Assembly: GCA_046293175.1 (NCBI GenBank)
Contig: JBKBPM010000001.1
Location: 102,891-166,890 of the forward strand
Direction of reading: 5' to 3'
DNA length: 64,000 nt
Source of the DNA: Minisyncoccia bacterium
Lineage (GTDB): Bacteria; Patescibacteriota; Minisyncoccia; Phycocordibacterales; UBA918
Part shown: positions 1-64,000 of the stretch, piece after piece
Layout: each line of letters begins with the position of its first letter
How positions within the stretch are numbered: position 1 is the first letter of the stretch
Translations under genes and position numbers: made by a program
Notes under the pieces: model-generated
The model's database searches: none
What the model saw: the letters and a program-made list of their open reading frames with translations, nothing else
What the model was told of the DNA's origin: nothing

Positions 1-1122
1 CTCACACGCACCCTTAACAACTACGCCAAGAAAGGCAACTTCTTTAGTGTCAAAGAAAAGGATGCTGGCTTCACGGGGGATGATGTACTCGAAGGTATCA
101 CCGCCGTAGTTTCGGTAAAGATGCCTGAAATCCAGTTTGAAGGTCAGACCAAAGCAAAGCTTGGATCAGTGGAAGCGCGGGGTGCGGTGGAGACCGTGTT
201 TGGTGAAGCTTTTGCGACATACCTTGAAGAAAATCCTGACGATGCCAAAGCCATCATCAATAAAGTGATTATTGCGGTGAAGGCGCGCAAGGCAGCAAAA
301 GCAGCCAAGGACAGTGTACTTCGTAAAGGTGCCCTTGAAGGGATGTCACTCCCTGGTAAACTCGCGGACTGTCAGAGTAAGAAGGCGAGTGATTCAGAAC
401 TGTTTATTGTAGAGGGAGATTCAGCGGGAGGAAGTGCCAAAATGGGTCGTGACCGTAAGACCCAGGCGATTCTGCCACTACGCGGTAAGATTTTAAATGT
501 TGAACGAGCGCGTATCGATAAGATGCTGGCTTCAGAACAAATTAAAAACCTTGTGATTGCGATGGGTACCGCTATCGGAGACGTGTTTGATATCGAACGC
601 CTTCGCTACCATAAGCTCATCATTGCGACTGATGCCGACGTGGACGGAGCGCACATACGTACGCTTCTTCTCACGCTGTTCTACCGGTACTTTAGGCCAC
701 TTATTGATGCCGGATATGTCTACATCGCGCAGCCGCCACTGTATAAGATTCAAAAAGGTAAGGAGATTCGCTATGCCTTCTCTGATGATGAAAAAATCCA
801 GGTACTCAAAGCTATGGGTGAGGAAGTCGTGGCTGATGTGGAAGTGGCCGAAGACGGAGAAGAAGAATCGGAAGACGATACTGAAGTCGCTACTAAGAAA
901 GGTGGTAAGGTCCGTATCCAGCGGTACAAGGGTCTTGGTGAAATGAACCCTGAAGAGCTCTGGGAAACCACCATGGATCCACAGAACCGAATTCTCATGC
1001 AGGTCACGATAGAGGATGCGGTACAGGCAGACCGGGTGTTTGATATCTTGATGGGGACGGATGTGAGTAACCGGAAGTCGTTTATTCAGTCGAATGCTCG
1101 TCTCGCCACATTGGATATTTAG
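1..1122 (+). CDS. gyrB: DNA gyrase subunit B, C-terminal part; gene begins upstream of the window
   Basis: Frame is open from position 1 (LTRTLNNYAKK...VSVKMPEIQFEGQTKAKLG). Toprim and C-terminal GyrB motifs are present (IVEGDSAGGSAKMGRDR, PLRGKILNVE, QRYKGLGEMNPEELWETTMDP). Confidence 0.9.
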   Translation, partial: LTRTLNNYAKKGNFFSVKEKDAGFTGDDVLEGITAVVSVKMPEIQFEGQTKAKLGSVEARGAVETVFGEAFATYLEENPDDAKAIINKVIIAVKARKAAKAAKDSVLRKGALEGMSLPGKLADCQSKKASDSELFIVEGDSAGGSAKMGRDRKTQAILPLRGKILNVERARIDKMLASEQIKNLVIAMGTAIGDVFDIERLRYHKLIIATDADVDGAHIRTLLLTLFYRYFRPLIDAGYVYIAQPPLYKIQKGKEIRYAFSDDEKIQVLKAMGEEVVADVEVAEDGEEESEDDTEVATKKGGKVRIQRYKGLGEMNPEELWETTMDPQNRILMQVTIEDAVQADRVFDILMGTDVSNRKSFIQSNARLATLDI

Positions 1123-1267
1123 CCAAATTTCTAGCATCTACTTTGTTATTCTTCGGTAAATATCTCTTCACCGTACCACTAGTACGGCTCACCAATATTT
1201 CCTCGAATGCCGCGTAGCTGCAGAAAAATTTGACTAAATATAATTCAGCAAACACTGAAGAAACACA

Positions 1268-1297
1268 AAACCCGCGCCATTGGCGCGGGTTTTGTGT
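1268..1297. terminator. Bidirectional rho-independent terminator hairpin between convergent gyrB and the surface protein gene
   Basis: aaaacccgcgccattggcgcgggttttgtg is a GC stem flanked by A and T runs. Confidence 0.6.
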
Positions 1298-1317
1298 TTC
1301 AGGTAAGTCGAGAGAGA

Positions 1318-2367
1318 TTAGTCGACAATCGCTACAGCAGTCTCAAACGAGTTGTTGTTACGGTTACTATCTGGAGTAACAGATACTTCGACGTTATAGC
1401 GCTTGGCGCCCGTATCATCTCCCATTGTAAAGCCGAGAGTGATAGTTGCTCGTTCGTTTGGTTTGAGGGCCGCCTGACTTGGTGAAGTATAGGTCTCACC
1501 ATTTGGAAGTTTAGCGGTATAGGTCCAAGTGCTTGAGGTCTTGGTACCAATGTTCTTCACCTCAAACTTGATAGCGCCAGTTTCGTCGTTGTCGATGATT
1601 CCAGTAGCCTTAAAGGTCTCTTGAACGAGGATACCACTACCCACAAAGGCAACCGAGAGATCAGTAAAGCCATTTGGATTTGAGGCTGGGATACTGTAGA
1701 CCGGCTTTTGGGTATACACTGGCTTGGTTGGGATTGCTGGCTGAGTCGGCTTAGCCGGAGTGGCAGGTTTGGCCGGTTCAGCTGGCTTTTCCGTCAGGAC
1801 TGGTGGAGTAGTAGTGGCAGGGGATGAAGTAGCTACCGGTGTACCGGCCGTACCAATCGTAGCGTTAACAATCGTGATTGAGTTATCGTCGGTCATGAGT
1901 GGCGCCTCTTTACCTGAAGGGATAAAGTCGATGCGGTAGTTGAGGTCGGTAAAGCGATTCTTTTCAGAGGTAGCGACAATATCAATGGCACTCACACTTC
2001 CGATATTGTAGTTGGTGTCACAGGAGAGCGACTTGATAGCCCCGAGACTGTCTCGCATATCAACGGCTAGACCTTCACTACACGCGTATGAAAAGGCGAA
2101 GGTACCGGTACGCTTTGGTACATTCCAACTGATAGTGACCGATTCACCATCACTGACCGTTCCCTTGGTACTTGTGGTCTCAAGACCACGGGTATCGTAG
2201 CTATAGACACTGTCGGCGAGGGAAGCGAGCGACGTGAAGGCGCTTGGTAATACCTTCACGAGTTGGATACCTAACCACGCAATTACAATAATCAGGCCAA
2301 TAAAACCCACAATAGCAAGCGACTTAATGATTCCGTCTTTCTGCTGCTGTTCACGATTGTTTGTCAT
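1318..2367 (-). CDS. Hypothetical membrane-anchored (type II) surface protein with a Pro/Thr/Lys-rich linker
   Basis: 349 aa. N-terminal transmembrane helix (IIKSLAIVGFIGLIIVIAWLGIQLV). Central linker TPPVLTEKPAEPAKPATPAKPTQPAIPTKP. No recognisable catalytic motif. Confidence 0.55.
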   Translation of the reverse strand: MTNNREQQQKDGIIKSLAIVGFIGLIIVIAWLGIQLVKVLPSAFTSLASLADSVYSYDTRGLETTSTKGTVSDGESVTISWNVPKRTGTFAFSYACSEGLAVDMRDSLGAIKSLSCDTNYNIGSVSAIDIVATSEKNRFTDLNYRIDFIPSGKEAPLMTDDNSITIVNATIGTAGTPVATSSPATTTPPVLTEKPAEPAKPATPAKPTQPAIPTKPVYTQKPVYSIPASNPNGFTDLSVAFVGSGILVQETFKATGIIDNDETGAIKFEVKNIGTKTSSTWTYTAKLPNGETYTSPSQAALKPNERATITLGFTMGDDTGAKRYNVEVSVTPDSNRNNNSFETAVAIVD

Positions 2368-2456
2368 AATGTGGTCATATTACCATATAATAATGCAAAA
2401 GTCAATAAAACGAAAGTTACAAATTGTCAACCTAAGCACAAATGAAATTCAACATC

Positions 2457-2481
2457 TTCCCTAGGCCTTGCCTAGGGAAGA
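2457..2481. repeat. Palindromic repeat element (CTTCCCTAGG-ccttg-CCTAGGGAAG), one member of a family
   Basis: 10-bp perfect inverted repeat. The same core CCCTAGG/CAAGG/CCTAGGG recurs at 9925-9975 and 27437-27467. Confidence 0.5.
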
Positions 2482-2556
2482 TGCTACACGATGCAAAGGG
2501 GCACCCTAGGCAATAGTCGAAGACCGGTCCCGGGAGAGGATTTCTAACGGGGTTAA

Positions 2557-2590
2557 TTGACAAATTAATATTTTATGATACTATATGACC
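2557..2590 (+). promoter_or_regulatory. Sigma70-like promoter upstream of the sortase gene
   Basis: TTGACAAAT at 2557, about 16-17 nt spacer, extended -10 TGaTACTAT; ATG at 2595. Confidence 0.4.
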
Positions 2591-2594
2591 ATCT

Positions 2595-3248
2595 ATGCAC
2601 GACGAATCTTCATTTTTTGATGCCTTGTGGGTTAAAAAAGTACCATTTTTGGTAGTCTTTTTTGTGATTTTTACTCTCACGTACGGTGTCCTTTTTGCGG
2701 TTGATTTCTTGCCAGAACCAAAAACCAGTGCCCCAGTTAAAGCTGTGGCAACTTCTACTTTTGCCACCACAACCAAAGAAGTAGAGGAGGTGTCTCCGGC
2801 AGCTATGGCCGAAGAGCCGGTGCAGCTCTCGATTCCGTCACTTGATCGGGTAGTGTCTGTCCTTAATCCTGAAACCCGCGATATTGTTGAGCTTGACCGC
2901 GAACTCCTCAAGGGTGTGGTACGTCACCCTGACTCAGCCCTTCTTGGTGAAGAGGGGAATGTGGTTATTTTGGGTCATTCAAGCTACCTGCCAAACGTGA
3001 TGAACAAGAACTTCCAGGCCCTCAATGGTATCCAAAAGATGAAATGGGGCGATATTATCACGCTCCAAAGTGATGGTACCGAATATACCTATCGGGTAGA
3101 AAAGGTCTATCAGGCCAAGGCCTCGGGAGTCACTATCCCAACTGAGGTAACAGGGAAGCGTCTGACGCTCGTGACCTGTAACAGTTTTGGTGCCAAGGAA
3201 GACCGGTTTATCGTTGAAGCGAAGCTCCTCTCTGAAAAAGCCCTCTAA
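2595..3248 (+). CDS. Sortase (transpeptidase, class A/E-like)
   Basis: 217 aa. N-terminal TM anchor. Catalytic His in VVILGHSSY and the TLxTC catalytic Cys motif (RLTLVTCNS). Confidence 0.8.
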   Translation: MHDESSFFDALWVKKVPFLVVFFVIFTLTYGVLFAVDFLPEPKTSAPVKAVATSTFATTTKEVEEVSPAAMAEEPVQLSIPSLDRVVSVLNPETRDIVELDRELLKGVVRHPDSALLGEEGNVVILGHSSYLPNVMNKNFQALNGIQKMKWGDIITLQSDGTEYTYRVEKVYQAKASGVTIPTEVTGKRLTLVTCNSFGAKEDRFIVEAKLLSEKAL

Positions 3249-3280
3249 TCCAGGGCTTTTTGCTGCCTTTTTAATACATT

Positions 3281-3330
3281 TGACAGAATCTCTAATGTAT
3301 TGACAAATACATTAGAGTGTGATAGTATAT
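3281..3330 (+). promoter_or_regulatory. Promoter whose -35 box is embedded in an 11-bp inverted repeat; candidate operator
   Basis: CTCTAATGTAT-TGACAA-ATACATTAGAG is a perfect IR centred on the TTGACA -35. TGtGATAGTAT -10-like follows 17 nt later. A related TTTGACA-N-TTGACAAATAC arrangement repeats at 3661-3714. Confidence 0.35.
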
Positions 3331-3384
3331 ACCCATAACCAGCAACCGCGGATATGATTCCGCAGCATGACAAAGGAGACCTCC

Positions 3385-3606
3385 ATGCAAAAGTTCCTTC
3401 TTCTGGCCGTTTTGGCTACGTCACTCGGCGGCTGTGTCGGTGGTTCCGGTGTTCCGGGCACCGGTGGCGGCGGTGGCTACTCCGGCGGGGAAACCCAGGC
3501 CGAAAGCCAGGCCAAGTCCGGTGAAACCAAACCGGGCGAAACCCAGGGTCCCGAAGGGACCATGGACGACGGCTCGGGGGCAGGCTTCGGACCGATCAGC
3601 GGCTAA
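3385..3606 (+). CDS. Small glycine-rich lipoprotein, in a GC-rich island
   Basis: RBS aggag at 3374-3378, then ATG at 3385. Signal peptide MQKFLLLAVLATSLGGC with lipobox L-G-G-C. Gly-rich body (GTGGGGGYSGGETQ). Local GC is about 65-68% against a backbone of about 47%. Confidence 0.5.
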   Translation: MQKFLLLAVLATSLGGCVGGSGVPGTGGGGGYSGGETQAESQAKSGETKPGETQGPEGTMDDGSGAGFGPISG

Positions 3607-3797
3607 GGCCGCGCAAGGGGTGGGAAGGGGCAAATTTACATGCCCTGACCCACCTTTTTCTATATTTGACATTCTGCTGGTTATGTTGACAAATACCGGC
3701 GGATATGATAAGATACTTGAGTGAACAGAACCTTTGCTCTTTGACGAAATTACTGTCAGAGCGAACCCAACGCGGTGTTACCGCAAGGAGACTCCAA

Positions 3798-4289
3798 ATG
3801 GACCGTCGCAACTTTCTTCTTAGCATGGGTGCTGCCGGTCTGGTGAGCACATTGCCGGACATGGCTGCTGCATGCCCAGCGAAAAAGGCAACCAACTGCG
3901 TCCTCGTGCCGGCGCCGAATCATCGGACTCTCGGAACGCTTGAGCAGGAGCTTGAGCATTGGGCATGGCTCTGCCATCCCGATTATGCCAAACTCAAGCA
4001 ACCTCGCTGGTGGTCGTACGTGATGGTCACCGACAAGAGCTATCCGGCAGCAGTTCAGAGGGTTCTCAACAATCCGAAGGCTCCGCTCCCGGATGAAGTC
4101 GAGGTGCATGGGCAAGAGTGCCGTCAGCAGTGGTTCAAACCGGGCTGGCGCGCTCTCACGGTCACCAACTGTCGTCGTGAAGACCGGCGTTGGACCTTCT
4201 TGCTCTCTCGGCGGTTGACTGCAAAAGATCAAGGTCAGCCGCTCAAGAAAGCGGACTGGCAAGATCTTGAACCGGTCTTCGACATCTGA
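3798..4289 (+). CDS. Secreted cysteine-rich protein with a twin-arginine (Tat)-type signal, in a GC-rich island
   Basis: RBS aaggag at 3785-3790, then ATG at 3798. MDRRNFLLSMGAAGLVSTLPDMAAA is a Tat-like RRxFL signal. 163 aa with 6 Cys. GC about 58%. Confidence 0.5.
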   Translation: MDRRNFLLSMGAAGLVSTLPDMAAACPAKKATNCVLVPAPNHRTLGTLEQELEHWAWLCHPDYAKLKQPRWWSYVMVTDKSYPAAVQRVLNNPKAPLPDEVEVHGQECRQQWFKPGWRALTVTNCRREDRRWTFLLSRRLTAKDQGQPLKKADWQDLEPVFDI

Positions 4290-4393
4290 CAGCTGCCGGG
4301 GCTTCGAAAGTAGTCCCGGCAACAAATCTTTGAATCAACTTGGATTCAGAGTAATCGTCTTTAGAGACGATTGCTTTAATCCGAAGAAATTCG

Positions 4394-6484
4394 GTGTTGG
4401 TAAATAAATTTAAAATTATGTTTAGCATTATAAATATCAAAAATATTTTCATTGCAGGTCTCTTTTTGACCGTGATGTTTTTTGCTACCCTTGCAACTGC
4501 TCCACAAGCTTTCGCGCTCGGAACAAGTGGTTGTGATGGTTGTGGTGGCAGTGGTAGTACTGGTGGCAGTAACGATGGTGGTAATGATACTCCACAGACT
4601 CCTACCTGTTCGCTTGAGCTTAATAAGCTCGAAGTAACCGCTATTGGTGAGACCTACCGACTTACGTGGTCAGGCGGTCCGGCTTCAGCTCAGTTCTACA
4701 TCAATGGTGCTGCAGTAGCCGACTCAGGCGCTGCGAACTTCACCTTTACTGGTCCAAACTATGACCGTTTTAAGATGGTCGGTAACAATGGAGGTGTGAC
4801 CTGTGAAAAGGAAGTGCGTATTATTAAGAAAGTCCAGGAAGTGCCAAAGTGTGAATCGTTTACCGCTTCACCGGCGACTCTTCCAGCTGGCGGTGGCAAT
4901 GTGACCCTTACTTGGGATACCACGAATGCTACCAACGCTTCAATTGATAACGGTGTTGGCACAGTAGCTGGCGACGGTAGTACTGTCATCAACAATGTGA
5001 CCTCAAACCGTACCTTTACCCTCACGCTCTCAAACGCGGTAGGAAGTGCAAGTTGTCAGGCTTCGGTGACGGTTACCCCAGTGGTACACGCTCCAATCTG
5101 TGACTTCATTACCGCTAGTCCAGTAACCATCACTCGTGGCCAGTCAAGTACTCTCTCATGGGGAACTACGAATGCTACTAGTGCCTTCATCAACAATGGT
5201 ATTGGTACGGTTGCAGTTGATGGTTCAACTTCAGTGTCACCACTTGAAACTACTACCTACACCCTCACCGCTACTGGTGCTGAGAACAAGACAGTATCTT
5301 GTTCAAAGACTATCGTGGTTGATCAGCCAGAAGTGAAGACTCCACGTTGTGAATACTTCAACGCATCTGCTACTACCATTAAGCGTGGCGACAATGTAAC
5401 TCTTACATGGGATACAACAAACGCAAATAGTGCAGTCATCAACCCAGGTGTTGGCTCAGTCGCTGCTGATGGTTCAACCACCGTTTCTCCATCTGAAACG
5501 ACTACCTACACCCTCACCATCACTGGTGACAACAACCAGACTTCATCATGTACTCGTACCGTGAATGTCGAAAGTGGTAGTAACGGCGGAGGTGGCGGTG
5601 GATCATCTTCACCAAAGTGTACCCTCAAGATTTCAGACACTAAGATTACTCGTGGCGATCGTATCACCCTGAAGTGGGATACCTCACGCGCTACTGAAGT
5701 AACGCTTAAGGATAGTCACGGCAAGACCCTTGTTACCACTGATGGTAAGAAGTCATCTGATAAGAAGGATCTCTACGACGGTGAAATCACCCTTCGTCCA
5801 GAAAAGGATACTACCTACACCTTGATGGCTGAACGTGGTTCAAAGGATCGAACCTGTAAGGTGTCAGTAGATGTGAAGGATGGTGTAACGGTTATCACTG
5901 ACCGTGATCAGAAGCCGGTCGTAACTGGTATCTCTCTTACACAGGTTCCATACACTGGTTTTGAAGCTGGTCCATTCCTCACGATGCTTTTCTACGGACT
6001 CTTGCTCCTCTGGGCTCTCTACCTCGCGTATGTACTCGTGGTACGCAAGAACGGTGGCGCAGGTGCCCTTGCTATAGCGACACCTACTCCTACTCCGGTA
6101 GCTCCAGTTGCTCCGGTAGCAGTAAGTACTATGAGTACTCCACGATTCGTGGCTCCAGTTGCAGAAGCTGTAGCTGCACCAGTAGTTGGGTACGCAGCAG
6201 CGACCTCTACTACTGATGCCGCCTACGAAGCGATCGCTGAGAAGGTAGAAGATGCAGCACACGCGCAACACGTCCTTATCTCAAGTGAAGCCATGCGTCA
6301 CTTTATCGGTGCCACGAGTGAAGAAACTCGTACCGAGACATTGACCGCAGTCCTCGCTAAGGCTAAGGCATCATATCCGGCGGAAGATGGTTGGGTAGTT
6401 CTCAACATCGACCGTATGAAGAGTGTGATGGCAGCGATGGCACCAGCCGTCTCAGTCTTCACTCCTCGTTCTGTAGCTGCGTAA
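4394..6484 (+). CDS. Large surface protein with five tandem Ig-like repeats of about 90 aa, a sortase-like VPYTGF motif, a TM segment and a 170-aa C-terminal domain
   Basis: Signal peptide. Repeats follow the pattern C-x-F-ASP-TL-GG-VTLTWDTTNAT-I-NGVGTVA-DGST-TTTYTLT...C. VPYTGF (5945-5962) is followed by a hydrophobic stretch and RKNGG, then an Ala/Pro/Val-rich tail. Confidence 0.75.
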   Translation: MLVNKFKIMFSIINIKNIFIAGLFLTVMFFATLATAPQAFALGTSGCDGCGGSGSTGGSNDGGNDTPQTPTCSLELNKLEVTAIGETYRLTWSGGPASAQFYINGAAVADSGAANFTFTGPNYDRFKMVGNNGGVTCEKEVRIIKKVQEVPKCESFTASPATLPAGGGNVTLTWDTTNATNASIDNGVGTVAGDGSTVINNVTSNRTFTLTLSNAVGSASCQASVTVTPVVHAPICDFITASPVTITRGQSSTLSWGTTNATSAFINNGIGTVAVDGSTSVSPLETTTYTLTATGAENKTVSCSKTIVVDQPEVKTPRCEYFNASATTIKRGDNVTLTWDTTNANSAVINPGVGSVAADGSTTVSPSETTTYTLTITGDNNQTSSCTRTVNVESGSNGGGGGGSSSPKCTLKISDTKITRGDRITLKWDTSRATEVTLKDSHGKTLVTTDGKKSSDKKDLYDGEITLRPEKDTTYTLMAERGSKDRTCKVSVDVKDGVTVITDRDQKPVVTGISLTQVPYTGFEAGPFLTMLFYGLLLLWALYLAYVLVVRKNGGAGALAIATPTPTPVAPVAPVAVSTMSTPRFVAPVAEAVAAPVVGYAAATSTTDAAYEAIAEKVEDAAHAQHVLISSEAMRHFIGATSEETRTETLTAVLAKAKASYPAEDGWVVLNIDRMKSVMAAMAPAVSVFTPRSVAA

Positions 6485-6594
6485 GCCTGACTGAAGAAGA
6501 AACATCAAAAACCGCCCGTATGGGCGGTTTTTGTTTTCCTGAAGTCGCTATCAAAAACAGCGTTTCGAAAGATCAGACACGGTATACTAAAGGG

Positions 6595-7803
6595 GTGAAA
6601 ACTTGGCCGGCATTTTTCGTACTCATATTGGTGGGCATTGGCTTTTTGGCAGTGTCCGTACCGGTTTATGCAGCAGTGTCTTGTGACAGCTTTACAGTGA
6701 CTCCAACCAGTGCTTTGCCCGGTGACTTTGTCACCCTTGATTGGACGACTACCGGTGCCACAGATGTCACGATTGATGCCATTGGAGCAGTCGCTACAAC
6801 AGGAAGTACCATTTTTGAGGTACCAAATAGTCCAGGAACGTTTACTTTTTCTATGGAAGTTTCCGGTGGAAGTATCTTTGAGCCAGAAACTGCATTTTGT
6901 TCGACCGATCTCACTATCAACAGTCTACCAGTTTGTGATGTATTTACCGCTACCCCGGACACCCTCACTGAGCCGGGTGAGGTGACGCTGACCTGGGATA
7001 CTGCATCCGCGACTACTTCAGTGACCATTGATAATGGGATAGGTGTCGTAGCGGAAGATGATTCAGTAGTGGTTAGTGTGGCTGGTGACACCACGTATAC
7101 GCTCACTGCCGTTAATGCGTTTGGAAGCACGCAGTGTACCGCATCGGTGACCTTTGCCGCGACAGATGTAGGTAGTCTGAGTAGCGGCGGGGGAGGCAAG
7201 AGTATCAATCCTCGCTGTGACCTTACAATCGATACTGCGAGTGTGATGGCTGGAGACACGGCACTTATTTCGTACGAAGCGGTAAACGCTACCAACCTTA
7301 TGCTGATTGAATCAACCGCTGGTGGATCAAAAACATTATTTAGTACTACTACGTCCCTCGGTGAACAAACGGGAACTTGGCCAGTCACCGTTTTGGCGGA
7401 TACGACATATACGCTCAAAGTTACAAGACCTCATCGCTCAAGTGAATGTACTGCCGTTGTAGCACTGGCAGACCTCAGCGGCCTTGGTTTGGGCGAAATG
7501 CAAGGTGCGTCTTCACTTGCACTCCGGAATCTACCGGATACGGGATTTTATCCAACTACCGGCTTTATAGTGATTATGAATGTGGTTCTCGTAGCGGCAG
7601 CGGCTTTTGTGGCGTATGTGATCGTAGTATTTGGACAGTTGGCACGGCGGGCAAAGACGGTACCGATACGAGATCGTCTATTTACCCCACAGACAGTTCT
7701 GTACCTGACTGAACGCACCACCCTCCAAACCAAATTATTATTGTGGCGCATTATTGCAGTGACTATCATCTTACTTTTGATAATCTGGTACGCATTTCGA
7801 TAG
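6595..7803 (+). CDS. Surface protein with three Ig-like repeats and a C-terminal LPDTG sorting signal; a sortase substrate
   Basis: Likely GTG start at 6595 after aaagggg; an alternative ATG at 6520 lies inside the upstream terminator hairpin. Signal peptide. Repeats are paralogous to the 4394 gene. LPDTGF (7531-7548) is followed by a TM segment and RRAK, then a second hydrophobic segment. Confidence 0.7.
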   Translation: MKTWPAFFVLILVGIGFLAVSVPVYAAVSCDSFTVTPTSALPGDFVTLDWTTTGATDVTIDAIGAVATTGSTIFEVPNSPGTFTFSMEVSGGSIFEPETAFCSTDLTINSLPVCDVFTATPDTLTEPGEVTLTWDTASATTSVTIDNGIGVVAEDDSVVVSVAGDTTYTLTAVNAFGSTQCTASVTFAATDVGSLSSGGGGKSINPRCDLTIDTASVMAGDTALISYEAVNATNLMLIESTAGGSKTLFSTTTSLGEQTGTWPVTVLADTTYTLKVTRPHRSSECTAVVALADLSGLGLGEMQGASSLALRNLPDTGFYPTTGFIVIMNVVLVAAAAFVAYVIVVFGQLARRAKTVPIRDRLFTPQTVLYLTERTTLQTKLLLWRIIAVTIILLLIIWYAFR

Positions 7804-7811
7804 AAACAAAA

Positions 7812-7845
7812 CCAGCGGCCTCAAGGCCGCCGGTTTTGATTTATA
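7812..7845. terminator. Bidirectional terminator hairpin
   Basis: aaaaccagcggcctcaaggccgccggtttt lies between the convergent surface protein gene and thrS. Confidence 0.6.
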
Positions 7846-7855
7846 GACGTCTCTC

Positions 7856-9622
7856 TTATGAGAGTGCGCGAGTATCGCGTTCGTGGGTGAGCTGCTTCAC
7901 AAGGTCATCAATCGTGAGTACCTCCTTGGTGCCATCACGTTTTTCAAGTGTGACCGTGTGACTATTCATTTCTTGGTCACCAAGGACGATGAAGTAGGGA
8001 AGTCGGTCGGTCTTTGCTTGGCGAATCTTCTTACCCATAGATTCGTTTTCTGCATCAAGGGTGGCGCGTAGACCTGCTATCTTGAGTGTTTGGAGCACAT
8101 CCTCAGCATAGGCGATATGCACTGCATTAACAGGGATGATACGCACCTGTTCAGGAGCGAGCCAGAGGGGGAAGTTGCCACCAAGGTGCTCAATGAGGAC
8201 GGCGAGGAAACGTTCGAGTGATCCAGCAATTGCGGCGTGAATCATCACAATTGGCTCCTTCTCACCCTTTTCATTCGTGCAGGTGAGGCCGAAGCGGACC
8301 GGCATGAGACGGTCGAGTTGGATGGTTGCAACCTGGTGGGTGCGACCAATTGAGTCCTTGGCCATGAAGTCGAGTTTCGGTGCATAAAAGGCCGCTTCAC
8401 CAACGCCTTCGAAGTAATCAGCCTCACGGTCTTGTGCAATTTGCTTCATGAGACTCTCGGTCTCTTCCCAGACGGCACTATCGCCAAGATACTTTTCTTT
8501 GTTCTTTGGGTCGTGGAAGGAGAGACGGACACGGAGTTTGAAGTTAAAGGCACCGTAGAACTCACTAATGATGTCCCAGATTTTTTCAATCTCTTCACGA
8601 AGCTGCGACTCACGGCAAAATACGTGTGCATCATCCTGAGTGATTGAGAGTACACGAGTGAGGCCGGTAAGCTCACCTGATTGTTCGGCGCGGTAGACCA
8701 TAGTGGTCTCGGCGTAGCGCTGCGGGAGGTCACGGTACGAACGGGGTACAGCATCATAAATCTGCGTGTGATGCGGACAGTTCATCGGCTTGAGCACATA
8801 CATCTCATGATCATCACCTTCCTTTGCCATAACCTTAAAGAGGTCCTCACTGTATTTGTTCCAGTGACCGGAGGTTTCGTAGAGAGACTTCTTGGCAATA
8901 TGTGGAATTGTCACGTGCTCATAACCACGAGCGTCACGGAGTTCTTGCACAAAAGCATCAAGCCGCTGCCGCAAGGCGGTACCCTTAGGCGACCAAAGCG
9001 GCAGTCCCACCCCGACGAGATCAGAGAATGAAAAGAGCCCCATCTCCTTACCAAGCTTCCGATGATCGCGCTTCTTCGCTTCCTCAAGTTGGGTCAGGTA
9101 AGCGTCAAGCTCGGCAGCTGAATCGAACGCAAGACCATAGACACGGGTCAACATCGGATTTTTTTCGTCACCACGCCAGTAGGCCCCGGCGACTTTGTCT
9201 AGTTTGAAACTATCCGCGTCAATTTCAGCTGAAGGGTTCTCCGAGTGGCCACCGCGACAGAGGTCGGTAAATTCACTCTTACCAGTACCACAGGTGTAGA
9301 GGGTGATGGTTTCGCCACGAGCAGCGATTTCTTCGATCAGTTCGAGCTTAAACCGATTGCCGGCAAAAATTTCACGAGCTTCTTCGACTGACACCTCGCG
9401 ATGGCTCCAAGCGGTCCAAGTATTGAGGAGCTTCTTCATAGCCTTCTGAATCTCCTTTAAGCCATCGTCACCAAGGGCCGGACCGTCACTAAAATCAACG
9501 TCGTAATAGAAGCCAGTGTCGATGGCCGGGCCAAGGGTGAGCTTGGCGTGGGGGTAGGCGTCGATGATGGCTTTGGCCATTAGGTGCGCCAGCGTATGTC
9601 TCTTATGATCTAAGTTACTCAT
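7856..9622 (-). CDS. thrS: Threonine--tRNA ligase lacking the N-terminal TGS domain; it starts at the N2 editing domain
   Basis: 589 aa from MSNLDHKRHTLAHLMAKAI. Class II aaRS motifs present (RDHRKLGKEMGLFSF, KPMNCPHHTQIY, FYAPKLDFMAKDSIGR). The ORF-track extension up to 9799 runs through a terminator hairpin and was rejected. Confidence 0.9.
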   Translation of the reverse strand: MSNLDHKRHTLAHLMAKAIIDAYPHAKLTLGPAIDTGFYYDVDFSDGPALGDDGLKEIQKAMKKLLNTWTAWSHREVSVEEAREIFAGNRFKLELIEEIAARGETITLYTCGTGKSEFTDLCRGGHSENPSAEIDADSFKLDKVAGAYWRGDEKNPMLTRVYGLAFDSAAELDAYLTQLEEAKKRDHRKLGKEMGLFSFSDLVGVGLPLWSPKGTALRQRLDAFVQELRDARGYEHVTIPHIAKKSLYETSGHWNKYSEDLFKVMAKEGDDHEMYVLKPMNCPHHTQIYDAVPRSYRDLPQRYAETTMVYRAEQSGELTGLTRVLSITQDDAHVFCRESQLREEIEKIWDIISEFYGAFNFKLRVRLSFHDPKNKEKYLGDSAVWEETESLMKQIAQDREADYFEGVGEAAFYAPKLDFMAKDSIGRTHQVATIQLDRLMPVRFGLTCTNEKGEKEPIVMIHAAIAGSLERFLAVLIEHLGGNFPLWLAPEQVRIIPVNAVHIAYAEDVLQTLKIAGLRATLDAENESMGKKIRQAKTDRLPYFIVLGDQEMNSHTVTLEKRDGTKEVLTIDDLVKQLTHERDTRALS

Positions 9623-10052
9623 ATCTATGGGCGGCAGCCAGGGTGAGCGTCTCGCTGTGTTGCGGAGCCTCATTGTCGAACTCATCGTATTGCAATACGT
9701 CTCGTTCGCCAATTTCTCCGCGCTTGCGATACATCTCACCGCAACTGCCGAATTGGTTACTGTATTAATAATTAAACGAAAAATCGCCCGAGCGAACATA
9801 TGACAGGATTCATATGTTCGCTCGGGCGTTCTTTTGGTAAAGTCGCGGTTCCACCGAGCTTTAGTAAGGGGTCAGACCCCTTACTTTCTTTTAGTACAGA
9901 TTAGGGAGAGGTTTCTCCACGTCTCCCTAGGCAAGGCCTCGGGACGTGTCCCGAGGCCTTGCCTAGGGAGACGTGACGTTGGTGGTTGGTAGCCACCACA
10001 ATCTCTGTGTTAGGTATCATCCTAGCGGATAGGGAGAAATTGGTCAACCATA
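9623..10052 (-). promoter_or_regulatory. Candidate T-box riboswitch leader of thrS: promoter, short stem I, antiterminator/terminator
   Basis: Minus-strand promoter TTGACC-17-TAGGAT (10047-10019). AGAGA box, then a hairpin whose loop reads cuACCAa (Thr codon ACC followed by A). T-box-like sequence AAAGCUCGGUGGAACCGCG with the canonical 7-nt bulge UGGAACC. Helix A1 (GCUCGG/CCGAGC) and helix A2 (GCG/CGC) compete with a 19-bp terminator hairpin (9785-9828) that is followed by a U tract. About 160 nt then run to the ATG. Confidence 0.6.
9925..9975. repeat. Long palindromic repeat element: 24-bp stem, an extended member of the CCCTAGGCAAGGCC family
   Basis: tctccctaggcaaggcctcgggac-gtg-tcccgaggccttgcctagggaga is a perfect inverted repeat. 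Confidence 0.55.
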
Positions 10053-10520
10053 ATTGTTTAACCCCGCGCCAGGAGTGGTATGGCGCGGAGCGTGGGTTTA
10101 CACCTGATAGTGTTCGATGGGTCCTTCAGGTCTCGCAGGATTTGGCTTATCTGCAAATAGTGCCAGCCAGCCCCTGAATTCTTGGAGGTCGTGTTTCTTG
10201 CGTTTCGGCACGCCCCTTTTCAGCAACAGGTCCAGGCAGGGCATTTCGAAAATCTGAGGATGCACTTCTATGAAATCGTCTCCGAAGATCTGTGAAGTCA
10301 TTGCAGCGATGCGGGGCTGTAGGCCGATCATAGTCTTGAATTCTTAAGTCGTCGTATACCGACTCTCGTTTGGTCCGGTGTAGATCATGATGTAGAAATT
10401 GGAAACGATAGTATCAGGTGCACCTCCGCCAAACCCAATCAATCTCAGTCGCATGTTCGTCCTCCTCTTTAAGGTTGTCGACTTACAATCAAGAATTACA
10501 GAGATAGTGACGAAAAACTA

Positions 10521-13500
10521 CTATGATTTAGATTCTGTGGATGCGATTGGGATGAGTGCCTTCACCCGATCAATGGCAATACTGGGTTCGTCGTTACGAA
10601 TGGTGAGCTTGCCCTTAATGGCCACACATTGGCCGGGGACAAAGAGCTCTTTTTGCTCTGTGTACGTAGATGGGAAGGCGACCATCTCAATCGTATCGTG
10701 TTGATCGCCAAGGACGACAAACGCCATCTTGTCACCTTTCTTGGTGATGAGTTCACGGACACTCACGATCATACCGGTGGTGACTAATTCGCCCTTGAGG
10801 CGGACAATAGTGATTTCTTCATTGTTGCGAACAGCGTTCAGAATCGTACCGATACGCGGTCGCTTGACCACTTCAGCTTCGTAGTCGTCAAGCGGGTGGC
10901 CAGAGACGTAGATTCCCAACAAGTCTTTCTCCCAAATGAGTTTTTCAGCCTTGCTCGCCGCGGGGGCGGGTAGGAGGGTGAGATTGGAGACACTATTACC
11001 ACCGAGGCCAAAGAGGGAATCTTGAGCGCTTTCGGCGTTGGCCACTTGCTCGCGGTTAAAGGACAGCATGAGGTCGACATTGGCGAGCAGATGTCCGCGT
11101 TCGTCCATACTATCAAACGCACCGACCATGATCAGGGCTTCAAGAGATTTTTTATTAAGATTGCGGTTCTTGACTCGGGTAAGAAAGTCTTGGAGAGACG
11201 CGAAGCGTCCGTTCTGCTTACGTTCTTCGATAATCGCTTCACTGATACCCTCACCAAAGTTCTTAATAGTTGTCAGTCCAAACCGAATCGTCTGTTTACC
11301 GGGTACTACTGAGAAGTCGGCAAAGGATTCATTGATATCAGGAGGTAATACCTCGATACCCATACGCTCACATTCATGAATGATTTCGGAGATTTTATCC
11401 GTATCGCCAGAATCGGCCGTGAGGACGGCAGACATGTATTCGACCGGATAGTTCGCCTTCATGTAGGCGGTTTGGTAGGCCACGCGACCATAAGAAGCAG
11501 CGTGTGCTTTGTTAAATCCATATGCGGCAAATGGTTCGATCAGGTGCCAGAGTTTTTCGGCCGTAGTAGGGGAGAGCTTACCGTACTCGAGGAAGCCTTT
11601 CATGAGCTTGTCTTTTTCGGCAGCCATGACCTCGGGAATCTTTTTACCCATCGCCTTACGAAGCATATCTGCTTCAAGCCAGCTGTAGCCGGCGAGCTCG
11701 CGTGCGACAGACATGACGTCGTCTTGGTAGGTAATCACCCCGTAACTTCGTTCGAGGATATTCTTAAGGCGGGGGTCGAGATAGGTGACGAGAGCCGGAT
11801 TATGTTTACGCTCAATGTAGGTTGGGATCATTTCCATTGGGCCAGGGCGGTAGAGAGCCACCATCGCATTGATATCGTGGATGGTGGTGGGGCGGAGTTG
11901 TTTCAAAAATGCGGTCATGCCCGAACCGTTGAGCTGGAAGAGCCCCATCGTCTGACCACTGGCGAGCACTGCAAAGGTTTTCGGATCATCGAGTGGAATG
12001 GCTTCAATATCAATTGCTACACCATGAATCTTTTTTACTCGTTTGACCGCATCGGCCAAAATGGCGAGGTTTTTGATACCCAAAAAGTCGAATTTGAGAA
12101 GTCCCACACCGTCTTCACCGACCGATTTCATTTCGTACTGGGTCACATACTTACCAGTCTTCGGGTCGGGTTGGATTGGTACAAATTGATTGAGAGGTGC
12201 AGGCGCAATTACCACACCGGCGGCGTGTACCCCGAGGTGGCGGACGCGCCCTTCGATCTTTTGGGCGAGGTCAATGACCTCACGCGCTTCAGCGTTGGTT
12301 TTGTATAACTTTTGGAGGTCAGGTTCGATTTCAAGTGCCTTCTTGATGGTCATGGGGAAGCCCTGACTACCCATTGGAATGAGCTTCGCTATGGTGTCCC
12401 CAACACTGTAGGGATGCCCAAGCGCTCGCGCCACGTCGCGTACAGCCGCTCGCGCCATCATCGTCCCGAAGGTGCCAATTTGCGCTACTTTATCTTCACC
12501 GTACTTACTCTTCGCGTATTCAATAATCTCATCACGCCGATTATCGGCGTAGTCCATATCGATATCAGGAGCCGATGGTCGCTCGGGGTTGAGGAATCGT
12601 TCAAAGGGAAGTTGGTATTCAAGGGGGTCTACGTTTGTAATTCCGAGTACATAGGTCGTAAGTGATCCTGCCACCGAACCTCGAATGGTGGTGAGAATAC
12701 CGCGTTCGCGCGCTTCGCGGAGGAGGTCTCCTACCACGAGGAAGTACTTAGCATAGCCTTTGTGCTTGATGACCTCCAGTTCGTAATCAAGACGCTCTTT
12801 CACCTCTGTTTGTTTGGTCAAATCAAAACCACGCCAGGTCGCTCCGCGGTACGCCATGTCCTGCAGTTCTTCGTCTGGTGCTTTGCCACTCTCGATTTGG
12901 TAGTCAGGGAAGTACCAGTGAGTACCAATCTCGAGTTCGACCGTACATTGTTCTGCAATTTTAACGGTGTTTAGAACAGCATCTGGAGTCCCCTTGAAAC
13001 GTTCGATCATATCGGCCTGAGTCAAGAACGAAAAGTCTTCTTCACCTTGACCATCGCCTGAGGTGTCAACGACGCCACCGCTTTGAATTTTGACCATAAT
13101 CTCGCGCGCGATGCGGTCCTCAGGATGGATGTAGTAGACATCGTGTGCGGCGACGAGTGGCGTGTTGGTCGTGCGAGCGAGGGTTATCAATTTGTTTTGC
13201 CATTTCTCATGCTCCACAATTTCGGGATGATGGGTAATTTCGAGGTAGCAGTCTTCACCAAAGACACTCTTGTACCAATCGAGTCGCTCCGCTGCCTTCT
13301 CATCATTTTCGTTTTTGAATTGTTGCACCACTTCGCCAGCAAAGGAGGGGATGATACAGATAAGATCCTTCGCGTAAGTGCGAATCAGCTCTTCGTCGAT
13401 GCGGGCCTTGTAATAAAATCCTTCGAGGTTCGAGAGCGTGACGAGCTTGATGAGGTTTTGGTAGCCCGCAAATGTTTTAGCAAGGAGAACGAGGCGTGAG

Positions 13501-13778
13501 CGTGGCTTATCGATCATAGCTTCTTTATTGTGGCGAGTGCGGGGAGCTAAGTAGGCATCAAGACCAATAATGGGTTTGATGCCTTCTTTGGTACAGGCTT
13601 TATAAAAATCGATAGCACCGTAGAGAGCACCAGCGTCTGTGATAGCAAGCGCATCTTGCCCATCCTCTTTGGCGGCTTTAGCCAGTTCCTTAGGGGTTGG
13701 GAGGGCATTAAGGAGAGAGTAGTGCGAGTGCACATGGAGATGGACGAACTGGGCAGACAGGGGTTTCGGGTCAGACAT
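10521..13778 (-). CDS. dnaE: DNA polymerase III alpha subunit
   Basis: 1085 aa. PHP domain (HLHVHSHYSLLNA), polymerase core (GLLKFDFLGIKNL, YQDDVM) and a C-terminal OB fold. Confidence 0.95.
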   Translation of the reverse strand: MSDPKPLSAQFVHLHVHSHYSLLNALPTPKELAKAAKEDGQDALAITDAGALYGAIDFYKACTKEGIKPIIGLDAYLAPRTRHNKEAMIDKPRSRLVLLAKTFAGYQNLIKLVTLSNLEGFYYKARIDEELIRTYAKDLICIIPSFAGEVVQQFKNENDEKAAERLDWYKSVFGEDCYLEITHHPEIVEHEKWQNKLITLARTTNTPLVAAHDVYYIHPEDRIAREIMVKIQSGGVVDTSGDGQGEEDFSFLTQADMIERFKGTPDAVLNTVKIAEQCTVELEIGTHWYFPDYQIESGKAPDEELQDMAYRGATWRGFDLTKQTEVKERLDYELEVIKHKGYAKYFLVVGDLLREARERGILTTIRGSVAGSLTTYVLGITNVDPLEYQLPFERFLNPERPSAPDIDMDYADNRRDEIIEYAKSKYGEDKVAQIGTFGTMMARAAVRDVARALGHPYSVGDTIAKLIPMGSQGFPMTIKKALEIEPDLQKLYKTNAEAREVIDLAQKIEGRVRHLGVHAAGVVIAPAPLNQFVPIQPDPKTGKYVTQYEMKSVGEDGVGLLKFDFLGIKNLAILADAVKRVKKIHGVAIDIEAIPLDDPKTFAVLASGQTMGLFQLNGSGMTAFLKQLRPTTIHDINAMVALYRPGPMEMIPTYIERKHNPALVTYLDPRLKNILERSYGVITYQDDVMSVARELAGYSWLEADMLRKAMGKKIPEVMAAEKDKLMKGFLEYGKLSPTTAEKLWHLIEPFAAYGFNKAHAASYGRVAYQTAYMKANYPVEYMSAVLTADSGDTDKISEIIHECERMGIEVLPPDINESFADFSVVPGKQTIRFGLTTIKNFGEGISEAIIEERKQNGRFASLQDFLTRVKNRNLNKKSLEALIMVGAFDSMDERGHLLANVDLMLSFNREQVANAESAQDSLFGLGGNSVSNLTLLPAPAASKAEKLIWEKDLLGIYVSGHPLDDYEAEVVKRPRIGTILNAVRNNEEITIVRLKGELVTTGMIVSVRELITKKGDKMAFVVLGDQHDTIEMVAFPSTYTEQKELFVPGQCVAIKGKLTIRNDEPSIAIDRVKALIPIASTESKS

Positions 13779-14285
13779 ACTGGCAGTATACCAAAAATCC
13801 CTGATTCAGTTATCTACATAGGAAAGGGCGTCTCGGGAGAGTATCGAAGGCGCCCGGCGGGCTTCATTTATTGATGGCTACGACACGTAACGTGCAGTAT
13901 CCGCACCGTCATAGTGGATCTCTCACGGGATTTTTACCTCGAGCAGCAAGTTCCTTGTCATCGACTGATAGACTCGATAGAAGTTTTCACCTGGCGTCCG
14001 GTCTCAATTCTGGCGGAATTCAATCTACATAGTCTTGACTGTCCAGAGCAGATTTCTGGTTATGGGTGTCGAGTATTTCGGCTGGACAAATGGCACTGCC
14101 AAGCTCCATGTAGGCATTCGGGAGTTCTTGCTTGGTGAGGATGCTGGCACTGAGAATATCAGCATCAGTCAGATTGTCGGCCGAGGTGAAAGTGGGGAGT
14201 ATTGAAAGTCTCTTGAGAGATGAGCGTTTCGCTCGAAATAATGCCATATTTATCATAAATAGTCAATTAGTGGTATACTGATCAA

Positions 14286-14963
14286 ATGATGAATTTCCGC
14301 TACGAAATCGGTATTGATGAGGCTGGGCGAGGCCCATTAGCTGGTCCGGTGGCGGTTGGGTTAGTGCTCGTGCCGGCTGGTTTTGATTGGTCATTGTTGC
14401 CGGGGGTGGGTGATAGTAAAAAGGTGAGTGAAAAGAATCGAGAGTGGATCTATAAAGAAGCTCTACAACTCGCTAAGGCTGGTAAGCTTTGGTGTACGGT
14501 GGAGATGGCGAGTGCCAAGGCGATTGATAAAAAGGGGATTGCGGTCGTGATCCGCTCGTGTATTGATAAGGGTCTACAAGAACTTAGTTCGAGGCAAGAC
14601 CTCGAATTAGATTGGGGCACGGTTGCAGTGAAGCTTGATGGGAGTCTGCGGGCCCCCGAGTACTGTCTCCAGCAAGAAACAATTATCAAAGGGGATGCAA
14701 AAGAAAAGGTGATAGGACTGGCGTCCATCCTCGCCAAAGTGACCCGCGATGCCTATATGTGCCGCCTGGCCAACAAACCGGCTTATGCGTCCTACCAACT
14801 CGCGAAGCATAAGGGTTACGGTACCGCCCTTCACCGTCGGACAATAACACAAAATGGCCTTTCCCCTGAGCATCGAGCGAGCTATTGTAAAAATATAAAG
14901 TTGTGTTATATTTCAAACCCCCTAAGTGGGGTAACAAAAGAAGAAAGAGGAAAGAATGCTTGA
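14286..14963 (+). CDS. rnhB: Ribonuclease HII
   Basis: GIDEAGRGPLAGPVAVG active-site motif; 225 aa. Confidence 0.9.
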   Translation: MMNFRYEIGIDEAGRGPLAGPVAVGLVLVPAGFDWSLLPGVGDSKKVSEKNREWIYKEALQLAKAGKLWCTVEMASAKAIDKKGIAVVIRSCIDKGLQELSSRQDLELDWGTVAVKLDGSLRAPEYCLQQETIIKGDAKEKVIGLASILAKVTRDAYMCRLANKPAYASYQLAKHKGYGTALHRRTITQNGLSPEHRASYCKNIKLCYISNPLSGVTKEERGKNA

Positions 14964-15561
14964 TCATCCCAAGAGCTCTGAGTTTGAAAACATGCACGCT
15001 GCTCCGGCTCAGAACGCGGTCAGTTCCTATCAAGTGCTACTTTCGCTCATGGTGACCGCCTTTGACCCGTTCGGGTTCTGGCGAGAGCATTTTATCGCCG
15101 GTAGGCACACCCGCATTTGCACTTGTGGTGAAAATGTCGTATAGTATAAAAGGTCTAATCAACCAAATTGTCCCGCTTCAATGTACTCAGAAAAGATGGA
15201 GAAAGAAGTTGAGGGACAACGAAGGTTTGAAAATGACCAAGCCGAGCGCGTGTGAAAAGTGTTTCGGCAATGAAAACGGCTGCAAGTTTGGTGGTGACAT
15301 CAAAAAGCCGCCACGGTCATGGAAGCAATGCGAGTATCGAGTCGCGCAAGCGAAAAAACTCATTCTCGAATCCAAGATTGCTCGTGGACAGGCATGTCCA
15401 TGGACGCCAACCTCTCTGGCAGTCTAAGTACAACGACAAGTGATGGTCTTCGAAGACATCTCTTGGCTGGATATTCCGGCAAACTGACCACCAGTCACGG
15501 TGGTCTTTCTTTTTGCTTTAGTATTGCATTTTTTTCTGTATCTGCTATAGTTTGCCCCATT

Positions 15562-15828
15562 ATGGTAGTACGAATGCGACATACGCGGTCCCACTCCGCC
15601 AATCGACGCTCTCACCACGCTCTTAAGAGCCCGGAGATGGCTGTCTGCAAAAACTGTGGTGCGATGCACCGTCCACATCACATGTGTTTGGCATGTGGCT
15701 TTTACAACGGTCGTATCGTGATTGATATGAAAGCTAAGGCAGAAGCCCGAGCAGCTCGCATGACCGCGAAGCGCGAAGCAATCCGCGCTGAGGCTGGTTT
15801 GCAAGCAGAAGCTCCGGCAACCAAGTAG
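15562..15828 (+). CDS. rpmF: 50S ribosomal protein L32 with a C-terminal Ala/Arg/Glu-rich extension
   Basis: MVVRMRHTRSHSANRRSHHALKSP...HRPHHMCLACGFYNGRIVI matches the L32 family (RRSHDAL, C-x2-C zinc ribbon). About 30 extra C-terminal residues. Confidence 0.75.
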   Translation: MVVRMRHTRSHSANRRSHHALKSPEMAVCKNCGAMHRPHHMCLACGFYNGRIVIDMKAKAEARAARMTAKREAIRAEAGLQAEAPATK

Positions 15829-15934
15829 TCACTCTCACACAAAGTCCCGCTTCGAAGCGGGACTTTGTGGATAATGCAGTAATGGTCTCTTTGGTGAGGC
15901 TATACTGATGGACAGTAGTAGTTAGTACATTTTT

Positions 15935-16837
15935 ATGGCAAATCGGCACCTTTCACGAAGTATCGTTCTTCAAACCATGTTTGAGTGGGATTTAAATGCA
16001 ATTGACCGCAAAGACGTCATCACTGTTTTAGATAGAAATATAGAAGAATTTGCGCCGAACAAAACTGATCGCCCATTCATGGAAAAGCTCCTTGATGGGG
16101 TTTTGAGTAAGCAACCGGAGCTTGACCTGGTCATAGAAAAAGCCGCTCCTGAGTGGCCAATTGATCGTATCTCTCCTGTCGATCGAAACATCCTTCGCCT
16201 TGGCCTCTTTGAGCTGTTGTTTGCTGATCGTAGTGAAGTACCGGCCAAAGTAGCAATTAATGAAGCGATTGAACTCGCGAAGCAATTTGGCGGAGAAAAC
16301 AGTAGTCGTTTTGTAAATGGTGTTCTCGGTGCGGTGTACAAAGAAATCGGTGAACCTGGCAAAGAAGAAATTGGTAAAAAGAAAAAGCGCGACATTCCAT
16401 TCCACGAAATGCCAGTGGAGCGCCTTGGTGGTGCGGTCGTGTATGCCGAAGACAATGGATCAATGTACCTCGCACTTGTGCATGACATTTTTGGTCACTG
16501 GACGCTCTCGAAGGGCAAAATAGAAGAAGGAGAAGAACTAGAAGCTGGGGCTGTGCGCGCCCTGAAGTCTGAGCTTGGACTTGATGTTACCATCGAAGCA
16601 CCACTGGGGATGAATGAATACGTAGCTAGTCACCCAGAAAAAGGTAAAGTTCGCAAGCAGGTCAACTATTTTCTGGCTTCTTCACCATATACTGAAATCA
16701 CTCTTGAACAAAAAGGTGGGCTTGATGATGGGCGCTGGTTTAAGGTGGCTGATATCCTCGACCTCAATTTTTATGAGGATATTCTGCCGATTGTGACTAA
16801 GGCTGTTACCATGCTTGTCGGTCGCCGAAGCAAATAG
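15935..16837 (+). CDS. nusB: Transcription antitermination factor NusB fused to a C-terminal Nudix-hydrolase-like domain
   Basis: The N-terminal 140 aa are NusB-like (LRLGLFELLF, VAINEAIELAKQFGGENSSRFVNGVLG). The C-terminal 150 aa carry a Nudix-box-like GKIEEGEELEAGAVRALKSELGL (G-x5-E-x7-R-A-L-x-S-E-L-G-L). Confidence 0.75.
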   Translation: MANRHLSRSIVLQTMFEWDLNAIDRKDVITVLDRNIEEFAPNKTDRPFMEKLLDGVLSKQPELDLVIEKAAPEWPIDRISPVDRNILRLGLFELLFADRSEVPAKVAINEAIELAKQFGGENSSRFVNGVLGAVYKEIGEPGKEEIGKKKKRDIPFHEMPVERLGGAVVYAEDNGSMYLALVHDIFGHWTLSKGKIEEGEELEAGAVRALKSELGLDVTIEAPLGMNEYVASHPEKGKVRKQVNYFLASSPYTEITLEQKGGLDDGRWFKVADILDLNFYEDILPIVTKAVTMLVGRRSK

Positions 16838-17030
16838 GACTTGATTTCTAGCCTCATATACTTTGTTGTCTTCGTCCTTCAAGCCTTCAATGTATACCAA
16901 CCATACACCTCAGGCTTTCAGTCCTCGACGCCGCGTCTCTGAGGCCATTAATCAAGCCCTTTGATTTCGAAGGAGAAGCGGCTGCGTTTTCAAATGCTTG
17001 TGAATACGCTATATTAGAAGATACTCATTT

Positions 17031-17747
17031 ATGGAAACACGAAACATAGCGGATGACTTACAGGCGCTGGAGAAAATTCTCGGTGTCACTTTTTCTGATT
17101 CGCTCCTTTTACTTACTGCTATAACTCACCGTTCATATCTCAACGAACACCGAGATGCACAACAGGATCACAACGAACGACTTGAGTTTCTTGGCGATGC
17201 TGTTCTTGAACTGATTGTGACTGATTATCTCTTTCGTACCTATAGCGACAAACCAGAAGGAGAACTCACAGCGATACGAGCAGCGTTGGTGAACACCGTC
17301 TCACTTTCAGCCGCTTCAGAGAAGCTTGGGGTTAATAAGTATCTCCTTATGTCTAAGGGTGAAGCCAAAGACGAAGGACGAGCTCGTCAGTACATCCTCG
17401 CTAATGTGTTTGAGGCATTTATTGGAGCGATATTTCTTGACCAAGGGTACGAGGCCGCGCGTGCTTTTGTTGCTCGTGAGCTTTTTCCAAAAACCGACGA
17501 AATTGTCCGCAAGCGCCTATGGCAGGACCCAAAAAGTCGTTTCCAAGAGCTCGCTCAAGATTACGCGTCAATCACTCCAACCTACAACTTGCTTGGACAA
17601 GAAGGTCCAGATCATGATCGGATGTTTACTATTGGTGTCTATCTTCGTCACGAATTAGTGGCTGAAGGGAAGGGACGTTCAAAACAGGAAGCTGAACAGC
17701 AAGCCGCCTTGCGTGCCATTGCAGTCAAGGGTTGGGATGCTGACTAA
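17031..17747 (+). CDS. rnc: Ribonuclease III
   Basis: ERLEFLGDAVLELIV signature plus a dsRBD at the C-terminus. Confidence 0.9.
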   Translation: METRNIADDLQALEKILGVTFSDSLLLLTAITHRSYLNEHRDAQQDHNERLEFLGDAVLELIVTDYLFRTYSDKPEGELTAIRAALVNTVSLSAASEKLGVNKYLLMSKGEAKDEGRARQYILANVFEAFIGAIFLDQGYEAARAFVARELFPKTDEIVRKRLWQDPKSRFQELAQDYASITPTYNLLGQEGPDHDRMFTIGVYLRHELVAEGKGRSKQEAEQQAALRAIAVKGWDAD

Positions 17748-17804
17748 ATATAGTGTCCACACAAAGATAAAGAGAGCTCTTGGTGCGTGGTACACTAAGA
17801 GTGC

Positions 17805-18476
17805 ATGCAGCGCAAGTACTCTGCCGGTTTTTCACTCATCGAACTAATGGTTACCATTACCATTATTGGTATTTTGGCATCAATTATTTATGCCAATTTT
17901 GGTGGTGGCAATGCTAAAGCCCGTGATGCTAAGCGTCAGTCTGATTTGCGCATCATGCAAACGGCACTTGCTCAGTACAAACAACAGAATGGCCGATATC
18001 CGGCGATGGGGACTGATAGTAATGGTGATGGCTACGCTAGTGAAGGGGAGTCAGCTGCTTTTATTGTTGGGCTAACCCCAACCTACATAAATCGTTTACC
18101 AACCGATCCTCGTCGAGGCAGTAATCCTGGCTATTCATATGCAGTGGATAGTACCGGTAGCGTGTACAAGCTGGTTGCTCTTCGTACCGTTGAAACTGAA
18201 GTAGTGACCCATGAGCACCCATTTAAGAGTTGTGATATACGGGTAGGTAACAGTAGTGGATCTCTCGTCAGTGGTTCGACCGATCGTGAGGTGATTGGTT
18301 GGTGTGGACGTACAGCACAAGCGGGTAATGGTCTTCCAAGTTCATGTAATGCAGCTCAAGCGCCGTTTAATAATACCTACGGTGTTTGGGGAGGCTTTTT
18401 GCCAAAGACATCAGAAACCTGCGCTAACAATCTTACCAACTGTGTGCAAGATACAACTGCTATAATTTGTCTATGA
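17805..18476 (+). CDS. Type IV pilin / pseudopilin-like protein
   Basis: Prepilin N-terminal cleavage/methylation motif G-FSLIELMVTITIIGILASIIYA, followed by a Cys-containing globular domain. Confidence 0.75.
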   Translation: MQRKYSAGFSLIELMVTITIIGILASIIYANFGGGNAKARDAKRQSDLRIMQTALAQYKQQNGRYPAMGTDSNGDGYASEGESAAFIVGLTPTYINRLPTDPRRGSNPGYSYAVDSTGSVYKLVALRTVETEVVTHEHPFKSCDIRVGNSSGSLVSGSTDREVIGWCGRTAQAGNGLPSSCNAAQAPFNNTYGVWGGFLPKTSETCANNLTNCVQDTTAIICL

Positions 18477-18477
18477 T

Positions 18478-19020
18478 ATGAAAACACTTTCTTCACGCTT
18501 TGGCTTCACTTTAGTTGAACTGATGGTGGTCGTATCCGTGATTGGTATTCTTTCGAGTATTATTTATGCCAGTTTTGGTGGAGCAAGAGCAGCTGCTCGA
18601 GATGATGTACGCAAATCTGCTTTGAAGGAAGTACAGCTCGCACTCGAGCGCTATAAGGCTCAGTATGGCGTTTACCCTGCTCAGGGATGTGGCTCGTACC
18701 CAATCTATGCCGGAAGGGGTCCACATCCTGCTTGGGGTTGTTCTGCCGATCAGTACATTACTGGATTAGTACCGGACTTTATTTCCGAATTACCAAAAGA
18801 CCCAAATCAAGAAGATATTGATGGGTACGGCTATCTCTACCTCTCGACTGGAACCGATTATAAGTTAATTGCTCATCTCACTGTTGAGAAAAAACTCATT
18901 CAATCTTACAGGGATGAATTTGCGCGGTGCCCAGCTTCTATTGGTGCGGATCCGTGCGGGCCTGATCATCCTAACCCAAACACGTACGCCGTTTATTCAG
19001 CGGGTGCCGCAGGTTGGTAA
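18478..19020 (+). CDS. Type IV pilin-like protein (paralog A)
   Basis: GFTLVELMVVVSVIGILSSIIYA prepilin motif. About 60% identical to the next gene. Confidence 0.8.
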   Translation: MKTLSSRFGFTLVELMVVVSVIGILSSIIYASFGGARAAARDDVRKSALKEVQLALERYKAQYGVYPAQGCGSYPIYAGRGPHPAWGCSADQYITGLVPDFISELPKDPNQEDIDGYGYLYLSTGTDYKLIAHLTVEKKLIQSYRDEFARCPASIGADPCGPDHPNPNTYAVYSAGAAGW

Positions 19021-19028
19021 TTTAATTA

Positions 19029-19580
19029 ATGTCCCATCGTATGTATCGCTTTTTCAGAAAAACTGGCTTCACACTTGTCGAACTTATGGTAGTGATGTCG
19101 GTAATCGGTATTCTTTCGAGTATTGTCTATGCTAACTATAGCAGCTCTCGCGCCGTCTCGCGAGATGAGGTGCGTAAATCTGCACTCAAATCAATGCAGG
19201 TAGCGATTGAACTCTACAAATCTCAGTACGGCGTATATCCACCTCAAGGTTGTGGGACTTCACCAACTTGGGCTGGACCAGGACCACAACCGGCGTATGG
19301 TTGCACTGCTGACACGTACGTCACTGGTCTCGTACCAGATTTTATTGCTGCCTTGCCTACCGATCCGCTATCAGAAAATACCAACGGACTTGGCTTTTTA
19401 TATCGATCAACTGGTACTGATTACAAGCTTATGGTGCATAACTCAGTTGAAACTAAAACAGTCACTACCTATGAAGATGAGTTCGCCCGCTGTCCGCAGT
19501 CATATGGTACCGCTAATTGTCCCGCCGTACCGATGCCGCGTGTGTATGCTGTTTATTCGCCCGGTGCTGTTGGTTGGTAG
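19029..19580 (+). CDS. Type IV pilin-like protein (paralog B)
   Basis: GFTLVELMVVMSVIGILSSIVYA; a tandem duplicate of 18478-19020 (shared ...YGVYP.QGCG...GLVPDFI..LP.DP...YKL..H...E....Y.DEFARCP). Confidence 0.8.
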   Translation: MSHRMYRFFRKTGFTLVELMVVMSVIGILSSIVYANYSSSRAVSRDEVRKSALKSMQVAIELYKSQYGVYPPQGCGTSPTWAGPGPQPAYGCTADTYVTGLVPDFIAALPTDPLSENTNGLGFLYRSTGTDYKLMVHNSVETKTVTTYEDEFARCPQSYGTANCPAVPMPRVYAVYSPGAVGW

Positions 19581-19583
19581 TAT

Positions 19584-21839
19584 ATGTATCTCAAGGAACT
19601 AACCATCAATGGCTTTAAGTCATTTGCCAAAAAAAGTGAACTCGAATTCTCGGCTCCGATTACTGCTATTGTTGGGCCAAATGGCTCTGGTAAAAGTAAC
19701 GTGGCCGAGTCATTCCGGTTTGTTCTTGGTGAACAATCAGTGAAGTCACTGCGTGGGAAAAAAGGCGAAGATCTTATTTGGGGCGGGAGCGAGGCGGTGT
19801 CCCGAGGGAACCGCGCCTCGGTAGTGGTTGAGCTCGATAACACAAAACGCGTCTTTGCGCTTGATTTTGATACTATAAAAATTGAACGAGTGGTCCATCG
19901 TGATGGGCAAAACGAATATCTTATTAACGATACCCAAGTACGTCTCAAAGATGTTCAAGAGCTTCTTGCGGCAGCTAATATCGGTTCTACCGGTCACCAT
20001 ATTATTTCTCAAGGTGAGGCAGATCGTATTCTCTCTGCTTCAAGTCGCGAGCGTCGGGAGATGATTGAGGATGCACTTGGCTTGAAAGTCTATCAATATA
20101 AAAAGACCGAAGCAGAAAAAAAACTCGAAAAAACCAAAGAAAATATTGCTCAAGTAGAATCACTTCGCCGTGAACTTGCGCCACACCTAAAATATCTCAA
20201 AAAGCAGGTTGAGCGGGTCGAAAAATCATTGGCGGTCCAACAAGAGTTAAAAACGCTGTATGTTACCTACCTCAAACGTGAGGATACCTACCTCGCTTAT
20301 CATGCTGACCGACTTGATCTCGCGCGCCGTGCGCCAGCAAAACTGCTCTCTGAATTACAAGAGAAATTGGTGGCCGCCAAAACATTTTTGCGCAACGTCG
20401 AAGCCGCCAAAGACACGAGTGCTATTATTGAAGCCGAGGAAGCACTCGCCAAGTCGCGTAAGGTGCGAGCTGATTTGCTGCGAACCCTCGGTGCAGTCGA
20501 AGGAGAGGTGACGTACATACAACGCAAAATTGCGGGAGCGAGCCAGCGCGAACAGTCTGTCACAAAACAAGTGATAAGTGTTGAAGCTCTAGAAGAGCTT
20601 GTGGTTTCAGTTGAACAAGAAACCGAAAAGGCGCTCGCACGAGGAGACGAAGCAACACTTCGCCGTGCTCTCCAGGACCTCGTCCATAGTCTTAAGGCTT
20701 TTTTAAAGCGTACTGAGCCAACGACTTTTTCAGACACATCGCAACTTGAAGCAGAACTGCGCGAGACTGAAGCCAAACAAGCGGCACTGGCTCGGGACTA
20801 CGAACAGGCGCTTGCTGTGGAGAAGGGAGCTGAAGCCCATTATAACCACCTCAAACAAGCAATTGAAACCGAGGCGGCCTCGAGTCGTCAGGCCGAGCGA
20901 GCGGTATTTGAGCTCGTAGGTGAGGTGCGTAAGGTTGAGGTAGAGTTAGAGGCGATTGATCGTGAGCGTGAGCAGATCGACCGCGATCGCGAGGAATTCA
21001 AGCGAGAATTGCAAGAAGCAGTGGCGTTGATCAAGGGTGCTGCGGCTCAGTACTTTAATCATGAAATTATAGAAAATGGTGTGGTAGTAAGTCAGGAGGC
21101 GATTGTTGCTGAAGATCGTAACCTTCAGCGTGAGCGACGACGTGAACTTGAGAAGCTCAAGATTCGTCTTGAGGAACTCGGACAGGGTGCAACTGAAGAT
21201 GTACTCGACGAATACAACAAAGCGCTGGAACGCGACCAATTCCTCGAGCGCGAAACGACTGACCTCACGACCTCGGTGGCAAATCTTGAGAATCTTATTC
21301 TTGAGCTCAACAAAGAACTTCATGATCGGTTTGTGGTTGGCATAGACAAAATCACAGTCGAGTTCAACCGTTTCTTTGTGCTTATGTTTGGTGGGGGGAG
21401 CGCAAGCCTCAAGCGCGTGAAGCCAAAGGTAAAGCGTGTCACAGAAGACGGCGAAGAGGTAGAAGAAGACGGTGAAGAAACTGCCGAAGGGGTAGAAATT
21501 GATGTTAATTTACCGAACAAACGAGTCCGCGGACTTGATATGCTCTCAGGCGGCGAGCGAGCGCTCACTTCAATTGCGCTTATTTTCGCGATGAGTCAGA
21601 TTAACCCGCCACTCTTTATCATTCTTGACGAAACCGACGCGGCTCTTGATGAGGCTAATAGTCGTCGCTATGGTGACATGATTACTGCCTTAGCTGAAAA
21701 GTCACAGCTGATTCTCATTACCCACAACCGTGAGACGATGAGTCGTGCCGGGATCCTCTACGGAGTAACGATGGGTAGCGATGGGGTATCAAAACTCCTC
21801 TCGGTGAAGTTTGAGGAGGCGGTGGCGGTGGCAAAATGA
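19584..21839 (+). CDS. smc: SMC-family chromosome condensation ATPase; short at 751 aa, with no obvious hinge domain
   Basis: N-terminal Walker A (GPNGSGKSNV, RGKKGEDLIWGGSE). C-terminal signature/Walker B (LSGGERALTSIALIFAM, FIILDETDAALD). About 430 aa of coiled coil between them. Confidence 0.8.
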   Translation: MYLKELTINGFKSFAKKSELEFSAPITAIVGPNGSGKSNVAESFRFVLGEQSVKSLRGKKGEDLIWGGSEAVSRGNRASVVVELDNTKRVFALDFDTIKIERVVHRDGQNEYLINDTQVRLKDVQELLAAANIGSTGHHIISQGEADRILSASSRERREMIEDALGLKVYQYKKTEAEKKLEKTKENIAQVESLRRELAPHLKYLKKQVERVEKSLAVQQELKTLYVTYLKREDTYLAYHADRLDLARRAPAKLLSELQEKLVAAKTFLRNVEAAKDTSAIIEAEEALAKSRKVRADLLRTLGAVEGEVTYIQRKIAGASQREQSVTKQVISVEALEELVVSVEQETEKALARGDEATLRRALQDLVHSLKAFLKRTEPTTFSDTSQLEAELRETEAKQAALARDYEQALAVEKGAEAHYNHLKQAIETEAASSRQAERAVFELVGEVRKVEVELEAIDREREQIDRDREEFKRELQEAVALIKGAAAQYFNHEIIENGVVVSQEAIVAEDRNLQRERRRELEKLKIRLEELGQGATEDVLDEYNKALERDQFLERETTDLTTSVANLENLILELNKELHDRFVVGIDKITVEFNRFFVLMFGGGSASLKRVKPKVKRVTEDGEEVEEDGEETAEGVEIDVNLPNKRVRGLDMLSGGERALTSIALIFAMSQINPPLFIILDETDAALDEANSRRYGDMITALAEKSQLILITHNRETMSRAGILYGVTMGSDGVSKLLSVKFEEAVAVAK

Positions 21840-21854
21840 AATAAGCCAAAGAGG

Positions 21855-21912
21855 CCTTACGGGCCGATAATGGCGAATTTCCGTGAGCAAAGGCTATTCT
21901 AAATGCCTTTGT
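21855..21912 (+). ncRNA. Conserved 3'-UTR RNA motif (copy 1): shared 20-mer plus a hairpin whose stem covaries with copy 2
   Basis: cgataATGGCGAATTTCCGTGAG followed by hairpin caaaggc-tattctaaat-gcctttg. Copy 2 at 56066-56125 has the identical 20-mer, a similar loop (gattcctaat) and a different stem (tggcc/ggcca). Confidence 0.4.
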
Positions 21913-21985
21913 CCACGTCTCTCAGAGTATTATTTTGTTCTAAGTCATCCATCTGCTCAATTTACTGTAATAATCTAAATGTACT

Positions 21986-22915
21986 ATGTTTGATAAGTTC
22001 CGCCAATCTACATTCAGAAAAGATGAAGCTCCCGTTGATCCAAAGCGCCGCACCCTCATGTTCGGTGCTGTTGCTGGTGCAGCTGCGGTAGGGCTTGGTC
22101 TCACCGGAAAAGAAGAGAGAGGAAATTTTGTTCAAAGTAGTAATAAAGAACCGTTACGAGAGATAGAAGACGACCTTGCTGGTAAAGAGATTGAAGGAGT
22201 TGTGGAGCGTATGAAGACTGATAGTGGGCATTTTTTTGCTGAACGAGATATGTTTGCAGAAGGGTACGTTTCGGAGTTGCAACTAATGGAGAATCCAAAG
22301 CAGTTGAAAAAGCTTCTCGACGAACATTTTGATATGAGTGCTATACCTGACACTACTCTTCGTAAAGAAGTGATGGATAATATCTATGGACTGGCTCTGG
22401 TTGAGTCACGTTTTGATGAGACACGGGTCAGTGAAGCTGGAGCCTTTGGACTTATGCAATTAATGCCTGAGACTTGGAACAAACTCTCCTTGCCCGACGA
22501 GGACCCCACGAATGTGATTGATCAAATTAAAGTAGCGGCCCGATTAGTTGTACAATCTTATGTGTATATTTCGCAGCAGTGTCAAAACGAGCTCGATGTC
22601 ATCACAATTAATCATTTTGATGGTAACCAAAAGGCAATGATGCAATATTTTTTTGGTCCAGTATTAATTGGCGCGTATAACAGTGGTATGGGTAATCTCG
22701 AAAAAATTATCAAGCATTTTGTAAAGCTATATCCGACAACGAAAGAGACGACAGATATGTTTGATGGAGTCGATATTCCGACGGGGTATGATGTTTATTT
22801 TGGTATGACTAAAGCGGCAATGTTTGAAGAATGGCGGCCTTCGTACAAAATCCACGGCAGTGAGTATACTACCAAGGTGTATGGAGCAACCTATGCGATG
22901 AAGGGTACCGCATAG
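21986..22915 (+). CDS. Lytic transglycosylase (SLT domain) with an N-terminal RR-type signal
   Basis: ES...GAFGLMQLMPETW is a family-1 lytic transglycosylase motif. N-terminal KRRTLMFGAVAGAAAVGL. Confidence 0.7.
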   Translation: MFDKFRQSTFRKDEAPVDPKRRTLMFGAVAGAAAVGLGLTGKEERGNFVQSSNKEPLREIEDDLAGKEIEGVVERMKTDSGHFFAERDMFAEGYVSELQLMENPKQLKKLLDEHFDMSAIPDTTLRKEVMDNIYGLALVESRFDETRVSEAGAFGLMQLMPETWNKLSLPDEDPTNVIDQIKVAARLVVQSYVYISQQCQNELDVITINHFDGNQKAMMQYFFGPVLIGAYNSGMGNLEKIIKHFVKLYPTTKETTDMFDGVDIPTGYDVYFGMTKAAMFEEWRPSYKIHGSEYTTKVYGATYAMKGTA

Positions 22916-22951
22916 TCAGAAAAGACAATAGTATAAGTGATGAATGAAAAA

Positions 22952-23000
22952 TGGCCGGCAGTCCATAATTGTTCCGCAAACAATTATGGACTGCCGGCCT
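22952..23000. terminator. Strong bidirectional terminator-like hairpin with a 20-bp stem
   Basis: ggccggcagtccataattgtt-ccgcaa-aacaattatggactgccggcc. Confidence 0.6.
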
Positions 23001-23412
23001 AAGCGCAGGGGATGTGTCGCTGATTTTTCCAGATCCGCTGTTTGTGCCGCCATTCGCGACCGAGCGTGGTCGCTAGGAAATCGCACAGTTTCTGCAGGGC
23101 TCGATCTGCTTCCTTATCGCTTCTGGCGAGTTGTGGACTTTTGGGTTTCCCGTAGCGCTTCGGGTAGAAGATTTCATTCAGCCCATCAGGGTTGGGTTCA
23201 GTTAATAAAAGCAACTTCAGACCCTGCTTTTTCAAACTAGCGAAGAAATACTTGACGTGAGTTTCGTCACGAAAAGTTTCGTCCCTAATTTGAACCAGAA
23301 CGAGATCCTCGTGAATCATCATTCCTCCGGCCATACCATACCCGCGGAAGATGAGCTCGAGCGCACTCGCTTTCATGGGCGATTTTGTTTGTAGAAGAGC
23401 GTAGAGTAGCAT
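22999..23412 (-). CDS. Hypothetical protein with a possible DUF559/Vsr-like endonuclease core
   Basis: 137 aa. FRGYGMAGGMMIHEDLVLVQIRDETF...RDETHVKYFFASLKKQGLKLLLL resembles the DUF559 pattern (F-R...I-D-F...LVIE-DG...D-RD..L...G..VLR). Weak; the 3' end overlaps the hairpin. Confidence 0.3.
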   Translation of the reverse strand: MLLYALLQTKSPMKASALELIFRGYGMAGGMMIHEDLVLVQIRDETFRDETHVKYFFASLKKQGLKLLLLTEPNPDGLNEIFYPKRYGKPKSPQLARSDKEADRALQKLCDFLATTLGREWRHKQRIWKNQRHIPCA

Positions 23413-23513
23413 TGGTCACCATCTTTCTGTTGCTGTCAGCTGGCGACACATTATCATAGTCAAGAAACAAAAGAAAGGACGTCTTTTTAGTGTCTTTTCG
23501 TTGTGATCGTTAG

Positions 23514-25475
23514 CTATTTTGTAACTACCAGTTCGAAATCAAGTTGGCGTTCTTCTGCATCAGCACGGGTCAGCTTCACACGTACGGTGTCACCGAGGCG
23601 GTAGACCTTACCGGTTTTTTGACCCTTAATTTGGTACTTGCTCGCTTCGTGCTCAAAGTAGTCGCTCTTGATGGTGGCGAGACGTACCATACCTTCACAG
23701 AGGGCTTCTTGTTCCTGGACGTAGATACCCCAGTCAGCCGTACCGGTAATCACCGCGTCAAATTCTTTGCCGACATTATTCATCATAAATTCTACTTGCT
23801 TAAACTTAATTGAATCCCGTTCAGCAGAGACGGCTTCCATTTCGCGTTTTGAGGATTGGATACTGACCGCTTCAAAAGCTGATACCTCGCCAGCGGCAAT
23901 CGGTTGGTTATCAAGGTGAAGGCGTAGTAGTCGGTGGGCGAGGAGGTCTGGGTAGCGACGAATTGGGGACGTGAAGTGCGTGTAAAACTTAAACGCGAGA
24001 CCAAAGTGTCCGATGTTTTTGGTCGAGTAGACGGCCTTGGCCATTGAGCGTATAGTCGCTGTCTTGATGAGGTTTTCTTCTGGGGTACCGGTAACTTCCT
24101 TAAGAAGCTTGTTGATGTCGGTGGCTTTGACGATGCCTTTGTGCGTCTCAAACTCGTACCCAAGTACCCGGAGAAAGAGAGACAATTCTTCAATCTTGTC
24201 TGGGTTTGGCATGTCGTGAATACGGTAAATGAAGGCATGGTCGCGTCCGCGCTTTTCGGCGAGGTTGTAGATATGCTGCGCGACGCGTTCATTGGCGAGG
24301 AGCATAAAGTCCTCAATCATCATCATCGTTTCGGTACGCGTCTTTTTAAACGCACGAATTGGCTTACCACGCTCATCAAGTTCAAATTTTACCTCCGGCT
24401 GTTCAAACGCAATAGCGCCATTAGTGTACCGGCGCTTGCGAAGGGTACGGCTAAGGTCCATCATGATAGTGAGTTCGGCGAAATAGTCGCCACGACCAGT
24501 ATCAAGGGTGGTCTGCGCGTCTTCGTACGTATACCGACGGTCACTATTGATGATGGTTTGCCCGTACCATTCATTGACCACCTTGGCGTCTTTGGTCATC
24601 TCAAACACAGCCGAGAAGGCGAGACGGTCTTCGTGGGGACGCAGTGAACAGAGGTCGTTACTCAGGACCTCAGGCAGCATCGGAATCACACGGTCAACGA
24701 GGTAGACCGATGTACCACGGTCTCTAGCTTCTTGATCAAGTAAACTGCCTTTGGTGACGTAGTGTGAGACGTCGGCAATATGGATACCAATTTCGTAGTT
24801 GCCGTTTGGAAGAGACTGAAGCGAGAGGGCGTCGTCAAAGTCCTTCGCGTCATGCGGGTCAATCGTCATGGTGGTCACACCACGCATATCGTGGCGCTTC
24901 GGGTCCTTGAGGGCCTCGGCAAAGATTTCTGCTTGCCGTTCGTAAAGAGCATGAGCTTCTTTTTGGACAACCTCCGGGAAGGTCTTAGAGAATCCACCAC
25001 TGCGGATAATGGCTTGCATTTCAGTTTCGTGGTCTCCCGCTCGACCGAGGGTTTCGGTGATGGTACCGACTGGGTCAGTGTGTTCACTCGTCCAACTAGA
25101 GATTTTAATCGCCACCTTCATACCCAGGTCGTTTACGGTTGCGGTGGGGAGGACTGGACGGACGTGGATACGGTGGTTATCAGGAGCGAAGTAGTACTGT
25201 TTTTTGCCTTCGACCTCACGCTCTTTGACAGTACCAATTAGTTCTTGCCAGGCGCGGGTAATGACGCGAATCACCTTACCTTCCTGGCGTTTGCCGGGGA
25301 TTTTCTTCTTCAGGCTAATTTCGACAATATCGCCATCAAGGCCAAAGCCAAGGGATTCACGTTCAATAACAATATCTTCCTCGTGGTCTGGTAACTTTAT
25401 AAAACCAGTCCCTTTACCGCGTACCATGAGTACGCCTTCAAATGTTTCGTTCATATTTATTGGCGAGTATAGCAC
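23514..25475 (-). CDS. rnr: Ribonuclease R / RNase II family exoribonuclease
   Basis: 653 aa. N-terminal cold-shock/OB domain, RNB catalytic domain (GIHIADVSHYV, DRVIPMLPE), C-terminal S1 domain. Confidence 0.9.
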   Translation of the reverse strand: MLYSPINMNETFEGVLMVRGKGTGFIKLPDHEEDIVIERESLGFGLDGDIVEISLKKKIPGKRQEGKVIRVITRAWQELIGTVKEREVEGKKQYYFAPDNHRIHVRPVLPTATVNDLGMKVAIKISSWTSEHTDPVGTITETLGRAGDHETEMQAIIRSGGFSKTFPEVVQKEAHALYERQAEIFAEALKDPKRHDMRGVTTMTIDPHDAKDFDDALSLQSLPNGNYEIGIHIADVSHYVTKGSLLDQEARDRGTSVYLVDRVIPMLPEVLSNDLCSLRPHEDRLAFSAVFEMTKDAKVVNEWYGQTIINSDRRYTYEDAQTTLDTGRGDYFAELTIMMDLSRTLRKRRYTNGAIAFEQPEVKFELDERGKPIRAFKKTRTETMMMIEDFMLLANERVAQHIYNLAEKRGRDHAFIYRIHDMPNPDKIEELSLFLRVLGYEFETHKGIVKATDINKLLKEVTGTPEENLIKTATIRSMAKAVYSTKNIGHFGLAFKFYTHFTSPIRRYPDLLAHRLLRLHLDNQPIAAGEVSAFEAVSIQSSKREMEAVSAERDSIKFKQVEFMMNNVGKEFDAVITGTADWGIYVQEQEALCEGMVRLATIKSDYFEHEASKYQIKGQKTGKVYRLGDTVRVKLTRADAEERQLDFELVVTK

Positions 25476-25680
25476 GCTATTGTTATTTAGGAATACAAAA
25501 ATGCCATTAATCCAGGCTCAAATAATTGCTGATATTCAAGGCGGCGAGGAAAAACATCATAAAACGTACGTATTTACTAAGTTACATGATGGTATGACAA
25601 AGCCAACAAAGAAGATAAGTGATTAGTGGATGGCTGGAGCTATTGACCAAATGACTGGTTTCTGCTACTCTTTCGCCACT

Positions 25681-26148
25681 ATGTTAATGATGCGTTTAAA
25701 GCGCGTAGGCCGCAAAAACAACCCAAGCTACCGTATTGTAGTCGTTGATAAGCGTACGAGCGTAAAAAGTAACAAAACTGTCGACCTCCTTGGCTCATAC
25801 GACCCAAAGCTCGGCCGTATTTCTATTAATGGTGATAAGGCTAAGCACTGGCTAGCTCACGGTGTTAAGCCATCAGTTACCGTGTACAATATGCTCGTCT
25901 CAGAGAAGATTGTCGACGGCAAGAAAAAGAATGCTTTGCCAAAAAAGTCACCAATCATTGACGAGGCGAAGCTCAAGGCTGAAGCCGAAGCTAAGGCTGC
26001 CGCTGAAAAAGCTGAAGCTGATGCTAAAGCAGCCGCTGAAGCTGCTAAAAAGGCTGAAGAAGAAGCGTCTGCCGTCCCAGCACCAGAGGTTGAAACACCA
26101 GTTGAGGCACCGGCTGAAACTCCAGTCGAAGAAGCAAAGGCTGAATAA
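25681..26148 (+). CDS. rpsP: 30S ribosomal protein S16 with a C-terminal Ala/Lys/Glu-rich tail
   Basis: MLMMRLKRVGRKNNPSYRIVVVDKRTS...LLGSYDP matches S16. The tail reads EAKLKAEAEAKAAAEKAEADAKAAAEAAKKAEEE. Start adjusted to an internal Met. Confidence 0.85.
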   Translation: MLMMRLKRVGRKNNPSYRIVVVDKRTSVKSNKTVDLLGSYDPKLGRISINGDKAKHWLAHGVKPSVTVYNMLVSEKIVDGKKKNALPKKSPIIDEAKLKAEAEAKAAAEKAEADAKAAAEAAKKAEEEASAVPAPEVETPVEAPAETPVEEAKAE

Positions 26149-26301
26149 CCTATTATTTTCATACAGCCCGTCTGGTGATTTGTTCAAGGCGGGCTGTTGA
26201 CGTACCTACAATACCCCCGTACCATATATATACGTCTACAGTGTCGCCGATTACCTCCGCGCAAACTGTGTGACATTTACACGATAGTATTCGAATACGA
26301 T

Positions 26302-26652
26302 ATGCACGAAGATCAGCAATTTCTAGAAACGGTAGTTAAGGCATTGGTCGATAATCCAGGTTCAATCCATATCAACCGGACGGTTGATGAGATGGGTGTA
26401 CTCTTGACGCTAGATGTTCACGCAGATGATATGGGTAAGATTATTGGTCGTTCTGGCAATACTGCCAAGGCCATCCGTACCCTCCTTCGGGTTGTGGGGA
26501 TGAAGCATGATGCTCGGGTGAACCTCAAGATCAATGAACCAGAAGGTGGTAAGGGAATGACTCGCGATATGAGTGAAGCGATGGAAGATGAGGGGATTGT
26601 CTCAAGTTCTGTGAAATCTCTTGATGAAGCAATTGATGATTTGAAGATTTAA
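26302..26652 (+). CDS. KH-domain RNA-binding protein (KhpA/YlqC-like) with a C-terminal extension
   Basis: VVKALVDNPGSIHINRTVDEMGVLLTLDVHADDMGKIIGRSGNTAKAIRTLLRVVG has a KH GxxG loop. Conserved position between rpsP and trmD. Confidence 0.7.
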   Translation: MHEDQQFLETVVKALVDNPGSIHINRTVDEMGVLLTLDVHADDMGKIIGRSGNTAKAIRTLLRVVGMKHDARVNLKINEPEGGKGMTRDMSEAMEDEGIVSSSVKSLDEAIDDLKI

Positions 26653-26654
26653 GA

Positions 26655-26700
26655 AAAACAAAAGCGGGCGGAACCTTCGGTTCCGCCCGCTTTTGTGATA
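26655..26700 (+). terminator. Rho-independent terminator
   Basis: aaaagcgggcggaaccttcggttccgcccgcttttgtg. Confidence 0.7.
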
Positions 26701-26710
26701 GGCTTCTGGT

Positions 26711-27397
26711 ATGCAATTTCACGTTATCACTATTTTCCCGGAGGTCTGCGCAGCATACACGAGTGCGAGTGTGCTTGGTCGCGCCCAGAAGGCAGAGAAG
26801 GGTAAGGGGGCAAAGGTAAAGGGGAAGCAGATTGATATCTCGTACTATAATCCACGGGACTTTGCGACCAATAAACACAAGAAGGTCGATGAGCGACCGT
26901 ATGGTGGCGGACCCGGTATGGTGATGTTGGCCGAACCAATCCTCAAAGCCTGGGAGAAAGCCGTGGGGAAGAAGACCGCTAGTTTGAAGAAGGGGAAGGT
27001 GAAGACGCTCATTATGTCGCCACGCGGGACCATGTTCACTAACGAACTGGCCAAACAGTGGGCAAGCAAGTACGACCACCTCGTCCTAATCTCTGGTCGC
27101 TACGAAGGGATTGATGCGCGGGTCAAAGAGATTCTTGAGGCCGAGGAAGTATCGGTTGGTGACTATGTCCTCACCGGTGGCGAACTACCCGCTCTCACCA
27201 TCATCGACTCAGTCTCACGACAGATTCCGGGTGTGCTCGGTACCTTTGAATCACTCGAAGATGAACGGTCAACCAGCGGTGTCACCTACACCCGTCCGGA
27301 GGTCCTCACCTACAAAAAGAAAAAGTACCCCGTGCCAGAGGTACTCCTCAACGGTAACCACGCTGAAATTGATAAGTGGCGTAGCGGTCTCAGCTAA
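26711..27397 (+). CDS. trmD: tRNA (guanine37-N1)-methyltransferase
   Basis: MQFHVITIFPE, the SPOUT knot region (ISGRYEGIDARV, LTGGELPAL) and SIGDYVLTGG-like motifs. Confidence 0.9.
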   Translation: MQFHVITIFPEVCAAYTSASVLGRAQKAEKGKGAKVKGKQIDISYYNPRDFATNKHKKVDERPYGGGPGMVMLAEPILKAWEKAVGKKTASLKKGKVKTLIMSPRGTMFTNELAKQWASKYDHLVLISGRYEGIDARVKEILEAEEVSVGDYVLTGGELPALTIIDSVSRQIPGVLGTFESLEDERSTSGVTYTRPEVLTYKKKKYPVPEVLLNGNHAEIDKWRSGLS

Positions 27398-27545
27398 ACC
27401 AAAACCAAGGACATCCGATGTCCTTGGTTTTGGTTTAGTATTCTCCCTAGGCAAGGCCTAGGGAGAATACTTCATTTAAATGAAGTATTCGATTTTATAA
27501 AAATGAAGAACCCCCGAATCGCTCCGGGGAGCCTTCGGGGGTTAT
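27397..27545. repeat. Cluster of four consecutive perfect hairpins/palindromes
   Basis: H1 27397-27436: aaaccaaaaccaaggacatc-cg-atgtccttggttttggttt. H2 27437-27467: REP-like ttctccctagg-caagg-cctagggagaa. H3 27463-27484: atacttcatttaaatgaagtat, the same family as the palindromes around 61500-62080. H4 27508-27540: acccccgaa-tcgctccggggagcc-ttcgggggt. Confidence 0.6.
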
Positions 27546-27913
27546 GCTGCGTCATGGAGGCGCCCGCTGTCATCGCAGGGCAGCCAGCCATTCGAAGAAA
27601 GGTATGCCGAGATTTGCTCAGCCAACACTTCGGGCTCGACAATCAGCTTGGTCGCCGCGAGGTCGATCTGCTTGAACCTGACGAAGGGGAACTTGTCGGA
27701 CAAGTCCTCCTCGACCATGTCCATTTCGAGAGCGAGACCGTGGCAGTCGACGTCGCAGGGCAGTCAACACAACGTAAGTATATGGCCCACCTTGGGCTCG
27801 CGAATGAAACTTCCGCGAGCGTTCACGGTGTACACCGTGTTGTCTTCGCTGGTGGGAATGGTGACGAAAAGCACGGATTCGTAGTTCATGTCATACTCCA
27901 TGCCTGGATTTAA
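27503..27913 (-). pseudogene. GC-rich segment carrying a disrupted minus-strand ORF; likely a degraded foreign gene
   Basis: Minus-strand pieces MEYDMNYESVLFVTIPTSEDNTVYTVNARGSFIREPKVGHI...stop (27901..27764) and MDMVEEDLSDKFPFVRF...SSNGWLPCDDSGRLHDAA (27724..27542) sit in different frames. Local GC about 57%. Confidence 0.3.
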
Positions 27914-27980
27914 CTCGTACTACTAAATCAAATTATTACCAAATTGTCATAGTATTATATAGCTTTCCAACATTAATAGC

Positions 27981-28009
27981 TTGCCAAAATCAGAGAAATC
28001 CGTATAATA
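27981..28009 (+). promoter_or_regulatory. Sigma70 promoter upstream of rpoB, with a 160-nt leader
   Basis: TTGCCA-17nt-TATAAT. The leader contains a small hairpin gcacg-gaca-cgtgc followed by TTTTT (28119-28141), a possible attenuator. Confidence 0.5.
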
Positions 28010-28172
28010 CCCCCACAAACGCAATCTCGGGTGAGTTCTGATTGAGAGATGTCGCGGAGGTAAATCACAGTCGTAATGACCATTTTACAAGTGCACCTCT
28101 AACATCCATATAAGTAGCACGGACACGTGCCGCTTTTTGTGTGTTTAAGATGCTAATAAGTTTAAAAACCTT

Positions 28173-31100
28173 ATGAAGTTAAAGTACGAAGACTACGCCT
28201 CAGTTGGTGCGATGGAGCAAAAGACCTTTGCCATCTCACCAGCGCCAATGATTGAAGTGCCGGACCTCATCGAACCACAACGCGATTCGTTTAAGTGGTT
28301 TGTCGAGACAGCGCTTAAGGAGATTTTTACCGAATTTTCTCCAATCACCGACTACTCAGAAAAGAAGTTTGAACTCCGCTTCAAGAAGTACGAGCTTGGT
28401 GAAGCCAAGTGTACTCCTGAGTATGCTAAGGAAAACAAGCTTACCTACGATGCACCGCTTCGTGCCCAGGTGATTTTGAAAAACAAGACTTTTGAATCTG
28501 AGAAGGATCAAGAGATGTTCCTCGCTGATATGCCGATCATGACCGAAAACGGTACCTTCATCATCAATGGTGTGGAGCGTGTTATCGTGCCACAACTCGC
28601 GCGTAGTTACGGTATTTTCTTTACTGCCAACGAAGTAAAGGGTCGCACCCTCTTTGGTGCGAAGATTATCCCAGCCCGTGGTGCTTGGGTAGAAATCGAA
28701 TCAGATGCTGACGGTGTGATTTACGTCAAAATCGATCGTAAGAAGAAGTTTCCAATCTCATCACTGCTCCGTGTCCTTGGTCTTGAGAAAGATAAGGAGA
28801 TTATTGACCTCATGAAGGGAGTAGAGCGTGGTGAAGAATACATGAAGGCAACTATAGCCAAGGATGGAGCGAAGACCACGGATGATTCGTTTATCGAAAT
28901 CTATAAGCGTCTGCGTGATGGTGATCTCGCGACAGTAGAAAACGCCCGTGAATTCGTTCGTTCACTTTTTGCGCCAGAACGATATGACCTTTCAGAAATT
29001 GGTCGTCACCACTTCAATGAGCGGTACGGTCTTCCAACTGATGCAAAGGCGACTGCGGTCCGCACCGTGTCTATCGAGGACATGAAGCTGATCTTGAAGA
29101 ACATCATTGAGATGAATCATGATCCTTTGGCGATGCCAGACGACATCGACCACCTCGGTTTCCGTCGAGTACGCTACTTTGGTGAAATGCTCCAACAGCG
29201 TGTCCGTGTTGGTATGACTCGCATGAAGCGAAACATTCAGGATCGTATGTCAACCATTGAAGCCGAAACCTCACTCCCAATGCAGATCTTGAATCCTCGT
29301 CCACTCCAGGCCGCTATTAAGGAGTTCTTCAGTACGAACCAACTCTCACAATTCTCTCAGCAGCAAAATAATCTCGCTGAAATCGAGCACCTCCGCACAC
29401 TTTCAGCGCTTGGCCCCGGTGGTCTTACCCGTGAACGAGCCGGTTTTGAAGTGCGTGACGTACACACCTCACACTATGGGCGACTTTGTCCAATTCATAC
29501 TCCAGAAGGTCCAAACATCGGTCTTATCTTGCGTCTTTCAATGTACGCCAAGGTTAACCGCTTTGGTATCATCGAAACCCCATACGTGAAGGTAGAAAAG
29601 GGTCGTGTCACTGGTGAAGTGGTATACATGAATGCGCACGAAGAAGAGAAGTACACCATTGCACATGCAGCTATCGAACTCGATAAAGATGGCAAGATTA
29701 AAGACAGGTTCGTTGACGCGCGAAAGCGCGGGGACGCACTCACAGTAAAGCGAGAGGATGTTGAGTATATGGACGTCGCAACCAACCAAGGTTTCTCAAT
29801 TGCAACCTCAATGATTCCATTCCTTAACCACGATGACGCCAACCGTACCCTCATGGGTTCTAACATGCAGAAGCAGGCCACTCCGTGTCTCATCACTGAG
29901 GCGCCGATTGTGGCGACCGGCGTAGAAGGTGTTGCTGCTCGTGACAGTGGACGGGTGGTGTACGCTCTGGAAGCTGGTGAAGTTGTTGAATGTGATGCCA
30001 ATCACATCGTGGTGAAGAACAAAGAAGGAAAGAAGAAGGAGTACCCACTGACGACCCTCCAGCGCACTAACGACTTCTCTGCTTTTTACCACCGTCCAGC
30101 GGTAACGCTTGGTGATAAGGTAAAGCGTGGCGATCTCCTTGCTGATACGACTTCAACTGATCAGGGACAGCTTGCTGTAGGGCAAAACGCTCTTGTGGCC
30201 TTTATGTCATGGAATGGTGCAAACTACGAAGACGCGATTGTTATCTCTGAACGTCTCGTGAAAAATAGTAAGTTTGCGAGCATTCACCTCGATGAGCTCG
30301 AAGTATCGGTTCGTGATACGAAGCTTGGACCAGAGGTTACTACCCCAGACATTCCAAACGTCAGTGAGTTAAAACTCCGCAACCTCGATGAAAACGGTAT
30401 CATTCGCATCGGTGCTGAAGTCCGTCCGGGCGACATTCTTGTTGGTAAGGTAACGCCAAAGGGTGAAACCCAGCTCACGCCAGAGGAACGACTACTGCGC
30501 AGTATCTTTGGTGAAAAGGCCAAGGATGTGAAAGATACCTCACTTCGTCTTGAGGCGGGCAAGCGTGGACGTGTAATCGGCGTCAAAGTATTCTCACGTG
30601 AGAATGGTGATCAGCTCGAAAGTGGTGTGATCAAGCGAATCCACGTGACTGTTGCTCAGATACGTAATGTATCAGTGGGAGACAAGCTCGCTGGACGTCA
30701 CGGTAACAAGGGCGTTATTTCTCGCATCTTGCCAGAAGAAGATATGCCGTACACCGAAGATGGTCGTCCAATTGATATTCTCCTTACACCACTTGGTGTG
30801 CCATCACGTATGAACCTCGGTCAGATTCTTGAGCTTCACCTTGGTATGGCCGCTGGTACCCTCGGCTATCAAGCCGTTGTGCCTCCATTTGCCGGAGCAA
30901 ATGAAAACCATGTGAAAGCAGAGCTCAAGGCTGCCGGATTCCCTGAAGATGGTAAGATCCAGCTCCGTGATGGGCGTACGGGTGAACGGTTCGCCCAGAA
31001 GACTGCGGTTGGTATCATGTATATCCTCAAGCTTCACCACATGGTGGAAGACAAAATCCACATGCGTTCGATTGGTCCGTACTCACTTATTACCCAGCAG

Positions 31101-31412
31101 CCGCTTGGTGGTAAGGCGCAGATTGGTGGTCAGCGCTTTGGAGAAATGGAAGTGTGGGCACTCCTTGGCTATGGTGCTGCTCACACCCTGCGCGAAATGC
31201 TTACTATCAAGTCTGACGACATTGTCGGTCGTTCGGCCGCCTTTGACGCGATTGTTCGTGGTGAAAAGATTCCGCATCCACATACACCAGCCGCGTTTAA
31301 CGTGCTCGTGAATCAGCTCCGTGGTCTCTCACTCGATGTAAAGCTCGAGAAGGAAGAAGGAGAAGCGCGACCACGCCGCAGTCGAGACGAGTCAATTTAT
31401 GAGACCAATTAA
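28173..31412 (+). CDS. rpoB: DNA-directed RNA polymerase subunit beta
   Basis: 1079 aa with canonical beta-subunit motifs (GRHGNKGV, NMQRQA-like, rifampicin cluster regions). Confidence 0.97.
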   Translation: MKLKYEDYASVGAMEQKTFAISPAPMIEVPDLIEPQRDSFKWFVETALKEIFTEFSPITDYSEKKFELRFKKYELGEAKCTPEYAKENKLTYDAPLRAQVILKNKTFESEKDQEMFLADMPIMTENGTFIINGVERVIVPQLARSYGIFFTANEVKGRTLFGAKIIPARGAWVEIESDADGVIYVKIDRKKKFPISSLLRVLGLEKDKEIIDLMKGVERGEEYMKATIAKDGAKTTDDSFIEIYKRLRDGDLATVENAREFVRSLFAPERYDLSEIGRHHFNERYGLPTDAKATAVRTVSIEDMKLILKNIIEMNHDPLAMPDDIDHLGFRRVRYFGEMLQQRVRVGMTRMKRNIQDRMSTIEAETSLPMQILNPRPLQAAIKEFFSTNQLSQFSQQQNNLAEIEHLRTLSALGPGGLTRERAGFEVRDVHTSHYGRLCPIHTPEGPNIGLILRLSMYAKVNRFGIIETPYVKVEKGRVTGEVVYMNAHEEEKYTIAHAAIELDKDGKIKDRFVDARKRGDALTVKREDVEYMDVATNQGFSIATSMIPFLNHDDANRTLMGSNMQKQATPCLITEAPIVATGVEGVAARDSGRVVYALEAGEVVECDANHIVVKNKEGKKKEYPLTTLQRTNDFSAFYHRPAVTLGDKVKRGDLLADTTSTDQGQLAVGQNALVAFMSWNGANYEDAIVISERLVKNSKFASIHLDELEVSVRDTKLGPEVTTPDIPNVSELKLRNLDENGIIRIGAEVRPGDILVGKVTPKGETQLTPEERLLRSIFGEKAKDVKDTSLRLEAGKRGRVIGVKVFSRENGDQLESGVIKRIHVTVAQIRNVSVGDKLAGRHGNKGVISRILPEEDMPYTEDGRPIDILLTPLGVPSRMNLGQILELHLGMAAGTLGYQAVVPPFAGANENHVKAELKAAGFPEDGKIQLRDGRTGERFAQKTAVGIMYILKLHHMVEDKIHMRSIGPYSLITQQPLGGKAQIGGQRFGEMEVWALLGYGAAHTLREMLTIKSDDIVGRSAAFDAIVRGEKIPHPHTPAAFNVLVNQLRGLSLDVKLEKEEGEARPRRSRDESIYETN

Positions 31413-31427
31413 TCTTTTGTTCTGAAT

Positions 31428-34400
31428 ATGTCTACATTTTCACCAAAGAAGCCGGCCCTCACGCCAAACCAGTTCACAGAGATTGGTCTCAAGCTCGCCT
31501 CACCAGAAACCATTCTTGAATGGTCATACGGCGAGGTGACTAAACCAGAAACCATCAACTACCGCACCCAGCGTCCAGAAAAGCATGGTCTGTTCGACGA
31601 GCGTATCTTTGGACCGGTAGAAGACTACGAATGTAGTTGTAAGAAGTACCGCGGTATTCGCTATAAGGGAATTGTTTGTGAGAAGTGTGGCGTTGAAATC
31701 ACTCGCGCTATCGTGCGGCGTGAACGGATGGGTCACATCGAACTCTGTGTACCAGTGTCACACATCTGGTTTCTCCGTGGTGTGCCAAGTCGTATTGCAC
31801 TCCTGACTGGTATCACTGCGTCTGCTATCGAGAAGGTAGTGTACTTTGCCGGGTATATTGTAACCAAAGTACGTGAGGATGAACGCTCACGTCTCCTTAA
31901 GGAACTTGATACTGAGTTTAAGGTTAAGTACAAGGAACTTCAGAACGAAGATGCTCGTGAGGCACTCAAGGCTCGCATGGAAGATATGAAACGCGAGATT
32001 GAAGGTGTCGCGGTTGGAACAGTACTTGATGAAACAACCTTCCACAAGTTCTCAATAAAGTACTCGACACTTTTTGAGGCGAAGATTGGTGCTGAATCAA
32101 TTTACGAACTCTTTAAGAACCTCGACCTTAATAAACTCCAGGCACAGCTCGAAGGTGAGCGCGAAAAGGCAGGTGCCATGGAGCGAGCGAAGCTCGATAA
32201 GCGTCTCTCACTCGTGAAGGGGATGATCCATGCCGGCGTGAAGCCTGAGTGGATGTTCCTCACTCGTATTCCAGTGATTCCGCCAGCGATTCGTCCAATG
32301 GTAGCACTCGAAGGTGGTCGTCATGCCTCTTCTGACCTCAACGACCTCTACCGTCGCGTGATCAACCGAAACAATCGTTTAAAGAAGCTTATTGATATTA
32401 TGGCACCAGACGTTATCTTGCGTAACGAAAAGCGTATTCTCCAGGAAGCGGTGGATGCTCTTATCGATAACTCGATTCGTCACGGCAATGCTGCCTACTC
32501 AGCGCTTGGTCAGGCGCAGCGTCGTCCACTGAAGTCTCTCTCAGACTACCTCAAGAGTAAGCAAGGATATTTCCGCCAGAACCTCCTTGGTAAGCGTGTC
32601 GACTACTCAGGACGTTCAGTGATTGTGATTGGTCCAGACCTCGCGCTTGACCAGTGTGGTCTGCCGAAGCACATGGCCCTTGAACTCTTCCGTCCATTTG
32701 TGATTGCTGAGCTCCTCAAGCAGGAACTCGCGTACAACATCCGTGGTGCAGGTCGTCTTATCGAAGACGGAGTGCCAGAGGTATGGGCAATTCTTGAAAA
32801 TATCATCAAGAACAAGCATGTACTTCTTAACCGTGCACCGACGCTCCACCGTCAAGGTATTCAGGCGTTTCGTCCGGTCCTTATTGAAGGTAACGCTATC
32901 CAGGTACACCCACTCGTTTGTCGTGCGTTTAACGCTGACTTTGACGGTGACCAGATGGCGGTACACGTACCACTTGGTGAAGAAGCCCAGATGGAAGCCC
33001 AAGAGATTATTTCTGCGAACAAGAATATTCTCAAGCCTGGTTCAAGTGAGCCGGTAGTTTCAGAAAAACTTCTCGATCTCGCGCTTGGTGCCTACTGGAT
33101 GACTAAAGAAGTCCCAGGAGCACTTGGTGAGGGTAAGTTCTTCTCGTCACCAAACGATGCGATCAACGCGTTTGACTACGGCATTATCGATTTCCGCGCC
33201 AAGGTGAAAGTCCTTGCTACGTCAACCGAGAAGTATCAGCAGTTTGAAGGGAAGGTGTTTGAGACTACCGTTGGTCGTCTTCTCTTCAACTCAGTACTGC
33301 CAAGTGATCACGCCTTCGTGAACACTCAGGTGACGCAGAAGATGCTCTTTAAGGTCATTATCGACATCATCGACGAGCGTGGACCAGAAGCGGTGCCAGC
33401 CATTGTCGACAAACTCAAGAAGCTTGGTTTCAAGTATGCAACGGTGTCAGGTACAACTTGGGGCATTGATGAAGTTAAAGTGCCGGAAGGCAAGGCAAAA
33501 ATCATCGAAGAATCTCGTGCCGAAGAACAGAAGGTATTTGCCTTCTATAACGAAGGACTTATCTCGCGTGACGAACGTCGTCGGATGATTGTTGAAATTT
33601 GGCACCGTGCCAAGACTCGTCTTGAAAAGCTCCTTCCTGAAACGCTTGACCACAACGGTTCAGCTTTCGAAATGTGGGACTCTGGTGCTCGAGGTTCACT
33701 TGGACAAATTGCACAGATGGCGGGTATGAAGGGTCTTATCGTGAACACCCGAGGTGAAACTCTCGAGTTCCCAATCCTTTCTTCTATGAAGGAAGGTATG
33801 ACGCCACTGGAGTACTTCAACACGACCCACGGTTCACGTAAGGGTCTTGCCGACACCGCCTTGCAGACTGCGAAGGCTGGCTACCTCACCCGTCGTCTCT
33901 TCGTAGTTGCTCAGGATGCGATTGTGACCGAAGAAGACTGTAAGACGAAGGAAGGAACTCGTATCAGCCGCATTAGTGCTTCAGGTATCGAGATTGCTTT
34001 CAGTAAAGCGATTAAAGGTCGTATTCTCGCCGAGGATGCAGTTGATAGCAAGGGTGCGGTGATTTTCCCGAAGGGACACTTACTCTCACGTCTGGATGCG
34101 ATTGCGGTTGAAGAATCAACTTGTAGCGAAGTGATCGTACGTTCACCAATGACCTGTAAGACACTGCGTGGTGTCTGTCAGAAGTGTTACGGTATTGACC
34201 TTACCACGAACAAGCTTGTTGATATCGGAGAGGCGGTTGGTACCGTGGCAGCCCAAGCGATTGGTGAACCAGGTACCCAGCTCACGATGAACACAAAACA
34301 CGCAGGTGGAGCGGCGTCAGCGGGAGGAGACGTGACCTCAGGTCTTCCACGTGTAGAAGAAGTCTTTGAAAAGCGGGCACCAAAGATTCCGGCCGTGGTC

Positions 34401-35090
34401 TCAAAGTGTGAGGGTGTCGTCGTGGACATTCGTCGCGATGGTCGCGAATCAGTGATTGTGGTTGCTCCAGATATGGGCGCCAAAGGTGCACCAAAGAAGA
34501 AGGAAAACATCGAATATGTAGTGCCATACCGGCGTGTGGTAACGGTTAGTAAGGGTGAGACGGTCCGGGCTGGTCAGATTATGACCGACGGTTCGGCACT
34601 CCTCCCTGAACTCTTCAAGTTTGGCGGTCAAGAAGTGGCTCAGGAATACATCATTTCTGAAGTAAACAAAATCTACGAGCTCCAGGGTGTGACGATTGCG
34701 CGCAAGCACATCGAACTCATCGTGAAGCAGATGATGTCACGCGTGAAGGTGACTGCTCCAGGTGATAGTCACTTCACGGTTGGGGACGTGGTTGAAGAAT
34801 GGATCTTCATTGATACAAACAACAAGCTCAAGGAAGAAGGGAAGGAGAGTGCTAAGGCCGAACGCCTTATCCTCGGTATCACCGAGACCTCGCTCTCTCG
34901 TAAGAGCTTCCTTTCCGCGGCCTCATTCCAGAATACCACTCGCGTACTTATCAACGCTGCCGTAAAGGGTAGTAGCGATAACCTCGCTGGTCTCATGGAA
35001 AACGTGATCATTGGTAAGTTGATTCCAGCGGGATCAGGATTTAAGGGGTCACGCAAGCACACAATGATCGAATCACTCAAGCAGGAGTAG
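31428..35090 (+). CDS. rpoC: DNA-directed RNA polymerase subunit beta'
   Basis: 1220 aa. Zinc-binding CxxC..CxxC, NADFDGD catalytic motif, trigger loop and bridge helix regions. Confidence 0.97.
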
Positions 35091-35238
35091 TCGGCTTCCA
35101 AAACGCACGCATCTGCTTTGTTGGTCGGCAAAAATATTGTTCAATGTGCAATCAGCACACCTCACAATATTTTCCACCGCCCGCCTCGCATCTCCATACG
35201 TTTTGAAACCCTCCGGTAGAGGTAACTGATACAACAAA

Positions 35239-35272
35239 AGCCGGCCCCTTCGGGGCCGGCTTTTGTTGTATT
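35239..35272 (+). terminator. Rho-independent terminator after rpoC
   Basis: aaaagccggccccttcggggccggcttttgttg. Confidence 0.8.
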
Positions 35273-35319
35273 AAAAAAGTAGACCCCCGACCCAGTATTG
35301 CCGGGTCGGGGGGTCGCAG

Positions 35320-35427
35320 TCAGAACTTGCGTCCTGCCTGCTCTTCGTCGGTGATGGGTTGGTTTACGTCCCGCCACATCTTGAGTTCGCGGCGGTACCA
35401 CGAAAGCAGTGCTTGCAGAAATTTCAT
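35320..35427 (-). CDS. Small ORF (35 aa), hypothetical
   Basis: MKFLQALLSWYRRELKMWRDVNQPITDEEQAGRKF. RBS ggaggcg upstream. Its own GC-rich terminator hairpin lies at 35282-35316 (gacccccgacc...ggtcgggggg). Not in the ORF track because it is under 60 aa. Confidence 0.3.
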   Translation of the reverse strand: MKFLQALLSWYRRELKMWRDVNQPITDEEQAGRKF

Positions 35428-35602
35428 TTCGCCTCCATTGCTGCGATAATTATACACATAATAGCGGTTATGTCAATACTACGCGGATGGTTGGATTCAG
35501 GTTCTGGTCGTTGATAGTAAGGCACATGGTAGGGAAGTGGAAAACATAGAACGACCCCCGTGCGCGAAGCGGCGGGGGGTCGTGGGGTGAGGCTTTTCGA
35601 CC

Positions 35603-35776
35603 TCATTCTTGGGGCTTGTTGATGCCCATATGTTCCGCGATAGCCTCGATTTTTTCCGCCATGGTCTTCACATATTTCAGGGTCTCGTAGGCGACCGGGA
35701 TGAAGACGATAATGAAGATAATCAAGGCTGATTTCACAAGGTTACCAAAACCCTGATTTGAACGATGCGACGACAT
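35603..35776 (-). CDS. Small membrane protein (57 aa), hypothetical
   Basis: MSSHRSNQGFGNLVKSALIIFIIVFIPVAYETLKYVKTMAEKIEAIAEHMGINKPQE. RBS gggag. Downstream hairpin cgacccccg...cggggggtcg at 35540-35575. Confidence 0.35.
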   Translation of the reverse strand: MSSHRSNQGFGNLVKSALIIFIIVFIPVAYETLKYVKTMAEKIEAIAEHMGINKPQE

Positions 35777-35899
35777 GCAGTGTGCTCCCGTACTGATTTA
35801 TTATATAATATCACAAAAATATGTATAAGTCAATATATCTATAAAAAAGTGATTTTGGCAATGAAAAACCCCGCCATTTTCAGGTGGGGTAAGGTTCTC

Positions 35900-36560
35900 G
35901 GGCGACGGGGCAGGTATTAGCCGTTTTTGGCCAAGATGGGGCGCCGAATCACGTTGGCCTGCATCCAGCAACCCGCCACGAGTTCTGGAGCCGATAGTTC
36001 CCCCGGATGGAGAGTCAAATCATAGTTGCCCCCGGGCGTCATTAGCGTCAGGGCGATTGATGCTGTTTTTGCCCACTGCGTCACACGGTACCGAAGTCGA
36101 TCTCCTGGCCAGTACCGTCGGAGATCTTTATCGACGTGCCGGCCCTGTAACAGGACAGGCCGGTGGCATTGAAGACTTCCAGGAGCGATGTCGAGTACTC
36201 GAAACGACGGTTGAGTTTCTGCTGGCAGGCCTGATTAATTCTTCGGCCGACTGGCCTTTCTGCTCGCTTGAACGAGCGAACTCGCCAATCACCCCATTTC
36301 GTTTCTGATCCGGATGCCCCCTTCATTGGTGTCCGCCGCCGTCAACCGTCCCGGCCCAGCGATCGCATGATCCGGGGAATGCCAAAAGTAGAGCATCCCT
36401 CCGGTTGCAGTGCAATCGAAGCTGAGCTTCTCTTTCGGCGTTTCGGCGATTGCCGCGTTGGGAAGAGGGTAGAGAGAAGAATAAGTAGGTACCGCATCGG
36501 TAGTCCATTCTGGACAAGTTGGCTACCGTGGACTATATATTACAAACGTCAATGAGTCAA
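35900..36560. pseudogene. GC-rich (about 58%) segment with only fragmented ORFs; probable decayed foreign gene
   Basis: The longest clean reading is a minus-strand frame of about 105 aa ending at 35919 (...HRPVLLQGRHVDKDLRRYWPGDRLRYRVTQWAKTASIALTLMTPGGNYDLTLHPGELSAPELVAGCWMQANVIRRPILAKNG*). It has no start codon. The other frames are broken. Confidence 0.3.
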
Positions 36561-36593
36561 TAGCTCACCAAAAAGTGTTGAATCGGGTATACT

Positions 36594-38360
36594 GTGGCTA
36601 CTTTTATTCTTATGGCCTCGGGTGACTCAGTACAACAAATCAAAGATCGTCTCAACATCCTCGATATAGTCGGGCAATACGTTGAACTCCAGCGAGCCGG
36701 AAAGCACTTCAAAGGTCGCTGTCCTTTTCATAATGAAAAGTCACCGAGCTTCCACGTCTCTCCAGATCGCGGGACGTACCACTGCTTTGGCTGTGGTGTC
36801 GGAGGTGATATCTTCTCCTTTGTACAGGCGATTGATGGAGTGGAGTTCAAGGAAGCACTGAAGACTCTCGCACAAAAGGCCGGTGTCGAACTCGTACCCG
36901 AAAATCCTGAGCGGCGCACAGAGCGTGATACCCTCTACAGTATCCTCGAAGCCGCGACCGCCTTTTATGAAGCCGAACTTGCAAAGAACAGCGAAGCATT
37001 GGCTTATCTTGAAAAGCGGGGAGTAAGCAAAGAGACTATCAAAAAGTGGCGTATCGGTTTTGCACCTGGTCCACCTGTCGGTGGTTGGCGAGAAGTGAAG
37101 AATCATCTGAATACCATTGGACACCCGGATGCGCTCATTATCAAAGCGGGCTTAGCGAAAACTGCTGATCAGGGCAAGGAGCCATTTGATGTATTTCGAG
37201 ACCGGATTATGTTCCCGCTCCGTGATGCCAATGGAAAAGTGGTAGCGTTCTCTGGTCGCATCCTTCATCCTGACGATAAGGCACCGAAGTACGTGAATAG
37301 TCCCGAGACCGAGCTTTTCCATAAATCAGATTTGCTCTATGGGTATGATTTTGCAAAGCATCATATCAGGCAGTTACCATTTTGGCTTTTGGTCGAAGGA
37401 CAGTTTGATGTGGTGATGAGTCACCAATGTGGCTATGCTACGGCAGTAGCTGTATCTGGCACTGCTTTGACCGTACATCACGTACAGCAGCTCGAGCGGC
37501 TCTCTCGTAATGTAGTCTTGGGACTTGATACCGACCAGGCGGGGATTAATGCGATGAAGAAGTCAGCCGATATTATGCTCAGGCGGGGACTGGATGTAAA
37601 AGTAGCGCGCTTTGCCGAAGGAGCCGACCCAGCTGATATGGTGCAAAAGGATCTCGCTGGTTTTAAGACGGCTATCAAGGACTCGGTCCATATCATTGAG
37701 TTTTTGCTTGCACACTTGAGACGTGATATCACGGACGAGCGCGCCTACAAACTCAAAGTACGAGAAGAAGTGATTCCATTTGTAACCCTCATTCCCAATC
37801 GCATTGACCAAGAGCACTTTGAAGGGGTGATAGCGGAAGCGCTCGGTACGACCAAAGATGCAATTCACTTTGAAGTACTGCGACTGATAGACACACAAGC
37901 CAAAACACCAACTGCGAGCTTTGAAAAACCAAAGACACCAAATATGCCACCAGCTGAAACTCGCGACCAGCGCGAGAAGACCCTCGCGTATCTCGTCGCT
38001 GCACTGGCTATTGTGGATGAGCATGAAGCCAATGTCATCCGCCGCTGCCTCAGACAAATACATGATACACAATTCGAGGATGTATTAAGTAGTGTTGATC
38101 AATTGCTTGTCTCAAAACTCACCTTCTCACTTGAGCGAGAATTTGATGCAGTAGCAGGGAAGGTACGGCGGGATGAAATCCTCCACAAGCTCAATCGCTA
38201 CCGTGACCTCGTTTGCAAAGAGGCGATTCAACAACAACGTGCGAAGCTTGGTACAGTATCGAGTGACGAGGAAGCCGTCCTACTGCAGACGATTGCGCAT
38301 TATACGAATCAACTTCGGCGACCTCCTTATGGTGACGACATCTTCTTAAAAACATCGTAA
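36594..38360 (+). CDS. dnaG: DNA primase
   Basis: Zinc ribbon (CPFHNEKSPSFHVSPDRGTYHCFGCGVGGD), RNA polymerase domain and Toprim (LLVEGQFDVV, LGLDTDQAG). Confidence 0.9.
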   Translation: MATFILMASGDSVQQIKDRLNILDIVGQYVELQRAGKHFKGRCPFHNEKSPSFHVSPDRGTYHCFGCGVGGDIFSFVQAIDGVEFKEALKTLAQKAGVELVPENPERRTERDTLYSILEAATAFYEAELAKNSEALAYLEKRGVSKETIKKWRIGFAPGPPVGGWREVKNHLNTIGHPDALIIKAGLAKTADQGKEPFDVFRDRIMFPLRDANGKVVAFSGRILHPDDKAPKYVNSPETELFHKSDLLYGYDFAKHHIRQLPFWLLVEGQFDVVMSHQCGYATAVAVSGTALTVHHVQQLERLSRNVVLGLDTDQAGINAMKKSADIMLRRGLDVKVARFAEGADPADMVQKDLAGFKTAIKDSVHIIEFLLAHLRRDITDERAYKLKVREEVIPFVTLIPNRIDQEHFEGVIAEALGTTKDAIHFEVLRLIDTQAKTPTASFEKPKTPNMPPAETRDQREKTLAYLVAALAIVDEHEANVIRRCLRQIHDTQFEDVLSSVDQLLVSKLTFSLEREFDAVAGKVRRDEILHKLNRYRDLVCKEAIQQQRAKLGTVSSDEEAVLLQTIAHYTNQLRRPPYGDDIFLKTS

Positions 38361-38545
38361 CGCCCGTCCAAAAGCCCTAATGCTTCGTTGTATTTCGCTC
38401 AGAAACATTCATCGTATAGCTAATTCGCTTCATATTTCTTCACTCGTACACTTTGCCTGATGACTTTTTGACCAGGCTCTGGATGAGGTGTCTGAAACTT
38501 AGGAATATAACGGGGGACTGGACAATTTCCCATTTTTCTGTATAG

Positions 38546-39967
38546 TTGTCCACATCTATGGCAACTGCCAAAAAAGTAGCGAAAAAAGCCAATACACCAA
38601 AGAAAAAAGCGGCAAAAGCCGTCAAGCCATTCACTAAAAAGAAAGTAATCAAAGGAGCAAAAAAGACTGTCAAAAAAGTCGCCGCTCCAAAGAAGAACGT
38701 CGTCAAGCCCACCAAAAAAGCTATTTCAAAAAAACTAACCAAAAAGGTCATCAAACCCGCTAAGAAAGCAGCAGTCAAAAAAGTCGTGCCAAAAAAGATG
38801 AAGAAGCCAGTAACTAAAAAAGTCGCCGCTAAAAAAGTGGTAGCAAAAAAAGTCGCTCCAATCAAAGTACTCCCTGTGAAGGCGCCGACAAAGAGTGAAA
38901 AGATTTTAGAACTTAAAGCCGCCGAACTCATGAAGAGTGGTCGCGAGCGTGGTTATGTAACATACGACGAGCTCTTACGCTCTTTTCCAGAAATTGAAAA
39001 GGATATCATGTTCCTCGATGAACTCTACGAGCGCTTTTCGAATGCTGGGGTTGATGTGCTGAAGAGTGGTGGTATGCTTGGTGCCGATCCAGCCGAAGAG
39101 CTTTTGGCTCAAAAGAATGCCTTTCGTCGTAATGATTCAAGTTATGACTCAATCCAGATGTACCTCCGTGAAATTGGTCAGTATCCACTCCTCTCCGCAC
39201 ACGAAGAGCGTACCCTCGCAAAGCGTATCGTTGATGGTGACGAAGAAGCACGTAACCTCCTTGCGCGTGCGAACCTCCGTCTTGTGGTTTCAATTGCGAA
39301 GAAGTACGTCGGACGTAGTCCAGACCTTACCCTCCTTGACTTGATTCAAGAAGGGAATCTTGGTCTCTTTAAAGCAGTTGATAAATTCGACTTCACCAAG
39401 GGCTTTAAGTTCTCAACCTACGCTACCTGGTGGATTCGCCAGGCGATTACCCGTGCGCTTGCTGACCAGTCTCGAACTATCCGTATCCCGGTACACATGG
39501 TAGAAACCATGGCGAAGTACAAACAGGTAGCTCGTCGTCTTTCCCAGGACCTCGGCCGTGACCCAATGCCAGAAGAAATCGCTACCGAAATGGGTGTTGA
39601 AGTTGAAAAGATTTACCAAATTGAAAAAATCAGTCAGGACACCATTTCACTCGAACTCCCAATTGGTGACGAAGATGATCATTCTCGCCTCTCAGACTTT
39701 ATTGCTGATGATAAGATTATCGCTCCTGACCAAGAAGTATCTCACAGTATCCTGACCGATCAGATTACCGAAATCCTCGATACCCTTTCAGAGAAAGAGC
39801 GCAAGATTCTCGAGATGCGTCATGGACTTCTCGATGGTACCTACCATACCCTTGAAGAAGTAGGAAAGGAGTTTGGAGTAACCCGCGAACGTATCCGCCA
39901 GATCGAAGCCAAGGCACTCGAAAAAATCCGCAGCCATGAGAAGGCTCGTCGTCTCAAGAGTTACTAA
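38546..39967 (+). CDS. rpoD: Primary sigma factor (sigma-70 family) with a lysine-rich, histone-H1-like N-terminal extension
   Basis: Regions 1.2-4.2 present ([57 protein letters not shown]). The first 115 aa are KKxA/KKV repeats. Confidence 0.9.
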
Positions 39968-39981
39968 TATCAAATATGAAG

Positions 39982-40020
39982 AAAGGGCGGCCCTGCTATA
40001 GGGTCGCCCTTTTTTTCTTC
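39982..40020. terminator. Bidirectional terminator after rpoD
   Basis: aaagggcggccctgctatagggtcgccctttttttc. Confidence 0.7.
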
Positions 40021-40511
40021 TTGCTGCGCTGCTGGCGACTTTTCCGAGGGCGGTCAAAGGCTATATATCCGCGTGTTAGAGTGATGAGCACTGATTGTGG
40101 TAGTCCGTCCTTGGTAACGTAGACAGATTCGATAGTGAGAAGCTTCTCATGCGCCCTCCAGGCGGAGGGTGGTCCATCGACCGGTCTCCCTCTTGCGGTA
40201 AAGCGCTGCTCGCTGGTGAGGAGTTTGGCGTCGGGGTGCAGCCATTTGATTGGTCCTCTGCGTCCCCAGCCCTTGTCCTCTTTGGCGGTGAGGTGTCCCC
40301 AGAGCAAAATAGTCTCGTCATCGAGGAGTCTCTGTAGCACTGCTCTGAAGAGATTTTCTTCTATGACTGGAATAATCGCCGCCAGCAGTGTATCGAAAGC
40401 GAGGCCCCGATAGCAGATGCCTTTTACACCAGGTATTGGGGCACGACGGAGACGACGAATCATGTCGACTACCAGCTGCGCGGCACGCGCATCAGGAGAT
40501 GTGTCTGTCAT
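39996..40511 (-). CDS. GC-rich ORF resembling a degenerate calcineurin-like metallophosphoesterase; possibly a pseudogene
   Basis: 171 aa. DDETILLWGHLTAKEDKGWGRRGP aligns loosely to phosphoesterase motif II (DxLxLxGDxVDRG) with the metal ligands substituted. No GNHE. The 3' end runs into the rpoD terminator. GC about 56%. Confidence 0.25.
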   Translation of the reverse strand: MTDTSPDARAAQLVVDMIRRLRRAPIPGVKGICYRGLAFDTLLAAIIPVIEENLFRAVLQRLLDDETILLWGHLTAKEDKGWGRRGPIKWLHPDAKLLTSEQRFTARGRPVDGPPSAWRAHEKLLTIESVYVTKDGLPQSVLITLTRGYIAFDRPRKSRQQRSKKKKRATL

Positions 40512-40657
40512 TGGTCCACCTTTGGGTTTGATTAAAAGAGCGGCAGGAAGGTACAGGGTGTTGTGTCTATTAAACTACCGCTCGCGTGTACCGTCAAACA
40601 TATAACCACAAGTTTGACCACATTTTACCTTATGTCTTGTTACAATAGAGACGTCAT

Positions 40658-41431
40658 ATGGACGTTCCTTCACAGAGTTGGCACATACTCACTATTACGC
40701 TGTATTCAGCGTTAGTGACTTTGGCTGCGGTCATGTTTGCATGGCCGGTGCCCTTGGCACTCTTTTTTCTCTGTGGTGTGCCGCTTATTGTTCTTCTCTA
40801 TGAGACAGATTTACCACTCGGTCGACTACTTGGTCTCGTGGGTATTTTGTCGGTCGTAGTGGTGGTGCTTGATGCGGTTGCTCATACCACAGGGAGTTGG
40901 TATACGGTTGTTGGTTCCCCGTGGCGATTCTTGGGAGTGACGTTTGAGTCGGCACTCTTCGCTTTTATACATACCTTGTACTTCCTTGTTCTGTATGAGT
41001 TCATGTTTGATGACACCAAAGTCAGAGGAATAGCCCGCCGGGGGGTGGCTGGTATGGCTGCTGTGATTGCTACCCTCGTCATAGCCGGTTTTTATCTCTT
41101 TTCGGTTTGGTTGGTAACATTTGCTTTTTTGTGGATGATTGTCCTGTTGTTTGTGCTGGTGCTCGCTCTTATGTGGCTCGCACATCCAGGGAACTCGACA
41201 CACTTGGTCAACAAAGCCTTTCTCTTTGGTATTCTTGTCTATCCACTGTCGTTACTCTTTGAGTTGGTTGCCCAGGCCGGGGAAGTCAGAATATTTGCAT
41301 TCACCAACGAGTATCTGTTTATGGTACCCCTTGCTCAGTATGCTGTTCCTGTTGAAGAACTTCTCCTCCTCATCCTGTGGCCAACATTACTCGTATTTCT
41401 CTACGAGTGTTTCATTGATGATGGGATATAA
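40658..41431 (+). CDS. Polytopic integral membrane protein, hypothetical
   Basis: 257 aa with about 7 predicted TM helices. PVEELLLL-type motif faintly reminiscent of lycopene-cyclase-domain proteins. Confidence 0.55.
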   Translation: MDVPSQSWHILTITLYSALVTLAAVMFAWPVPLALFFLCGVPLIVLLYETDLPLGRLLGLVGILSVVVVVLDAVAHTTGSWYTVVGSPWRFLGVTFESALFAFIHTLYFLVLYEFMFDDTKVRGIARRGVAGMAAVIATLVIAGFYLFSVWLVTFAFLWMIVLLFVLVLALMWLAHPGNSTHLVNKAFLFGILVYPLSLLFELVAQAGEVRIFAFTNEYLFMVPLAQYAVPVEELLLLILWPTLLVFLYECFIDDGI

Positions 41432-41462
41432 AAAATCACGACGATGTCGTGATTTTTTTATA
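41432..41462. terminator. Bidirectional terminator
   Basis: aaaaaatcacgacgatgtcgtgatttttttat. Confidence 0.7.
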
Positions 41463-41468
41463 CTGAGT

Positions 41469-43550
41469 TTACGAATGGCGGACTAATTCTTCTTGCAATG
41501 TTACGTAGAGCTTTGGCGTAATGAGTTGCCGCTCAAAAAGTTCAGTGAGCATCACTTCTTCAATTTTTGATACACCACGGAGAGCAAGGGTATGGGCAAG
41601 TGCTTCGTAGCGAACTTTGTGTCCGATGGCAATTTCCCGCATCTTTTGCTCAGATTGTTCTTTGAAGGTAGTGTAGAGGGCTGTCACATGTTCAAGAGCG
41701 TCTTTGGTGAAAATGTGCGCAGCTTGTTCGGTACCAATATCACCAATCTCTTTTACCACTTTTCGAGAGATAATCGCTTGGGCTCGGTAGTACATAAAGA
41801 GATGGTCGACATCTTCTTCATGGGTTCGAGGACTTACGAGATTACGGATACTGTTGGCAATCCGATCAAAGATATCTTTACCATCGGTGTGAAGAGACAT
41901 GTCGGGTTTGAGGTTGCCTGATTCAATGGCTTCTTGCTGCAATTGCAATTTACCGTACAGGTGTCGGTAGACCGCCTCATCAACCTCATTGTGATGATAT
42001 AGCTCCTTGAGGTGCCGCAGTTCAATACCAATAGCAAACATGCGTAATACTCGCTTTGCGAGTGCTTTAGTATCTGGCGCAGTAAGTTTTTCACAAGCAG
42101 CACGAAAGGCTGTTTCGTGATGCTGAAGAAGGTTTTCTGCTACGGCACTTTCAATGTAACCACGTTCGGCATATCTAGTAATACGTTCGGTGACTTCATG
42201 ATGGATGAGAGCTCTCGCTTCAAGTGATTCGACTTCCTCAATTGGGGTGAGCGTGTCTAGCTTGAGGCGACGCATGAAGTATTGGATAGTTGGCGCCTTT
42301 ATAAACAGTGTCGCGACAATGCATCCAACTGTCAAAGAGAGGAGAAACTCTTTTGGAGAGAGGGGTAGTGTCCAACCAGCAAAGGCAAGATCGTTTGGAA
42401 TGAGGAGCACCATCGTAACCGCGAGCGCACCACGGAGTGACCCCCATGACAGGAGGTGTTGCCACGAGAGCGGAATGTAGCGATCTTTTTGACTGAATAG
42501 GTTATATGTTGATACGACTGGGTAGATAGAGATGGCCCGAGCGATGGCAACGATAATAATCGTCAAAAGTACAATCAATAAGGTGGCAGGTGTCACTGGT
42601 GGCATATTTGCTACCAAGAGACCGATAAGAATGAAGATGAGGGAGTTGGCAATAAAGGCCAGTTCACTCCAGAGCTTCTCAACGAACTCTTCAGCGCGGG
42701 GATGGATTTTGCTACGACCATAATTACCCATGAGAAGAGCGGCCACCGTGGTGGCAATAATTGGTGATAGCGGCAAATGTGTGTCACCGATGTGGAGATG
42801 GTGTGAAGCAATCTCAGCGCCAATAAAAGTGATGTGCGCGAGGGCAATCGTGAGCGTGATGCTCGCTACCTCGTTTTCACGGGTGAAGCCAATTAATTGA
42901 GCAAAAATACCACCAACCACTACACCAAAGATGACACCTCCAACCATCATCGAGGTAAACGCTATGGTGCCGTCGAGGACAGTGTCAAACCCCTGGTAGC
43001 CGAATCGTGCCACTTCAAGAAGAACTAAAAAGAGTGCCACTGCGGTTGCGTCATTAAAAAGACTCTCACCTTCAAAGATGAGTGACAACCGACGTGGTGC
43101 ACCGTACTCCTTAAAGAGTGCCAGTACCGCCACTGGGTCGGTAGCAGAGATGAGTGCGCCAAAGATAAGGGTTACTATGAACGGTACCCCAAGACCGAGG
43201 AATAAGAGTGCGTAATAGAGGCCGGCTGCGATAATAACAGTTGAAACCAGTAAGCCGACTACTGATAAAATGAGAATAATCCAGGCGTCTTCTACCATGC
43301 GACGAACATTGATGTTGTACGCTGATTCAAAAATGAGTGTCGGTAGAAGGAGGTAAAAAAGTAGTTCTGGGGTGAGTTGAAACTCGCCAAAAAAGTGAAA
43401 GGTTGGTGTATGCGATAAAATGCCGAGAACAAGTCCAACAATTACTAAAAATACGGTATGGGGCAGCTTGACTCGTTTCGCCCAAAAAATAGCGAGACTC
43501 GAGATGGCGAGCATAGCAAAGATGGCGAGTGTAGCGTTGGCAGTAAGCAT
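41469..43550 (-). CDS. Na+/H+ antiporter (CPA1/NhaP-type) with a C-terminal cytoplasmic domain of about 280 aa
   Basis: 693 aa. 10-12 TM helices with the cation/H+ exchanger signature (ATDPVAVLALFKEYGAP, SLFNDATA). Soluble C-terminal domain. Confidence 0.85.
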   Translation of the reverse strand: MLTANATLAIFAMLAISSLAIFWAKRVKLPHTVFLVIVGLVLGILSHTPTFHFFGEFQLTPELLFYLLLPTLIFESAYNINVRRMVEDAWIILILSVVGLLVSTVIIAAGLYYALLFLGLGVPFIVTLIFGALISATDPVAVLALFKEYGAPRRLSLIFEGESLFNDATAVALFLVLLEVARFGYQGFDTVLDGTIAFTSMMVGGVIFGVVVGGIFAQLIGFTRENEVASITLTIALAHITFIGAEIASHHLHIGDTHLPLSPIIATTVAALLMGNYGRSKIHPRAEEFVEKLWSELAFIANSLIFILIGLLVANMPPVTPATLLIVLLTIIIVAIARAISIYPVVSTYNLFSQKDRYIPLSWQHLLSWGSLRGALAVTMVLLIPNDLAFAGWTLPLSPKEFLLSLTVGCIVATLFIKAPTIQYFMRRLKLDTLTPIEEVESLEARALIHHEVTERITRYAERGYIESAVAENLLQHHETAFRAACEKLTAPDTKALAKRVLRMFAIGIELRHLKELYHHNEVDEAVYRHLYGKLQLQQEAIESGNLKPDMSLHTDGKDIFDRIANSIRNLVSPRTHEEDVDHLFMYYRAQAIISRKVVKEIGDIGTEQAAHIFTKDALEHVTALYTTFKEQSEQKMREIAIGHKVRYEALAHTLALRGVSKIEEVMLTELFERQLITPKLYVTLQEELVRHS

Positions 43551-43659
43551 AAAATAACCATTATTTTCTAAAAACAGGTTGACACTATACTCCTCTAGTC
43601 GATTGGCGGCAAGCCCTCACGATGCGTCAAGTGCGAGGTGAAATGGTATACTAGAGTCC

Positions 43660-46600
43660 ATGAAGAATCTCCATGACGATGCCTATCAGACTGCCTACAA
43701 ACGCCTCAATGCCAAGCAAAAGGAAGCGGTAGACGCTATTGAAGGGCCGGTGATGGTGATAGCAGGACCGGGAACAGGTAAGACGCAGATTCTGACGTTG
43801 CGGATTGCGAATATCCTCAGACAAACCCAGATGAATCCGGAAAACATCCTCGCTCTCACGTTTACCAAGTCTGGCGCCAAAGCCATGCGCGAGCGTCTCT
43901 TCCAGTTTATCGGGAACGCTGCCTATCGTGTTTCTATCAATACCTTCCATGGACTGGCCGAACGGCTTATTCGTGAGTATCCTGAAGCGTATACAAAAAT
44001 TATTGGAGGGAAAGCCGTCACCGAAATTGAAAAAATCGACATTATCGAAACGATTCTTGAAGCACCTGACTTGCGACTCCTTCGTCCGACCGGTGCACCT
44101 GAGTTTTATGTAGCGCCACTGTTGTCGATTATCAGTCATATGAAGCAGGAGAATATATCGCCTGATGGTTTGGCAGAACTCATTACGATACAGGAGTGTG
44201 AACTTAAAGCTACTCCTCAGTATCATGAAAAAGGCGCCTACAAAGGTAAAGAGCGTGGTGAATATACAAAAATGGCTGGATATATCGAAAAGCAACGAGC
44301 GCTTCTGGTAGTCTATCGACAGTACGAAACCTTGCTGCGCGAGCGGCAGCGCTACGACTTTGACGACATGATTGTGGAGACGGTGCGCGTGCTTACTCAA
44401 AACGAGACCGTGCGCCTTAATCTCCAAGAAACCTACCAGTATATCTTGGCTGACGAACATCAAGATGTGAACGGTGCCCAAAACGAAATTTTGGTACAAC
44501 TGACCTCCTTTCATGAAAATCCCAATCTCTTTGTGGTAGGTGATGAGAAGCAAGCCATCTACCGTTTTCAAGGCGCCTCTTTGGAGAACTTTCTCCATTT
44601 TGAAAAGTTGTACCCGCAAACCAAAGTGATTGTCTTGACTTCCAACTATCGATCGACTCAGCCAATCCTTGATGTGGCACACGAATTAATTAAGGTAGAG
44701 GAGGGGCCATTGATTGATTACCGTATCGCACTTGAAGCACATACTGATATAGCGACAGCACCAACACTCACTACCTACAGTAACGAGCAACACGAACACG
44801 CAGCACTTTTGGTAAAGATCAGAGCTGCATTAGCTCTAGGTGTTGCACCAAACGATATAGCGGTAATTGTCCGGTCCAACCGTGAAGTTGAAACTATTGC
44901 TGAATTGCTGACGGGAGCTGGTATTGCTGTTGAGGCTAGTGCCGACGCTGATGTCCTTGAACATCCACTCTTTTTGGCAGTAATTGATTTGCTCGAGACC
45001 ATTTTGAACCCTGCTGATATGACACGTCTCACCCGAGTGTTTATGGCGCCGTATTCCGGTGTACCAGCGTCTGATATGGCCCGTATTATGGCCAACCTTT
45101 CTTATGATACACCTTTGGTTGTTCGCCTCGGGGATGAAAAATGGCTTTTGAGTGTTGGTGTTGAAAACATAGCTGCTTGTACACGTCTAGTAACGCTCCT
45201 TGAGGAAATTCGGGGTAAAGTACTCACTGCTCCGCCACATCGGCTTTTAGCTTCACTTTTGACAGAGAGTGGACTCTTTAAGGAGGCATTTGGTGCTCTG
45301 CCGCAAGAGAGTACGAGAGTACTACGACGACTTTATGATGAAGTGGAGGGGTTTGTGCGTAATGGCGAAGCGCTCACGCTGGCTGATGTCGTGCGGCTGT
45401 TGCGTCGGCGAATGGAGTATCGAGTACCGCTTTCAGCGCCATTTGTGTCGGGAGGCGCTGAAGCGGTGCAGGTGATGACTGCTCACAAATCAAAAGGTCT
45501 CGAATTTGATACTGTCTTTATTCCTCATCTTACTGAGGGTAGTTGGGGGAAAGGCAGTCAGGCTGATTACTTCAAGGTGCCACTGGTTGCGACGGCGAGC
45601 CTCAAGCTCGAAGCTAATGAAGACGAACGACGACTCCTCTACGTGGCGATGACACGCGCGAAGCGAGCACTTTCTCTATCGTATGCCGAGCAAAGTAGTG
45701 ATGGTAAGGTACTCATGCCAGCGCCATTTACGGCTAGTATTGGCGAACTGCTGCCAACAATCACCGATGATACAGTCGTCTCTCATGATTCACTACCGTT
45801 GCCAAAAATTGAGTCACCAACCATAACAGTACTGAGGGGTATCCTGCTTCGTTCACTGACTGATCGCGGACTCTCAGCGACGTCACTAAATAACTGCATC
45901 AAAAACCCATGGCAGTACCTCTACCGGAATGTGTTCCATGTACCTGAAGTACAGGCGCTCCCAATGCTCTATGGTACGGCGATGCACGGCGTCCTTGAGA
46001 TGGCAACCAAACACCATACTGTTCATGGTTCACTCCCATCCATAAGCCAGCTCCGCGATGTGCTCATTCGTGAGCTCGGACGTTTACCGTTAAGTACGGT
46101 GGAGTTCAGCGATCTCCTCGAAAAAGGCCAAGAGACACTCGTGGTGTACCGCGAACATCTGGCGGAGACATTGCCACCAGCTTCCAGAGCTGAATTGTCT
46201 GTGAAAGTACTTCTCCCAACAAAACATCCTCAGGTACCATTGTTACCACTGACTGGGAAGCTCGACCGCATTGATCTAAACCCTGACGGTACCGCCTTGC
46301 GAGTAGTTGATTATAAGACCGGCAAGGCCAAGACCCGCAATGATATCGAAGGCAAAACCGCCAAAGCTGATGCCTCGTACCGCCGCCAGCTATCATTTTA
46401 CTCACTCCTCTTATCACTCCATGACGATGAGCGGTATCGAACTGATGAGGGTGTATTGTCATTTATCGAACCTGATAGTAAAGGTCGTATACATGATGAG
46501 TCATATACAAGCGGGGAAGTCGAGCGAGCTGCCTTACTAGAAGAAATTGAAGCAGCTATTGCGACGATTGTCTCTGGTGATTTCTTATACGATGAAGTGC

Positions 46601-46662
46601 TCCTTGAAGCGAGTGATTACGCTCACTTGGGACGACTCTTATTTAAGCAGTTACATTCGTAG
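43660..46662 (+). CDS. UvrD/PcrA-like superfamily-1 helicase fused to a C-terminal PD-(D/E)XK (RecB/AddB-type) nuclease domain
   Basis: Walker A AGPGTGKTQ, motif II LADEHQDVNG, motifs III-VI (FVVGDEKQAIYRFQGA, TSNYRST, MTAHKSKGLEFDTVF, LLYVAMTRAK). C-terminal nuclease motifs GK-LDRIDL ... VVDYKTGKAK. Confidence 0.85.
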   Translation: MKNLHDDAYQTAYKRLNAKQKEAVDAIEGPVMVIAGPGTGKTQILTLRIANILRQTQMNPENILALTFTKSGAKAMRERLFQFIGNAAYRVSINTFHGLAERLIREYPEAYTKIIGGKAVTEIEKIDIIETILEAPDLRLLRPTGAPEFYVAPLLSIISHMKQENISPDGLAELITIQECELKATPQYHEKGAYKGKERGEYTKMAGYIEKQRALLVVYRQYETLLRERQRYDFDDMIVETVRVLTQNETVRLNLQETYQYILADEHQDVNGAQNEILVQLTSFHENPNLFVVGDEKQAIYRFQGASLENFLHFEKLYPQTKVIVLTSNYRSTQPILDVAHELIKVEEGPLIDYRIALEAHTDIATAPTLTTYSNEQHEHAALLVKIRAALALGVAPNDIAVIVRSNREVETIAELLTGAGIAVEASADADVLEHPLFLAVIDLLETILNPADMTRLTRVFMAPYSGVPASDMARIMANLSYDTPLVVRLGDEKWLLSVGVENIAACTRLVTLLEEIRGKVLTAPPHRLLASLLTESGLFKEAFGALPQESTRVLRRLYDEVEGFVRNGEALTLADVVRLLRRRMEYRVPLSAPFVSGGAEAVQVMTAHKSKGLEFDTVFIPHLTEGSWGKGSQADYFKVPLVATASLKLEANEDERRLLYVAMTRAKRALSLSYAEQSSDGKVLMPAPFTASIGELLPTITDDTVVSHDSLPLPKIESPTITVLRGILLRSLTDRGLSATSLNNCIKNPWQYLYRNVFHVPEVQALPMLYGTAMHGVLEMATKHHTVHGSLPSISQLRDVLIRELGRLPLSTVEFSDLLEKGQETLVVYREHLAETLPPASRAELSVKVLLPTKHPQVPLLPLTGKLDRIDLNPDGTALRVVDYKTGKAKTRNDIEGKTAKADASYRRQLSFYSLLLSLHDDERYRTDEGVLSFIEPDSKGRIHDESYTSGEVERAALLEEIEAAIATIVSGDFLYDEVLLEASDYAHLGRLLFKQLHS

Positions 46663-46728
46663 GTATCCATCATGAAAAGAAACACCCGGTGTGGAGTGTT
46701 TCTTTTGATTGCTTTTTACGACTTGAGG

Positions 46729-47493
46729 TTAAGTACCGGCCTCGGCGGTTCCCCCTTCAAGCTGTGTGATCAAACGTTCGATAATTTGTTTTACTACAGG
46801 GTATGGCTGGGCACCATTGATGACGGCCTTTTGGTCACCTACTGTTACAACTGAGTATGGTGTACCCTGTGCGCCAGCTTTCACACCGTCTTCAAGACTT
46901 GCTTCAACGGTGGCAGTATGACGGCCACTTGAAAGACAGGTATTAAAATCAGCACGTGAGACACCGGCCTTTTCAGCAAACTCTGGGAGCTTCGTCATAT
47001 TGGTTGGTTCGTTGACATCACGTTCACTGAAGACTAAGTCTGAGAAGGTCCAGAATGCTCCATCTCCTCCAAGTTCACCAACACAATAGGCAGCTTCAGA
47101 AATACGTGGTGCGTTTGGGTGAAGCTGGGCGAGCGGGAACTGACGGTACACCCAGGCGACTTTACCAGTTACCCCATAATCATCCATGATGAGCTTCATA
47201 GTATCGTGGAAGTTCTTACAAAATGGACAATCGTAGTCAGAATACTCGACAATCGTGATTGGTGCATTTGGGTTACCACGAATAAAGTCCTTTTCAGTTA
47301 CTGGCGAGAGCTCAATCGCTTTTTCAGCCTCTGGTGTTTGCACAACAGTGTTTGGTGTGTTCGTTGTTTTTCCACCACTAAAGTAAATGGCAATAGCAAT
47401 AAATGCGAATCCAACTACAATCGCAAAGGGAATTCCCATATTTGCAGCTGGTCTTGGTGTAGGGGCAAAATTTTGGTTTGTCTCTTCTGGCAT
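46729..47493 (-). CDS. DsbA-family thiol:disulfide oxidoreductase, membrane-anchored
   Basis: Start adjusted to MPEETNQ.... TM anchor, then a thioredoxin fold with the CPFC active site (YSDYDCPFCKNFH). Confidence 0.8.
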   Translation of the reverse strand: MPEETNQNFAPTPRPAANMGIPFAIVVGFAFIAIAIYFSGGKTTNTPNTVVQTPEAEKAIELSPVTEKDFIRGNPNAPITIVEYSDYDCPFCKNFHDTMKLIMDDYGVTGKVAWVYRQFPLAQLHPNAPRISEAAYCVGELGGDGAFWTFSDLVFSERDVNEPTNMTKLPEFAEKAGVSRADFNTCLSSGRHTATVEASLEDGVKAGAQGTPYSVVTVGDQKAVINGAQPYPVVKQIIERLITQLEGGTAEAGT

Positions 47494-47584
47494 ACACAAT
47501 AATATCAATAACGAATATGGACACAGTATACCATGGCATTTAGGGAAATAAATCGTATGGTATACTCTTGGGGATTGGCTACAT

Positions 47585-48394
47585 ATGACATTTATTGAAT
47601 CGATTGCACTTGGTGTACTACAAGGACTAACAGAATTTTTACCGATTTCTTCATCTGGACACCTCGTCCTGGCCCATGATTTTTTAGGTGTAGTAGGGGA
47701 AGGGTCGCTCGCTTTTGATGCCGTTTTACACCTTGCGACCGCTACCGCTGTCCTCATCTATTTTAAAAAAGACTTCTGGATACTGTTTCAGGCCTTGCTG
47801 CGTAAGCTCGGTCGACTCCCGGTTCATACCCCTGACCTTACCTTAGCCTACGCGCTCCTCATCGGTACCATCCCAGCGGTAATCATTGGTATCTTCCTCG
47901 AAGATATCATGGCCACCCTATTTCGGAACCCACTTTTGGTCGCGGGTTCCCTCATTGCTGGATCGCTTTTGTTTATCTATGCCGAGTGGTTTTACTACAA
48001 CTCTACCCCACAAAATGATATGACTATCAGCAAAGCTGTGAAGATTGGCCTCTTCCAGTGTCTAGCCTTTGTACCGGGCTTCTCCCGCTCCGGTGCGACT
48101 ATTGCCGGCGGTATGCTCATGGGGCTGTCACGCAGTGAAGCGGCGCGCTTTGGGTTTTTGCTCGCGGTACCGCTTCTCATGGGGGCGGGTGGGAAGAAGC
48201 TCCTTGAACTTATCTCTACCGGCGGTGACTTTGCCTGGGCTACTATCTTTGCGGGTGCAATTGCGGCCTTTGTGGTGGGACTCGCGGCTATTCATTTTAT
48301 GCTTTCATTTGTCCGGAAGTATTCGCTGTGGCCGTTTGTGTGGTATCGACTGTTTCTCGCACTTCTTGTTATCTATATATTTGCACTAAGTTAG
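47585..48394 (+). CDS. uppP: Undecaprenyl-diphosphate phosphatase
   Basis: ALGVLQGLTEFLPISSSGHLVL and GFSRSGATI motifs; 8 TM helices. Confidence 0.9.
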   Translation: MTFIESIALGVLQGLTEFLPISSSGHLVLAHDFLGVVGEGSLAFDAVLHLATATAVLIYFKKDFWILFQALLRKLGRLPVHTPDLTLAYALLIGTIPAVIIGIFLEDIMATLFRNPLLVAGSLIAGSLLFIYAEWFYYNSTPQNDMTISKAVKIGLFQCLAFVPGFSRSGATIAGGMLMGLSRSEAARFGFLLAVPLLMGAGGKKLLELISTGGDFAWATIFAGAIAAFVVGLAAIHFMLSFVRKYSLWPFVWYRLFLALLVIYIFALS

Positions 48395-48570
48395 AGAACG
48401 CACTTCTAAATGCGCACAGACTTTGTTGCGCTACAGTCAACACAATTCATCGTACAGGCCAGTACGCCTCATCATGTCTCCCTTGCGCGCTTCGTCTTTG
48501 CATCATTTATAAACGCGTTGTGATGTAGTAGCTTTAGGATTTCAAAAAACCGCACACGGTTTTGTGGCGG

Positions 48571-49146
48571 TTAAAAGAGGAGAGAGTGAGTCATGGCGGC
48601 GTCTTCCTTGATCATCCAAGTGGAGATATCCAGAGGGATTTCACGTTTTCGGCTGCCGTCTTTGAACTTCACATGACCGTGAGCGAGGGCATAGTCAAAG
48701 ACCTTCTTGGTGACTTTTACATCCTGTTCGCAGTACTTTTTGATCTCATCAATTTTACCTTCTTTCCACCAGCGAACGGCTTGGAGACCATGGGCAGATT
48801 TTTTGGCTCCGACGGTAGCTTCGGCCACACTATCGAGGCGTAGGCGGCGACCAAGTGACTGACGGATACTCTCTAGAAGATCAATACTCTTGATATGGGA
48901 GAGATCGCCTGGATAGTACTTATTGAGGAGGGGAATATCAAAGTGGTTACTGTTGTAGCCAACGAGCGCATCAGCTTGCTCGACAATTGGCCAGGCCTGG
49001 TCAAGCTCATCAACCGTGAAGGTGGAGTACTTGTCAGTGCCACTATCGTAGAAGGTGGCGACAGAGATATCGAGCGCTGCCGGATCATTTGAACCAACTT
49101 CCTCAAAGATATTTTGCGTTTCTAAGTCGAAGATAATGTACCGCAT
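48571..49146 (-). CDS. DEDD-family 3'-5' exonuclease
   Basis: FDLET (exo I), YNSNHFDIPLL (exo II), YCEQDVKVT (exo III, Y-x3-D). Confidence 0.7.
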   Translation of the reverse strand: MRYIIFDLETQNIFEEVGSNDPAALDISVATFYDSGTDKYSTFTVDELDQAWPIVEQADALVGYNSNHFDIPLLNKYYPGDLSHIKSIDLLESIRQSLGRRLRLDSVAEATVGAKKSAHGLQAVRWWKEGKIDEIKKYCEQDVKVTKKVFDYALAHGHVKFKDGSRKREIPLDISTWMIKEDAAMTHSLLF

Positions 49147-49315
49147 AGATAGAGCGACATTGTAACATTGTAGGGTTTATTGTGGAAATTTTTAAAACAA
49201 GGTAGAGTATTTTTAGATTCATGTAGATGGAGGCTTTGATGCTCGATATTCCCAATAACTGCGATGAAAAAACCCGATCTACATCCACAAGCAGCAACTC
49301 ATTGATAAACATCAG

Positions 49316-49618
49316 TTGCCGCACCAATTTGGGAGTGTTGATTTGGTGCCCGCGCAGAACGAAGACGAACACAGTCGCCTGCGCGACGCGATGTTTGAAG
49401 TGCAGCTTGCCATTATGGTTGGTGAGGTTTATCTTCAGGTTTACACACGCGAAGTGGAAGAAATCGAGCCTAAGGTGGCAGAGCTGCGTGAAGGAGTAAG
49501 GCTTTGTAAGCTGCTAGAACAGTGGCTTGAACCATTTGTTACCAAGAGCGCAGAAACGCACTTGTCTATCGAAGCAGTGCACCGTCATGAGCATGGACGA
49601 AAACCCCCGTCAGGTTAG
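49316..49618 (+). CDS. Hypothetical small protein
   Basis: 100-aa ORF followed by a hairpin cccccgtc-aggtta-gacggggt (49595-49626). No homology recognised. Confidence 0.25.
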   Translation: MPHQFGSVDLVPAQNEDEHSRLRDAMFEVQLAIMVGEVYLQVYTREVEEIEPKVAELREGVRLCKLLEQWLEPFVTKSAETHLSIEAVHRHEHGRKPPSG

Positions 49619-49637
49619 ACGGGGTTCATCGGTTATA

Positions 49638-50906
49638 CTACTCGCTCTTTGTAATGTGAGTGATGAGTTCTTCAAGTGTGCCTTTGAGCTCAGTTTCTTC
49701 AATGAGGTTTTTGAGGGTGTAGGTACCTGAGGCAAGTTCGTTTTCACCGACCACAATGATATATTCGACGAGGCGTTCGGCGGCGTCACTGATTTTTTTG
49801 CCAAGCTTACGGGTACCGATATCGGTCGCCACACTGATTTCTTTTTTGCGGATAGCCATAGCAATTTTTTGGGCAGCGAGATTGTGGCTTGCTTCCATCG
49901 GAATCACCATCACGGTTGGGGCGGTGATACTTGAGGTCAAAAGGTCGTGCGTCTCTAGGAAATCTCGCATCGTGACATCGCCCATCCCAAAACCAATACC
50001 AGAAATTGGGTCGGCGCTAAACATACCGGTGAGGTTGTCGTAGCGACCACCGCCAAGCATTGAACGGTTGTTCTCACCTGAAACATCGAAGATTTCGAAA
50101 ATGGTTCCGGTGTAGTAATTAAAGCCACGAGCGATAGAACGATCAATTTTTACGTTCTCGATTCCAAGTTCACGAAGTCCATCAACAACTTTGTTTGTGT
50201 CAGTCGTATCACCACCTGAAATGAGTGTGTAAACATCATCGACAATAGCATCTTCAACCACAATTTCTTTGAGTGCTGTTTTGTATTCGTCAGTGCTAAT
50301 CTTGTGGAAGCGGTCATTAAGACGAGTAATGGCATCTTGCTTTTCAATGTCGGTAACACCAAAGACTGTGTATTTGGTGCGCATCTCTGCTCGGTCATTG
50401 ATACGGATTTCAAAAAGATTGGCTTCGGCACCAAAGTTCATGATAATTTGGTAGGCGAGCGCTATAATCTCGACGTCGGCGGTGTAATCGTCCGCGCCAA
50501 AAATGTCGCAGTTAAGCTGCCAGTGTTCACGCAAGCGACCACGCTGTGGGCGCTCGTAGCGGAAGAGGTTTGGGATACTGTACCAACGGACGGGAAGAGA
50601 CAGTTCACGACGGCGACCAGCGACCATCCGAGCGACGGTAGGGGTCATCTCAGGGCGCAGTGTCACTTCACGTTCGCCACGATCAATAAAGGTGTAGGTC
50701 TGCTCGTTCACCATCTCTTCGTTTTCGGCCCCTTTGCTCTTGTAGAGGATAGACGGTTCGAGGACTGACGCATCATAGCGCTCAAAGCCAAAGCTTTCGG
50801 CGGTCGCTGCCCAAACATCAAAAATATAGCGTTGGATCGCCATATCTTCTGGATAAAAGTCACGGACACCTTTGTATGGGTCGGTGGAGAGGTAGTTGTC
50901 TGCCAT
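49638..50906 (-). CDS. hisS: Histidine--tRNA ligase
   Basis: Class II aaRS. HisRS motifs (YKGVRDFYPED, RYERPQRGRLREHWQ, GGGRYDNL) and the anticodon-binding domain. Start adjusted to MADNYL. Confidence 0.9.
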   Translation of the reverse strand: MADNYLSTDPYKGVRDFYPEDMAIQRYIFDVWAATAESFGFERYDASVLEPSILYKSKGAENEEMVNEQTYTFIDRGEREVTLRPEMTPTVARMVAGRRRELSLPVRWYSIPNLFRYERPQRGRLREHWQLNCDIFGADDYTADVEIIALAYQIIMNFGAEANLFEIRINDRAEMRTKYTVFGVTDIEKQDAITRLNDRFHKISTDEYKTALKEIVVEDAIVDDVYTLISGGDTTDTNKVVDGLRELGIENVKIDRSIARGFNYYTGTIFEIFDVSGENNRSMLGGGRYDNLTGMFSADPISGIGFGMGDVTMRDFLETHDLLTSSITAPTVMVIPMEASHNLAAQKIAMAIRKKEISVATDIGTRKLGKKISDAAERLVEYIIVVGENELASGTYTLKNLIEETELKGTLEELITHITKSE

Positions 50907-50947
50907 GCGCTTGATTCTAGGGGAAAAAACGGCCGATAGCAAGCATT

Positions 50948-51511
50948 TTAATCGGCGGCAATTGGCTTATCACCAAGCGATTGGAGTCGTGCATCCATGG
51001 CTGTCTGGATGAGGGATTGTAGTCCGCGTGGGTCAGGCAAAGCTGGTGAGGTGAAGTTGCTTTCGGCGGCACTGGCTGTCTGGGCACGAATGGTGCCAAA
51101 ATTGAGCAAGGTTGGGATAATACCACTAATAGTTACTTTGATATCCTGCATCCGCTCGAGACGGAAGTTACTGACCTTACGATTAAAGAAACTAATCTGT
51201 TCAATCACAATGATACGACGGTCAGTAATGACCCACAGGTCAAGGTAGTAGTGTGTCCATGATACGGTCGCGGCCATCACAGAGAGGAGAAGCCAGGTAC
51301 AAAGCATAAACATAATGACGGCCATATTGTCTGCAAACAGGTTCGCGATATCAAGATTAAATGGGAGATTGAGAAGGGCAATACAACCAATCACTGGCAA
51401 AAAGCCCATCATGACAATTGATAGGAGTTCAACGGTAATGACAAACCAGTGTTTGCGGACGGTACGAAGTACTTGCTCATCAGGTTCAAGTTCAATTTTG
51501 TCGTAAAGCAT
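50948..51511 (-). CDS. Membrane protein with a bacterial PH domain (bPH_2, YdbS/YdbT-like)
   Basis: Two TM helices followed by a PH-like domain (ITDRRIIVIEQISFFNRKVSNFRLERMQDIKV). Start adjusted. Confidence 0.6.
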   Translation of the reverse strand: MLYDKIELEPDEQVLRTVRKHWFVITVELLSIVMMGFLPVIGCIALLNLPFNLDIANLFADNMAVIMFMLCTWLLLSVMAATVSWTHYYLDLWVITDRRIIVIEQISFFNRKVSNFRLERMQDIKVTISGIIPTLLNFGTIRAQTASAAESNFTSPALPDPRGLQSLIQTAMDARLQSLGDKPIAAD

Positions 51512-51512
51512 A

Positions 51513-51731
51513 TTATAAGAAAGCGATACCAGCCATGATGGCAAGGAGTGGTAATGAGAAAACGGCAAAGGCAATGTAGGTCTGCGCCGTCACGGTTGCT
51601 GATATTGAATAGTTTTGCCAGTGATAAAATAGGATGGCACTAAAAATCGCGTAGACGATAGCCGTGAGGTAAAACCCGATTTGGAGGAGGGGAGTAATAG
51701 AGAAAGCTTCCATACGTTTATTCTGCCACAA
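51513..51731 (-). CDS. Small 2-TM membrane protein
   Basis: 72 aa, hydrophobic. Co-oriented between prmC and the PH-domain gene. Confidence 0.4.
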   Translation of the reverse strand: MWQNKRMEAFSITPLLQIGFYLTAIVYAIFSAILFYHWQNYSISATVTAQTYIAFAVFSLPLLAIMAGIAFL

Positions 51732-52530
51732 GAGGCTTCATGATGCTATAGCGGTATGTGTCGTATTGGTCCTGGTGGTGGGTGACCGCAAGGTGGTGCT
51801 CTGCGGCCAGAGTAGCGATGGCTTCGCACTGAAAGGGTTCGTGTTCAATCCAAAGCTGACCGTTTGGTGTGAGGTAAGTAGAAGCTTCAGCAATAATACG
51901 AGCAATAATCTCCATGCCACCGACTCCACCAAAGAGAGCAAGCGCCGGTTCGTGTGCAACGACCGAGTCCTCGACAGTGTCTGCTGCTTTATCAATATAG
52001 GGAGGATTGGTGAGAATAAAATCAAACGTACCAGTCGCGTTTGCAAATAGGTCACTTTGAACACAGTGGTAGTACCCCAACCGATTGGGGTACTCGGTGA
52101 TATTCGCAGTGAGATTCTTTGTGATGGTGGGGAGGTGATTTTGGTCAATTTCAGCAAAAGTGACCATTGCTTCAGGAGTAGCTTTGGCGACCGCGACCCC
52201 AATTGCGCCACTACCAGCGCAGAGGTCGAGGATTTTAGGGGTCCGACCCCGAGACTCTAAGTTCGAGGCAAGACCTCGTATTACCAGGTCTTGCCTTAAA
52301 CTTCTGGACCTGATTTCTGTAATCGCTTGCTCGACCCAGTACTCAGTCTCTGGGCGGGGGATGAGCGGGTGGGAATCAAGCGAGATCTGGCAGTCAAGAA
52401 AGGGAATCGAACCGATGAGGTAAGCCAGCGGTTCACCAGCTTCGAGCCGGGCACAGTCGGCGAAAAAAGCGTCGCTTTTTTCGCCGTGATATTTCTCCTT
52501 AAGGAGCCACTCGATTTCTTGATTTTTCAT
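51718..52530 (-). CDS. prmC: Release factor glutamine methyltransferase
   Basis: NPPY motif (FDFILTNPPYI) and SAM-binding motif I (ILDLCAGSGAIG). Confidence 0.85.
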   Translation of the reverse strand: MKNQEIEWLLKEKYHGEKSDAFFADCARLEAGEPLAYLIGSIPFLDCQISLDSHPLIPRPETEYWVEQAITEIRSRSLRQDLVIRGLASNLESRGRTPKILDLCAGSGAIGVAVAKATPEAMVTFAEIDQNHLPTITKNLTANITEYPNRLGYYHCVQSDLFANATGTFDFILTNPPYIDKAADTVEDSVVAHEPALALFGGVGGMEIIARIIAEASTYLTPNGQLWIEHEPFQCEAIATLAAEHHLAVTHHQDQYDTYRYSIMKPLVAE

Positions 52531-53161
52531 GAAATTTATGGCATGGTACTACACGGAAGCTTGGAAAACAAGCATGCATTTTGGCATAGGGAGCCACAAC
52601 ATGACCGATACGAAATTTGTTGAATCGACCTGCGCTTTGAAGCATGTCGTGCTTACCAGTGAGGGCGTATTGGAGCAAATAGCCGGGTCGAGACTGGCTG
52701 CTTTCGTGGCCGAGATTAATGCTCATTAGGAGCAACTTCGTCAGGCCTGTCTCGGCTACCGTGCATCGATTCCGGAACGTCCGACTGAGGAGAAGTTCTA
52801 TGAGCTCGTCGATCTCCTGCGTGAAATGACCTACAGTTTCCACCCCTCACGGATGAATACCCAGCTCCTTGAAGCATCGACATTTATGAGTTGGAGAGAG
52901 CGCTCTAAAGCACCGACGCTGACGACACGGCGCAACATCATGCTCGTCCTTCTTGATGATGCTATGGAGAAGGCAATTCTATCGGGCGTTAAAGTTTTGC
53001 GCGAAATGCTGCGCAACCACGATGGTTCTTCCTTCCCCGTGAGCTGGTGCCTGGGGCCGCTGAAGATGACAACCTAATGAAGGAGGGGAAAAAGATAGGG
53101 GTGGTGCTTCGGCGCCGCCCTTTCTACGTATACGGAGGGCAAATCTGCTATACTACTGCCT

Positions 53162-53899
53162 ATGTCAGATACACCAATGTTAGAGATAAAAGACCTTGTG
53201 AAGGTCTATGGAAGTGGGGCGAAGGCGAAGCGAGCCGTTGATGGGATTTCACTCTCAATTCCGCGCGGGGCTTTTTTTGGTCTTTTGGGCCCCAATGGCG
53301 CCGGGAAGTCGACCACCATTCACTGTATTACTGGTATTGCGCAGCCAACTTCAGGCACCATTACGATTGACGGTGCTGATGTTGTGAAAGATTACAAGCT
53401 CGCTCGCACCAAAGTGGGTCTCTCGCCACAGGAGTTTAATGTCGACATTTTTTCTACCCCTGAACAACTGATGGACTTTATGGGTGGGTATTATGGCATT
53501 CCCCACGAGGAGCGCATGAAGCGAGTGAATGAACTCATCAAGCGTTTTGATCTTGAAGCGCATCGTGATGTGAAGTTTCAAAAACTCTCCGGCGGTCTCA
53601 AGCGTCGGGCGATGCTCGGCCGAGCCCTCGTCCATATGCCGGGACTCCTCATCCTCGATGAGCCAACCGCCGGGGTAGACGTTGAGCAGCGTCGTGACCT
53701 TTGGGCTTATCTTAAAGAGCTTAATGACGCTGGGACAACCATTATTCTCACCTCCCACTACCTCGAAGAAATTCAACAGCTTTGTAATCACATTGCGGTC
53801 ATTAATCACGGACAGATTATCTGGAACGGTACCAAGGCAGACTTTATGGATGGCGGGAAGTCGGTTGAAGATAAATATTTAGAACTCCTCAAAAAATAA
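53162..53899 (+). CDS. ABC transporter ATP-binding protein
   Basis: Walker A GPNGAGKST, signature LSGGLKRR, Walker B LLILDEPT. Confidence 0.9.
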   Translation: MSDTPMLEIKDLVKVYGSGAKAKRAVDGISLSIPRGAFFGLLGPNGAGKSTTIHCITGIAQPTSGTITIDGADVVKDYKLARTKVGLSPQEFNVDIFSTPEQLMDFMGGYYGIPHEERMKRVNELIKRFDLEAHRDVKFQKLSGGLKRRAMLGRALVHMPGLLILDEPTAGVDVEQRRDLWAYLKELNDAGTTIILTSHYLEEIQQLCNHIAVINHGQIIWNGTKADFMDGGKSVEDKYLELLKK

Positions 53900-53903
53900 T
53901 ATT

Positions 53904-54671
53904 ATGTATACGAATTGGATAGGACTCTATACGATGGTCCGTCGTGAAGTGAAACGGACAATGCGCGTGATGGTACAGACACTCATCGCTCCCGCTGTCT
54001 CAGCTGCGCTCTACATTTTTATTTTTGGCACCGTTATTGGGAGCAAGATTGAAGATTTTGCCGGTGTACCATACATATCATTTGTCTTCCCGGGCGTGCT
54101 CATGCTTTCAATCATCAATGCGTCGTTTGGGAGCGCATCGTCCGCACTCTACTTCATGCGCTTTACCCGCGGAATTGAAGAAATTCTCATCACCCCATTT
54201 TCGTATGTGGAGATGCTCATTGGGTTTGTCGGGAGTGCCGTGGCGCGTGCGGTGATGGTAGCGTGTCTCATTCTCCTCGTTGGACTCGCTTTTGGAGCGG
54301 TGACGCTCGTGTCGCCACTTGGGTTCCTTCTCTACATCAGTGCGATTGCGGCCATCTTTGCCATGCTTGGTATTATTGTGGCGCTCTGGGCGGAGAGCTT
54401 TGAACAACTCCAGGTCCTTAATACCTTTGTGATTACGCCACTGACCTACCTCGGGGGTATCTTTTACTCTATCACCATGTTGCCACCGCTTGCTGCTGCC
54501 ATTACCCGCTATAATCCATTTTTCTACTTTGCTGATGGGGTGCGCGGAAGCATGATTGGATACCATGAGGCGAATACGACAGTTGGCTTCTTGGTGATTG
54601 GAGGATTAGTAGTGGGACTTGGCATCATCGTAACCACTTTGTTTCGTCGCGGCTGGAAGATACGAGCATAA
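53904..54671 (+). CDS. ABC-2 type transporter permease
   Basis: 255 aa with 6 TM helices, immediately downstream of the ATPase. Confidence 0.8.
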   Translation: MYTNWIGLYTMVRREVKRTMRVMVQTLIAPAVSAALYIFIFGTVIGSKIEDFAGVPYISFVFPGVLMLSIINASFGSASSALYFMRFTRGIEEILITPFSYVEMLIGFVGSAVARAVMVACLILLVGLAFGAVTLVSPLGFLLYISAIAAIFAMLGIIVALWAESFEQLQVLNTFVITPLTYLGGIFYSITMLPPLAAAITRYNPFFYFADGVRGSMIGYHEANTTVGFLVIGGLVVGLGIIVTTLFRRGWKIRA

Positions 54672-54727
54672 GCTATTTACATTTACCGCCAATTCGTGTT
54701 TTATAGCTTAAGTAACGGGAGGAAAAG

Positions 54728-54955
54728 ATGGAGCAAATCTGTTGGTTCTTTAGTAAAGTCCGGCAGTATCTTAAGTGGTTGGTGGTACGGTGGCATATCA
54801 GCTACATCTCGATTGGCTTTTACGGAGTTGCCGTCAAACACGTCAGGGAAAACCCCGACCAGATGATGGCCTTCATTGAAACTAATGCCCACTACTATCT
54901 GGTAGGGGTATTGATCGAGATTTTTGTTTTGCGGAGAAAGCTCCTTCCGAGCTGA
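54728..54955 (+). CDS. Small hypothetical protein
   Basis: Strong RBS gggagg 8 nt upstream. 75 aa. Downstream hairpin agcccgagcgcacttagcgttcgggct. Confidence 0.4.
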   Translation: MEQICWFFSKVRQYLKWLVVRWHISYISIGFYGVAVKHVRENPDQMMAFIETNAHYYLVGVLIEIFVLRRKLLPS

Positions 54956-55016
54956 GCCACCATCCCCATAGAGCCCGAGCGCACTTAGCGTTCGGGCTGT
55001 TATACTTTAAGGTAGT

Positions 55017-56042
55017 ATGAACACACAAGCAAAACTGTACGAAACAGTGGCTGCCATGATGGCACCAGGTAAAGGAATTTTAGCAGCGGACGAAAGTGAT
55101 GCGACCGCGGGGAAGCGTCTTGAGATGGTGCATCTCCCGAATAGTCCTGAGAATCGTCAGGATTTCCGCGAACTATTATTTACCGCCCCTGGTATTGAAG
55201 AATACCTCTCTGGCGTCATTATGTACGACTCATCAATGCGTACTAGTACCGATGCTGGTGTCCCATTCCCTGACGTGCTCACCGCCAAGGGCATTGTGCC
55301 AGGTATCAAAGTTGACCTCGGTACCAAGGATCTTGATGGCTTCCCAGGCGAGGTGGTGACCCAAGGTCTTGATGGTCTTGAAGACCGCTTTCTCGAATAC
55401 TATGACCTTGGTGCTCGCTTTGCGAAGTGGCGCGCGGTGGTAACGATTGATAAAGGTCTCCCGACCGACGCTTGTCTTGAAATCAATGCCGTGATGCTTG
55501 CCCGTTACGCGCAGATTGCGCAACGTTGTGGCATTGTCCCAATGGTAGAACCAGAAGTGATTTTTGCGGGGGACCACTCAATTATTGAAGCCGAACAGGT
55601 GACGACCCGAACGCTCCAAATTTTGTTCCAGACTCTCATGAAGTACCGCGTTGACCTCGGTGGTCTTATCCTCAAGTCGTCGATGGTACTGGCTGGTGAT
55701 CTTAATCGTGACCAATCAACTCCCGCTGAAGTAGCGAATGCTACGTTGCGGACTTTCCACATGTCGGTGCCGCACGAGGTCGGAGGCATTGTCTTCCTCT
55801 CGGGCGGTCAGTCACCAAAGCGTTCAACCGAGAATCTCAATGCGATTGGCAAGATGGGTCCTCAGCCATGGGCAATTACGTACTCGTACTCCCGCGCTAT
55901 TGAAGAGCCGTTCCTCCTTGCTTGGCAGGGTAAGCCAGAGAACACCGAAGAAGCCCAGAAGGTCCTTCTCCATGCCTGTAAGATGAATAGTTTGGCTACG
56001 GAAGGGAAATATGAAGTCACCCTTGATCAGATTCTGAAGTGA
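55017..56042 (+). CDS. fba: Fructose-bisphosphate aldolase, class I
   Basis: GKGILAADES, the Schiff-base lysine region (LEGTLLKP-like ILKSSMVLAG) and the C-terminal aldolase fold; 341 aa. Confidence 0.9.
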   Translation: MNTQAKLYETVAAMMAPGKGILAADESDATAGKRLEMVHLPNSPENRQDFRELLFTAPGIEEYLSGVIMYDSSMRTSTDAGVPFPDVLTAKGIVPGIKVDLGTKDLDGFPGEVVTQGLDGLEDRFLEYYDLGARFAKWRAVVTIDKGLPTDACLEINAVMLARYAQIAQRCGIVPMVEPEVIFAGDHSIIEAEQVTTRTLQILFQTLMKYRVDLGGLILKSSMVLAGDLNRDQSTPAEVANATLRTFHMSVPHEVGGIVFLSGGQSPKRSTENLNAIGKMGPQPWAITYSYSRAIEEPFLLAWQGKPENTEEAQKVLLHACKMNSLATEGKYEVTLDQILK

Positions 56043-56065
56043 AATGAGCCACAGAGCACGTAGCG

Positions 56066-56125
56066 CGACAATGGCGAATTTCCGTGAGTGTGGCCGATTC
56101 CTAATGGCCAGATCAATGTCTCAAA
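56066..56125 (+). ncRNA. Conserved 3'-UTR RNA motif (copy 2)
   Basis: cgacAATGGCGAATTTCCGTGAG followed by hairpin tggcc-gattcctaat-ggcca; see copy 1 at 21855-21912. Confidence 0.4.
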
Positions 56126-56204
56126 GATGTCTGCCTGCTTGGATGAAGTTACATTCCTCGCCTCGTCTTCGCTAGATTTTGAATCTCAATTAAAACAGCG
56201 ACAC

Positions 56205-56245
56205 CTGAAGTAAAACAAAACCCCGAATGGGGCTTTGTTTTACTT
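56205..56245. terminator. Bidirectional terminator between fba and rpmG
   Basis: gtaaaacaaaaccccgaatggggctttgttttac. Confidence 0.7.
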
Positions 56246-56419
56246 CTTCTGCTTGTACTTTGTGTGCTTTCGGGCAATTGGGTTGAACTTGACCGTTTCG
56301 TACTTCTTACTTGGGTCCTTCTTTACCTTGTTATTGTAGCGGGTGTAGTAAACATGACCTTTACCAACGCCATTTTCGTCGCCGACTGATACGAGTTTTA
56401 CGAGTAAATCTTGTGACAT
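56240..56419 (-). CDS. rpmG: 50S ribosomal protein L33
   Basis: MSQDLLVKLVSVGDENGVGKGHVYYTRYNNKVKKDPSKKYETVKFNPIARKHTKYKQKK resembles L33 (YTTTKNKRN...LELKKY.P...KHT.HKE). Start adjusted from the ORF track. Confidence 0.65.
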   Translation of the reverse strand: MSQDLLVKLVSVGDENGVGKGHVYYTRYNNKVKKDPSKKYETVKFNPIARKHTKYKQKK

Positions 56420-56585
56420 AGTGGGACTGATTGTAGCAGAAAATGGATTTTTCGTCAATTTACCCATTACATACTAGTCTAAATCAGGCTCCTATCAACA
56501 GCCTTTTGACCTTTCTTGAGGCCCTCGCGAAGCTCTGCGTGCTACTATGAGGACGAGTACGCGGGGTGGCTCGTGTTGTGTGTGT

Positions 56586-57803
56586 ATGCGTGTATTAACC
56601 TTTGGTTGGGACTTTCCTCCGATGAAAAACGGCGGACTTGGTGTTGCATGTTTCGGTCTCACTCGCGAGCTCGTCGGGCAAGGAGTTGAGGTTCTCTTTG
56701 TCCTTCCGAAAAAGCAGGTAACTATCGGTGAACCAAAATTTATCTTCGCTGACCAAGCGGAAAAGATTACTATACGACCTGTTGAATCATCCCTCCTCCC
56801 GTACCAATCGACCGATACGTACGTGGAAAGTCTTGAGTATGATCCGACGACTGGAACACCCATCAAGCATCGGCGCACTATCCTTGAGGAGATACACCGC
56901 TTCGCGCACCAAGCGTCCTTGATTGCGCAGACTGAACAGTTTGATCTTATTCATGCGCACGATTGGACATCGTACCTTGCTGGGGTGGCTGCCAAACGGG
57001 CGTCAGGAAAGCCTCTCATGCTTCATGTACATGCCACGTCATTTGATCAGGCAGCGAGTGTACATGTTGATCCAGCGATGTATCAGATTGAATGTGAGGG
57101 ATTTGCATTTGCGGACATTATTGTCGCGGTCAGTGAGTTTACAAAGCGTATTCTCATTGAACGGCACGGTGTTGATCCGCGGAAGATTGCTGTTGTGTAC
57201 AACGGCTGTGATACCTCCACACCACCAACTTTGGCACCGAGCTTAGCAGGACTCAAGGCACAGGGTAAAAAGATTGTGCTCTATCACGGACGTATCACCA
57301 TCCAAAAAGGAGTGGATTATTTTGTGAAAGCAGCTAGGCGCGTGGTTGATGTGGATCCAAATGTTGTGTTTGTTATTTCCGGTTGGGGTGATATGACTAC
57401 CCAAATTATCGAACAAGTTGGACGTGAACGGTTATCAGGAAATGTGATTTTTGCCGGTGCACTTTGGGATGAAGACCGCGATCGGATGTATCAATCTGCC
57501 GACCTCGTGGTGATGCCGTCAGTGTCGGAGCCATTTGGCCTTGTGCCACTTGAGGCACTGCAACAGGGGACTCCGTCTCTTATCTCAAAGCAATCAGGTG
57601 TGGCTGAAGTATTACAGCATGCACTGAAGGTAGATTTTTGGGATGTGGATGAGATGGCTAATCAGATACTCGCAGCACTGCGATATGATGCACTGCGTCG
57701 ACAGCTTACCAATCACGGTCGTGACGAATTAAAGAAATTATCGTGGAAAGACGCAGCGGTAAAAGTGGCACAGCTTTACCAACGTCTGGTACACTACACA
57801 TAG
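56586..57803 (+). CDS. Glycosyltransferase, glycogen/starch-synthase-like (GT4/GT5)
   Basis: MRVLTFGWDFPPMKNGGLGVA matches the K-x-GGL donor-binding motif of glycogen synthases. C-terminal GT1 domain (EPFGLVPLEALQQGTP). Start adjusted. Confidence 0.8.
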   Translation: MRVLTFGWDFPPMKNGGLGVACFGLTRELVGQGVEVLFVLPKKQVTIGEPKFIFADQAEKITIRPVESSLLPYQSTDTYVESLEYDPTTGTPIKHRRTILEEIHRFAHQASLIAQTEQFDLIHAHDWTSYLAGVAAKRASGKPLMLHVHATSFDQAASVHVDPAMYQIECEGFAFADIIVAVSEFTKRILIERHGVDPRKIAVVYNGCDTSTPPTLAPSLAGLKAQGKKIVLYHGRITIQKGVDYFVKAARRVVDVDPNVVFVISGWGDMTTQIIEQVGRERLSGNVIFAGALWDEDRDRMYQSADLVVMPSVSEPFGLVPLEALQQGTPSLISKQSGVAEVLQHALKVDFWDVDEMANQILAALRYDALRRQLTNHGRDELKKLSWKDAAVKVAQLYQRLVHYT

Positions 57804-57805
57804 TT

Positions 57806-59161
57806 ATGTTATCGGTCTGTCCTTATTTTCATGTACATCAACCATACCGGGTAAAACGGTATCGGGTTTTTGATATTGGACATGACCCAGAGTATTTTAA
57901 TGATGATGGATTCAGTGATCTCAATAATCGTAAAATTATTGAGAAGGTAGCGGATAAATCGTATCGACCAACCAATCGTATCCTCAAAGAACTGCTTGAA
58001 ACGCATCCAGAATTTCGCTTCGCACTCTCTTTTTCTGGCACTGCCCTTGATCAATTTGAAGCCTATGCGCCTGATGTATTAAAGTCTTTTCAAGAATTGG
58101 TGGATACTGGTCGTGTGGAGATTTTAGCTGACACCTATTACCACTCACTAGCGTTCTTTTATTCACGATCAGAGTTCGAGCGACAGGTGGCCTATCATGC
58201 TCGTCGTATCAAAGAACTTTTTGGGGTGACGCCGCGGGTATTTCGTAATACTGAGATGTCCTACCGCAACGATCTAGCTAAGTGGTGTGAAGATCATGGT
58301 TACCTCGGTATTCTTGCTGAAGGTTGGGATAAGTACCTCGGGTGGCGCAGTCCAAACTACGTGTACCGACCAACCGGCACTGAGAAGATCAAGGTCTTAC
58401 TCAAAAATTACAAACTCTCTGACGACGTCGCGTTTCGGTTTGGTAATCGAGAGTGGGCGAGTTGGCCGCTTTCGGCCGAGACCTATGCCGGCTGGATCCA
58501 TAGTCACCACGGGGACGGACAGACTATTAATCTCTTTATGGACTATGAGACCTTTGGTGAGCATCAATGGGAAGATACCGGTATATTTGACTTCCTTCGC
58601 GTGTTACCGAAGAATTTGATGCGCCATCCTGAGACCACGTTTAAAACACCGTCCGAGACCATTCTTACCTATGATGCTATAGGTGAATACGATGTACCTG
58701 ATATTCTCACGTGGGCTGACACTGACCGTGATCTGACCGCTTGGACAGGTAATGATATTCAACAAGATGCACTTCATAAGACCTATGCACTTGAAGATGC
58801 TGTTTTAGCGACTAATGATGCAGAGCTTATTGAGCGCTGGCGAAAACTCCAAACCTCCGATCACTTCTACTACATGTGTACCAAGTGGTCAAACGATGGT
58901 GATGTCCATGCGTATTTTAGTCCTTATCAATCTCCATACGACGCGTACATTTCGTTTATGAATGCTCTCTCAGACTTGAAGGCTCGCGTTGACCAGAAAC
59001 AACCACAACCAGAAGCATCGGTGGCAGTGCCTGAAACGGTTGAGCTTGATATCACTCTTGGCATGCTCATGAAGGCGTCCTGGCGACACTTTGTCACCGC
59101 CTCAGTATTCGGGAAGCTTTGGCAGCGCGCCAAGCGAGCAATTTATAAGTTAGTAACGTAA
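57806..59161 (+). CDS. Glycoside hydrolase family 57 protein (alpha-amylase / branching-enzyme-like)
   Basis: N-terminal FHVHQPYR (GH57 HQP motif) and a conserved Glu/Asp catalytic region (WDKYLGWRSPNYVY... FMDYETFGEH). Start adjusted. Confidence 0.8.
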   Translation: MLSVCPYFHVHQPYRVKRYRVFDIGHDPEYFNDDGFSDLNNRKIIEKVADKSYRPTNRILKELLETHPEFRFALSFSGTALDQFEAYAPDVLKSFQELVDTGRVEILADTYYHSLAFFYSRSEFERQVAYHARRIKELFGVTPRVFRNTEMSYRNDLAKWCEDHGYLGILAEGWDKYLGWRSPNYVYRPTGTEKIKVLLKNYKLSDDVAFRFGNREWASWPLSAETYAGWIHSHHGDGQTINLFMDYETFGEHQWEDTGIFDFLRVLPKNLMRHPETTFKTPSETILTYDAIGEYDVPDILTWADTDRDLTAWTGNDIQQDALHKTYALEDAVLATNDAELIERWRKLQTSDHFYYMCTKWSNDGDVHAYFSPYQSPYDAYISFMNALSDLKARVDQKQPQPEASVAVPETVELDITLGMLMKASWRHFVTASVFGKLWQRAKRAIYKLVT

Positions 59162-59165
59162 TCTT

Positions 59166-59495
59166 ATGCCAACTAAAACCAAAACCACTGCTACACCAAA
59201 AAAGGCAGCAGTCAAACCAAAAAGCAAGGCTGCACCAGTTGTTGTAGTACCAGCAGAACTAGCCTTCTGGACTATTAACGGTGTTGTGTATCACTCGCTT
59301 TCTGAGTTAGCGGATGGGTTTGCTACTATGGAAGGACGAGTATATCGGTACCATGCCGACAAAGACCATCAAGATTTTGCCGTCTGGGTAAGTAGTGTCT
59401 TTATGAATAAACAACTTTCAACACTTCTCAAAAAAGCCGCTACACCGAAAGCTGCCGAGAAAGTCATTCGTACCCATCTTAAAGCTTCCAAGTAA
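59166..59495 (+). CDS. Small protein with a lysine-rich histone-like N-terminus, hypothetical
   Basis: MPTKTKTTATPKKAAVKPKSKAAPVVV followed by a globular part. Embedded in the glucan locus. Confidence 0.5.
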   Translation: MPTKTKTTATPKKAAVKPKSKAAPVVVVPAELAFWTINGVVYHSLSELADGFATMEGRVYRYHADKDHQDFAVWVSSVFMNKQLSTLLKKAATPKAAEKVIRTHLKASK

Positions 59496-59501
59496 ATTTA
59501 T

Positions 59502-61475
59502 ATGGCACGCGCAATCACGCTCGGAAATGGCAATATGCTCGTTGGTCTCGACTACCGTGGCCAGGTGCGTGATTTGTATTACCCGTACGTTGGGCAAACC
59601 AATCATGTCAGTGGCGCCAGCGGCAGCTACGTTCATCGGATTGGTGTCTTTGTTGATGGTGAGACCTCATGGCTTGATGATGGTGAGTGGGTGGTCACTA
59701 TTGGTACCAATAGCGATAGTGTGATTGGGCATGTGACAGCTGTTAATGAGAGGAGAGGTGTGACGCTCGTGACTCGTGATGCTGTTCATAACGAGCATGA
59801 TGTTTTTTTACGACATGTTGTCGTCCATAATGATCGTAGCGAAGTGCGCGAGATAAAAGTATTTTTTGCTCAACAATTTCGGATTGCGGAGTCTCGTCGT
59901 GGGGATACAGCGTTGTTTGATCCGCGGGTGAGCGCCATCATCCACTACAAAGGCAAAGACACGTTTTTGGTTAATGCCATGATTAATGATGTGCAATTTA
60001 CCGAATACAATATTGGGTTATTTGGTATCGAAGGAAAAGAGGGTACCTGGCACGATGCATTTGATGGGGTGCTTGAAAAAAATCCCATTGAACACGGATC
60101 GGTTGATTCAATTATTGCTCTCTCGCACATCTACGACGCGAAGGCGAGTGCTGATATCTACTACTGGGTGGTTTGTGCTGATTCGATCCCGAAAGCCCAC
60201 ACTTTAGATGAAATAGTCATTGATGAGACTCCAAAACGACTCATTGTTTCGACCGATGCCTACTGGAAGGCATGGCTTGAAAAAGAGAATCGTGACTTCA
60301 GTGCGTTGCCCACTGAACTCACCAAACTCTACCGGCAATCACTTGCTACCATTCGGGTTCATACGGATAATCGTGGCGGGATTATTGCTTCTTCTGATAC
60401 AGACATGTTGCACCACGGGCGCGATACGTATAGCTACGTCTGGCCGCGCGATGGGGCTATGATTGCCCGTGCGCTCGATAAGGTTGGGTACCAAGATGTA
60501 GCGGAACGCTTCTTTGAATTTGTTGCGCGCTGCCAAGAACCTGGAGGTTACCTTATGCATAAGTACCTCACTGATGGATCGCTCGGTAGTTCGTGGCATC
60601 CCTGGCTCCAACACGGAAAGCCATATCTCCCGATTCAGGAAGATGAAACCGCTTCAATTTTGTTTGCCTTGTGGGAACACTATGAAATTAGTCGTGACCT
60701 CGAATTTGTCGAAACACACTACAACAGTTTTATTGAACCGGCCGCTAAATTTATTTCCGAATACATCGAGGCAACAACCGGTCTCCCACAGGCTTCCTTT
60801 GACCTTTGGGAAGAGAAGTATGGTACGTCTACCTACACGGCGGCGTCGGTCTACGGAGGACTTATGGCAGCAACCCGCTTCGCTGGACTTCTCGGTAAAG
60901 ATAATGATGCGCGCACGTACCAGGCGATAGCGCAGCGGCTAGCGTCTGCGATTGTGACGTACCTCTACAAGCCAGAGCTCAAAATGTTTGTGAAGCAGGT
61001 CTTTCATACTGACGATGGACTCTCGTACGATGATACCCTTGATATTTCAAGCTTCCATGGCATAGTCCTTTTTGGCGTATTGCCGGTTGATGATGAACGA
61101 GTCAAAACCTCACTCAAAACTATCGAAGCGAAGCTTGCGGTGAACGCTATAAGTCAGGGCTTTGTCCGCTACGAACGAGATACCTACTACACGATGCAAG
61201 AAGCAGGGAGTCCAAATCCTTGGGTGATTACGACTTTGTGGGTAGCACAGTATTATATTGCCACAGCGACGAAAGCCGCTGATCTCAAGACTGCTCTGGA
61301 AATCCTCGAGTGGACCGCTTCCCATGCTGGTGCTGGTGGTACTTTAGCCGAGCAAATGCACCCACATACCCGCGAGCACAAATCTGCTGCGCCACTCATT
61401 TGGAGCCATGCGGAATTTGTGTTGGCAGTTGATGCGTACCTCAAGAAACTAGAATCGTTTAAAACCAAAAAATAA
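59502..61475 (+). CDS. Glycoside hydrolase family 15 protein (glucoamylase / glucodextranase-like)
   Basis: 657 aa. N-terminal beta-sandwich plus an (alpha/alpha)6 barrel. Conserved region FDLWEEKYGTSTYTAASVYGGL (catalytic E in WEE). Confidence 0.8.
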   Translation: MARAITLGNGNMLVGLDYRGQVRDLYYPYVGQTNHVSGASGSYVHRIGVFVDGETSWLDDGEWVVTIGTNSDSVIGHVTAVNERRGVTLVTRDAVHNEHDVFLRHVVVHNDRSEVREIKVFFAQQFRIAESRRGDTALFDPRVSAIIHYKGKDTFLVNAMINDVQFTEYNIGLFGIEGKEGTWHDAFDGVLEKNPIEHGSVDSIIALSHIYDAKASADIYYWVVCADSIPKAHTLDEIVIDETPKRLIVSTDAYWKAWLEKENRDFSALPTELTKLYRQSLATIRVHTDNRGGIIASSDTDMLHHGRDTYSYVWPRDGAMIARALDKVGYQDVAERFFEFVARCQEPGGYLMHKYLTDGSLGSSWHPWLQHGKPYLPIQEDETASILFALWEHYEISRDLEFVETHYNSFIEPAAKFISEYIEATTGLPQASFDLWEEKYGTSTYTAASVYGGLMAATRFAGLLGKDNDARTYQAIAQRLASAIVTYLYKPELKMFVKQVFHTDDGLSYDDTLDISSFHGIVLFGVLPVDDERVKTSLKTIEAKLAVNAISQGFVRYERDTYYTMQEAGSPNPWVITTLWVAQYYIATATKAADLKTALEILEWTASHAGAGGTLAEQMHPHTREHKSAAPLIWSHAEFVLAVDAYLKKLESFKTKK

Positions 61476-61482
61476 TTACAAG

Positions 61483-61516
61483 ATAAAATACTCCATTTAA
61501 ATGGAGTATTTTATCG
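61483..61516. promoter_or_regulatory. 34-bp perfect palindrome overlapping the 3' end of the TrpR-like gene
   Basis: gataaaATACTCCATTTAAATGGAGTATtttatc. Confidence 0.6.
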
Positions 61517-61933
61517 CTTCCGTTTTGCTTTAATAATATAGTTTCGGCGTGGCATGATGCCACCCACAGTGAGAATTGAGTCGATTAATATGAGCAAATC
61601 AGTGTAGTTCTTTTTGCTTTTAGTTAATGATTCGATGATGTTAGAAAACTCTTTTCTCTCATACCTCTCAAATAATTTTGCTACGGTAGTTTCGCTCACT
61701 TTGAGCCGCTGTGCAATTGAGTAGCAAGATCTCCCTTCATTGAGCATTAATACAATTGCTAATCTTTTAGCGAAGATTTCTTTTTCTTCATACCCAAATA
61801 GTTCTTCATAAAACATTCGCGCTTGATTTCCATTTAACTTTCCAAGTACATCAGTAAATTGCGAGATAAGATGTTCGCGTTGAACCTCTGAGAGACGATC
61901 TTTGGATAACCTCATACCAACAATATACTCCAT
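61511..61933 (-). CDS. TrpR-family (YerC/YecD-like) helix-turn-helix protein
   Basis: 140 aa. ...LMLNEGRSCYSIAQRLKVSETTVAKL... is a TrpR/YerC-type HTH. The first ATG lies inside a palindrome; the real start may be the Met at 61915 (MRLSKDRL). Confidence 0.7.
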   Translation of the reverse strand: MEYIVGMRLSKDRLSEVQREHLISQFTDVLGKLNGNQARMFYEELFGYEEKEIFAKRLAIVLMLNEGRSCYSIAQRLKVSETTVAKLFERYERKEFSNIIESLTKSKKNYTDLLILIDSILTVGGIMPRRNYIIKAKRKR

Positions 61934-61953
61934 TTAAATGGAGTATATTGTTG
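61916..61953. promoter_or_regulatory. 38-bp perfect palindrome overlapping the start codon of the TrpR-like gene
   Basis: ccaacaatATACTCCATTTAAATGGAGTATattgttgg. Confidence 0.6.
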
Positions 61954-62036
61954 GTAGGCGTGGATTAGTTAATCTACCCATAACAGTTTTGGCTGCACAC
62001 CTTATTAAATTTTTATTTGTGAAATTATTAATACTG

Positions 62037-62080
62037 ATACTCCCCAATACTCCATTTAAATGGAGTATTGGGGAGTATCA
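62037..62080. promoter_or_regulatory. 44-bp perfect palindrome with duplicated ATACTCC half-sites
   Basis: GATACTCCccaATACTCCATTTAAATGGAGTATtggGGAGTATC. Lies between truB (3' end) and the TrpR-like gene. Confidence 0.6.
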
Positions 62081-62098
62081 AATAGTATTTGCTTGGGG

Positions 62099-62926
62099 TT
62101 AGAATTTTTTGCGCCAAAAGCCGCCAATGATGGGAAGTGGGACAAATTTTCCGATGGTGGTGCGATGGATATGGTACGCAAGCGCCGGTACACCGAGGTC
62201 TTTGCCGATGGCGGGGGCGAGGCTGCGGATATAGGTACCGCTGCTCACAGTAGCTCGGAAGTAGGCAATAGTAAAGCGGTCGCTAGGTGCACCACCTTTT
62301 TTGAAGATATCCCAATCAGCCCGAACGTTGGTTCGCCTGAAGTCATTACCAAGCGCTTTGCGTAGGTCGGTGACTGGAGGGATGCTATTGATTTTTTGAA
62401 GCGCGTCTTTTACGACTTCAGCCCGCATCTTGGTCTCAACTTTAGTTAATATGAGTTGATGAATAGTTGAGGTCTGGACTGGTATTTCAATTTCATTAAG
62501 ACGTCCTTCGACGGCCCAGGTGTGTAGTGGTTTACCTTTCACTGTACGAGAAGAAAAAGCCGGGAAGGTGAGATTGATGGTGTCTTTAAAATACGGCAGG
62601 ACATGGCTGAGGCGCTTTTTTGTTACCACTACTTGAGGGTACGGTGGTGGAGTAAGGCGACCCATGACATCCCCGGTATCACTGCCAACACCAAATAGAA
62701 TCGAGAACTCGTACGCCTTATCGAGGCTATGGTACTGCTCTTGTACTTTGCAGGTGTCACCAATAAGGATAAGGAGTTTGCCCGACGCTAGTGGATCGAG
62801 TCGGCCGGCGTAGGCTAAGGGGAGTTTTGTATACTCACTTGATTGTTTCCTACGCCACGTTTCCATTGCCTCAAGCGGCGTTTCACCAACTCGTTTTTCG
62901 ATAACGACGTACCGAGGGATGTTCAT
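62099..62926 (-). CDS. truB: tRNA pseudouridine(55) synthase
   Basis: AGRLDPLASGKLLILIGDTCK (the TruB catalytic Asp motif) and a PUA-like C-terminus. Confidence 0.85.
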   Translation of the reverse strand: MNIPRYVVIEKRVGETPLEAMETWRRKQSSEYTKLPLAYAGRLDPLASGKLLILIGDTCKVQEQYHSLDKAYEFSILFGVGSDTGDVMGRLTPPPYPQVVVTKKRLSHVLPYFKDTINLTFPAFSSRTVKGKPLHTWAVEGRLNEIEIPVQTSTIHQLILTKVETKMRAEVVKDALQKINSIPPVTDLRKALGNDFRRTNVRADWDIFKKGGAPSDRFTIAYFRATVSSGTYIRSLAPAIGKDLGVPALAYHIHRTTIGKFVPLPIIGGFWRKKF

Positions 62927-63033
62927 GTATATATTGTAGCAGATTCAACTAGTAAGAATTCCGGCGGTCTGCAACAGTTACCGTTTAGAAATGATTGTAT
63001 GAAAAATAAAAAACTTTAAATGCTAAAGAAAGG

Positions 63034-63058
63034 AAAGGGCGACCCGAAGGTCGCCCGG
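63034..63058. terminator. Terminator hairpin
   Basis: aaagggcgacccgaaggtcgccc. Confidence 0.6.
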
Positions 63059-63065
63059 CTCCATC

Positions 63066-63452
63066 TTATGCTGTCGGCGGAAAACAAATCCCTTTCGCCC
63101 AGATCTCGACTTCTTCGAGGGTGGCGAATTGGCCGCCTGGACTCACCACGTCATCACTCCTGAAGATGATGATTTGTCCGTATTCGGCATCGTCAGCGAC
63201 GAATGTTGCCATCGGCTCTCCCGACATATATGCCTCGAAGTTCTCGACGTAGCATTCGCCCCCTTCGTTCAGGGTGACCATGCCCGGGTAAACAAATGCT
63301 GTGTACCCGTATTCAACTTCGACGAGAGGATTGTCTGCAAAGACAACTCCACCAGCACCGATGGTATCGCAGTCACAGCTGATATCTTCAGCCATCGCGA
63401 CCGAAGAGAGAAGAATCGAAACTGCCAGTCCAACTTTTGCCCCAAAGTACAT
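63066..63452 (-). CDS. Secreted hypothetical protein
   Basis: 128 aa. Signal peptide MYFGAKVGLAVSILLSSVAMA, acidic Cys-containing mature part. GC about 53%. Confidence 0.45.
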   Translation of the reverse strand: MYFGAKVGLAVSILLSSVAMAEDISCDCDTIGAGGVVFADNPLVEVEYGYTAFVYPGMVTLNEGGECYVENFEAYMSGEPMATFVADDAEYGQIIIFRSDDVVSPGGQFATLEEVEIWAKGICFPPTA

Positions 63453-63740
63453 TAAAGCACCTCCATGTGCATTTTTACCGACGGGTTGATTCCTGTCGAT
63501 TCTTTACACTATACCATAGATTAAGGTAAAAATCAATGAATTATTATTAATCACCAGGTTTTAAGCCTTAAATTAAACACAACAACTACCAACCAGATCC
63601 TAACGTCTTAGTTGGCCGTTATGGCAACAAACAGGCATTAAAACGGACTACCGCCGAGGAAGCTATTGAGAATAGCGAGACCAATAAAGAGGGCAAGCGC
63701 CATGACAACGTATTTCATATGCAAATATAGTAACACAAAG

Positions 63741-63772
63741 GGCCGCCCTTCGTTTTACGAAGGGCGGCCCTT
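63741..63772. terminator. Bidirectional terminator
   Basis: aagggccgcccttcgttttacgaagggcggccctt. Confidence 0.7.
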
Positions 63773-63787
63773 TGGAAATTTTTTAGG

Positions 63788-64000
63788 TTACTGTTTCGGT
63801 ACAAATGTTAGGGCTGTGCCGGTCTTATCAGCCCGACCAGTACGACCAATACGGTGAACATAATCTTCAAACGTGTTTGGGAGGTCGTAGTTGATTACGT
63901 GTGAGACGTTGTCGACGTGGATACCACGGGCAGCGACGTCAGTGGCGACGAGGATATTCACCCGACCAGATTTGAAGTTCTGGAGTGAGCGCTGACGCTG
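63788..64000 (-). CDS. DEAD-box RNA helicase, C-terminal part; gene continues beyond the window
   Basis: Minus-strand translation ...[54 protein letters not shown]... carries helicase motifs V/VI ([13 protein letters not shown]). Confidence 0.8.

What the first reader, a model, noticed from the sequence alone, without database searches (positions are those of the whole stretch)
17805..19580. Three tandem type IV pilin/pseudopilin genes including a recent paralog pair, wedged between rnc and smc
All three carry the prepilin G-F-[ST]-L-[IV]-E-L-M-V leader and methylation motif. Genes two and three are clear tandem duplicates with diverged C-terminal halves. Both keep conserved Cys pairs, consistent with a variable exposed D-region. 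No pilus assembly ATPase or secretin lies adjacent, so the machinery is elsewhere. Tandem pilin diversification is typical of surface-antigen or adhesion variation, and in small-genome episymbionts it relates to DNA uptake and host attachment.
Basis: partly seen in the sequence, partly recalled or inferred. Interest (0 to 1): 0.5.

Follow-up and report, generated by a model that had tools for sequence, protein, structure and literature searches.

The report
Conserved pilin gene trio in Paceibacteria
Three adjacent genes in this tiny-genome (CPR/Paceibacteria) bacterium encode ordinary type IV pilus subunits; they are an old, conserved pilin module sitting between rnc and smc, with one subunit duplicated long ago rather than recently.

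Summary

Parts of the interpretation fail:
- The p2/p3 pair is not recent. It is 62% identical, synonymous sites are saturated, and there is no conversion tract.
- The C-terminal halves are only slightly more diverged (60% vs 67% identity).
- Orthologue comparison shows purifying selection (omega 0.03-0.10), not diversification.

New findings:
- rnc-[long pilin]-[short pilin]-smc is conserved in about 33 Paceibacteria MAGs. Two pilins is the ancestral state, and the window's lineage duplicated the short one.
- An extended -10 element sits 6-9 nt before the long pilin's ATG in 30 of 31 loci. This suggests a dedicated, near-leaderless pilin transcript that probably runs on into smc.
- Short-pilin heads diverge far faster than the flanking genes in some close relatives.

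No assembly genes lie in the 64 kb. Their presence elsewhere could not be tested and rests on literature. GenBank already annotates the three genes generically. Verdict: ordinary, a new member of a known kind.

The parts
17788..17796 (+). Extended -10 promoter element TGGTACACT, followed by 8 nt and then the p1 ATG. It predicts a leaderless or near-leaderless pilin mRNA.
   Evidence: TGnTAnnnT ends 3-13 nt (mostly 6-9) upstream of the long-pilin ATG in 30 of 31 related loci. The same signature is found at 13 of 42 gene starts in the window, against about 1.4% expected by chance. Function is inferred, not shown.
17805..18476 (+). p1, the 'long' pilin (223 aa). Leader MQRKYSAG|F, Glu+5, six Cys (143, 167, 181, 206, 213, 222).
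18458..18466 (+). Perfect extended -10 (TGCTATAAT) inside the last codons of p1 (T-A-I-I), 11 nt before the p2 ATG. It is a possible internal promoter, but may be a by-product of the coding sequence.
   Evidence: Present in the window, L003, L004, L007 and L008. It is not conserved across the clade: 10 of 37 short-pilin starts have such a motif.
18478..19020 (+). p2, a 'short' pilin (180 aa). Leader MKTLSSRFG|F, Glu+5, Cys 71, 88, 151, 160.
19029..19580 (+). p3, the second 'short' pilin and a tandem paralogue of p2. It is 183 aa from 19029 and more likely 179 aa from the ATG at 19044 (leader MYRFFRKTG|F).
   Evidence: 62% identical to p2. PF07963 scores 33.5 bits. Identical from Met6 to P0009 = MFN3692566.1. 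The (W3, L004_3) clade is sister to (W2, L004_2) in the NJ tree.
19584..21839 (+). Short SMC homologue (751 aa) starting 3 nt after the p3 stop. It is probably co-transcribed with the pilins.
   Evidence: SMC_N spans residues 2-736. TIGR02168 matches in two stretches at 524 bits, below the 567 cutoff, and the middle of the model is absent. The gap from short pilin to smc is roughly 3-30 nt in all relatives. No properly spaced promoter motif is conserved there: 8 of 33.
17031..17747 (+). rnc (RNase III), the upstream flank. It has its own conserved sigma70-like promoter at 16987-17015.
   Evidence: Pfam hits are. The promoter-like site TTTTCA-17-TATATT is conserved in L004, L007, L008 and L024. 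A terminator-like hairpin with T-run follows rnc in 14 of 30 relatives, but not in the window.
46729..47493 (-). Membrane-anchored DsbA/MdbA-like thiol:disulfide oxidoreductase with a CPFC active site. It is a candidate for forming the pilin disulfides and is not adjacent to the pilins.
   Evidence: Thioredoxin_4 and DSBA hits. The translation shows a TM segment and CPFC. The CPR-enriched MdbA-like family has been proposed to fold pilins (PMC6744442). The link to these particular pilins is inference.

Best explanation
The three genes encode subunits of a type IV pilus of a Paceibacteria (CPR/Patescibacteria) bacterium.

Proposed mechanism. Each precursor is inserted into the membrane by its hydrophobic N-terminal helix. 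A prepilin peptidase cuts after Gly-1 and methylates Phe+1. A PilB/PilC-type motor, encoded outside this 64-kb window, extracts the mature subunits and polymerises them through their alpha1 helices, with Glu+5 pairing with the neighbouring N-terminus. The envelope has no outer membrane, so no secretin is needed. Extracytoplasmic disulfides, probably made by the DsbA/MdbA-like enzyme in the window, stabilise the globular heads.

Evolution. The locus is not a recent diversification. It is an ancient two-gene module (long pilin + short pilin) inserted into the rnc-smc pair in the ancestor of a large Paceibacteria clade. The short pilin was duplicated once in the lineage leading to the window and L004.

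Expression. The module has its own extended -10 promoter abutting the p1 start codon, giving a near-leaderless mRNA. It is probably transcribed as p1-p2-p3-smc.

My preferred reading is that the short pilins (T4a/GspG-sized, E5-bearing) are filament-forming major subunits, and that the universally co-retained long pilin is an obligatory partner, either a co-major or an accessory subunit. After the duplication, p2 and p3 would co-assemble or alternate, as the tandem PilE1/PilE2 pair does in Streptococcus sanguinis.

What is shown: gene structure, signal motifs, fold, synteny, age of the duplication, and the conserved promoter motif. What is inferred: processing, assembly, which subunit is major, co-transcription with smc, and the biological role (host attachment, motility, DNA uptake).
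For: Pilin identity:
- PF07963 and TIGR02532 score above their cutoffs for all three proteins.
- G-1, F+1 and E+5 are present, and E+5 is invariant in 22/22 and 30/30 homologues.
- The AF2 models have a 50-residue N-terminal helix followed by a beta-sheet head.
- A PDB profile search matches residues 2-76 to PilA-N, PulG, PilA4 and PilE.

Conserved module:
- dnaE/rnhB/nusB-NUDIX/rnc/[long]/[short]/smc/.../rnr is seen in about 33 MAG loci, with rnc 71-96% and smc 54-96% identical.
- Long and short pilins form two deep clades, each present in every genome.

Age of the duplication:
- p2 vs p3 gives pS 0.81 and dN 0.31.
- The duplication is shared with L004. It is absent from L007 and L008, whose flanking genes are 88-99% identical to the window's, and from L005.

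Selection: omega is 0.03-0.10 between the window and L004.

Promoter: the extended -10 motif is found at 30 of 31 long-pilin starts. It is a general operon-start signature in this genome.

Machinery elsewhere is plausible:
- The core T4P set is reported as nearly universal in the phylum, PilQ is absent, and a pilin family and an MdbA-like oxidoreductase are enriched (PMC6744442; PMC13293708; PMC4508563).
- Paceibacteria are reported with pilBCDMT clusters (PMC9763046).
- In Saccharibacteria TM7x, pilin loci are separate from the machinery loci (PMC12206443).
Against: - No PilB, PilC, PilD, PilM, PilN or PilO was seen in the window or within 10 kb of the module in any relative. I could not inspect the rest of the genome.
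- Nothing here shows expression, cleavage, methylation or filament incorporation.
- The major/minor assignment is a guess. The missing terminator between the last pilin and smc is unusual for a highly expressed major pilin gene.
Confidence: 0.78

Rival explanations
1. The trio is an antigenic or adhesive variation locus. Tandem pilin copies would be kept diverse by diversifying selection and by recombination or gene conversion between them. This is the first reader's reading, comparable to Neisseria pilE/pilS or to allele shuffling.
For: In close relatives the short-pilin head diverges far faster than its neighbours. For window vs L008, smc dN is 0.034, rnc 0.033 and p1 0.10, while the short pilin is 0.36-0.38. 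The 5' helix part keeps 73-80% nt identity, whereas the head part drops to 52-58%. The short-pilin tree places L005 nearer to W2/W3 than L007/L008, unlike the p1 tree and the flanks. Copy number changed independently in L015 and L018.
Against: Within the genome there is no conversion tract: the longest identical run is 18 nt, in the conserved helix. All three copies are complete, with their own leaders, and none is a silent cassette. Window-vs-L004 orthologues show strong purifying selection in stalk and head (omega 0.03-0.10). The p2/p3 divergence is old and spread evenly along the gene. So any diversification is episodic and acts between lineages. It is not an active switching mechanism.
Confidence: 0.15
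2. They are pseudopilins of a type II secretion or competence (Com-type) pseudopilus, not subunits of a surface-exposed pilus. This matches the GenBank product name 'type II secretion system protein'.
Against: GspG scores (43-50 bits) are well below the equivalog cutoff of 88.85, and they come largely from the N-terminal region (to residue 72 in p2, 99 in p3, 115 in p1). PF08334 is below threshold for p1 and absent for p2 and p3. ComGC, ComGD, ComGE and ComGF hits are far below their cutoffs. CPR lack an outer membrane and secretin, so a classical T2SS has no place there (PMC6744442). At 170-215 mature residues the proteins are much larger than ComGC. DNA uptake by a true T4P remains possible under the main explanation.
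Confidence: 0.07

Closest known systems
Type IVa-like pili of Patescibacteria/CPR (for example Nanosynbacter lyticus TM7x PilA1/PilA2; CPR pilin family fam000005 of Meheust et al. 2019)
   Same: Same superphylum. Class III signal peptide and the lollipop fold. No secretin. Pilin loci can lie apart from the machinery loci, and orphan pilins exist (PMC12206443; PMC6744442). An MdbA-like oxidoreductase is encoded in the genome.
   Different: The window's proteins come from Paceibacteria, not Saccharibacteria. No sequence-level comparison with TM7x pilins was made. The fixed rnc-pilin-pilin-smc placement and the long/short pairing were not found described in the searched literature (one search returned nothing).
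Streptococcus sanguinis PilE1/PilE2 (tandem major pilin paralogues forming a heteropolymeric T4P in a monoderm; PDB 8pfb)
   Different: Co-assembly is not shown here. p2 and p3 are much more diverged (62%) than I recall for PilE1/PilE2 (own knowledge). The S. sanguinis genes lie inside the pil machinery locus, whereas these do not.
GspG/PulG/EpsG major pseudopilins of type II secretion systems
   Different: Below the family cutoffs. Longer heads with 4-6 Cys. No T2SS context, no secretin and no outer membrane.
Pseudomonas aeruginosa pilA allele groups in a conserved chromosomal slot (own knowledge)
   Same: A pilin gene in a fixed, conserved genomic frame, whose head domain differs sharply between otherwise closely related genomes while the N-terminal helix stays conserved.
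   Different: In P. aeruginosa the slot adjoins pilB/C/D, and alleles come with accessory genes. Here the slot lies between housekeeping genes, and horizontal allele exchange is only weakly suggested.

Membership tests
Type IV pilin superfamily (class III signal peptide; Pfam PF07963 N_methyl, NCBIfam TIGR02532) | Short basic leader ending in Gly-1, then Phe/Met+1 and Glu+5 within a hydrophobic stretch of about 20 residues | tested here: met
   Leaders are MQRKYSAG|F, MKTLSSRFG|F and MYRFFRKTG|F. E+5 is present in all three and invariant in 22/22 and 30/30 homologues.
Type IV pilin superfamily (class III signal peptide; Pfam PF07963 N_methyl, NCBIfam TIGR02532) | HMM score above the curated cutoff | tested here: met
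   PF07963 scores 36.2, 29.3 and 33.5 against 21.2. TIGR02532 scores 32.1, 31.6 and 34.4 against 16.3.
Type IV pilin superfamily (class III signal peptide; Pfam PF07963 N_methyl, NCBIfam TIGR02532) | Lollipop fold: an alpha1 helix of about 50 residues packed on an antiparallel beta-sheet head | tested here: met
Type IV pilin superfamily (class III signal peptide; Pfam PF07963 N_methyl, NCBIfam TIGR02532) | Cleavage and N-methylation by a prepilin peptidase; assembly by a PilB-type ATPase and a PilC platform encoded in the same genome | not testable with these tools
   None of these genes is in the window. The 676-kb source contig is not retrievable. The literature reports the core set in nearly all members of the phylum.
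Type IV pilin superfamily (class III signal peptide; Pfam PF07963 N_methyl, NCBIfam TIGR02532) | C-terminal disulfide-bonded loop (D-region) in the head | tested here: inconclusive
   Cys pairs are present. In the short-pilin family C160 is invariant and C151 is conserved in at least 90% of sequences, 8 residues apart. In the long family C143, C167, C181 and C222 are invariant. Which Cys pair with which, and whether the bonds form, was not determined.
GspG, T2SS major pseudopilin (TIGR01710 / PF08334) | Full-length equivalog HMM score above cutoff | tested here: not met
   TIGR01710 scores 49.7, 43.3 and 43.6 bits against a cutoff of 88.85, from partial N-terminal matches (to residue 72-115). 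PF08334 scores 16.8 against 21 for p1 and gives no hit for p2 or p3.
GspG, T2SS major pseudopilin (TIGR01710 / PF08334) | T2SS gene context (GspD secretin, GspE, GspF, minor pseudopilins H-K) | tested here: not met
   Absent from the window and from all 33 related loci. The only locus with a secretin, L036, is an unrelated diderm.
Competence pilins ComGC/D/E/F (NF040999, NF040982, NF041013, NF041002) | Equivalog HMM score above cutoff | tested here: not met
   ComGC scores 17.9, 18.0 and 26.7 bits against 75. The other Com models score 21 bits or less against cutoffs of 49-80.
Gene-conversion antigenic variation system (Neisseria pilE/pilS type) | One expressed locus plus promoterless or 5'-truncated silent copies, with conversion tracts between copies | tested here: not met
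   All three copies are full-length with leaders. The longest identical run between p2 and p3 is 18 nt. pS is 0.81.
Heteropolymeric T4P built from tandem major-pilin paralogues (S. sanguinis PilE1/PilE2 type) | Two or more tandem, complete, similar-sized E5-bearing pilins | tested here: met
   p2 and p3 are adjacent, 180 and 179 aa, and 62% identical. Both have intact signals.
Heteropolymeric T4P built from tandem major-pilin paralogues (S. sanguinis PilE1/PilE2 type) | Co-assembly of the paralogues into one filament | not testable with these tools
   Needs purified pili with mass spectrometry or cryo-EM.

The most novel reading that the evidence does not exclude
The pilin module and the hinge-less 751-aa SMC homologue form one functional operon. 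The promoter abuts the long pilin, and the short pilin's stop lies roughly 3-30 nt from the smc ATG in all ~33 genomes, with no conserved intervening promoter or terminator. Under this reading, synthesis of pilus subunits (for DNA uptake or attachment) would be tied to an SMC-like DNA-handling ATPase in this Paceibacteria clade. The long and short pilins would be an obligate heteropolymeric pair, and the short-subunit head would be swapped between lineages.
Probability: 0.07. Interest if true: 0.55.

Novelty: new member of a known kind. Interest (0 to 1): 0.25.

Why it matters
Type IV pili are regarded as the main tool by which CPR/Patescibacteria attach to hosts, move and take up DNA. Knowing which pilin genes are core is useful for picking targets in the few cultivable systems and for reading metatranscriptomes.

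This analysis shows that in one large Paceibacteria clade a long + short pilin pair is as stably placed as the housekeeping genes around it. The pair has a recognisable near-leaderless promoter, and the short subunit's head is the fast-changing part between related species. That gives a simple synteny marker (rnc-pilin-pilin-smc) for finding likely structural pilins in these genomes.

Otherwise the finding is ordinary. The genes are already annotated, and their class is well known in this phylum.

Tried and rejected
Reaching the rest of the genome to look for PilB, PilC and PilD:
- Look-ups of window proteins returned only short Logan contigs of the same organism, not the 676-kb NCBI contig.
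- L036, the only fetched locus with a T2SSE ATPase, is a diderm T2SS with a secretin, so it is useless as a bridge.
- Two remote pilin hits on 665-kb and 861-kb contigs (L041, L042) do sit next to T2SSE, T2SSF and peptidase A24 genes. They are not recognisably Paceibacteria, so I did not use them as queries.

Gene conversion between p2 and p3: none found.

Separate conserved promoter for the short pilins or for smc: rejected, with motifs at 10 of 37 and 8 of 33 starts against 30 of 31 for the long pilin. The window's perfect TGCTATAAT inside p1 may just reflect the conserved T-A-I-I codons.

Rfam: no match at gathering threshold over the whole window, and none at E <= 1 over 14.8-17.9 kb apart from a chance snoRNA hit.

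Literature: a search for the rnc-pilin-smc arrangement returned nothing. A search for leaderless transcription in Patescibacteria found nothing relevant.

I used window-vs-L004 orthologues instead.
Full report
**1. What is at 17805-19580**

- p1 at 17805-18476, 223 aa
- p2 at 18478-19020, 180 aa
- p3 at 19029-19580, 183 aa

RNase III lies upstream at 17031-17747 (Ribonuclease_3 + dsrm). An SMC homologue lies downstream at 19584-21839 (SMC_N). The genes are tightly packed. There are 57 nt from rnc to p1, 1 nt from p1 to p2, 8 nt from p2 to p3 and 3 nt from p3 to smc.

All three proteins begin with a short basic leader, then G|F-[ST]-L-[IV]-E-L-M-V and a hydrophobic stretch. All three pass Pfam N_methyl (36.2, 29.3 and 33.5 bits against a cutoff of 21.2) and NCBIfam TIGR02532. 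A six-frame motif scan finds no other such leader in the 64 kb.

p3 is identical from its sixth codon to database protein P0009 = MFN3692566.1 (179 aa). The family norm is a leader of about 9 residues. The real start is therefore probably 19044.

**2. Source and existing annotation**

Exact-sequence look-up places p1, p2 and p3 on a 676,114-bp NCBI contig of a 'Candidatus Paceibacteria bacterium' MAG. They are MFN3692564-66, named 'type II secretion system protein'. Those homologues that carry a source name are Parcubacteria/Paceibacteria, that is CPR/Patescibacteria.

The ORFs scanned elsewhere in the window are mostly housekeeping: gyrB, a sortase, thrS, dnaE, rnhB, a nusB-NUDIX fusion, dnaG, rpoD, addA-like, hisS and glycan enzymes. 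By position and synteny with relatives, the unscanned ORFs at 23.5-35 kb are RNase R, ribosomal genes and rpoB/rpoC. No T2SSE, T2SSF, peptidase A24, PilM/N/O or secretin was found, and a PilB/PilT Walker-A motif scan was negative.

**3. Are they pilins?**

Beyond the N-terminal HMMs, AlphaFold2 with family alignments gives the classic lollipop:
- p2 has pLDDT 79.5, helix 12-63 and a five-strand head.
- p1 has pLDDT 71, about 90 for residues 40-135, with a poorly modelled 140-190 segment.

A profile search of PDB sequences matches only the N-terminal ~70 residues, to PilA-N, PulG, PilA4 and PilE.

Membership of narrower families fails:
- GspG (TIGR01710) scores 43-50 bits against 88.85.
- PF08334 is below threshold or absent.
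- ComGC/D/E/F models are far below their cutoffs.

The genes therefore belong to the type IV pilin superfamily. They cannot be filed as GspG or Com pilins, and the GenBank name is generic.

**4. The paralogue pair is old, not recent**

- p2 and p3 are 62% identical over their full length.
- Nucleotide identity is 62%. The proportion of synonymous differences is 0.81, which is saturated, and dN is 0.31.
- The longest identical nucleotide run is 18 nt, within the conserved helix.
- Identity is 67% in the N-half and 60% in the C-half, or 70% in the stalk and 62% in the head. The C-terminal halves are only slightly more diverged.
- The four Cys of the two proteins align. Across 22 family members C160 is invariant, C71 and C151 are conserved in at least 90%, and C88 is variable.
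- p1 is 45% identical to p2. Its family has four invariant Cys (143, 167, 181, 222) and a conserved C-terminal TTAIIC motif.

**5. The locus is a conserved module**

Context look-ups and a scan of GTDB species genomes gave about 33 Paceibacteria-type loci. In all of them the gene order is dnaE(-), rnhB, (rpmF), nusB-NUDIX, rnc, [long pilin of 185-270 aa], [short pilin of 155-192 aa], smc..., rnr(-). rnc is 71-96% identical to the window's and smc is 54-96%.

In an NJ tree the long and short pilins form two deep clades, each represented in every genome. Two pilins is the ancestral state. Three pilins occur in:
- the window and its identical Logan contig L001;
- L004, whose copies pair one-to-one with p2 and p3;
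- L015 and L018, independently.

L007 and L008 have flanking genes 88-99% identical to the window's, yet each carries a single short pilin. So does L005, a more distant relative (rnc and nusB 88% identical to the window's). The duplication therefore arose on the branch leading to the window and L004. These two genomes already differ by a flanking-gene dS of about 0.85 or more, close to saturation.

The rnc-smc adjacency is itself a classic operon in Bacillus subtilis (my own knowledge). The pilin module looks like an ancient insertion into that pair.

**6. Selection and divergence**

Window-vs-L004 orthologues give omega of 0.03-0.10 for p1, p2 and p3, in both stalk and head. This is purifying selection.

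Rates are very uneven between lineages, however:
- Against L004, pilin dN is 1.7-3 times that of smc.
- Against L008, which has the same flank dN of 0.033-0.034, p1 dN is 0.10 and the short pilin's is 0.36-0.38.

A sliding nucleotide comparison shows the short pilin's 5' helix part at flank-like identity (73-80%) and the head part at 52-58%. The short-pilin tree is also mildly incongruent with the p1 tree and the flanks: L005 is nearer to W2/W3 than L007 and L008 are.

Three explanations fit: old allelic lineages, head-cassette replacement, or a burst of change after the duplication. I cannot tell them apart. It acts between lineages, not as a switching system inside this genome.

**7. Expression signals**

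Upstream of the long pilin, an extended -10 motif (TGnTAnnnT) ends 3-13 nt, mostly 6-9 nt, before the ATG in 30 of 31 loci. In the window it is TGGTACACT at 17788-17796, followed by 8 nt and then the ATG at 17805. This predicts a leaderless or near-leaderless mRNA.

The same signature marks 13 of 42 gene starts in the window, against about 1.4% expected by chance. It is therefore this organism's usual operon-start architecture, and p1 heads a transcription unit.

- A terminator-like hairpin with a T-run separates rnc from the long pilin in 14 of 30 relatives, but not in the window or L004.
- No such promoter is conserved before the short pilins (10 of 37) or before smc (8 of 33).
- The short-pilin-to-smc gap is only roughly 3-30 nt everywhere.

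The likely unit is p1-p2-p3-smc. The window also has a perfect TGCTATAAT at 18458-18466, inside p1's last codons and 11 nt before p2. It may be an internal promoter or a by-product of the coding sequence.

All of this is motif-based inference. No transcript data were available.

**8. Mechanism proposed**

The steps are the standard type IV pilin pathway:
- Membrane insertion through alpha1N.
- Cleavage after Gly-1 and N-methylation of Phe+1 by a PilD-type peptidase.
- Extraction and polymerisation by PilB/PilC machinery.
- No secretin, because CPR lack an outer membrane and PilQ (PMC6744442).

Head disulfides are plausibly made by the membrane-anchored, CPFC-bearing DsbA/MdbA-like protein at 46729-47493(-). 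Its family is CPR-enriched and has been proposed to fold pilins.

The machinery is not in the window, and I could not inspect the rest of the genome. The inference that it exists rests on literature:
- The core T4P set is 'nearly universal' in the phylum (PMC13293708).
- T4P and ComEC/ComF/DprA belong to the Parcubacteria core (PMC4508563).
- Paceibacteria are reported with pilBCDMT clusters (PMC9763046).
- TM7x keeps pilin loci apart from its machinery loci and has orphan pilins (PMC12206443).

**9. Verdict**

The pair is not recent, is not markedly C-terminally diverged, and shows no intragenomic recombination.

The genes are already annotated, and their class is well known in CPR, so this is a new member of a known kind. 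The modest added value is the conserved rnc-pilin-pilin-smc module, its near-leaderless promoter, and the lineage-specific jumps in short-pilin head divergence.

Noticed in passing
window 19584-21839 (+): The 'smc' gene is only 751 aa, against about 1,180 aa for the canonical model. It matches TIGR02168 in two stretches (head N and head C) at 524 bits, just under the 567 cutoff, and shows no hinge-domain hit. All relatives have 751-757 aa versions, so a short, apparently hinge-less SMC is fixed in this clade.
   Followed up: partly
window 16838-17030 (nusB-rnc spacer): This 193-nt spacer is 93-96% identical to L008 and 75-89% identical to L007, while the flanking coding DNA is only about 80% identical. 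It contains a conserved sigma70-like promoter (TTTTCA-17-TATATT, 16987-17015) and further conserved blocks upstream. There is no Rfam match. Distant relatives have a spacer of only 30-50 nt here.
   Followed up: partly
window 14964 to about 15570 (rnhB to rpmF): About 600 nt with no convincing ORF and no Rfam hit. The relatives checked (e.g. L002, L004) also have a gap of several hundred nt to ~1 kb between rnhB and rpmF/nusB. This may be an unrecognised RNA gene or a divergent small gene.
   Followed up: no
window-wide; e.g. 2595, 14286, 17805, 26711, 40658, 43660, 53162, 55017 (+) and 2367, 13778, 49146, 62926 (-): An extended -10 motif (TGnTAnnnT) ends 6-12 nt upstream of the start codon at 13 of 42 gene starts, against about 1.4% expected by chance. 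No Shine-Dalgarno sequence is evident. This suggests widespread leaderless or very short-leader transcription in this Paceibacterium.
   Followed up: partly
window 15935-16837 (+): NusB is fused to a NUDIX hydrolase domain in a single 300-aa protein. The fusion is conserved at 75-99% identity in all related loci.
   Followed up: no
window 46729-47493 (-): A membrane-anchored DsbA/thioredoxin-like protein with a CPFC motif. The best NCBIfam hit is a Rcas_1661-family thioredoxin-like lipoprotein, below cutoff. It fits the CPR-enriched MdbA-like oxidoreductase proposed to fold pilins.
   Followed up: partly
window 1318-7803: A sortase (2595-3248) is flanked by a 349-aa ORF with a weak NEW3-like hit (1318-2367, minus strand) and by three ORFs of 194, 696 and 470 aa with no Pfam hits (3705-7803). 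These are probably sortase-anchored surface proteins, a second class of surface structure near the pilin locus.
   Followed up: no
L017:5775-9270 (Parcubacteria OLB19): In this relative about 3.5 kb is inserted between rnc and the long pilin, so the otherwise fixed rnc-pilin junction can accept extra DNA. The content of the insert was not examined.
   Followed up: no
L015 and L018: There are independent three-pilin versions of the module. L018 has the order short-long-short, with its two short copies sister to each other. In L015 the two short copies fall in different subclades of the short-pilin tree. Copy-number change of the short pilin is therefore recurrent.
   Followed up: partly

What the first reader, a model, noticed from the sequence alone, without database searches (positions are those of the whole stretch)
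21855..21912. Repeated about 70-nt 3'-UTR motif with covarying stem after smc and after fba
Both copies contain the identical 20-mer AATGGCGAATTTCCGTGAG preceded by AGCCAnAGAG. A hairpin follows whose loops are near-identical (tattctaaat against gattcctaat) while the stems differ completely yet stay complementary (caaaggc/gcctttg against tggcc/ggcca). Compensatory stem changes with a conserved loop are the classic signature of a functional structured RNA, such as an sRNA, an RNA-binding-protein site or a 3'-UTR stability element. The second copy is at 56066-56125.
Basis: seen in the sequence. Interest (0 to 1): 0.55.

Follow-up and report, generated by a model that had tools for sequence, protein, structure and literature searches.

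The report
Stop-codon-anchored structured RNA repeat element
The two look-alike stretches are copies of a previously undescribed, roughly 90-base folded repeat that sits exactly on the stop codon of unrelated housekeeping genes in a few tiny-genome (CPR) bacteria, and what it does there is still unknown.

Summary
Both window copies (21837-21925 after smc, 56040-56126 after class-I fba) belong to a roughly 90-nt element that begins with the upstream gene's TGA stop codon. It folds into two adjacent stem-loops. The first is an irregular hairpin (P1 GAAAU/AUUUC, P1b GCCA/UGGC, variable tip).

I found at least 19 further distinct copies in CPR/Patescibacteria MAGs and metagenomes. None matched Rfam, phage, plasmid or viral collections. 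The variable stems covary (96.7% of cells paired, against 86% shuffled and 24-42% slid). Wobble pairs are strand-specific (22 G.U against 1 A.C), which indicates a sense-strand RNA.

In 9 of 11 gene contexts (smc, fba, dnaA, dnaN, yidC and others) the gene's stop codon lies at the element's first bases. TGA is otherwise the rarest stop codon in the window.

Close relatives lack the element at the same sites. They have TAA or TAG followed directly by a terminator or the next gene. Long, tandem, truncated and two antisense copies also exist.

Best reading: a lineage-restricted, modular interspersed repeat that is co-transcribed as 3'UTR and kept under selection for its fold and sequence. Its molecular function is inferred, not shown.

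The parts
19584..21839 (+). SMC-family ORF (751 aa). Its TGA stop codon (21837-21839) is nt 1-3 of element copy 1.
   Evidence: ORF list. Pfam SMC_N, E 1.7e-61. Orthologues without the element end at the same Lys codon with TAA or TAG.
21837..21881 (+). Copy 1, module A, an irregular hairpin. P1 is 21838-21842 (GAAAU) paired with 21877-21881 (AUUUC). A 2x2 loop AA/GA follows. P1b is 21845-21848 (GCCA) paired with 21871-21874 (UGGC). Then an internal loop AAGA / GAUAA, and the variable tip hairpin at 21853-21865.
   Evidence: RNAalifold consensus. MFE fold equals the centroid fold. Pair counts.
21882..21917 (+). Copy 1, module B (P2). CGUG/CACG base, A.C 1x1 loop, conserved G.U pair, 7-bp variable stem caaaggc/gcctttg, loop UAUUCUAAAU (21895-21904).
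   Evidence: Inverted repeat I1.
21918..21985 (+). Copy 1, tail UCUCUC and a poorly conserved 3' part of the insertion. It includes a degenerate CAYCUG..CAAUUUAC module (about 21951-21975) and an extended -10-like TGTAATAAT box 11 nt before the ATG of the SLT-domain gene (21986).
   Evidence: Relatives have only 1-4 nt between the smc stop and the SLT ATG, so all 146 nt are inserted. Module comparison.
55017..56042 (+). Class-I fructose-bisphosphate aldolase ORF. Its TGA stop codon (56040-56042) is nt 1-3 of element copy 2.
   Evidence: Orthologues without the element end at the same codon with TAA or TAG.
56040..56082 (+). Copy 2, module A. P1 is 56041-56045 paired with 56078-56082. P1b is 56048-56051 paired with 56072-56075. 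The tip hairpin is 56056-66 (GCAC GUA GCGC, one A.C mismatch).
56083..56126 (+). Copy 2, module B (P2, 56083-56118, loop GAUUCCUAAU at 56096-56105, several mismatches) and tail UCUCAAAG.
56127..56206 (+). Rest of the fba 3'UTR between the element and the terminator. It contains GGATGAAGTTAC (56141-56152) and CACCTGAAGT (56202-56211), related to a module seen downstream of other copies.
56207..56246 (.). Bidirectional terminator-type hairpin shared by fba and the convergent rpmG (18-nt arms, 94% complementary). In relatives without the element it directly follows the fba stop codon.
   Evidence: I1. for the empty sites.

Best explanation
The two copies belong to a lineage-restricted family of short, modular interspersed repeat elements. 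The family has colonised the 3' boundary of genes in a small group of CPR/Patescibacteria; public relatives are labelled Saccharibacteria or Parcubacteria. A standard unit is about 90 nt. Module A is an irregular 45-nt hairpin whose first helix contains the GA of a UGA stop codon. Module B abuts it with no spacer and is a 12-bp hairpin with a 10-nt loop. A pyrimidine-rich tail follows. Optional modules exist: a roughly 55-nt insert with its own covarying hairpin, an alternative B' hairpin, and further tandem units.

Shown: the element is an insertion relative to close relatives, and it replaces the native TAA or TAG with its own TGA. It lies in the sense orientation between the ORF and the gene's terminator or the next gene. 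Its stems covary. Its wobble pairs are strand-specific for the mRNA sense. About 45 unpaired or P1/P1b nucleotides stay invariant although four-fold degenerate sites of the flanking genes are near saturation.

Inferred: the element is transcribed as the first part of the 3'UTR, and a sequence-specific trans-acting factor (a protein or a ribonuclease) recognises it. It would then act in cis on the mRNA, in 3' processing or stability, or by insulating translation termination from what lies downstream. The terminating ribosome necessarily melts P1 and P1b each round. The family spread by an unknown insertion or recombination process and was then retained at orthologous sites.
For: More copies: 6 loci in 3 species genomes and 14 true hits in metagenomes. 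Further copies came from orthologue contigs.

Structure: 25 pairs, 8 of them with compensatory changes. On 18 distinct copies, 96.7% of cells are paired, against 86.2% in shuffles (0 of 500 reach the observed value) and 24-42% when partners are slid. There are 50 double-changed cells against 19.3 in shuffles. G.U 22 against A.C 1. P1 and P1b vary only in pair-preserving ways: A3>G in L009, C10>U in L002, C45>U in L025. One double change, GGCA/UGCC, occurs in the second unit of L004.

Stop anchoring: the stop codon is element nt 1-3 after smc, fba, dnaA, dnaN, yidC, an amino-acid-kinase (AA_kinase family) gene, a MacB/FtsX permease gene and an unknown 463-474-aa gene. After rplB it is TAG, shifted by 1 nt. 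In the window, stop usage is TGA 5 of 48, and 2 of those 5 belong to the element.

Insertion: fba relatives at 85-88% identity have TAA or TAG followed by the terminator. smc relatives at 73-88% identity have 1-4 nt between the stop and the next ATG.

Constraint: identity at four-fold degenerate sites is only 34-54% between the genomes that share the element.

Modularity: long form in L025 and L003b, tandem units in L011 and L004, truncated units after L003 dnaN. The same stem variants recur with different partners in different loci and genomes.
Against: There are no expression data, so transcription and folding in vivo are inferred. Two well-preserved copies are not at stop codons and lie antisense to both neighbours: L005/L021 between tig and clpP, and L018 between an M50 protease gene and rpsL. 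Stop anchoring is therefore not obligatory, and a sense-mRNA role cannot explain those copies. P1 and P1b show almost no covariation, so they may be conserved as sequence rather than as a helix. Sharing of identical stem variants between loci means the compensatory cells are not independent events. It also leaves open that sequence identity reflects recent spread or gene conversion rather than host-level selection. No trans-acting factor, transposase, terminal inverted repeat or clear target duplication was found. Window copy 2 is partly degraded.
Confidence: 0.55

Rival explanations
1. A dedicated, host-encoded cis-regulatory RNA rather than a repeat of mobile origin. It could be the binding site of one RNA-binding protein that defines a post-transcriptional regulon of replication, segregation and growth genes (dnaA, dnaN, smc, yidC, fba and others). 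It could also be a small ribozyme or aptamer placed at the stop codon.
For: Invariant unpaired nucleotides with covarying stems is the pattern typical of protein- or ligand-binding RNAs. The element is conserved at orthologous sites despite saturated neutral sites. Several host genes are functionally related. The register with the stop codon is fixed.
Against: Very close relatives show presence/absence differences at the same site. One genome has the element at fba but not at smc. Tandem, truncated and antisense intergenic copies exist. Stems are shuffled between loci. No Rfam ribozyme or riboswitch model matches, even at E of 10 or less.
Confidence: 0.2
2. A purely selfish DNA element whose hairpins matter as single-stranded DNA, for example as substrates of an HUH/Y1-type transposase as with REP/RAYT or IS200/IS605-derived elements. 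On this view it has no role as RNA.
For: Insertion polymorphism. Mosaic, tandem and fragment copies. Copies in either orientation relative to neighbouring genes. Sequence-invariant 'stems' P1 and P1b that look like protein recognition sequences. G.T pairs are also tolerated in DNA hairpins.
Against: No terminal inverted repeats, no inverted doublets and no conserved short target motif. No transposase was seen in about 400 kb of fetched flanks, though these were not searched systematically. Neutral decay would have erased orthologous copies, given 34-54% identity at four-fold sites. 9 of 11 contexts are exactly on real stop codons and co-oriented with the gene. A DNA target as short as T|AA or T|AG cannot explain that, because such trinucleotides are far more common outside stop codons.
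Confidence: 0.15
3. An unconventional transcription terminator or insulator: module B followed by a pyrimidine tail ends transcription of the upstream gene.
For: It always lies at the 3' end of a gene. It has a stable GC-rich 12-bp hairpin. A C-rich, G-poor tract follows in many copies, which could serve Rho loading.
Against: No U-tract follows the hairpin. In the fba, dnaN, yidC, rplB and AA-kinase contexts, a canonical hairpin with a T-tract follows further downstream. Relatives lacking the element use that terminator directly. This view explains neither module A nor the stop-codon overlap.
Confidence: 0.05
4. An independently transcribed small RNA gene, or a chance or segmental duplicate.
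For: Two similar copies in one window. Compact, stable fold.
Against: No promoter-like site lies upstream of either copy. The element starts inside the stop codon of the upstream ORF. The chance expectation for the 19-mer is 0.02. The flanks are unrelated. There are at least 19 further distinct copies elsewhere.
Confidence: 0.03

Closest known systems
REP / BIME elements of enterobacteria (from my own knowledge; no sequence comparison was possible)
   Same: Short extragenic imperfect palindromes, many per genome, mostly between a stop codon and a terminator. They are co-transcribed into 3'UTRs, show compensatory changes in their stems, and occur in mosaic clusters. REPs close to stop codons have been reported to affect translation of the upstream gene and mRNA stability.
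   Different: This element has two dissimilar hairpins with long invariant unpaired blocks. Its units are in tandem direct order, not inverted doublets. Copy number is low (two in 64 kb; at least 6 loci in one MAG). The fixed overlap with the stop codon is not a REP feature. No RAYT gene is known here.
BOX elements of Streptococcus pneumoniae (own knowledge)
   Same: Modular build: a 5' module, a repeatable middle module and a 3' module. Strong predicted RNA structure, intergenic location, co-transcription with neighbouring genes.
   Different: No sequence relation was tested or is expected. BOX elements are not anchored on stop codons.
MIRU (mycobacterial interspersed repetitive units) (own knowledge)
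   Same: Inserted in intercistronic spacers of operons, co-oriented with the genes, with ends that overlap the stop codon of the upstream gene. The smc-SLT junction here is an intercistronic insertion of that kind.
   Different: MIRUs are thought to carry a small in-frame ORF that couples translation. Here length differences are not multiples of three, and the AUG is AUA in 4 of the 18 aligned copies, so no ORF is conserved. MIRUs are not defined by covarying hairpins.
Correia / NEMIS elements of Neisseria and other MITEs (own knowledge)
   Same: About 100-150-nt insertions with presence/absence polymorphism. They are co-transcribed, fold into hairpins that are processed by RNase III, and can supply promoters or stop codons.
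   Different: MITEs have terminal inverted repeats and target-site duplications. Neither was found here.
Integron attC sites (own knowledge)
   Same: Module A has a similar architecture: two short conserved boxes separated by an unpaired spacer and closed by a variable tip, lying directly after (often overlapping) the stop codon of an ORF. Structure rather than tip sequence is conserved.
   Different: The R''/R' core sequences (RYYYAAC / GTTRRRY) are absent. The host genes are core housekeeping genes, not cassettes. The wobble asymmetry points to the sense strand.

Membership tests
Any Rfam 15 family | Covariance-model score at or above the family's gathering threshold | tested here: not met
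   No hit in the window or in loci L001-L006 at gathering thresholds. Around copy 1 at E of 10 or less there was only noise: snoRNA and miRNA models at 10-18 bits.
Structured cis-acting RNA (generic) | Base pairs maintained by compensatory changes on the transcribed strand | tested here: met
   8 pairs show double changes. 96.7% of cells are paired, against 86.2% shuffled and 24-42% slid. 22 G.U against 1 A.C. Caveat: stem variants are shared between copies, so the events are not independent.
Intrinsic (Rho-independent) terminator | GC-rich hairpin immediately followed by a U-tract | tested here: not met
   P2 is followed by UCUCUC or UCUCAA. The scan reports no terminator at either element. 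In copy 2 a separate terminator-type hairpin lies about 90 nt further on.
MITE | Terminal inverted repeats | tested here: not met
   No inverted repeat joins the two ends of either insertion.
MITE | Target-site duplication | tested here: inconclusive
   CTGAAGTGAAA (56034) and CTGAAGTAAAA (56205) flank copy 2. However, the second is constrained as the terminator arm complementary to the end of rpmG. No comparable repeat is seen at other loci.
MITE / interspersed repeat | Occupied and empty orthologous sites in related genomes | tested here: met
   fba: occupied in the window, L024, L025 and L028; empty in L032-L036. smc: occupied in the window, L006 and L013; empty in L037-L040.
REP / REPIN / BIME | Inverted doublets or alternating orientation of the palindromic units | tested here: not met
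   Multi-unit loci (L004, L011, L003) carry units in the same orientation.
REP / REPIN / BIME | Cognate RAYT (Y1 transposase) gene in the genome | not tested
   Only fragments of the genomes were available. No systematic protein search was done.
MIRU-type intercistronic repeat | Conserved internal ORF whose ends overlap the flanking stop and start codons | tested here: not met
   The upstream stop overlap is met. The tip hairpin varies by 11, 12 or 13 nt, and AUG is AUA in the window copy 1, L001, L004 and L007, so no reading frame is conserved.
Recoding signal at UGA (SECIS / read-through stimulator) | The ORF continues in frame beyond the UGA | tested here: not met
   An in-frame UAG follows within 8 codons in many copies. 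Orthologues without the element end at exactly the same codon.
Integron attC | R''/R' core sites and a cassette or integrase context | tested here: not met
   The core sequences are absent on direct reading. The upstream genes are dnaA, dnaN, smc, fba, yidC, rplB and similar.

The most novel reading that the evidence does not exclude
The element is mechanistically tied to translation termination. One form of this reading is a mobile element that homes to genuine stop codons, replacing TAA or TAG with its own UGA. The other is a cis-acting RNA whose basal helix is opened by the terminating ribosome and RF2, so that the fate of the mRNA (processing, decay, downstream expression) is coupled to termination at UGA. 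Neither kind of element is described for bacteria.
Probability: 0.25. Interest if true: 0.85.

Novelty: new variant of a known kind. Interest (0 to 1): 0.55.

Why it matters
CPR/Patescibacteria have tiny genomes, little intergenic space and few known regulatory RNAs. A conserved 90-nt structured insertion here supplies the stop codon of core genes such as dnaA, dnaN, smc, yidC and fba, and it persists while neutral sites saturate. It is therefore unlikely to be junk. It could reveal a new post-transcriptional control point at translation termination, or a new way for a small element to target gene ends. In practical terms it is a candidate new RNA family for Rfam. It is also a marker for one lineage, and a caution for gene-boundary and stop-codon statistics in these genomes.

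Tried and rejected
1. Rfam at gathering and at permissive thresholds, and tRNA/tmRNA scans: nothing found.
2. A protein-coding or small-ORF reading was rejected. Length variation is not in threes, and the AUG is not conserved.
3. Read-through or SECIS was rejected (see the membership test).
4. I used the single metagenome scan with a pattern that left P1 and P1b free, hoping for covariation there. Every true hit kept AATGGCGAATTTCC unchanged, so P1 and P1b remain supported only by wobble-compatible changes and one double change.
5. Pseudoknots: CAGAG with the CUCU tail, and the loop with GAAU. Variants are not compensated (reading), so this was dropped.
6. K-turn: the bulge length and the strand arrangement do not fit (reading only).
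7. Terminal inverted repeats and target duplications: none convincing.
8. CACCTGAAGT as the 3' end or an att core: it recurs in several loci, but homology continues beyond it, so the 3' boundary is undefined.
9. The CACCTGAAATGAG match at window 50213 lies inside a minus-strand ORF and is a chance match.
10. Phage, plasmid and IMG/VR searches and literature searches, including for the sequence itself: no hits.
11. L010, L015, L020 and L023 from the metagenome scan are chance pattern matches.

Full report
OBSERVATION. The 19-mer AATGGCGAATTTCCGTGAG is present exactly twice, at 21869 and 56070 on the + strand. Even with three mismatches there is no third match, and chance expectation is 0.02. 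The upstream ORFs are an SMC-family protein and a class-I fructose-bisphosphate aldolase. Similarity starts earlier than reported, at the T of each TGA stop codon (21837 and 56040), and extends to about 21925 and 56126.

MORE COPIES. One scan of species-representative genomes with the 19-mer gave six loci in three CPR MAGs, labelled Saccharibacteria, Parcubacteria and 'uncultured bacterium'. For the single metagenome scan I used a pattern that left the putative basal helices unconstrained. It returned 18 loci. Fourteen were real, some duplicating the MAG contigs, and four were chance matches. Contigs carrying close homologues of the window's aldolase and SMC added further occupied and empty sites. 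Nothing matched in Rfam, phage records, plasmids or IMG/VR. The sequence does not occur in the searchable literature.

ANATOMY. RNAalifold on eight copies gives two adjacent stem-loops.
- Module A: P1 is GAAAU/AUUUC, whose G and A are the last two bases of the UGA. A 2x2 loop RA/GA follows, then P1b GCCA/UGGC, an asymmetric loop CAGA/GACAA, and a 4-bp tip hairpin of variable sequence.
- Module B starts at the next nucleotide: CGUG/CACG, a 1x1 loop, a conserved G.U pair, a 7-bp variable stem and the loop UAUYCNUAAU.
- A UCUC-type tail follows.

A covariance model scores the window copies 104.8 and 99.6 bits, against 16.7 for the next hit in the window. On 18 distinct copies, 96.7% of pair cells are standard pairs, against 86.2% in shuffles and 24-42% with slid partners. 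Double changes number 50 against 19.3 in shuffles. Two pairs of the tip hairpin and six pairs of P2 covary. Wobble pairs are strongly asymmetric, 22 G.U against 1 A.C, so the fold belongs to the sense strand.

P1 and P1b are almost invariant. The only changes preserve pairing: G.U in L009, U.G in L002, G.U in L025, and one GGCA/UGCC double change in the second unit of L004. Copy 1 folds with z = -5.1. Copy 2 carries mismatches and folds with z = -1.4.

STOP-CODON ANCHORING. The upstream ORF's stop codon is the element's nt 1-3 after these genes:
- smc (window, L006, L013)
- fba (window, L024, L025, L028)
- dnaA (L003)
- dnaN (L001, once the frame across an N-gap is corrected)
- yidC (L011, L016)
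- an amino-acid-kinase (AA_kinase family) gene (L007)
- a MacB/FtsX permease gene (L004/L014)
- an unknown 463-474-aa gene (L002, L008)

After rplB (L009) the stop is TAG, shifted by one base, and P1 keeps pairing through a G.U pair. In the window TGA is the rarest stop codon: 5 of 48 ORFs, two of which are these. UGAAAURA also closes a second reading frame (URA).

Two copies are exceptions. L005/L021 lies between tig and clpP, and L018 lies between an M50 protease gene and rpsL. Both are antisense to their neighbours, and L005 has AGA in place of TGA.

THE ELEMENT IS AN INSERTION. Aldolase genes that are 85-88% identical to the window's end at the same codon with TAA or TAG. The fba/rpmG bidirectional terminator follows directly (L032-L036). 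SMC genes that are 73-88% identical have only 1-4 nt between their TAA or TAG and the ATG of the SLT-domain gene (L037-L040). No model hit occurs in those 89 kb. In the window, L013 and L006 about 146 nt lie between the two ORFs. One genome has the element at fba (long form, L025) but not at smc (L039).

THE ELEMENT IS MODULAR.
- L025 and a truncated copy in L003 carry a roughly 55-nt insert between P1 and P2. The insert has its own covarying hairpin (AUUUUCA/UGAAAAU against AUUUUUA/UAAAAAU).
- L002, L007 and L008 replace module B with another hairpin (CCUCU-UAC-AGAGG against UUUCU-UAC-AGAAA).
- L011 and L004 have two or three tandem units, whose later units begin differently (..GGGCAC.CUCUU..).
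- Fragments follow dnaN in L003.
- Identical stem variants recur with different partners in different loci and genomes. This points to recombination or conversion among copies.

CONSTRAINT. Between the window and the genomes that share the element at orthologous sites, four-fold degenerate sites of fba and smc are only 34-54% identical. The roughly 45 unpaired or basal-helix nucleotides are nevertheless unchanged. Either selection maintains them or copies are continually renewed.

INTERPRETATION. The safest statement is that this is a new, narrowly distributed family of modular interspersed repeats. It is co-oriented with the upstream gene and fused to its stop codon, and it lies upstream of the gene's terminator where one exists, so it would be transcribed as 3'UTR. 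It is under selection for an RNA fold and for specific unpaired sequence, which implies recognition by a trans-acting factor.

I favour a cis role on the mRNA: processing or stability, or insulation at the point of translation termination. This step is inference. A terminator role is unlikely, because there is no U-tract and a canonical terminator lies downstream. An independent sRNA is unlikely, because no promoter is predicted. A purely DNA-level selfish element cannot be excluded, but it does not explain the enrichment on genuine stop codons or the persistence at orthologous sites.

The closest known kinds are REP/BIME, BOX, MIRU and Correia elements, compared here from my own knowledge. 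None combines two dissimilar covarying hairpins with a fixed overlap of the stop codon.

VERDICT. The element is a new variant of a known kind. Its function is unresolved. Interest is moderate to high.

Noticed in passing
L035:1574-1695: In another relative a different insertion of about 122 nt sits one base after the fba TAG stop codon, before the terminator. It has nested inverted repeats: 13-nt terminal arms at 85% and an inner 21-nt pair. Gene ends seem to be a preferred landing place for small elements in these genomes.
   Followed up: partly
L002 (minus strand) 2078-2216; L008 1986-2069; L004 385-480; L007: Further repeated intergenic modules are shared between loci with different flanking genes: CCTCTTACAGAGGCTGTCCAC..ATTGG.CTATTTGTT and CTCACAAATATYCACAATGAGTCTTGCGAAATGGGTC. 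The second is 90% identical over 93 nt between L014 and L002. Their nature is unknown.
   Followed up: partly
window 21962-21985; L013 and L006 equivalents; L002/L008 upstream of tpiA: Extended -10-like boxes (TGTAATAAT, TGTGATAAT, TGCTACACT) end 9-11 nt before the ATG, and no Shine-Dalgarno sequence is visible. This suggests leaderless or near-leaderless mRNAs. At the smc-SLT junction the box lies inside the inserted segment.
   Followed up: no
window 1-64000: No tRNA, tmRNA or Rfam family was detected in the 64 kb. Stop codon usage is TAA 29, TAG 14, TGA 5.
   Followed up: yes
L009 (minus strand) 3776-4000 and downstream: The C-terminus of ribosomal protein L2 is followed by the element, a terminator-like hairpin and a hypothetical 241-aa gene, not by rpsS. 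Either the S10 operon is broken here or this is a second rplB copy.
   Followed up: no
window 17031-22915; L037-L040: The gene order RNase III, two N-methyl (pilin-like) proteins, a short 751-aa SMC and an SLT-domain protein is conserved across relatives. RNase R and a KhpA-type KH protein lie nearby.
   Followed up: no
window 56034-56044 and 56205-56215: The direct repeat CTGAAGTGAAA / CTGAAGTAAAA brackets copy 2 and the rest of the fba 3'UTR. It could be a target duplication. It could also be a coincidence, because the second copy is the terminator arm complementary to the end of rpmG.
   Followed up: partly
L001:6515-6620; L016/L017: Assembly artefacts. An N-run in L001 has duplicated flanks that shift the dnaN frame. 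An apparent frameshift lies 58 codons before the end of yidC in L016 and L017.
   Followed up: partly
window 21895-21905 and 21971-21981: The P2 loop sequence TATTCTAAATG recurs as TAATCTAAATG just upstream of the SLT start codon. The significance is unknown.
   Followed up: no

Follow-up and report, generated by a model that had tools for sequence, protein, structure and literature searches.

Streamlining and high gene density are the features usually ascribed to CPR/Patescibacteria genomes. Stretches of unusual base composition lie between core genes in a contig of a Minisyncoccia bacterium. In an initial annotation of the 64,000-nucleotide stretch of this contig analyzed here (the window), such islets were described as GC-rich, as carrying degraded or start-less ORFs, and as reflecting repeated uptake of foreign high-GC DNA now decaying between essential genes. 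Each of these points was considered in terms of composition, comparison with relatives, gene signals, and homology.

The mean GC content of the window is 0.484, with a standard deviation of 0.046 over 200-bp windows. GC-rich runs were defined as non-core DNA of at least 0.56 GC over at least 300 bp. The profile proved not to be flat, with 3301-4300 (comprising runs at 3301-3700 and 3751-4300; GC 0.57-0.58, peak 0.675), 27501-27850 (0.58), 35851-36500 (0.569), and 40101-40350 (0.576) standing out. As ordinary intergenic gaps in the window are AT-rich (GC 0.33-0.44), these four islets, at 57-58% GC, are conspicuous; core genes too hold approximately a dozen 200-300-bp peaks with a GC content of at least 0.56. 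By contrast, two of the five items originally listed as GC-rich, at 52.7 and 10.1 kb, are not so (52529-53077, GC 0.51; 10098-10454, GC 0.49). At the level of GC3, core genes average 0.479 +/- 0.064, as compared to 0.56-0.76 in the islets at 3.4, 27.5, 35.9, and 40.0 kb (GC 0.55-0.65). Atypical composition is thus a property of these four islets and not of the items at 10.1 and 52.6 kb.

The gene order trmD-rpoB-rpoC-dnaG-rpoD...addA is kept in approximately 12 relatives. Three positions in this array vary, namely, those between trmD and rpoB (slot A), between rpoC and dnaG (slot B), and between rpoD and the gene at 40658 (slot C). In the closest relatives, encoding RpoC and RpoD proteins 94-96% and 98-99% identical to those of the window, respectively, these slots contain unrelated small genes or are empty. 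The rpoC-dnaG gap spans 1503 bp in the window vs. 52-270 bp in most of the approximately 12 syntenic relatives. Nucleotide alignments with close relatives, in which the core is 84% identical, revealed that exactly positions 27545-27979, 35275-36556, and 39968-40633 are swapped for unrelated DNA or for no DNA at all, such that each slot is bounded by a conserved core-gene terminator hairpin on one side and by a conserved core-gene promoter on the other. The slot proteins are unrelated to one another, apart from two homologous pairs, and what the relatives contain in their slots is not, as a rule, GC-rich. This comparison pertains to slots A, B, and C, with the islets at 3.4, 10.1, and 52.6 kb lying outside it. 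The description of islets as lying between conserved core genes was, therefore, confirmed at three slots, where content is lineage-specific. Such variable content at fixed, core-flanked loci is a feature of genomic islets and HGT hot spots, and it is probable that small orphan genes, foreign-looking in composition, turn over rapidly in slots formed by the gaps between these essential genes (encoding RNA polymerase, primase, and sigma factor). The features considered are listed in Table 1.

Table 1. Positions of islet genes and slot boundaries in the window.
Feature	Position	Strand	Evidence
3.3-4.3 kb island, two intact genes	3385-4289	+	ORFs, promoter repeat, Shine-Dalgarno motifs
36 codons, in-frame TAA (10344-10346), 81 further codons; thrS-dnaE interval	10098-10454	-	
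Slot A left edge, intrinsic terminator hairpin	27509-27543	-	-23.4 kcal/mol, z -3.55, followed by U-run
Islet gene 1, single frame of 115 codons with one in-frame TGA (27764-27766)	27542-27889	-	Frame and GC3
Islet gene 1-specific 5' region and promoter DNA	27890-27979	-	Alignments, promoter scan
Slot B left edge, rpoC terminator hairpin	35229-35271	+	20-bp perfect inverted repeat
Unit B1: promoter 35476-35449, 35-aa ORF 35320-35427, terminator 35284-35312	35284-35476	-	
Unit B2: promoter 35833-35805, 57-aa ORF 35603-35776, terminator 35551-35583	35551-35833	-	
Unit B3: promoter 36560-36532, pseudogene of ~200 codons 35917-36522, terminator 35868-35890	35868-36560	-	
Slot B right edge, conserved dnaG promoter region	36557-36611	+	Alignment with L167, L168, L169
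Islet gene 3, intact, 171 aa (slot C)	39996-40511	-	7-member family
42 codons, in-frame TAG (52727-52729), then 116 codons	52601-53077	+	

The hairpin at the left edge of slot A lies within a 47-bp exact match to relative L169 (27498-27544), corresponding to the second-longest identical run in approximately 20 kb of aligned sequence. The stem is retained in L172, and the hairpin is abutted by the stop codons of three unrelated genes. The notion that this terminator serves as a recombination site was, however, dropped, and with it the 47-bp identity as evidence, given how a 53-bp identical run exists inside rpoB and other terminators are conserved as well. Elsewhere, slot A is occupied by a MarR gene (L169 and L170) or by a gene encoding a 111-aa orphan (L172). 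In the window, a minus-strand gene is indeed present at 27503-27913, as initially reported, yet what had been taken for two out-of-frame halves are found in the same frame, separated by a single TGA. GC3 is 0.71 before this stop and 0.80 after it. The TGA appears in the context C-*-LPCD, with G-W(TGG)-LPCD appearing near the C-terminus and the 14-mer TGNCTGCCCTGCGA being common to the DNA of both. With GGAG found 8 nt upstream of its ATG, islet gene 1 is probably a nonsense-mutated orphan gene in which the TGA was formerly TGG. Homology to relatives restarts at the rpoB promoter (TTGCCA-16-TATAAT; 27981-28008), with folding of the conserved rpoB leader being no better than that of shuffled sequences (z -0.54).

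In slot B, the rpoC terminator is conserved in L167 and L169, with the sequences diverging beyond this point. The slot comprises three minus-strand transcription units, each possessing a sigma70-like promoter and a terminator consisting of a hairpin and a U-run. The B1 promoter (TTGACA-16-TATAAT) agrees with the consensus at 12 of 12 positions, the B1 terminator folds with a z of -5.17, and GGAGG lies 4 nt upstream of the ATG. The B2 ORF (GC3 0.62; GGGAG ahead of the ATG) matched no family, although the long hydrophobic stretch of the 57-aa product suggests a single membrane span. In B3 (GC 0.569), at least two frameshifts disrupt a gene without a usable start, with open segments in frames 2, 0, and 2. 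In agreement with these segments, the GC3 phase maximum flips at approximately 36260 and 36050; the first shift occurs at a GGGG run. The start of dnaG is most likely the ATG at 36612. The GC-rich terminators, two tiny ORFs, and 105-codon start-less frame originally noted at 35280-36560 are thus all real, and can now be extended to three units, with the start-less frame corresponding to the 3' part of the frameshifted B3 gene.

The ORF in slot C had been described as encoding a phosphoesterase-like protein with substituted metal ligands (39996-40560). This assignment was not upheld, as the ORF is intact and presents neither a Metallophos match nor a phosphoesterase fold. Specifically, assignment as a calcineurin-like metallophosphoesterase was rejected since no Pfam match was obtained up to an E-value of 1, the best PDB-sequence profile match had an E-value of 0.64, and the fold did not correspond; the sole likeness to such enzymes is the H-P-D tripeptide in WLHPDAK. 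Nor is the sequence a remnant, intact homologues being found in relatives. Indeed, the protein belongs to a family of seven members, with six full-length homologues sharing invariant motifs. Three further genomes encode full-length homologues (152-171 aa) at this very position, these being 32-35% identical, as compared to 72-100% for the products of neighboring genes. Those homologues that could be placed are found only in contigs presenting this gene neighborhood, with three of the six remaining unplaced, while the four nearest relatives do not contain the gene. The family profile did not detect the small genes that follow rpoD in L082 and L083. Single-sequence AlphaFold2 modeling yielded an unusable model (pLDDT 38), yet a confident fold was predicted once the seven-sequence alignment was supplied. 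In this model, a winged-helix-like N-terminal domain is predicted to precede an uncharacterized, beta-rich C-terminal domain containing invariant HP...Y..DGLP residues and for which no structural relative was detected. The closest known counterparts would be winged-helix transcription regulators of the MarR, PadR, and SarA-like families, yet no sequence-family match was obtained. As modeled, members of this rare and rapidly diverging family, found beside a sigma-factor gene where placed, are candidate regulators.

At 3.4-4.3 kb, a 73-aa lipoprotein-like ORF (3385-3606; GC 0.65, GC3 0.68) and a 163-aa ORF with a twin-arginine-like signal (3798-4289; GC 0.58, GC3 0.63) are each preceded by a TTGACAAATAC...TGATA..ATA promoter and an AGGAG ribosome-binding site. 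Matches to LPAM and TAT_signal were weak and below cut-offs, with both products being predicted as secreted proteins. At 52729-53077, the previously noted 116-codon open frame exists and is preceded by an in-frame TAG, yet it does contain an ATG, at 52826, and is not GC-rich. With GGGAG being found 6 nt upstream of the ATG at 52601, the region may be a gene disrupted by a nonsense codon or, alternatively, an 83-aa gene that begins at ATG 52826. Only 32 open codons precede that first ATG, an event with an estimated chance probability of approximately 0.25, and no homologues were found in 5.8 billion protein clusters. The region at 10098-10454, of host-like GC and with AGGAGG ahead of the ATG at 10454, likewise allows two readings, as one disrupted gene or as a pair of small genes. 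Here, an ORF at 10080-10340 had been said to be flanked by direct repeats. While two copies of TGAATTCTT do exist, at 10175 and 10337, one is within the frame and the other overlaps the in-frame TAA, such that they do not flank the ORF; moreover, two copies per window are unremarkable, with 22 of 100 shuffles reaching this number. As such, the TAG (52727) and TAA (10344) cases are weaker as disruptions, and each could correspond to two adjacent genes.

Translation-initiation signals further set the islets apart. A Shine-Dalgarno (SD) motif precedes seven of eight islet genes vs. one of 41 core genes (p = 7e-7), or six of seven islet genes when the 52.6 kb gene, whose start was chosen partly for its SD motif, is omitted. 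Likewise, the motif was found ahead of eight of 15 slot genes but none of 21 core genes in relatives. A window-wide scan for an SD motif, start codon, and ORF was not discriminating alone, yielding equal densities in core and non-core DNA. Apart from the one noted, the core genes of the window are devoid of SD motifs, and they are often leaderless-looking. Around half of Parcubacteria have been described as missing the anti-SD motif (PMC9297842).

Five of the nine islet ORFs, namely, the two tiny genes at 35.3-35.8 kb, the two genes at 3.4-4.3 kb, and 39996-40511 on the minus strand, are intact and present promoters, SD motifs, and terminators. These genes are probably expressed. Two genes are convincingly broken, namely, 27542-27889 (by the TGA at 27764) and 35917-36522 (by frameshifts), with the evidence for disruption being internal (GC3 and the repeat), as no intact homologue for comparison was found. 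The depiction of the islets as decaying, accordingly, holds for these two genes but not for the intact majority. Separately assembled Logan contigs of SRR31360863 match the window at 100% identity over 26672-37397 and 39886-45574, arguing that the TGA stop and the frameshifts are not the error of one assembler.

Possible donors were sought in a series of searches. No homologues of the islet ORFs were found when concatenated queries were compared to 5.8 billion protein clusters, nor by tblastn searches of phage and plasmid records or of more than 160 loci. Comparison of two islet ORFs with viral contigs yielded none, nothing significant was obtained for the islet ORFs in Pfam, PHROGs, PADLOC, or PDB sequences, and the islets had no match in Rfam. 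In total, neither donor nor intact homologue was found for eight of the nine islet ORFs, the exception being 39996-40511. In terms of mobility, the window contains no tRNA gene and no integrase, no flanking repeats or target-site duplication were found, and the islet ORFs contain no integrase or transposase domains. Uptake of foreign high-GC DNA, as initially proposed, is thus consistent with the atypical GC3 and SD signals, although no high-GC donor was found in these searches; given this outcome, it is on composition and signals that we infer a foreign origin.

Taken together, these findings make it likely that a small number of permissive intergenic slots house the islets in a Paceibacteria genome whose array of core genes is otherwise rigidly syntenic. 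Between conserved bounds, self-contained small genes, each comprising a sigma70-type promoter, SD motif, ORF, and hairpin terminator, are gained, replaced, and lost quickly. The residents, being GC3-rich, SD-led in an SD-poor host, and almost without homologues, would come from another gene pool, with other Patescibacteria, their phages, or mobile DNA being the most likely sources. Entry would probably occur via recombination in the conserved flanks. Some residents appear to have been disabled recently, through a nonsense change (TGG to TGA) or through frameshifts, and the mix of intact and broken genes would fit weak or transient selection, together with a mutation bias from GC to AT in GC-rich DNA. 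In Patescibacteria, genomic islands and transferred genes were reported to account for up to 13% of genome length, with most transfers occurring within the phylum (PMC12455944). A more elaborate version, in which the slots are dedicated docking positions, framed by the conserved hairpin and promoter, where unrelated SD-led genes are exchanged precisely at the stop codon, appears doubtful. According to this version, an anti-SD interaction may be absent from the host or hardly used by it, so that SD-led arrivals would be poorly translated; such translation-initiation quarantine of foreign genes would, in turn, allow insertions to be tolerated beside essential operons and to decay rapidly.

Other explanations were weighed against the turnover of small genes in permissive slots. 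Were all islets non-functional, eroding remnants of high-GC foreign DNA, the four islets at 57-58% GC, the in-frame TGA, TAG, and TAA, the frameshifted gene of approximately 200 codons, and the lack of homologues for most ORFs would be readily understood. Such an origin for all of them is nonetheless improbable, considering the five intact ORFs with consensus promoters (one matching at 12 of 12 positions), SD sites, and terminators, as well as the six full-length homologues, invariant motifs, and confident predicted fold of the 39996-40511 protein; moreover, two of the listed items are not GC-rich and no high-GC donor was identified. Alternatively, the islet genes could be native and fast-evolving, with their GC3 reflecting GC-biased gene conversion at hot spots of recombination or small-gene selection and the slots reflecting differential loss and divergence past the point of recognition. 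The 39996-40511 family lends itself to this explanation, being placed only in this neighborhood (albeit with three of six homologues unplaced) and showing 32-35% identity in the same slot vs. 72-100% for neighbors, and highly conserved flanks fit homologous recombination. Still, L169 encodes a genuine MarR-family regulator in slot A, where the window and L172 each have an unrelated orphan, meaning that these cannot be diverged orthologues. With SD-led initiation signals qualitatively unlike those of core genes and with four nearest relatives without the 39996-40511 gene, a native origin is unlikely, if slightly less so than that of remnants throughout.

That chimeric assembly or sequencing errors generated the inserts, stops, and frameshifts could be imagined, since the source is a MAG and one frameshift occurs at a GGGG run. 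Over 10.7 and 5.7 kb, however, the Logan assembly is 100% identical and reproduces the TGA as well as both frameshifts; because the two assemblies may share reads, the independence of this check is incomplete. As the same genome flanks the inserts on both sides, every insert comes with its matching promoter, ribosome-binding site, and terminator, and in-frame stops are atypical of assembly error, artefact is very improbable. Equally hard to credit is programmed recoding, whereby TGA would be read as Trp or selenocysteine, or stops would be read through, leaving the genes unbroken. While the TGA has cysteines on both sides and aligns with the TGG of the internal WLPCD repeat, the 41 core genes end at TAA (24), TAG (13), and TGA (4), RpoB and RpoC are exactly the length of those of relatives under the standard code (table 11), the three interrupted genes contain three different stop codons, and the window contains neither tRNA-Sec nor any other tRNA gene. 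Low-level natural UGA read-through may occur at islet gene 1.

Genome flexibility of this sort is of an ordinary kind, seen here in unusually clean form. Like flexible genomic islets and HGT hot spots, including those islands reported in Patescibacteria (PMC12455944), the slots show presence, absence, and replacement at fixed, core-flanked positions, together with atypical composition, orphan enrichment, and a mix of intact and decaying genes. Unlike such islets, those considered here are very small (0.4-1.3 kb, one to three genes), lack an integrase, tRNA gene, insertion sequence, or direct repeat, have a core-gene terminator and a core-gene promoter as edges, and contain residents that differ from host genes in translation-initiation signals. 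Integron cassette arrays also consist of small, single-gene units with a hairpin that are swapped at a fixed site, with a boundary at the stop codon. Here, however, the units own their promoter and are antisense to the flanking operon, and no integrase is found within the window. Furthermore, the hairpin is a backbone terminator that remains constant while the ORF changes, whereas attC travels with the cassette. The locus thus offers a base-pair-resolved example of a streamlined genome turning over one-to-three-gene cassettes beside rpoBC, dnaG, and rpoD, and raises the question of whether a host possibly without an anti-SD sequence can translate SD-led genes at all. The contrast between SD-led islets and an SD-less, probably leaderless core offers a simple sequence marker of recent acquisition in these lineages.

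The small non-core ORFs lying between core genes of the window, referred to here as islet genes, mark an accessory-gene hot spot that is real yet ordinary in kind, resolved here at unusually fine grain for a CPR genome. The window (48.4% GC), in which no tRNA genes and no Rfam matches were found across the 64 kb, carries a core array that includes gyrB', sortase, thrS, dnaE, RNase HII, L32 and nusB genes, together with genes encoding a Na+/H+ exchanger, an AddA-like helicase-nuclease, DsbA, BacA, an ABC transporter and an aldolase, as well as hisS. The best match of RpoC in the species-representative genome set is only 65% identical, with far closer relatives being held by metagenomes. Specifically, the proteins encoded by the loci L167, L168, L169/L170, L171 and L172 are 94-96% (RpoC), 98-99% (RpoD) and 73-94% (DnaG) identical to those of the window, with rpoBC nucleotide identity to close relatives being ~84%. 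Some 12 relatives keep the trmD-to-addA gene order, yet three of the gaps differ in length.

Core genes, gaps and islet genes of the window
Feature	Coordinates	Strand	Remarks
trmD	26711-27397		
rpoB	28173-31412		
rpoC	31428-35090		
dnaG	36594/36612-38360		
rpoD	38546-39967		
257-aa membrane protein gene	40658-41431		
trmD-rpoB gap			776 bp; 278-2013 bp in relatives
rpoC-dnaG gap			1503 bp; 52-270 bp in most relatives, 82 bp in L083
rpoD-addA gap			3693 bp; 686-1904 bp in relatives
Lipoprotein-like ORF	3385-3606		intact
ORF with twin-arginine-like signal	3798-4289		intact
10.1-kb ORF	10098-10454	minus	one in-frame stop, TAA at 10344
Islet gene 1 (slot A)	27542-27889	minus	one in-frame stop, TGA at 27764-27766
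35-aa ORF (slot B)	35320-35427	minus	intact; downstream of perfect TTGACA-16-TATAAT promoter
57-aa ORF (slot B)	35603-35776	minus	intact; long hydrophobic stretch
~200-codon gene (slot B)	35917-36522	minus	open segments in frames 2, 0, 2
171-aa gene (slot C)	39996-40511	minus	intact
52.6-kb ORF	52601-53077	plus	one in-frame stop, TAG at 52727

Nucleotide alignments with close relatives served to place the exact edges of the variable slots. At slot A (trmD|rpoB), homology to L169 spans trmD and the terminator hairpin as far as the stop codon at 27542-27544, and returns at the rpoB promoter (~27980). Between these edges lies islet gene 1 in the window, a 159-aa MarR-family gene in L169/L170 and a 111-aa orphan in L172, all on the minus strand and all terminating against one common hairpin. 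Slot B (rpoC|dnaG) is bounded by the rpoC terminator (to ~35274) and the dnaG promoter (from 36557), both conserved, with an interior of 1282 bp in the window. Here, L167 presents 530 bp with an acidic 86-aa ORF, L171 membrane ORFs of 81 and 72 aa, L168 a Trp-repressor-like HTH gene and a 132-aa ORF, L169 a 58-aa ORF and L172 an HTH gene and a 73-aa ORF, while the slot is empty in L083. When the slot proteins were compared with each other, only two homologous pairs were seen, and no slot protein of the relatives matched the ORFs of the window. In the four nearest relatives with data, slot C (rpoD|257-aa membrane protein gene) measures 57-230 bp and contains no gene; homologues of the 171-aa gene are found at the same position and in the same orientation in the more distant contigs L163, L164 and L165. 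As these are 32-35% identical, as compared to 72-100% for neighboring genes, the divergence suggests either very rapid evolution or exchange of distant alleles in one slot. The slot-B resident of L085, which is more distantly related, is a 138-aa ORF (9358-9774, plus strand; …GYEQDGKNENFERPLLIV…) that by eye looks like a candidate PemK/MazF-type toxin.

Islet gene 1, described in the initial annotation as two out-of-frame halves, instead comprises a single frame of 115 codons across its one TGA. GC at third codon positions (GC3) is 0.71 ahead of the TGA and, with the frame unchanged, 0.80 past it, relative to a core mean of 0.479 +/- 0.064, such that both halves are coding and of atypical composition. 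The TGA occurs in the context C-*-L-P-C-D, and near the C-terminus the sequence G-W-L-P-C-D is encoded, with the W codon, TGG, falling within the same DNA 14-mer as the TGA site. The simplest reading would be a TGG-to-TGA nonsense change. A 136-aa plus-strand ORF offered by the gene caller in overlap with islet gene 1 has its start within the terminator hairpin; this ORF is probably spurious.

The slot-B interior of the window (35275-36556) consists of three units, all on the minus strand. The 57-aa ORF is suggestive of a single membrane span. The ~200-codon gene has no usable start, yet the phase of maximal GC changes at ~36260 and ~36050, precisely the points of frame change and independently of stop codons. 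The sequence is genuinely coding and carries two or more frameshifts, of which the first falls at a GGGG run. At 52.6 and 10.1 kb, the frames stay open for 116 codons past the TAG and 81 codons past the TAA, with coding-like GC1/GC2/GC3, although separate downstream genes may instead begin at ATG 52826 and ATG 10331. All three putative nonsense changes could have arisen by transitions, either G to A or C to T (TGG to TGA, CAG to TAG, CAA to TAA), with internal support being found for that in islet gene 1 only.

The 171-aa slot-C protein had been considered a phosphoesterase with substituted metal ligands, an assignment that failed every test. No match was returned by Pfam, NCBI-style, PHROG, PADLOC or PDB-sequence searches, nor any significant one when an AlphaFold2 model based on the family alignment (pLDDT 80.7, pTM 0.75) was compared with the PDB using Foldseek. 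When 1.84 billion representatives were searched exhaustively with HMMER, six relatives of full length (152-171 aa, 27-39% identity) emerged, with R19, R22, G86, H92, P93, F104, Y131 and D135-G-L-P138 being invariant. This is thus an intact accessory protein, conserved yet rare, with a probable winged-helix domain.

Translation initiation signals were scored as GGAG, GAGG or AGGA within 18 nt upstream of the start codon. Such Shine-Dalgarno (SD) motifs precede seven of eight islet genes vs. one of 41 core genes (Fisher p=7e-7), or six of seven islet genes without start 52601, picked with the motif in mind; the remaining islet gene has AAGGTGG. The SD-less core pattern also holds in L169 and L172 (0/21 core genes vs. 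8/15 slot genes). At least 12 of the 41 core genes (examples of the pattern being those at 13778(-), 14286, 18478, 40658, 43660, 53162, 55017 and 62926(-)) have a TATACT or TACAAT-like -10 box 4-14 nt upstream of the ATG, which suggests widespread use of leaderless mRNAs by this Paceibacteria genome. The anti-SD motif is reported to be absent from 16S rRNA in about half of Parcubacteria (PMC9297842). The contrast between SD-led and leaderless genes is a useful additional observation, offering a second independent difference between islet and host genes. Among the core genes scored, a strong SD (GGAGG, 7 nt upstream of the ATG) is seen only at 63066-63452(-), a 128-aa ORF with a signal peptide-like N-terminus and a GC3 of 0.56, which may be a further islet-type accessory gene.

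In 200-bp windows, GC averages 0.484 (SD 0.046). Long non-core runs of GC >=0.56 occur at 3301-4300, 27501-27850, 35851-36500 and 40101-40350 (0.57-0.58) and, given that ordinary intergenic gaps show 0.33-0.44, these are clear outliers among non-core DNA. The islets were thus rightly called GC-rich in these four cases; the 52.7- and 10.1-kb items are not, and about a dozen core genes also contain short peaks of comparable height. The slot-B genes of L171 (1556-2137) are GC3-rich (0.71 and 0.75; locus GC 0.50), such that GC-rich slot content is not unique to the genome of the window, although the slots of most relatives are not GC-rich.

The best-supported reading is that small, self-contained, SD-led accessory genes would be gained, replaced and lost fast, with this turnover taking place in a small number of permissive slots delimited by terminators and promoters of core genes, and with residents in part intact and in part recently inactivated. 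Horizontal acquisition of the residents is suggested by their composition, their initiation signals and their patchy occurrence. A search for a donor found none; the likeliest sources would be other Patescibacteria or the phages of this group, consistent with the published finding that most incoming transfers detected in Patescibacteria stem from other Patescibacteria, where islands and transferred genes make up to 13% of genome length (PMC12455944). The wholesale decay initially proposed is contradicted by five intact ORFs, equipped with their own signals, and by conservation of the slot-C family. Purely native, fast evolution is likewise contradicted, since one slot holds a MarR gene or unrelated orphans.

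That islets, stops and frameshifts are artefacts is unlikely, as separate Logan contigs of SRR31360863 match the window at 100% identity over 26672-37397 and 39886-45574, rendering the stop and frameshifts reproducible, though reads are possibly shared. Recoding of the in-frame stops is also unlikely, with core genes ending with all three stop codons (TAA 24, TAG 13, TGA 4) and the three interruptions being three different ones. No support was found for an integron-like mechanism: each unit has its own promoter, the hairpin, unlike in an integron, is constant while the ORF changes, and the 47-bp identity of the slot-A hairpin to L169 is equalled by a 53-bp run within rpoB.

Several repeats and leader elements were also seen. 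Strong palindromic hairpins of one family, with the core TCCCTAGGCAAGGCCTAGGGA (2445-2489, 9918-9975 and 27436-27472; five matches vs. 0.06 expected; fold z-scores -8.6 and -12.1) sit directly past gene ends, with outer stems that vary among copies yet pair, and could be REP-like or terminator-like. A second palindrome, AATACTCCATTTAAATGGAGTATT, occurs at 27464-27491, adjoining islet 1, and at 61485-61512, 61922-61949 and 62044-62071, these three enclosing an AT-rich segment (36% GC) with a Trp-repressor-like HTH gene (61511-61933(-)), of which the slot-B HTH genes of L168 and L172 are distant relatives (30% over 54 aa). These palindromes may serve as operators or mark the ends of cassettes. 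The ~180-nt rpoB 5' leader (27990-28172), near-identical in the window, L169 and L172, ends with a hairpin (28117-28130) and a T-run right upstream of the ATG, and is a possible attenuator. The leader lacks an Rfam match, folds overall no more stably than shuffled sequences (z -0.54) and is not alignable with more distant relatives. A 62-nt direct repeat (21865-21926 and 56066-56127; 71% identity) follows two mutually unrelated plus-strand genes; it contains a hairpin, and could be a common terminator or small RNA motif. In the N-terminal part of rpoD (38579-38868), AAAAAGT-rich, tandem-like repeats of 15 to 105 nt encode Lys/Ala/Val-rich protein repeats, and an unannotated 696-aa ORF (4394-6484) contains a 153-nt repeat, 249 bp apart, at 5150-5551.
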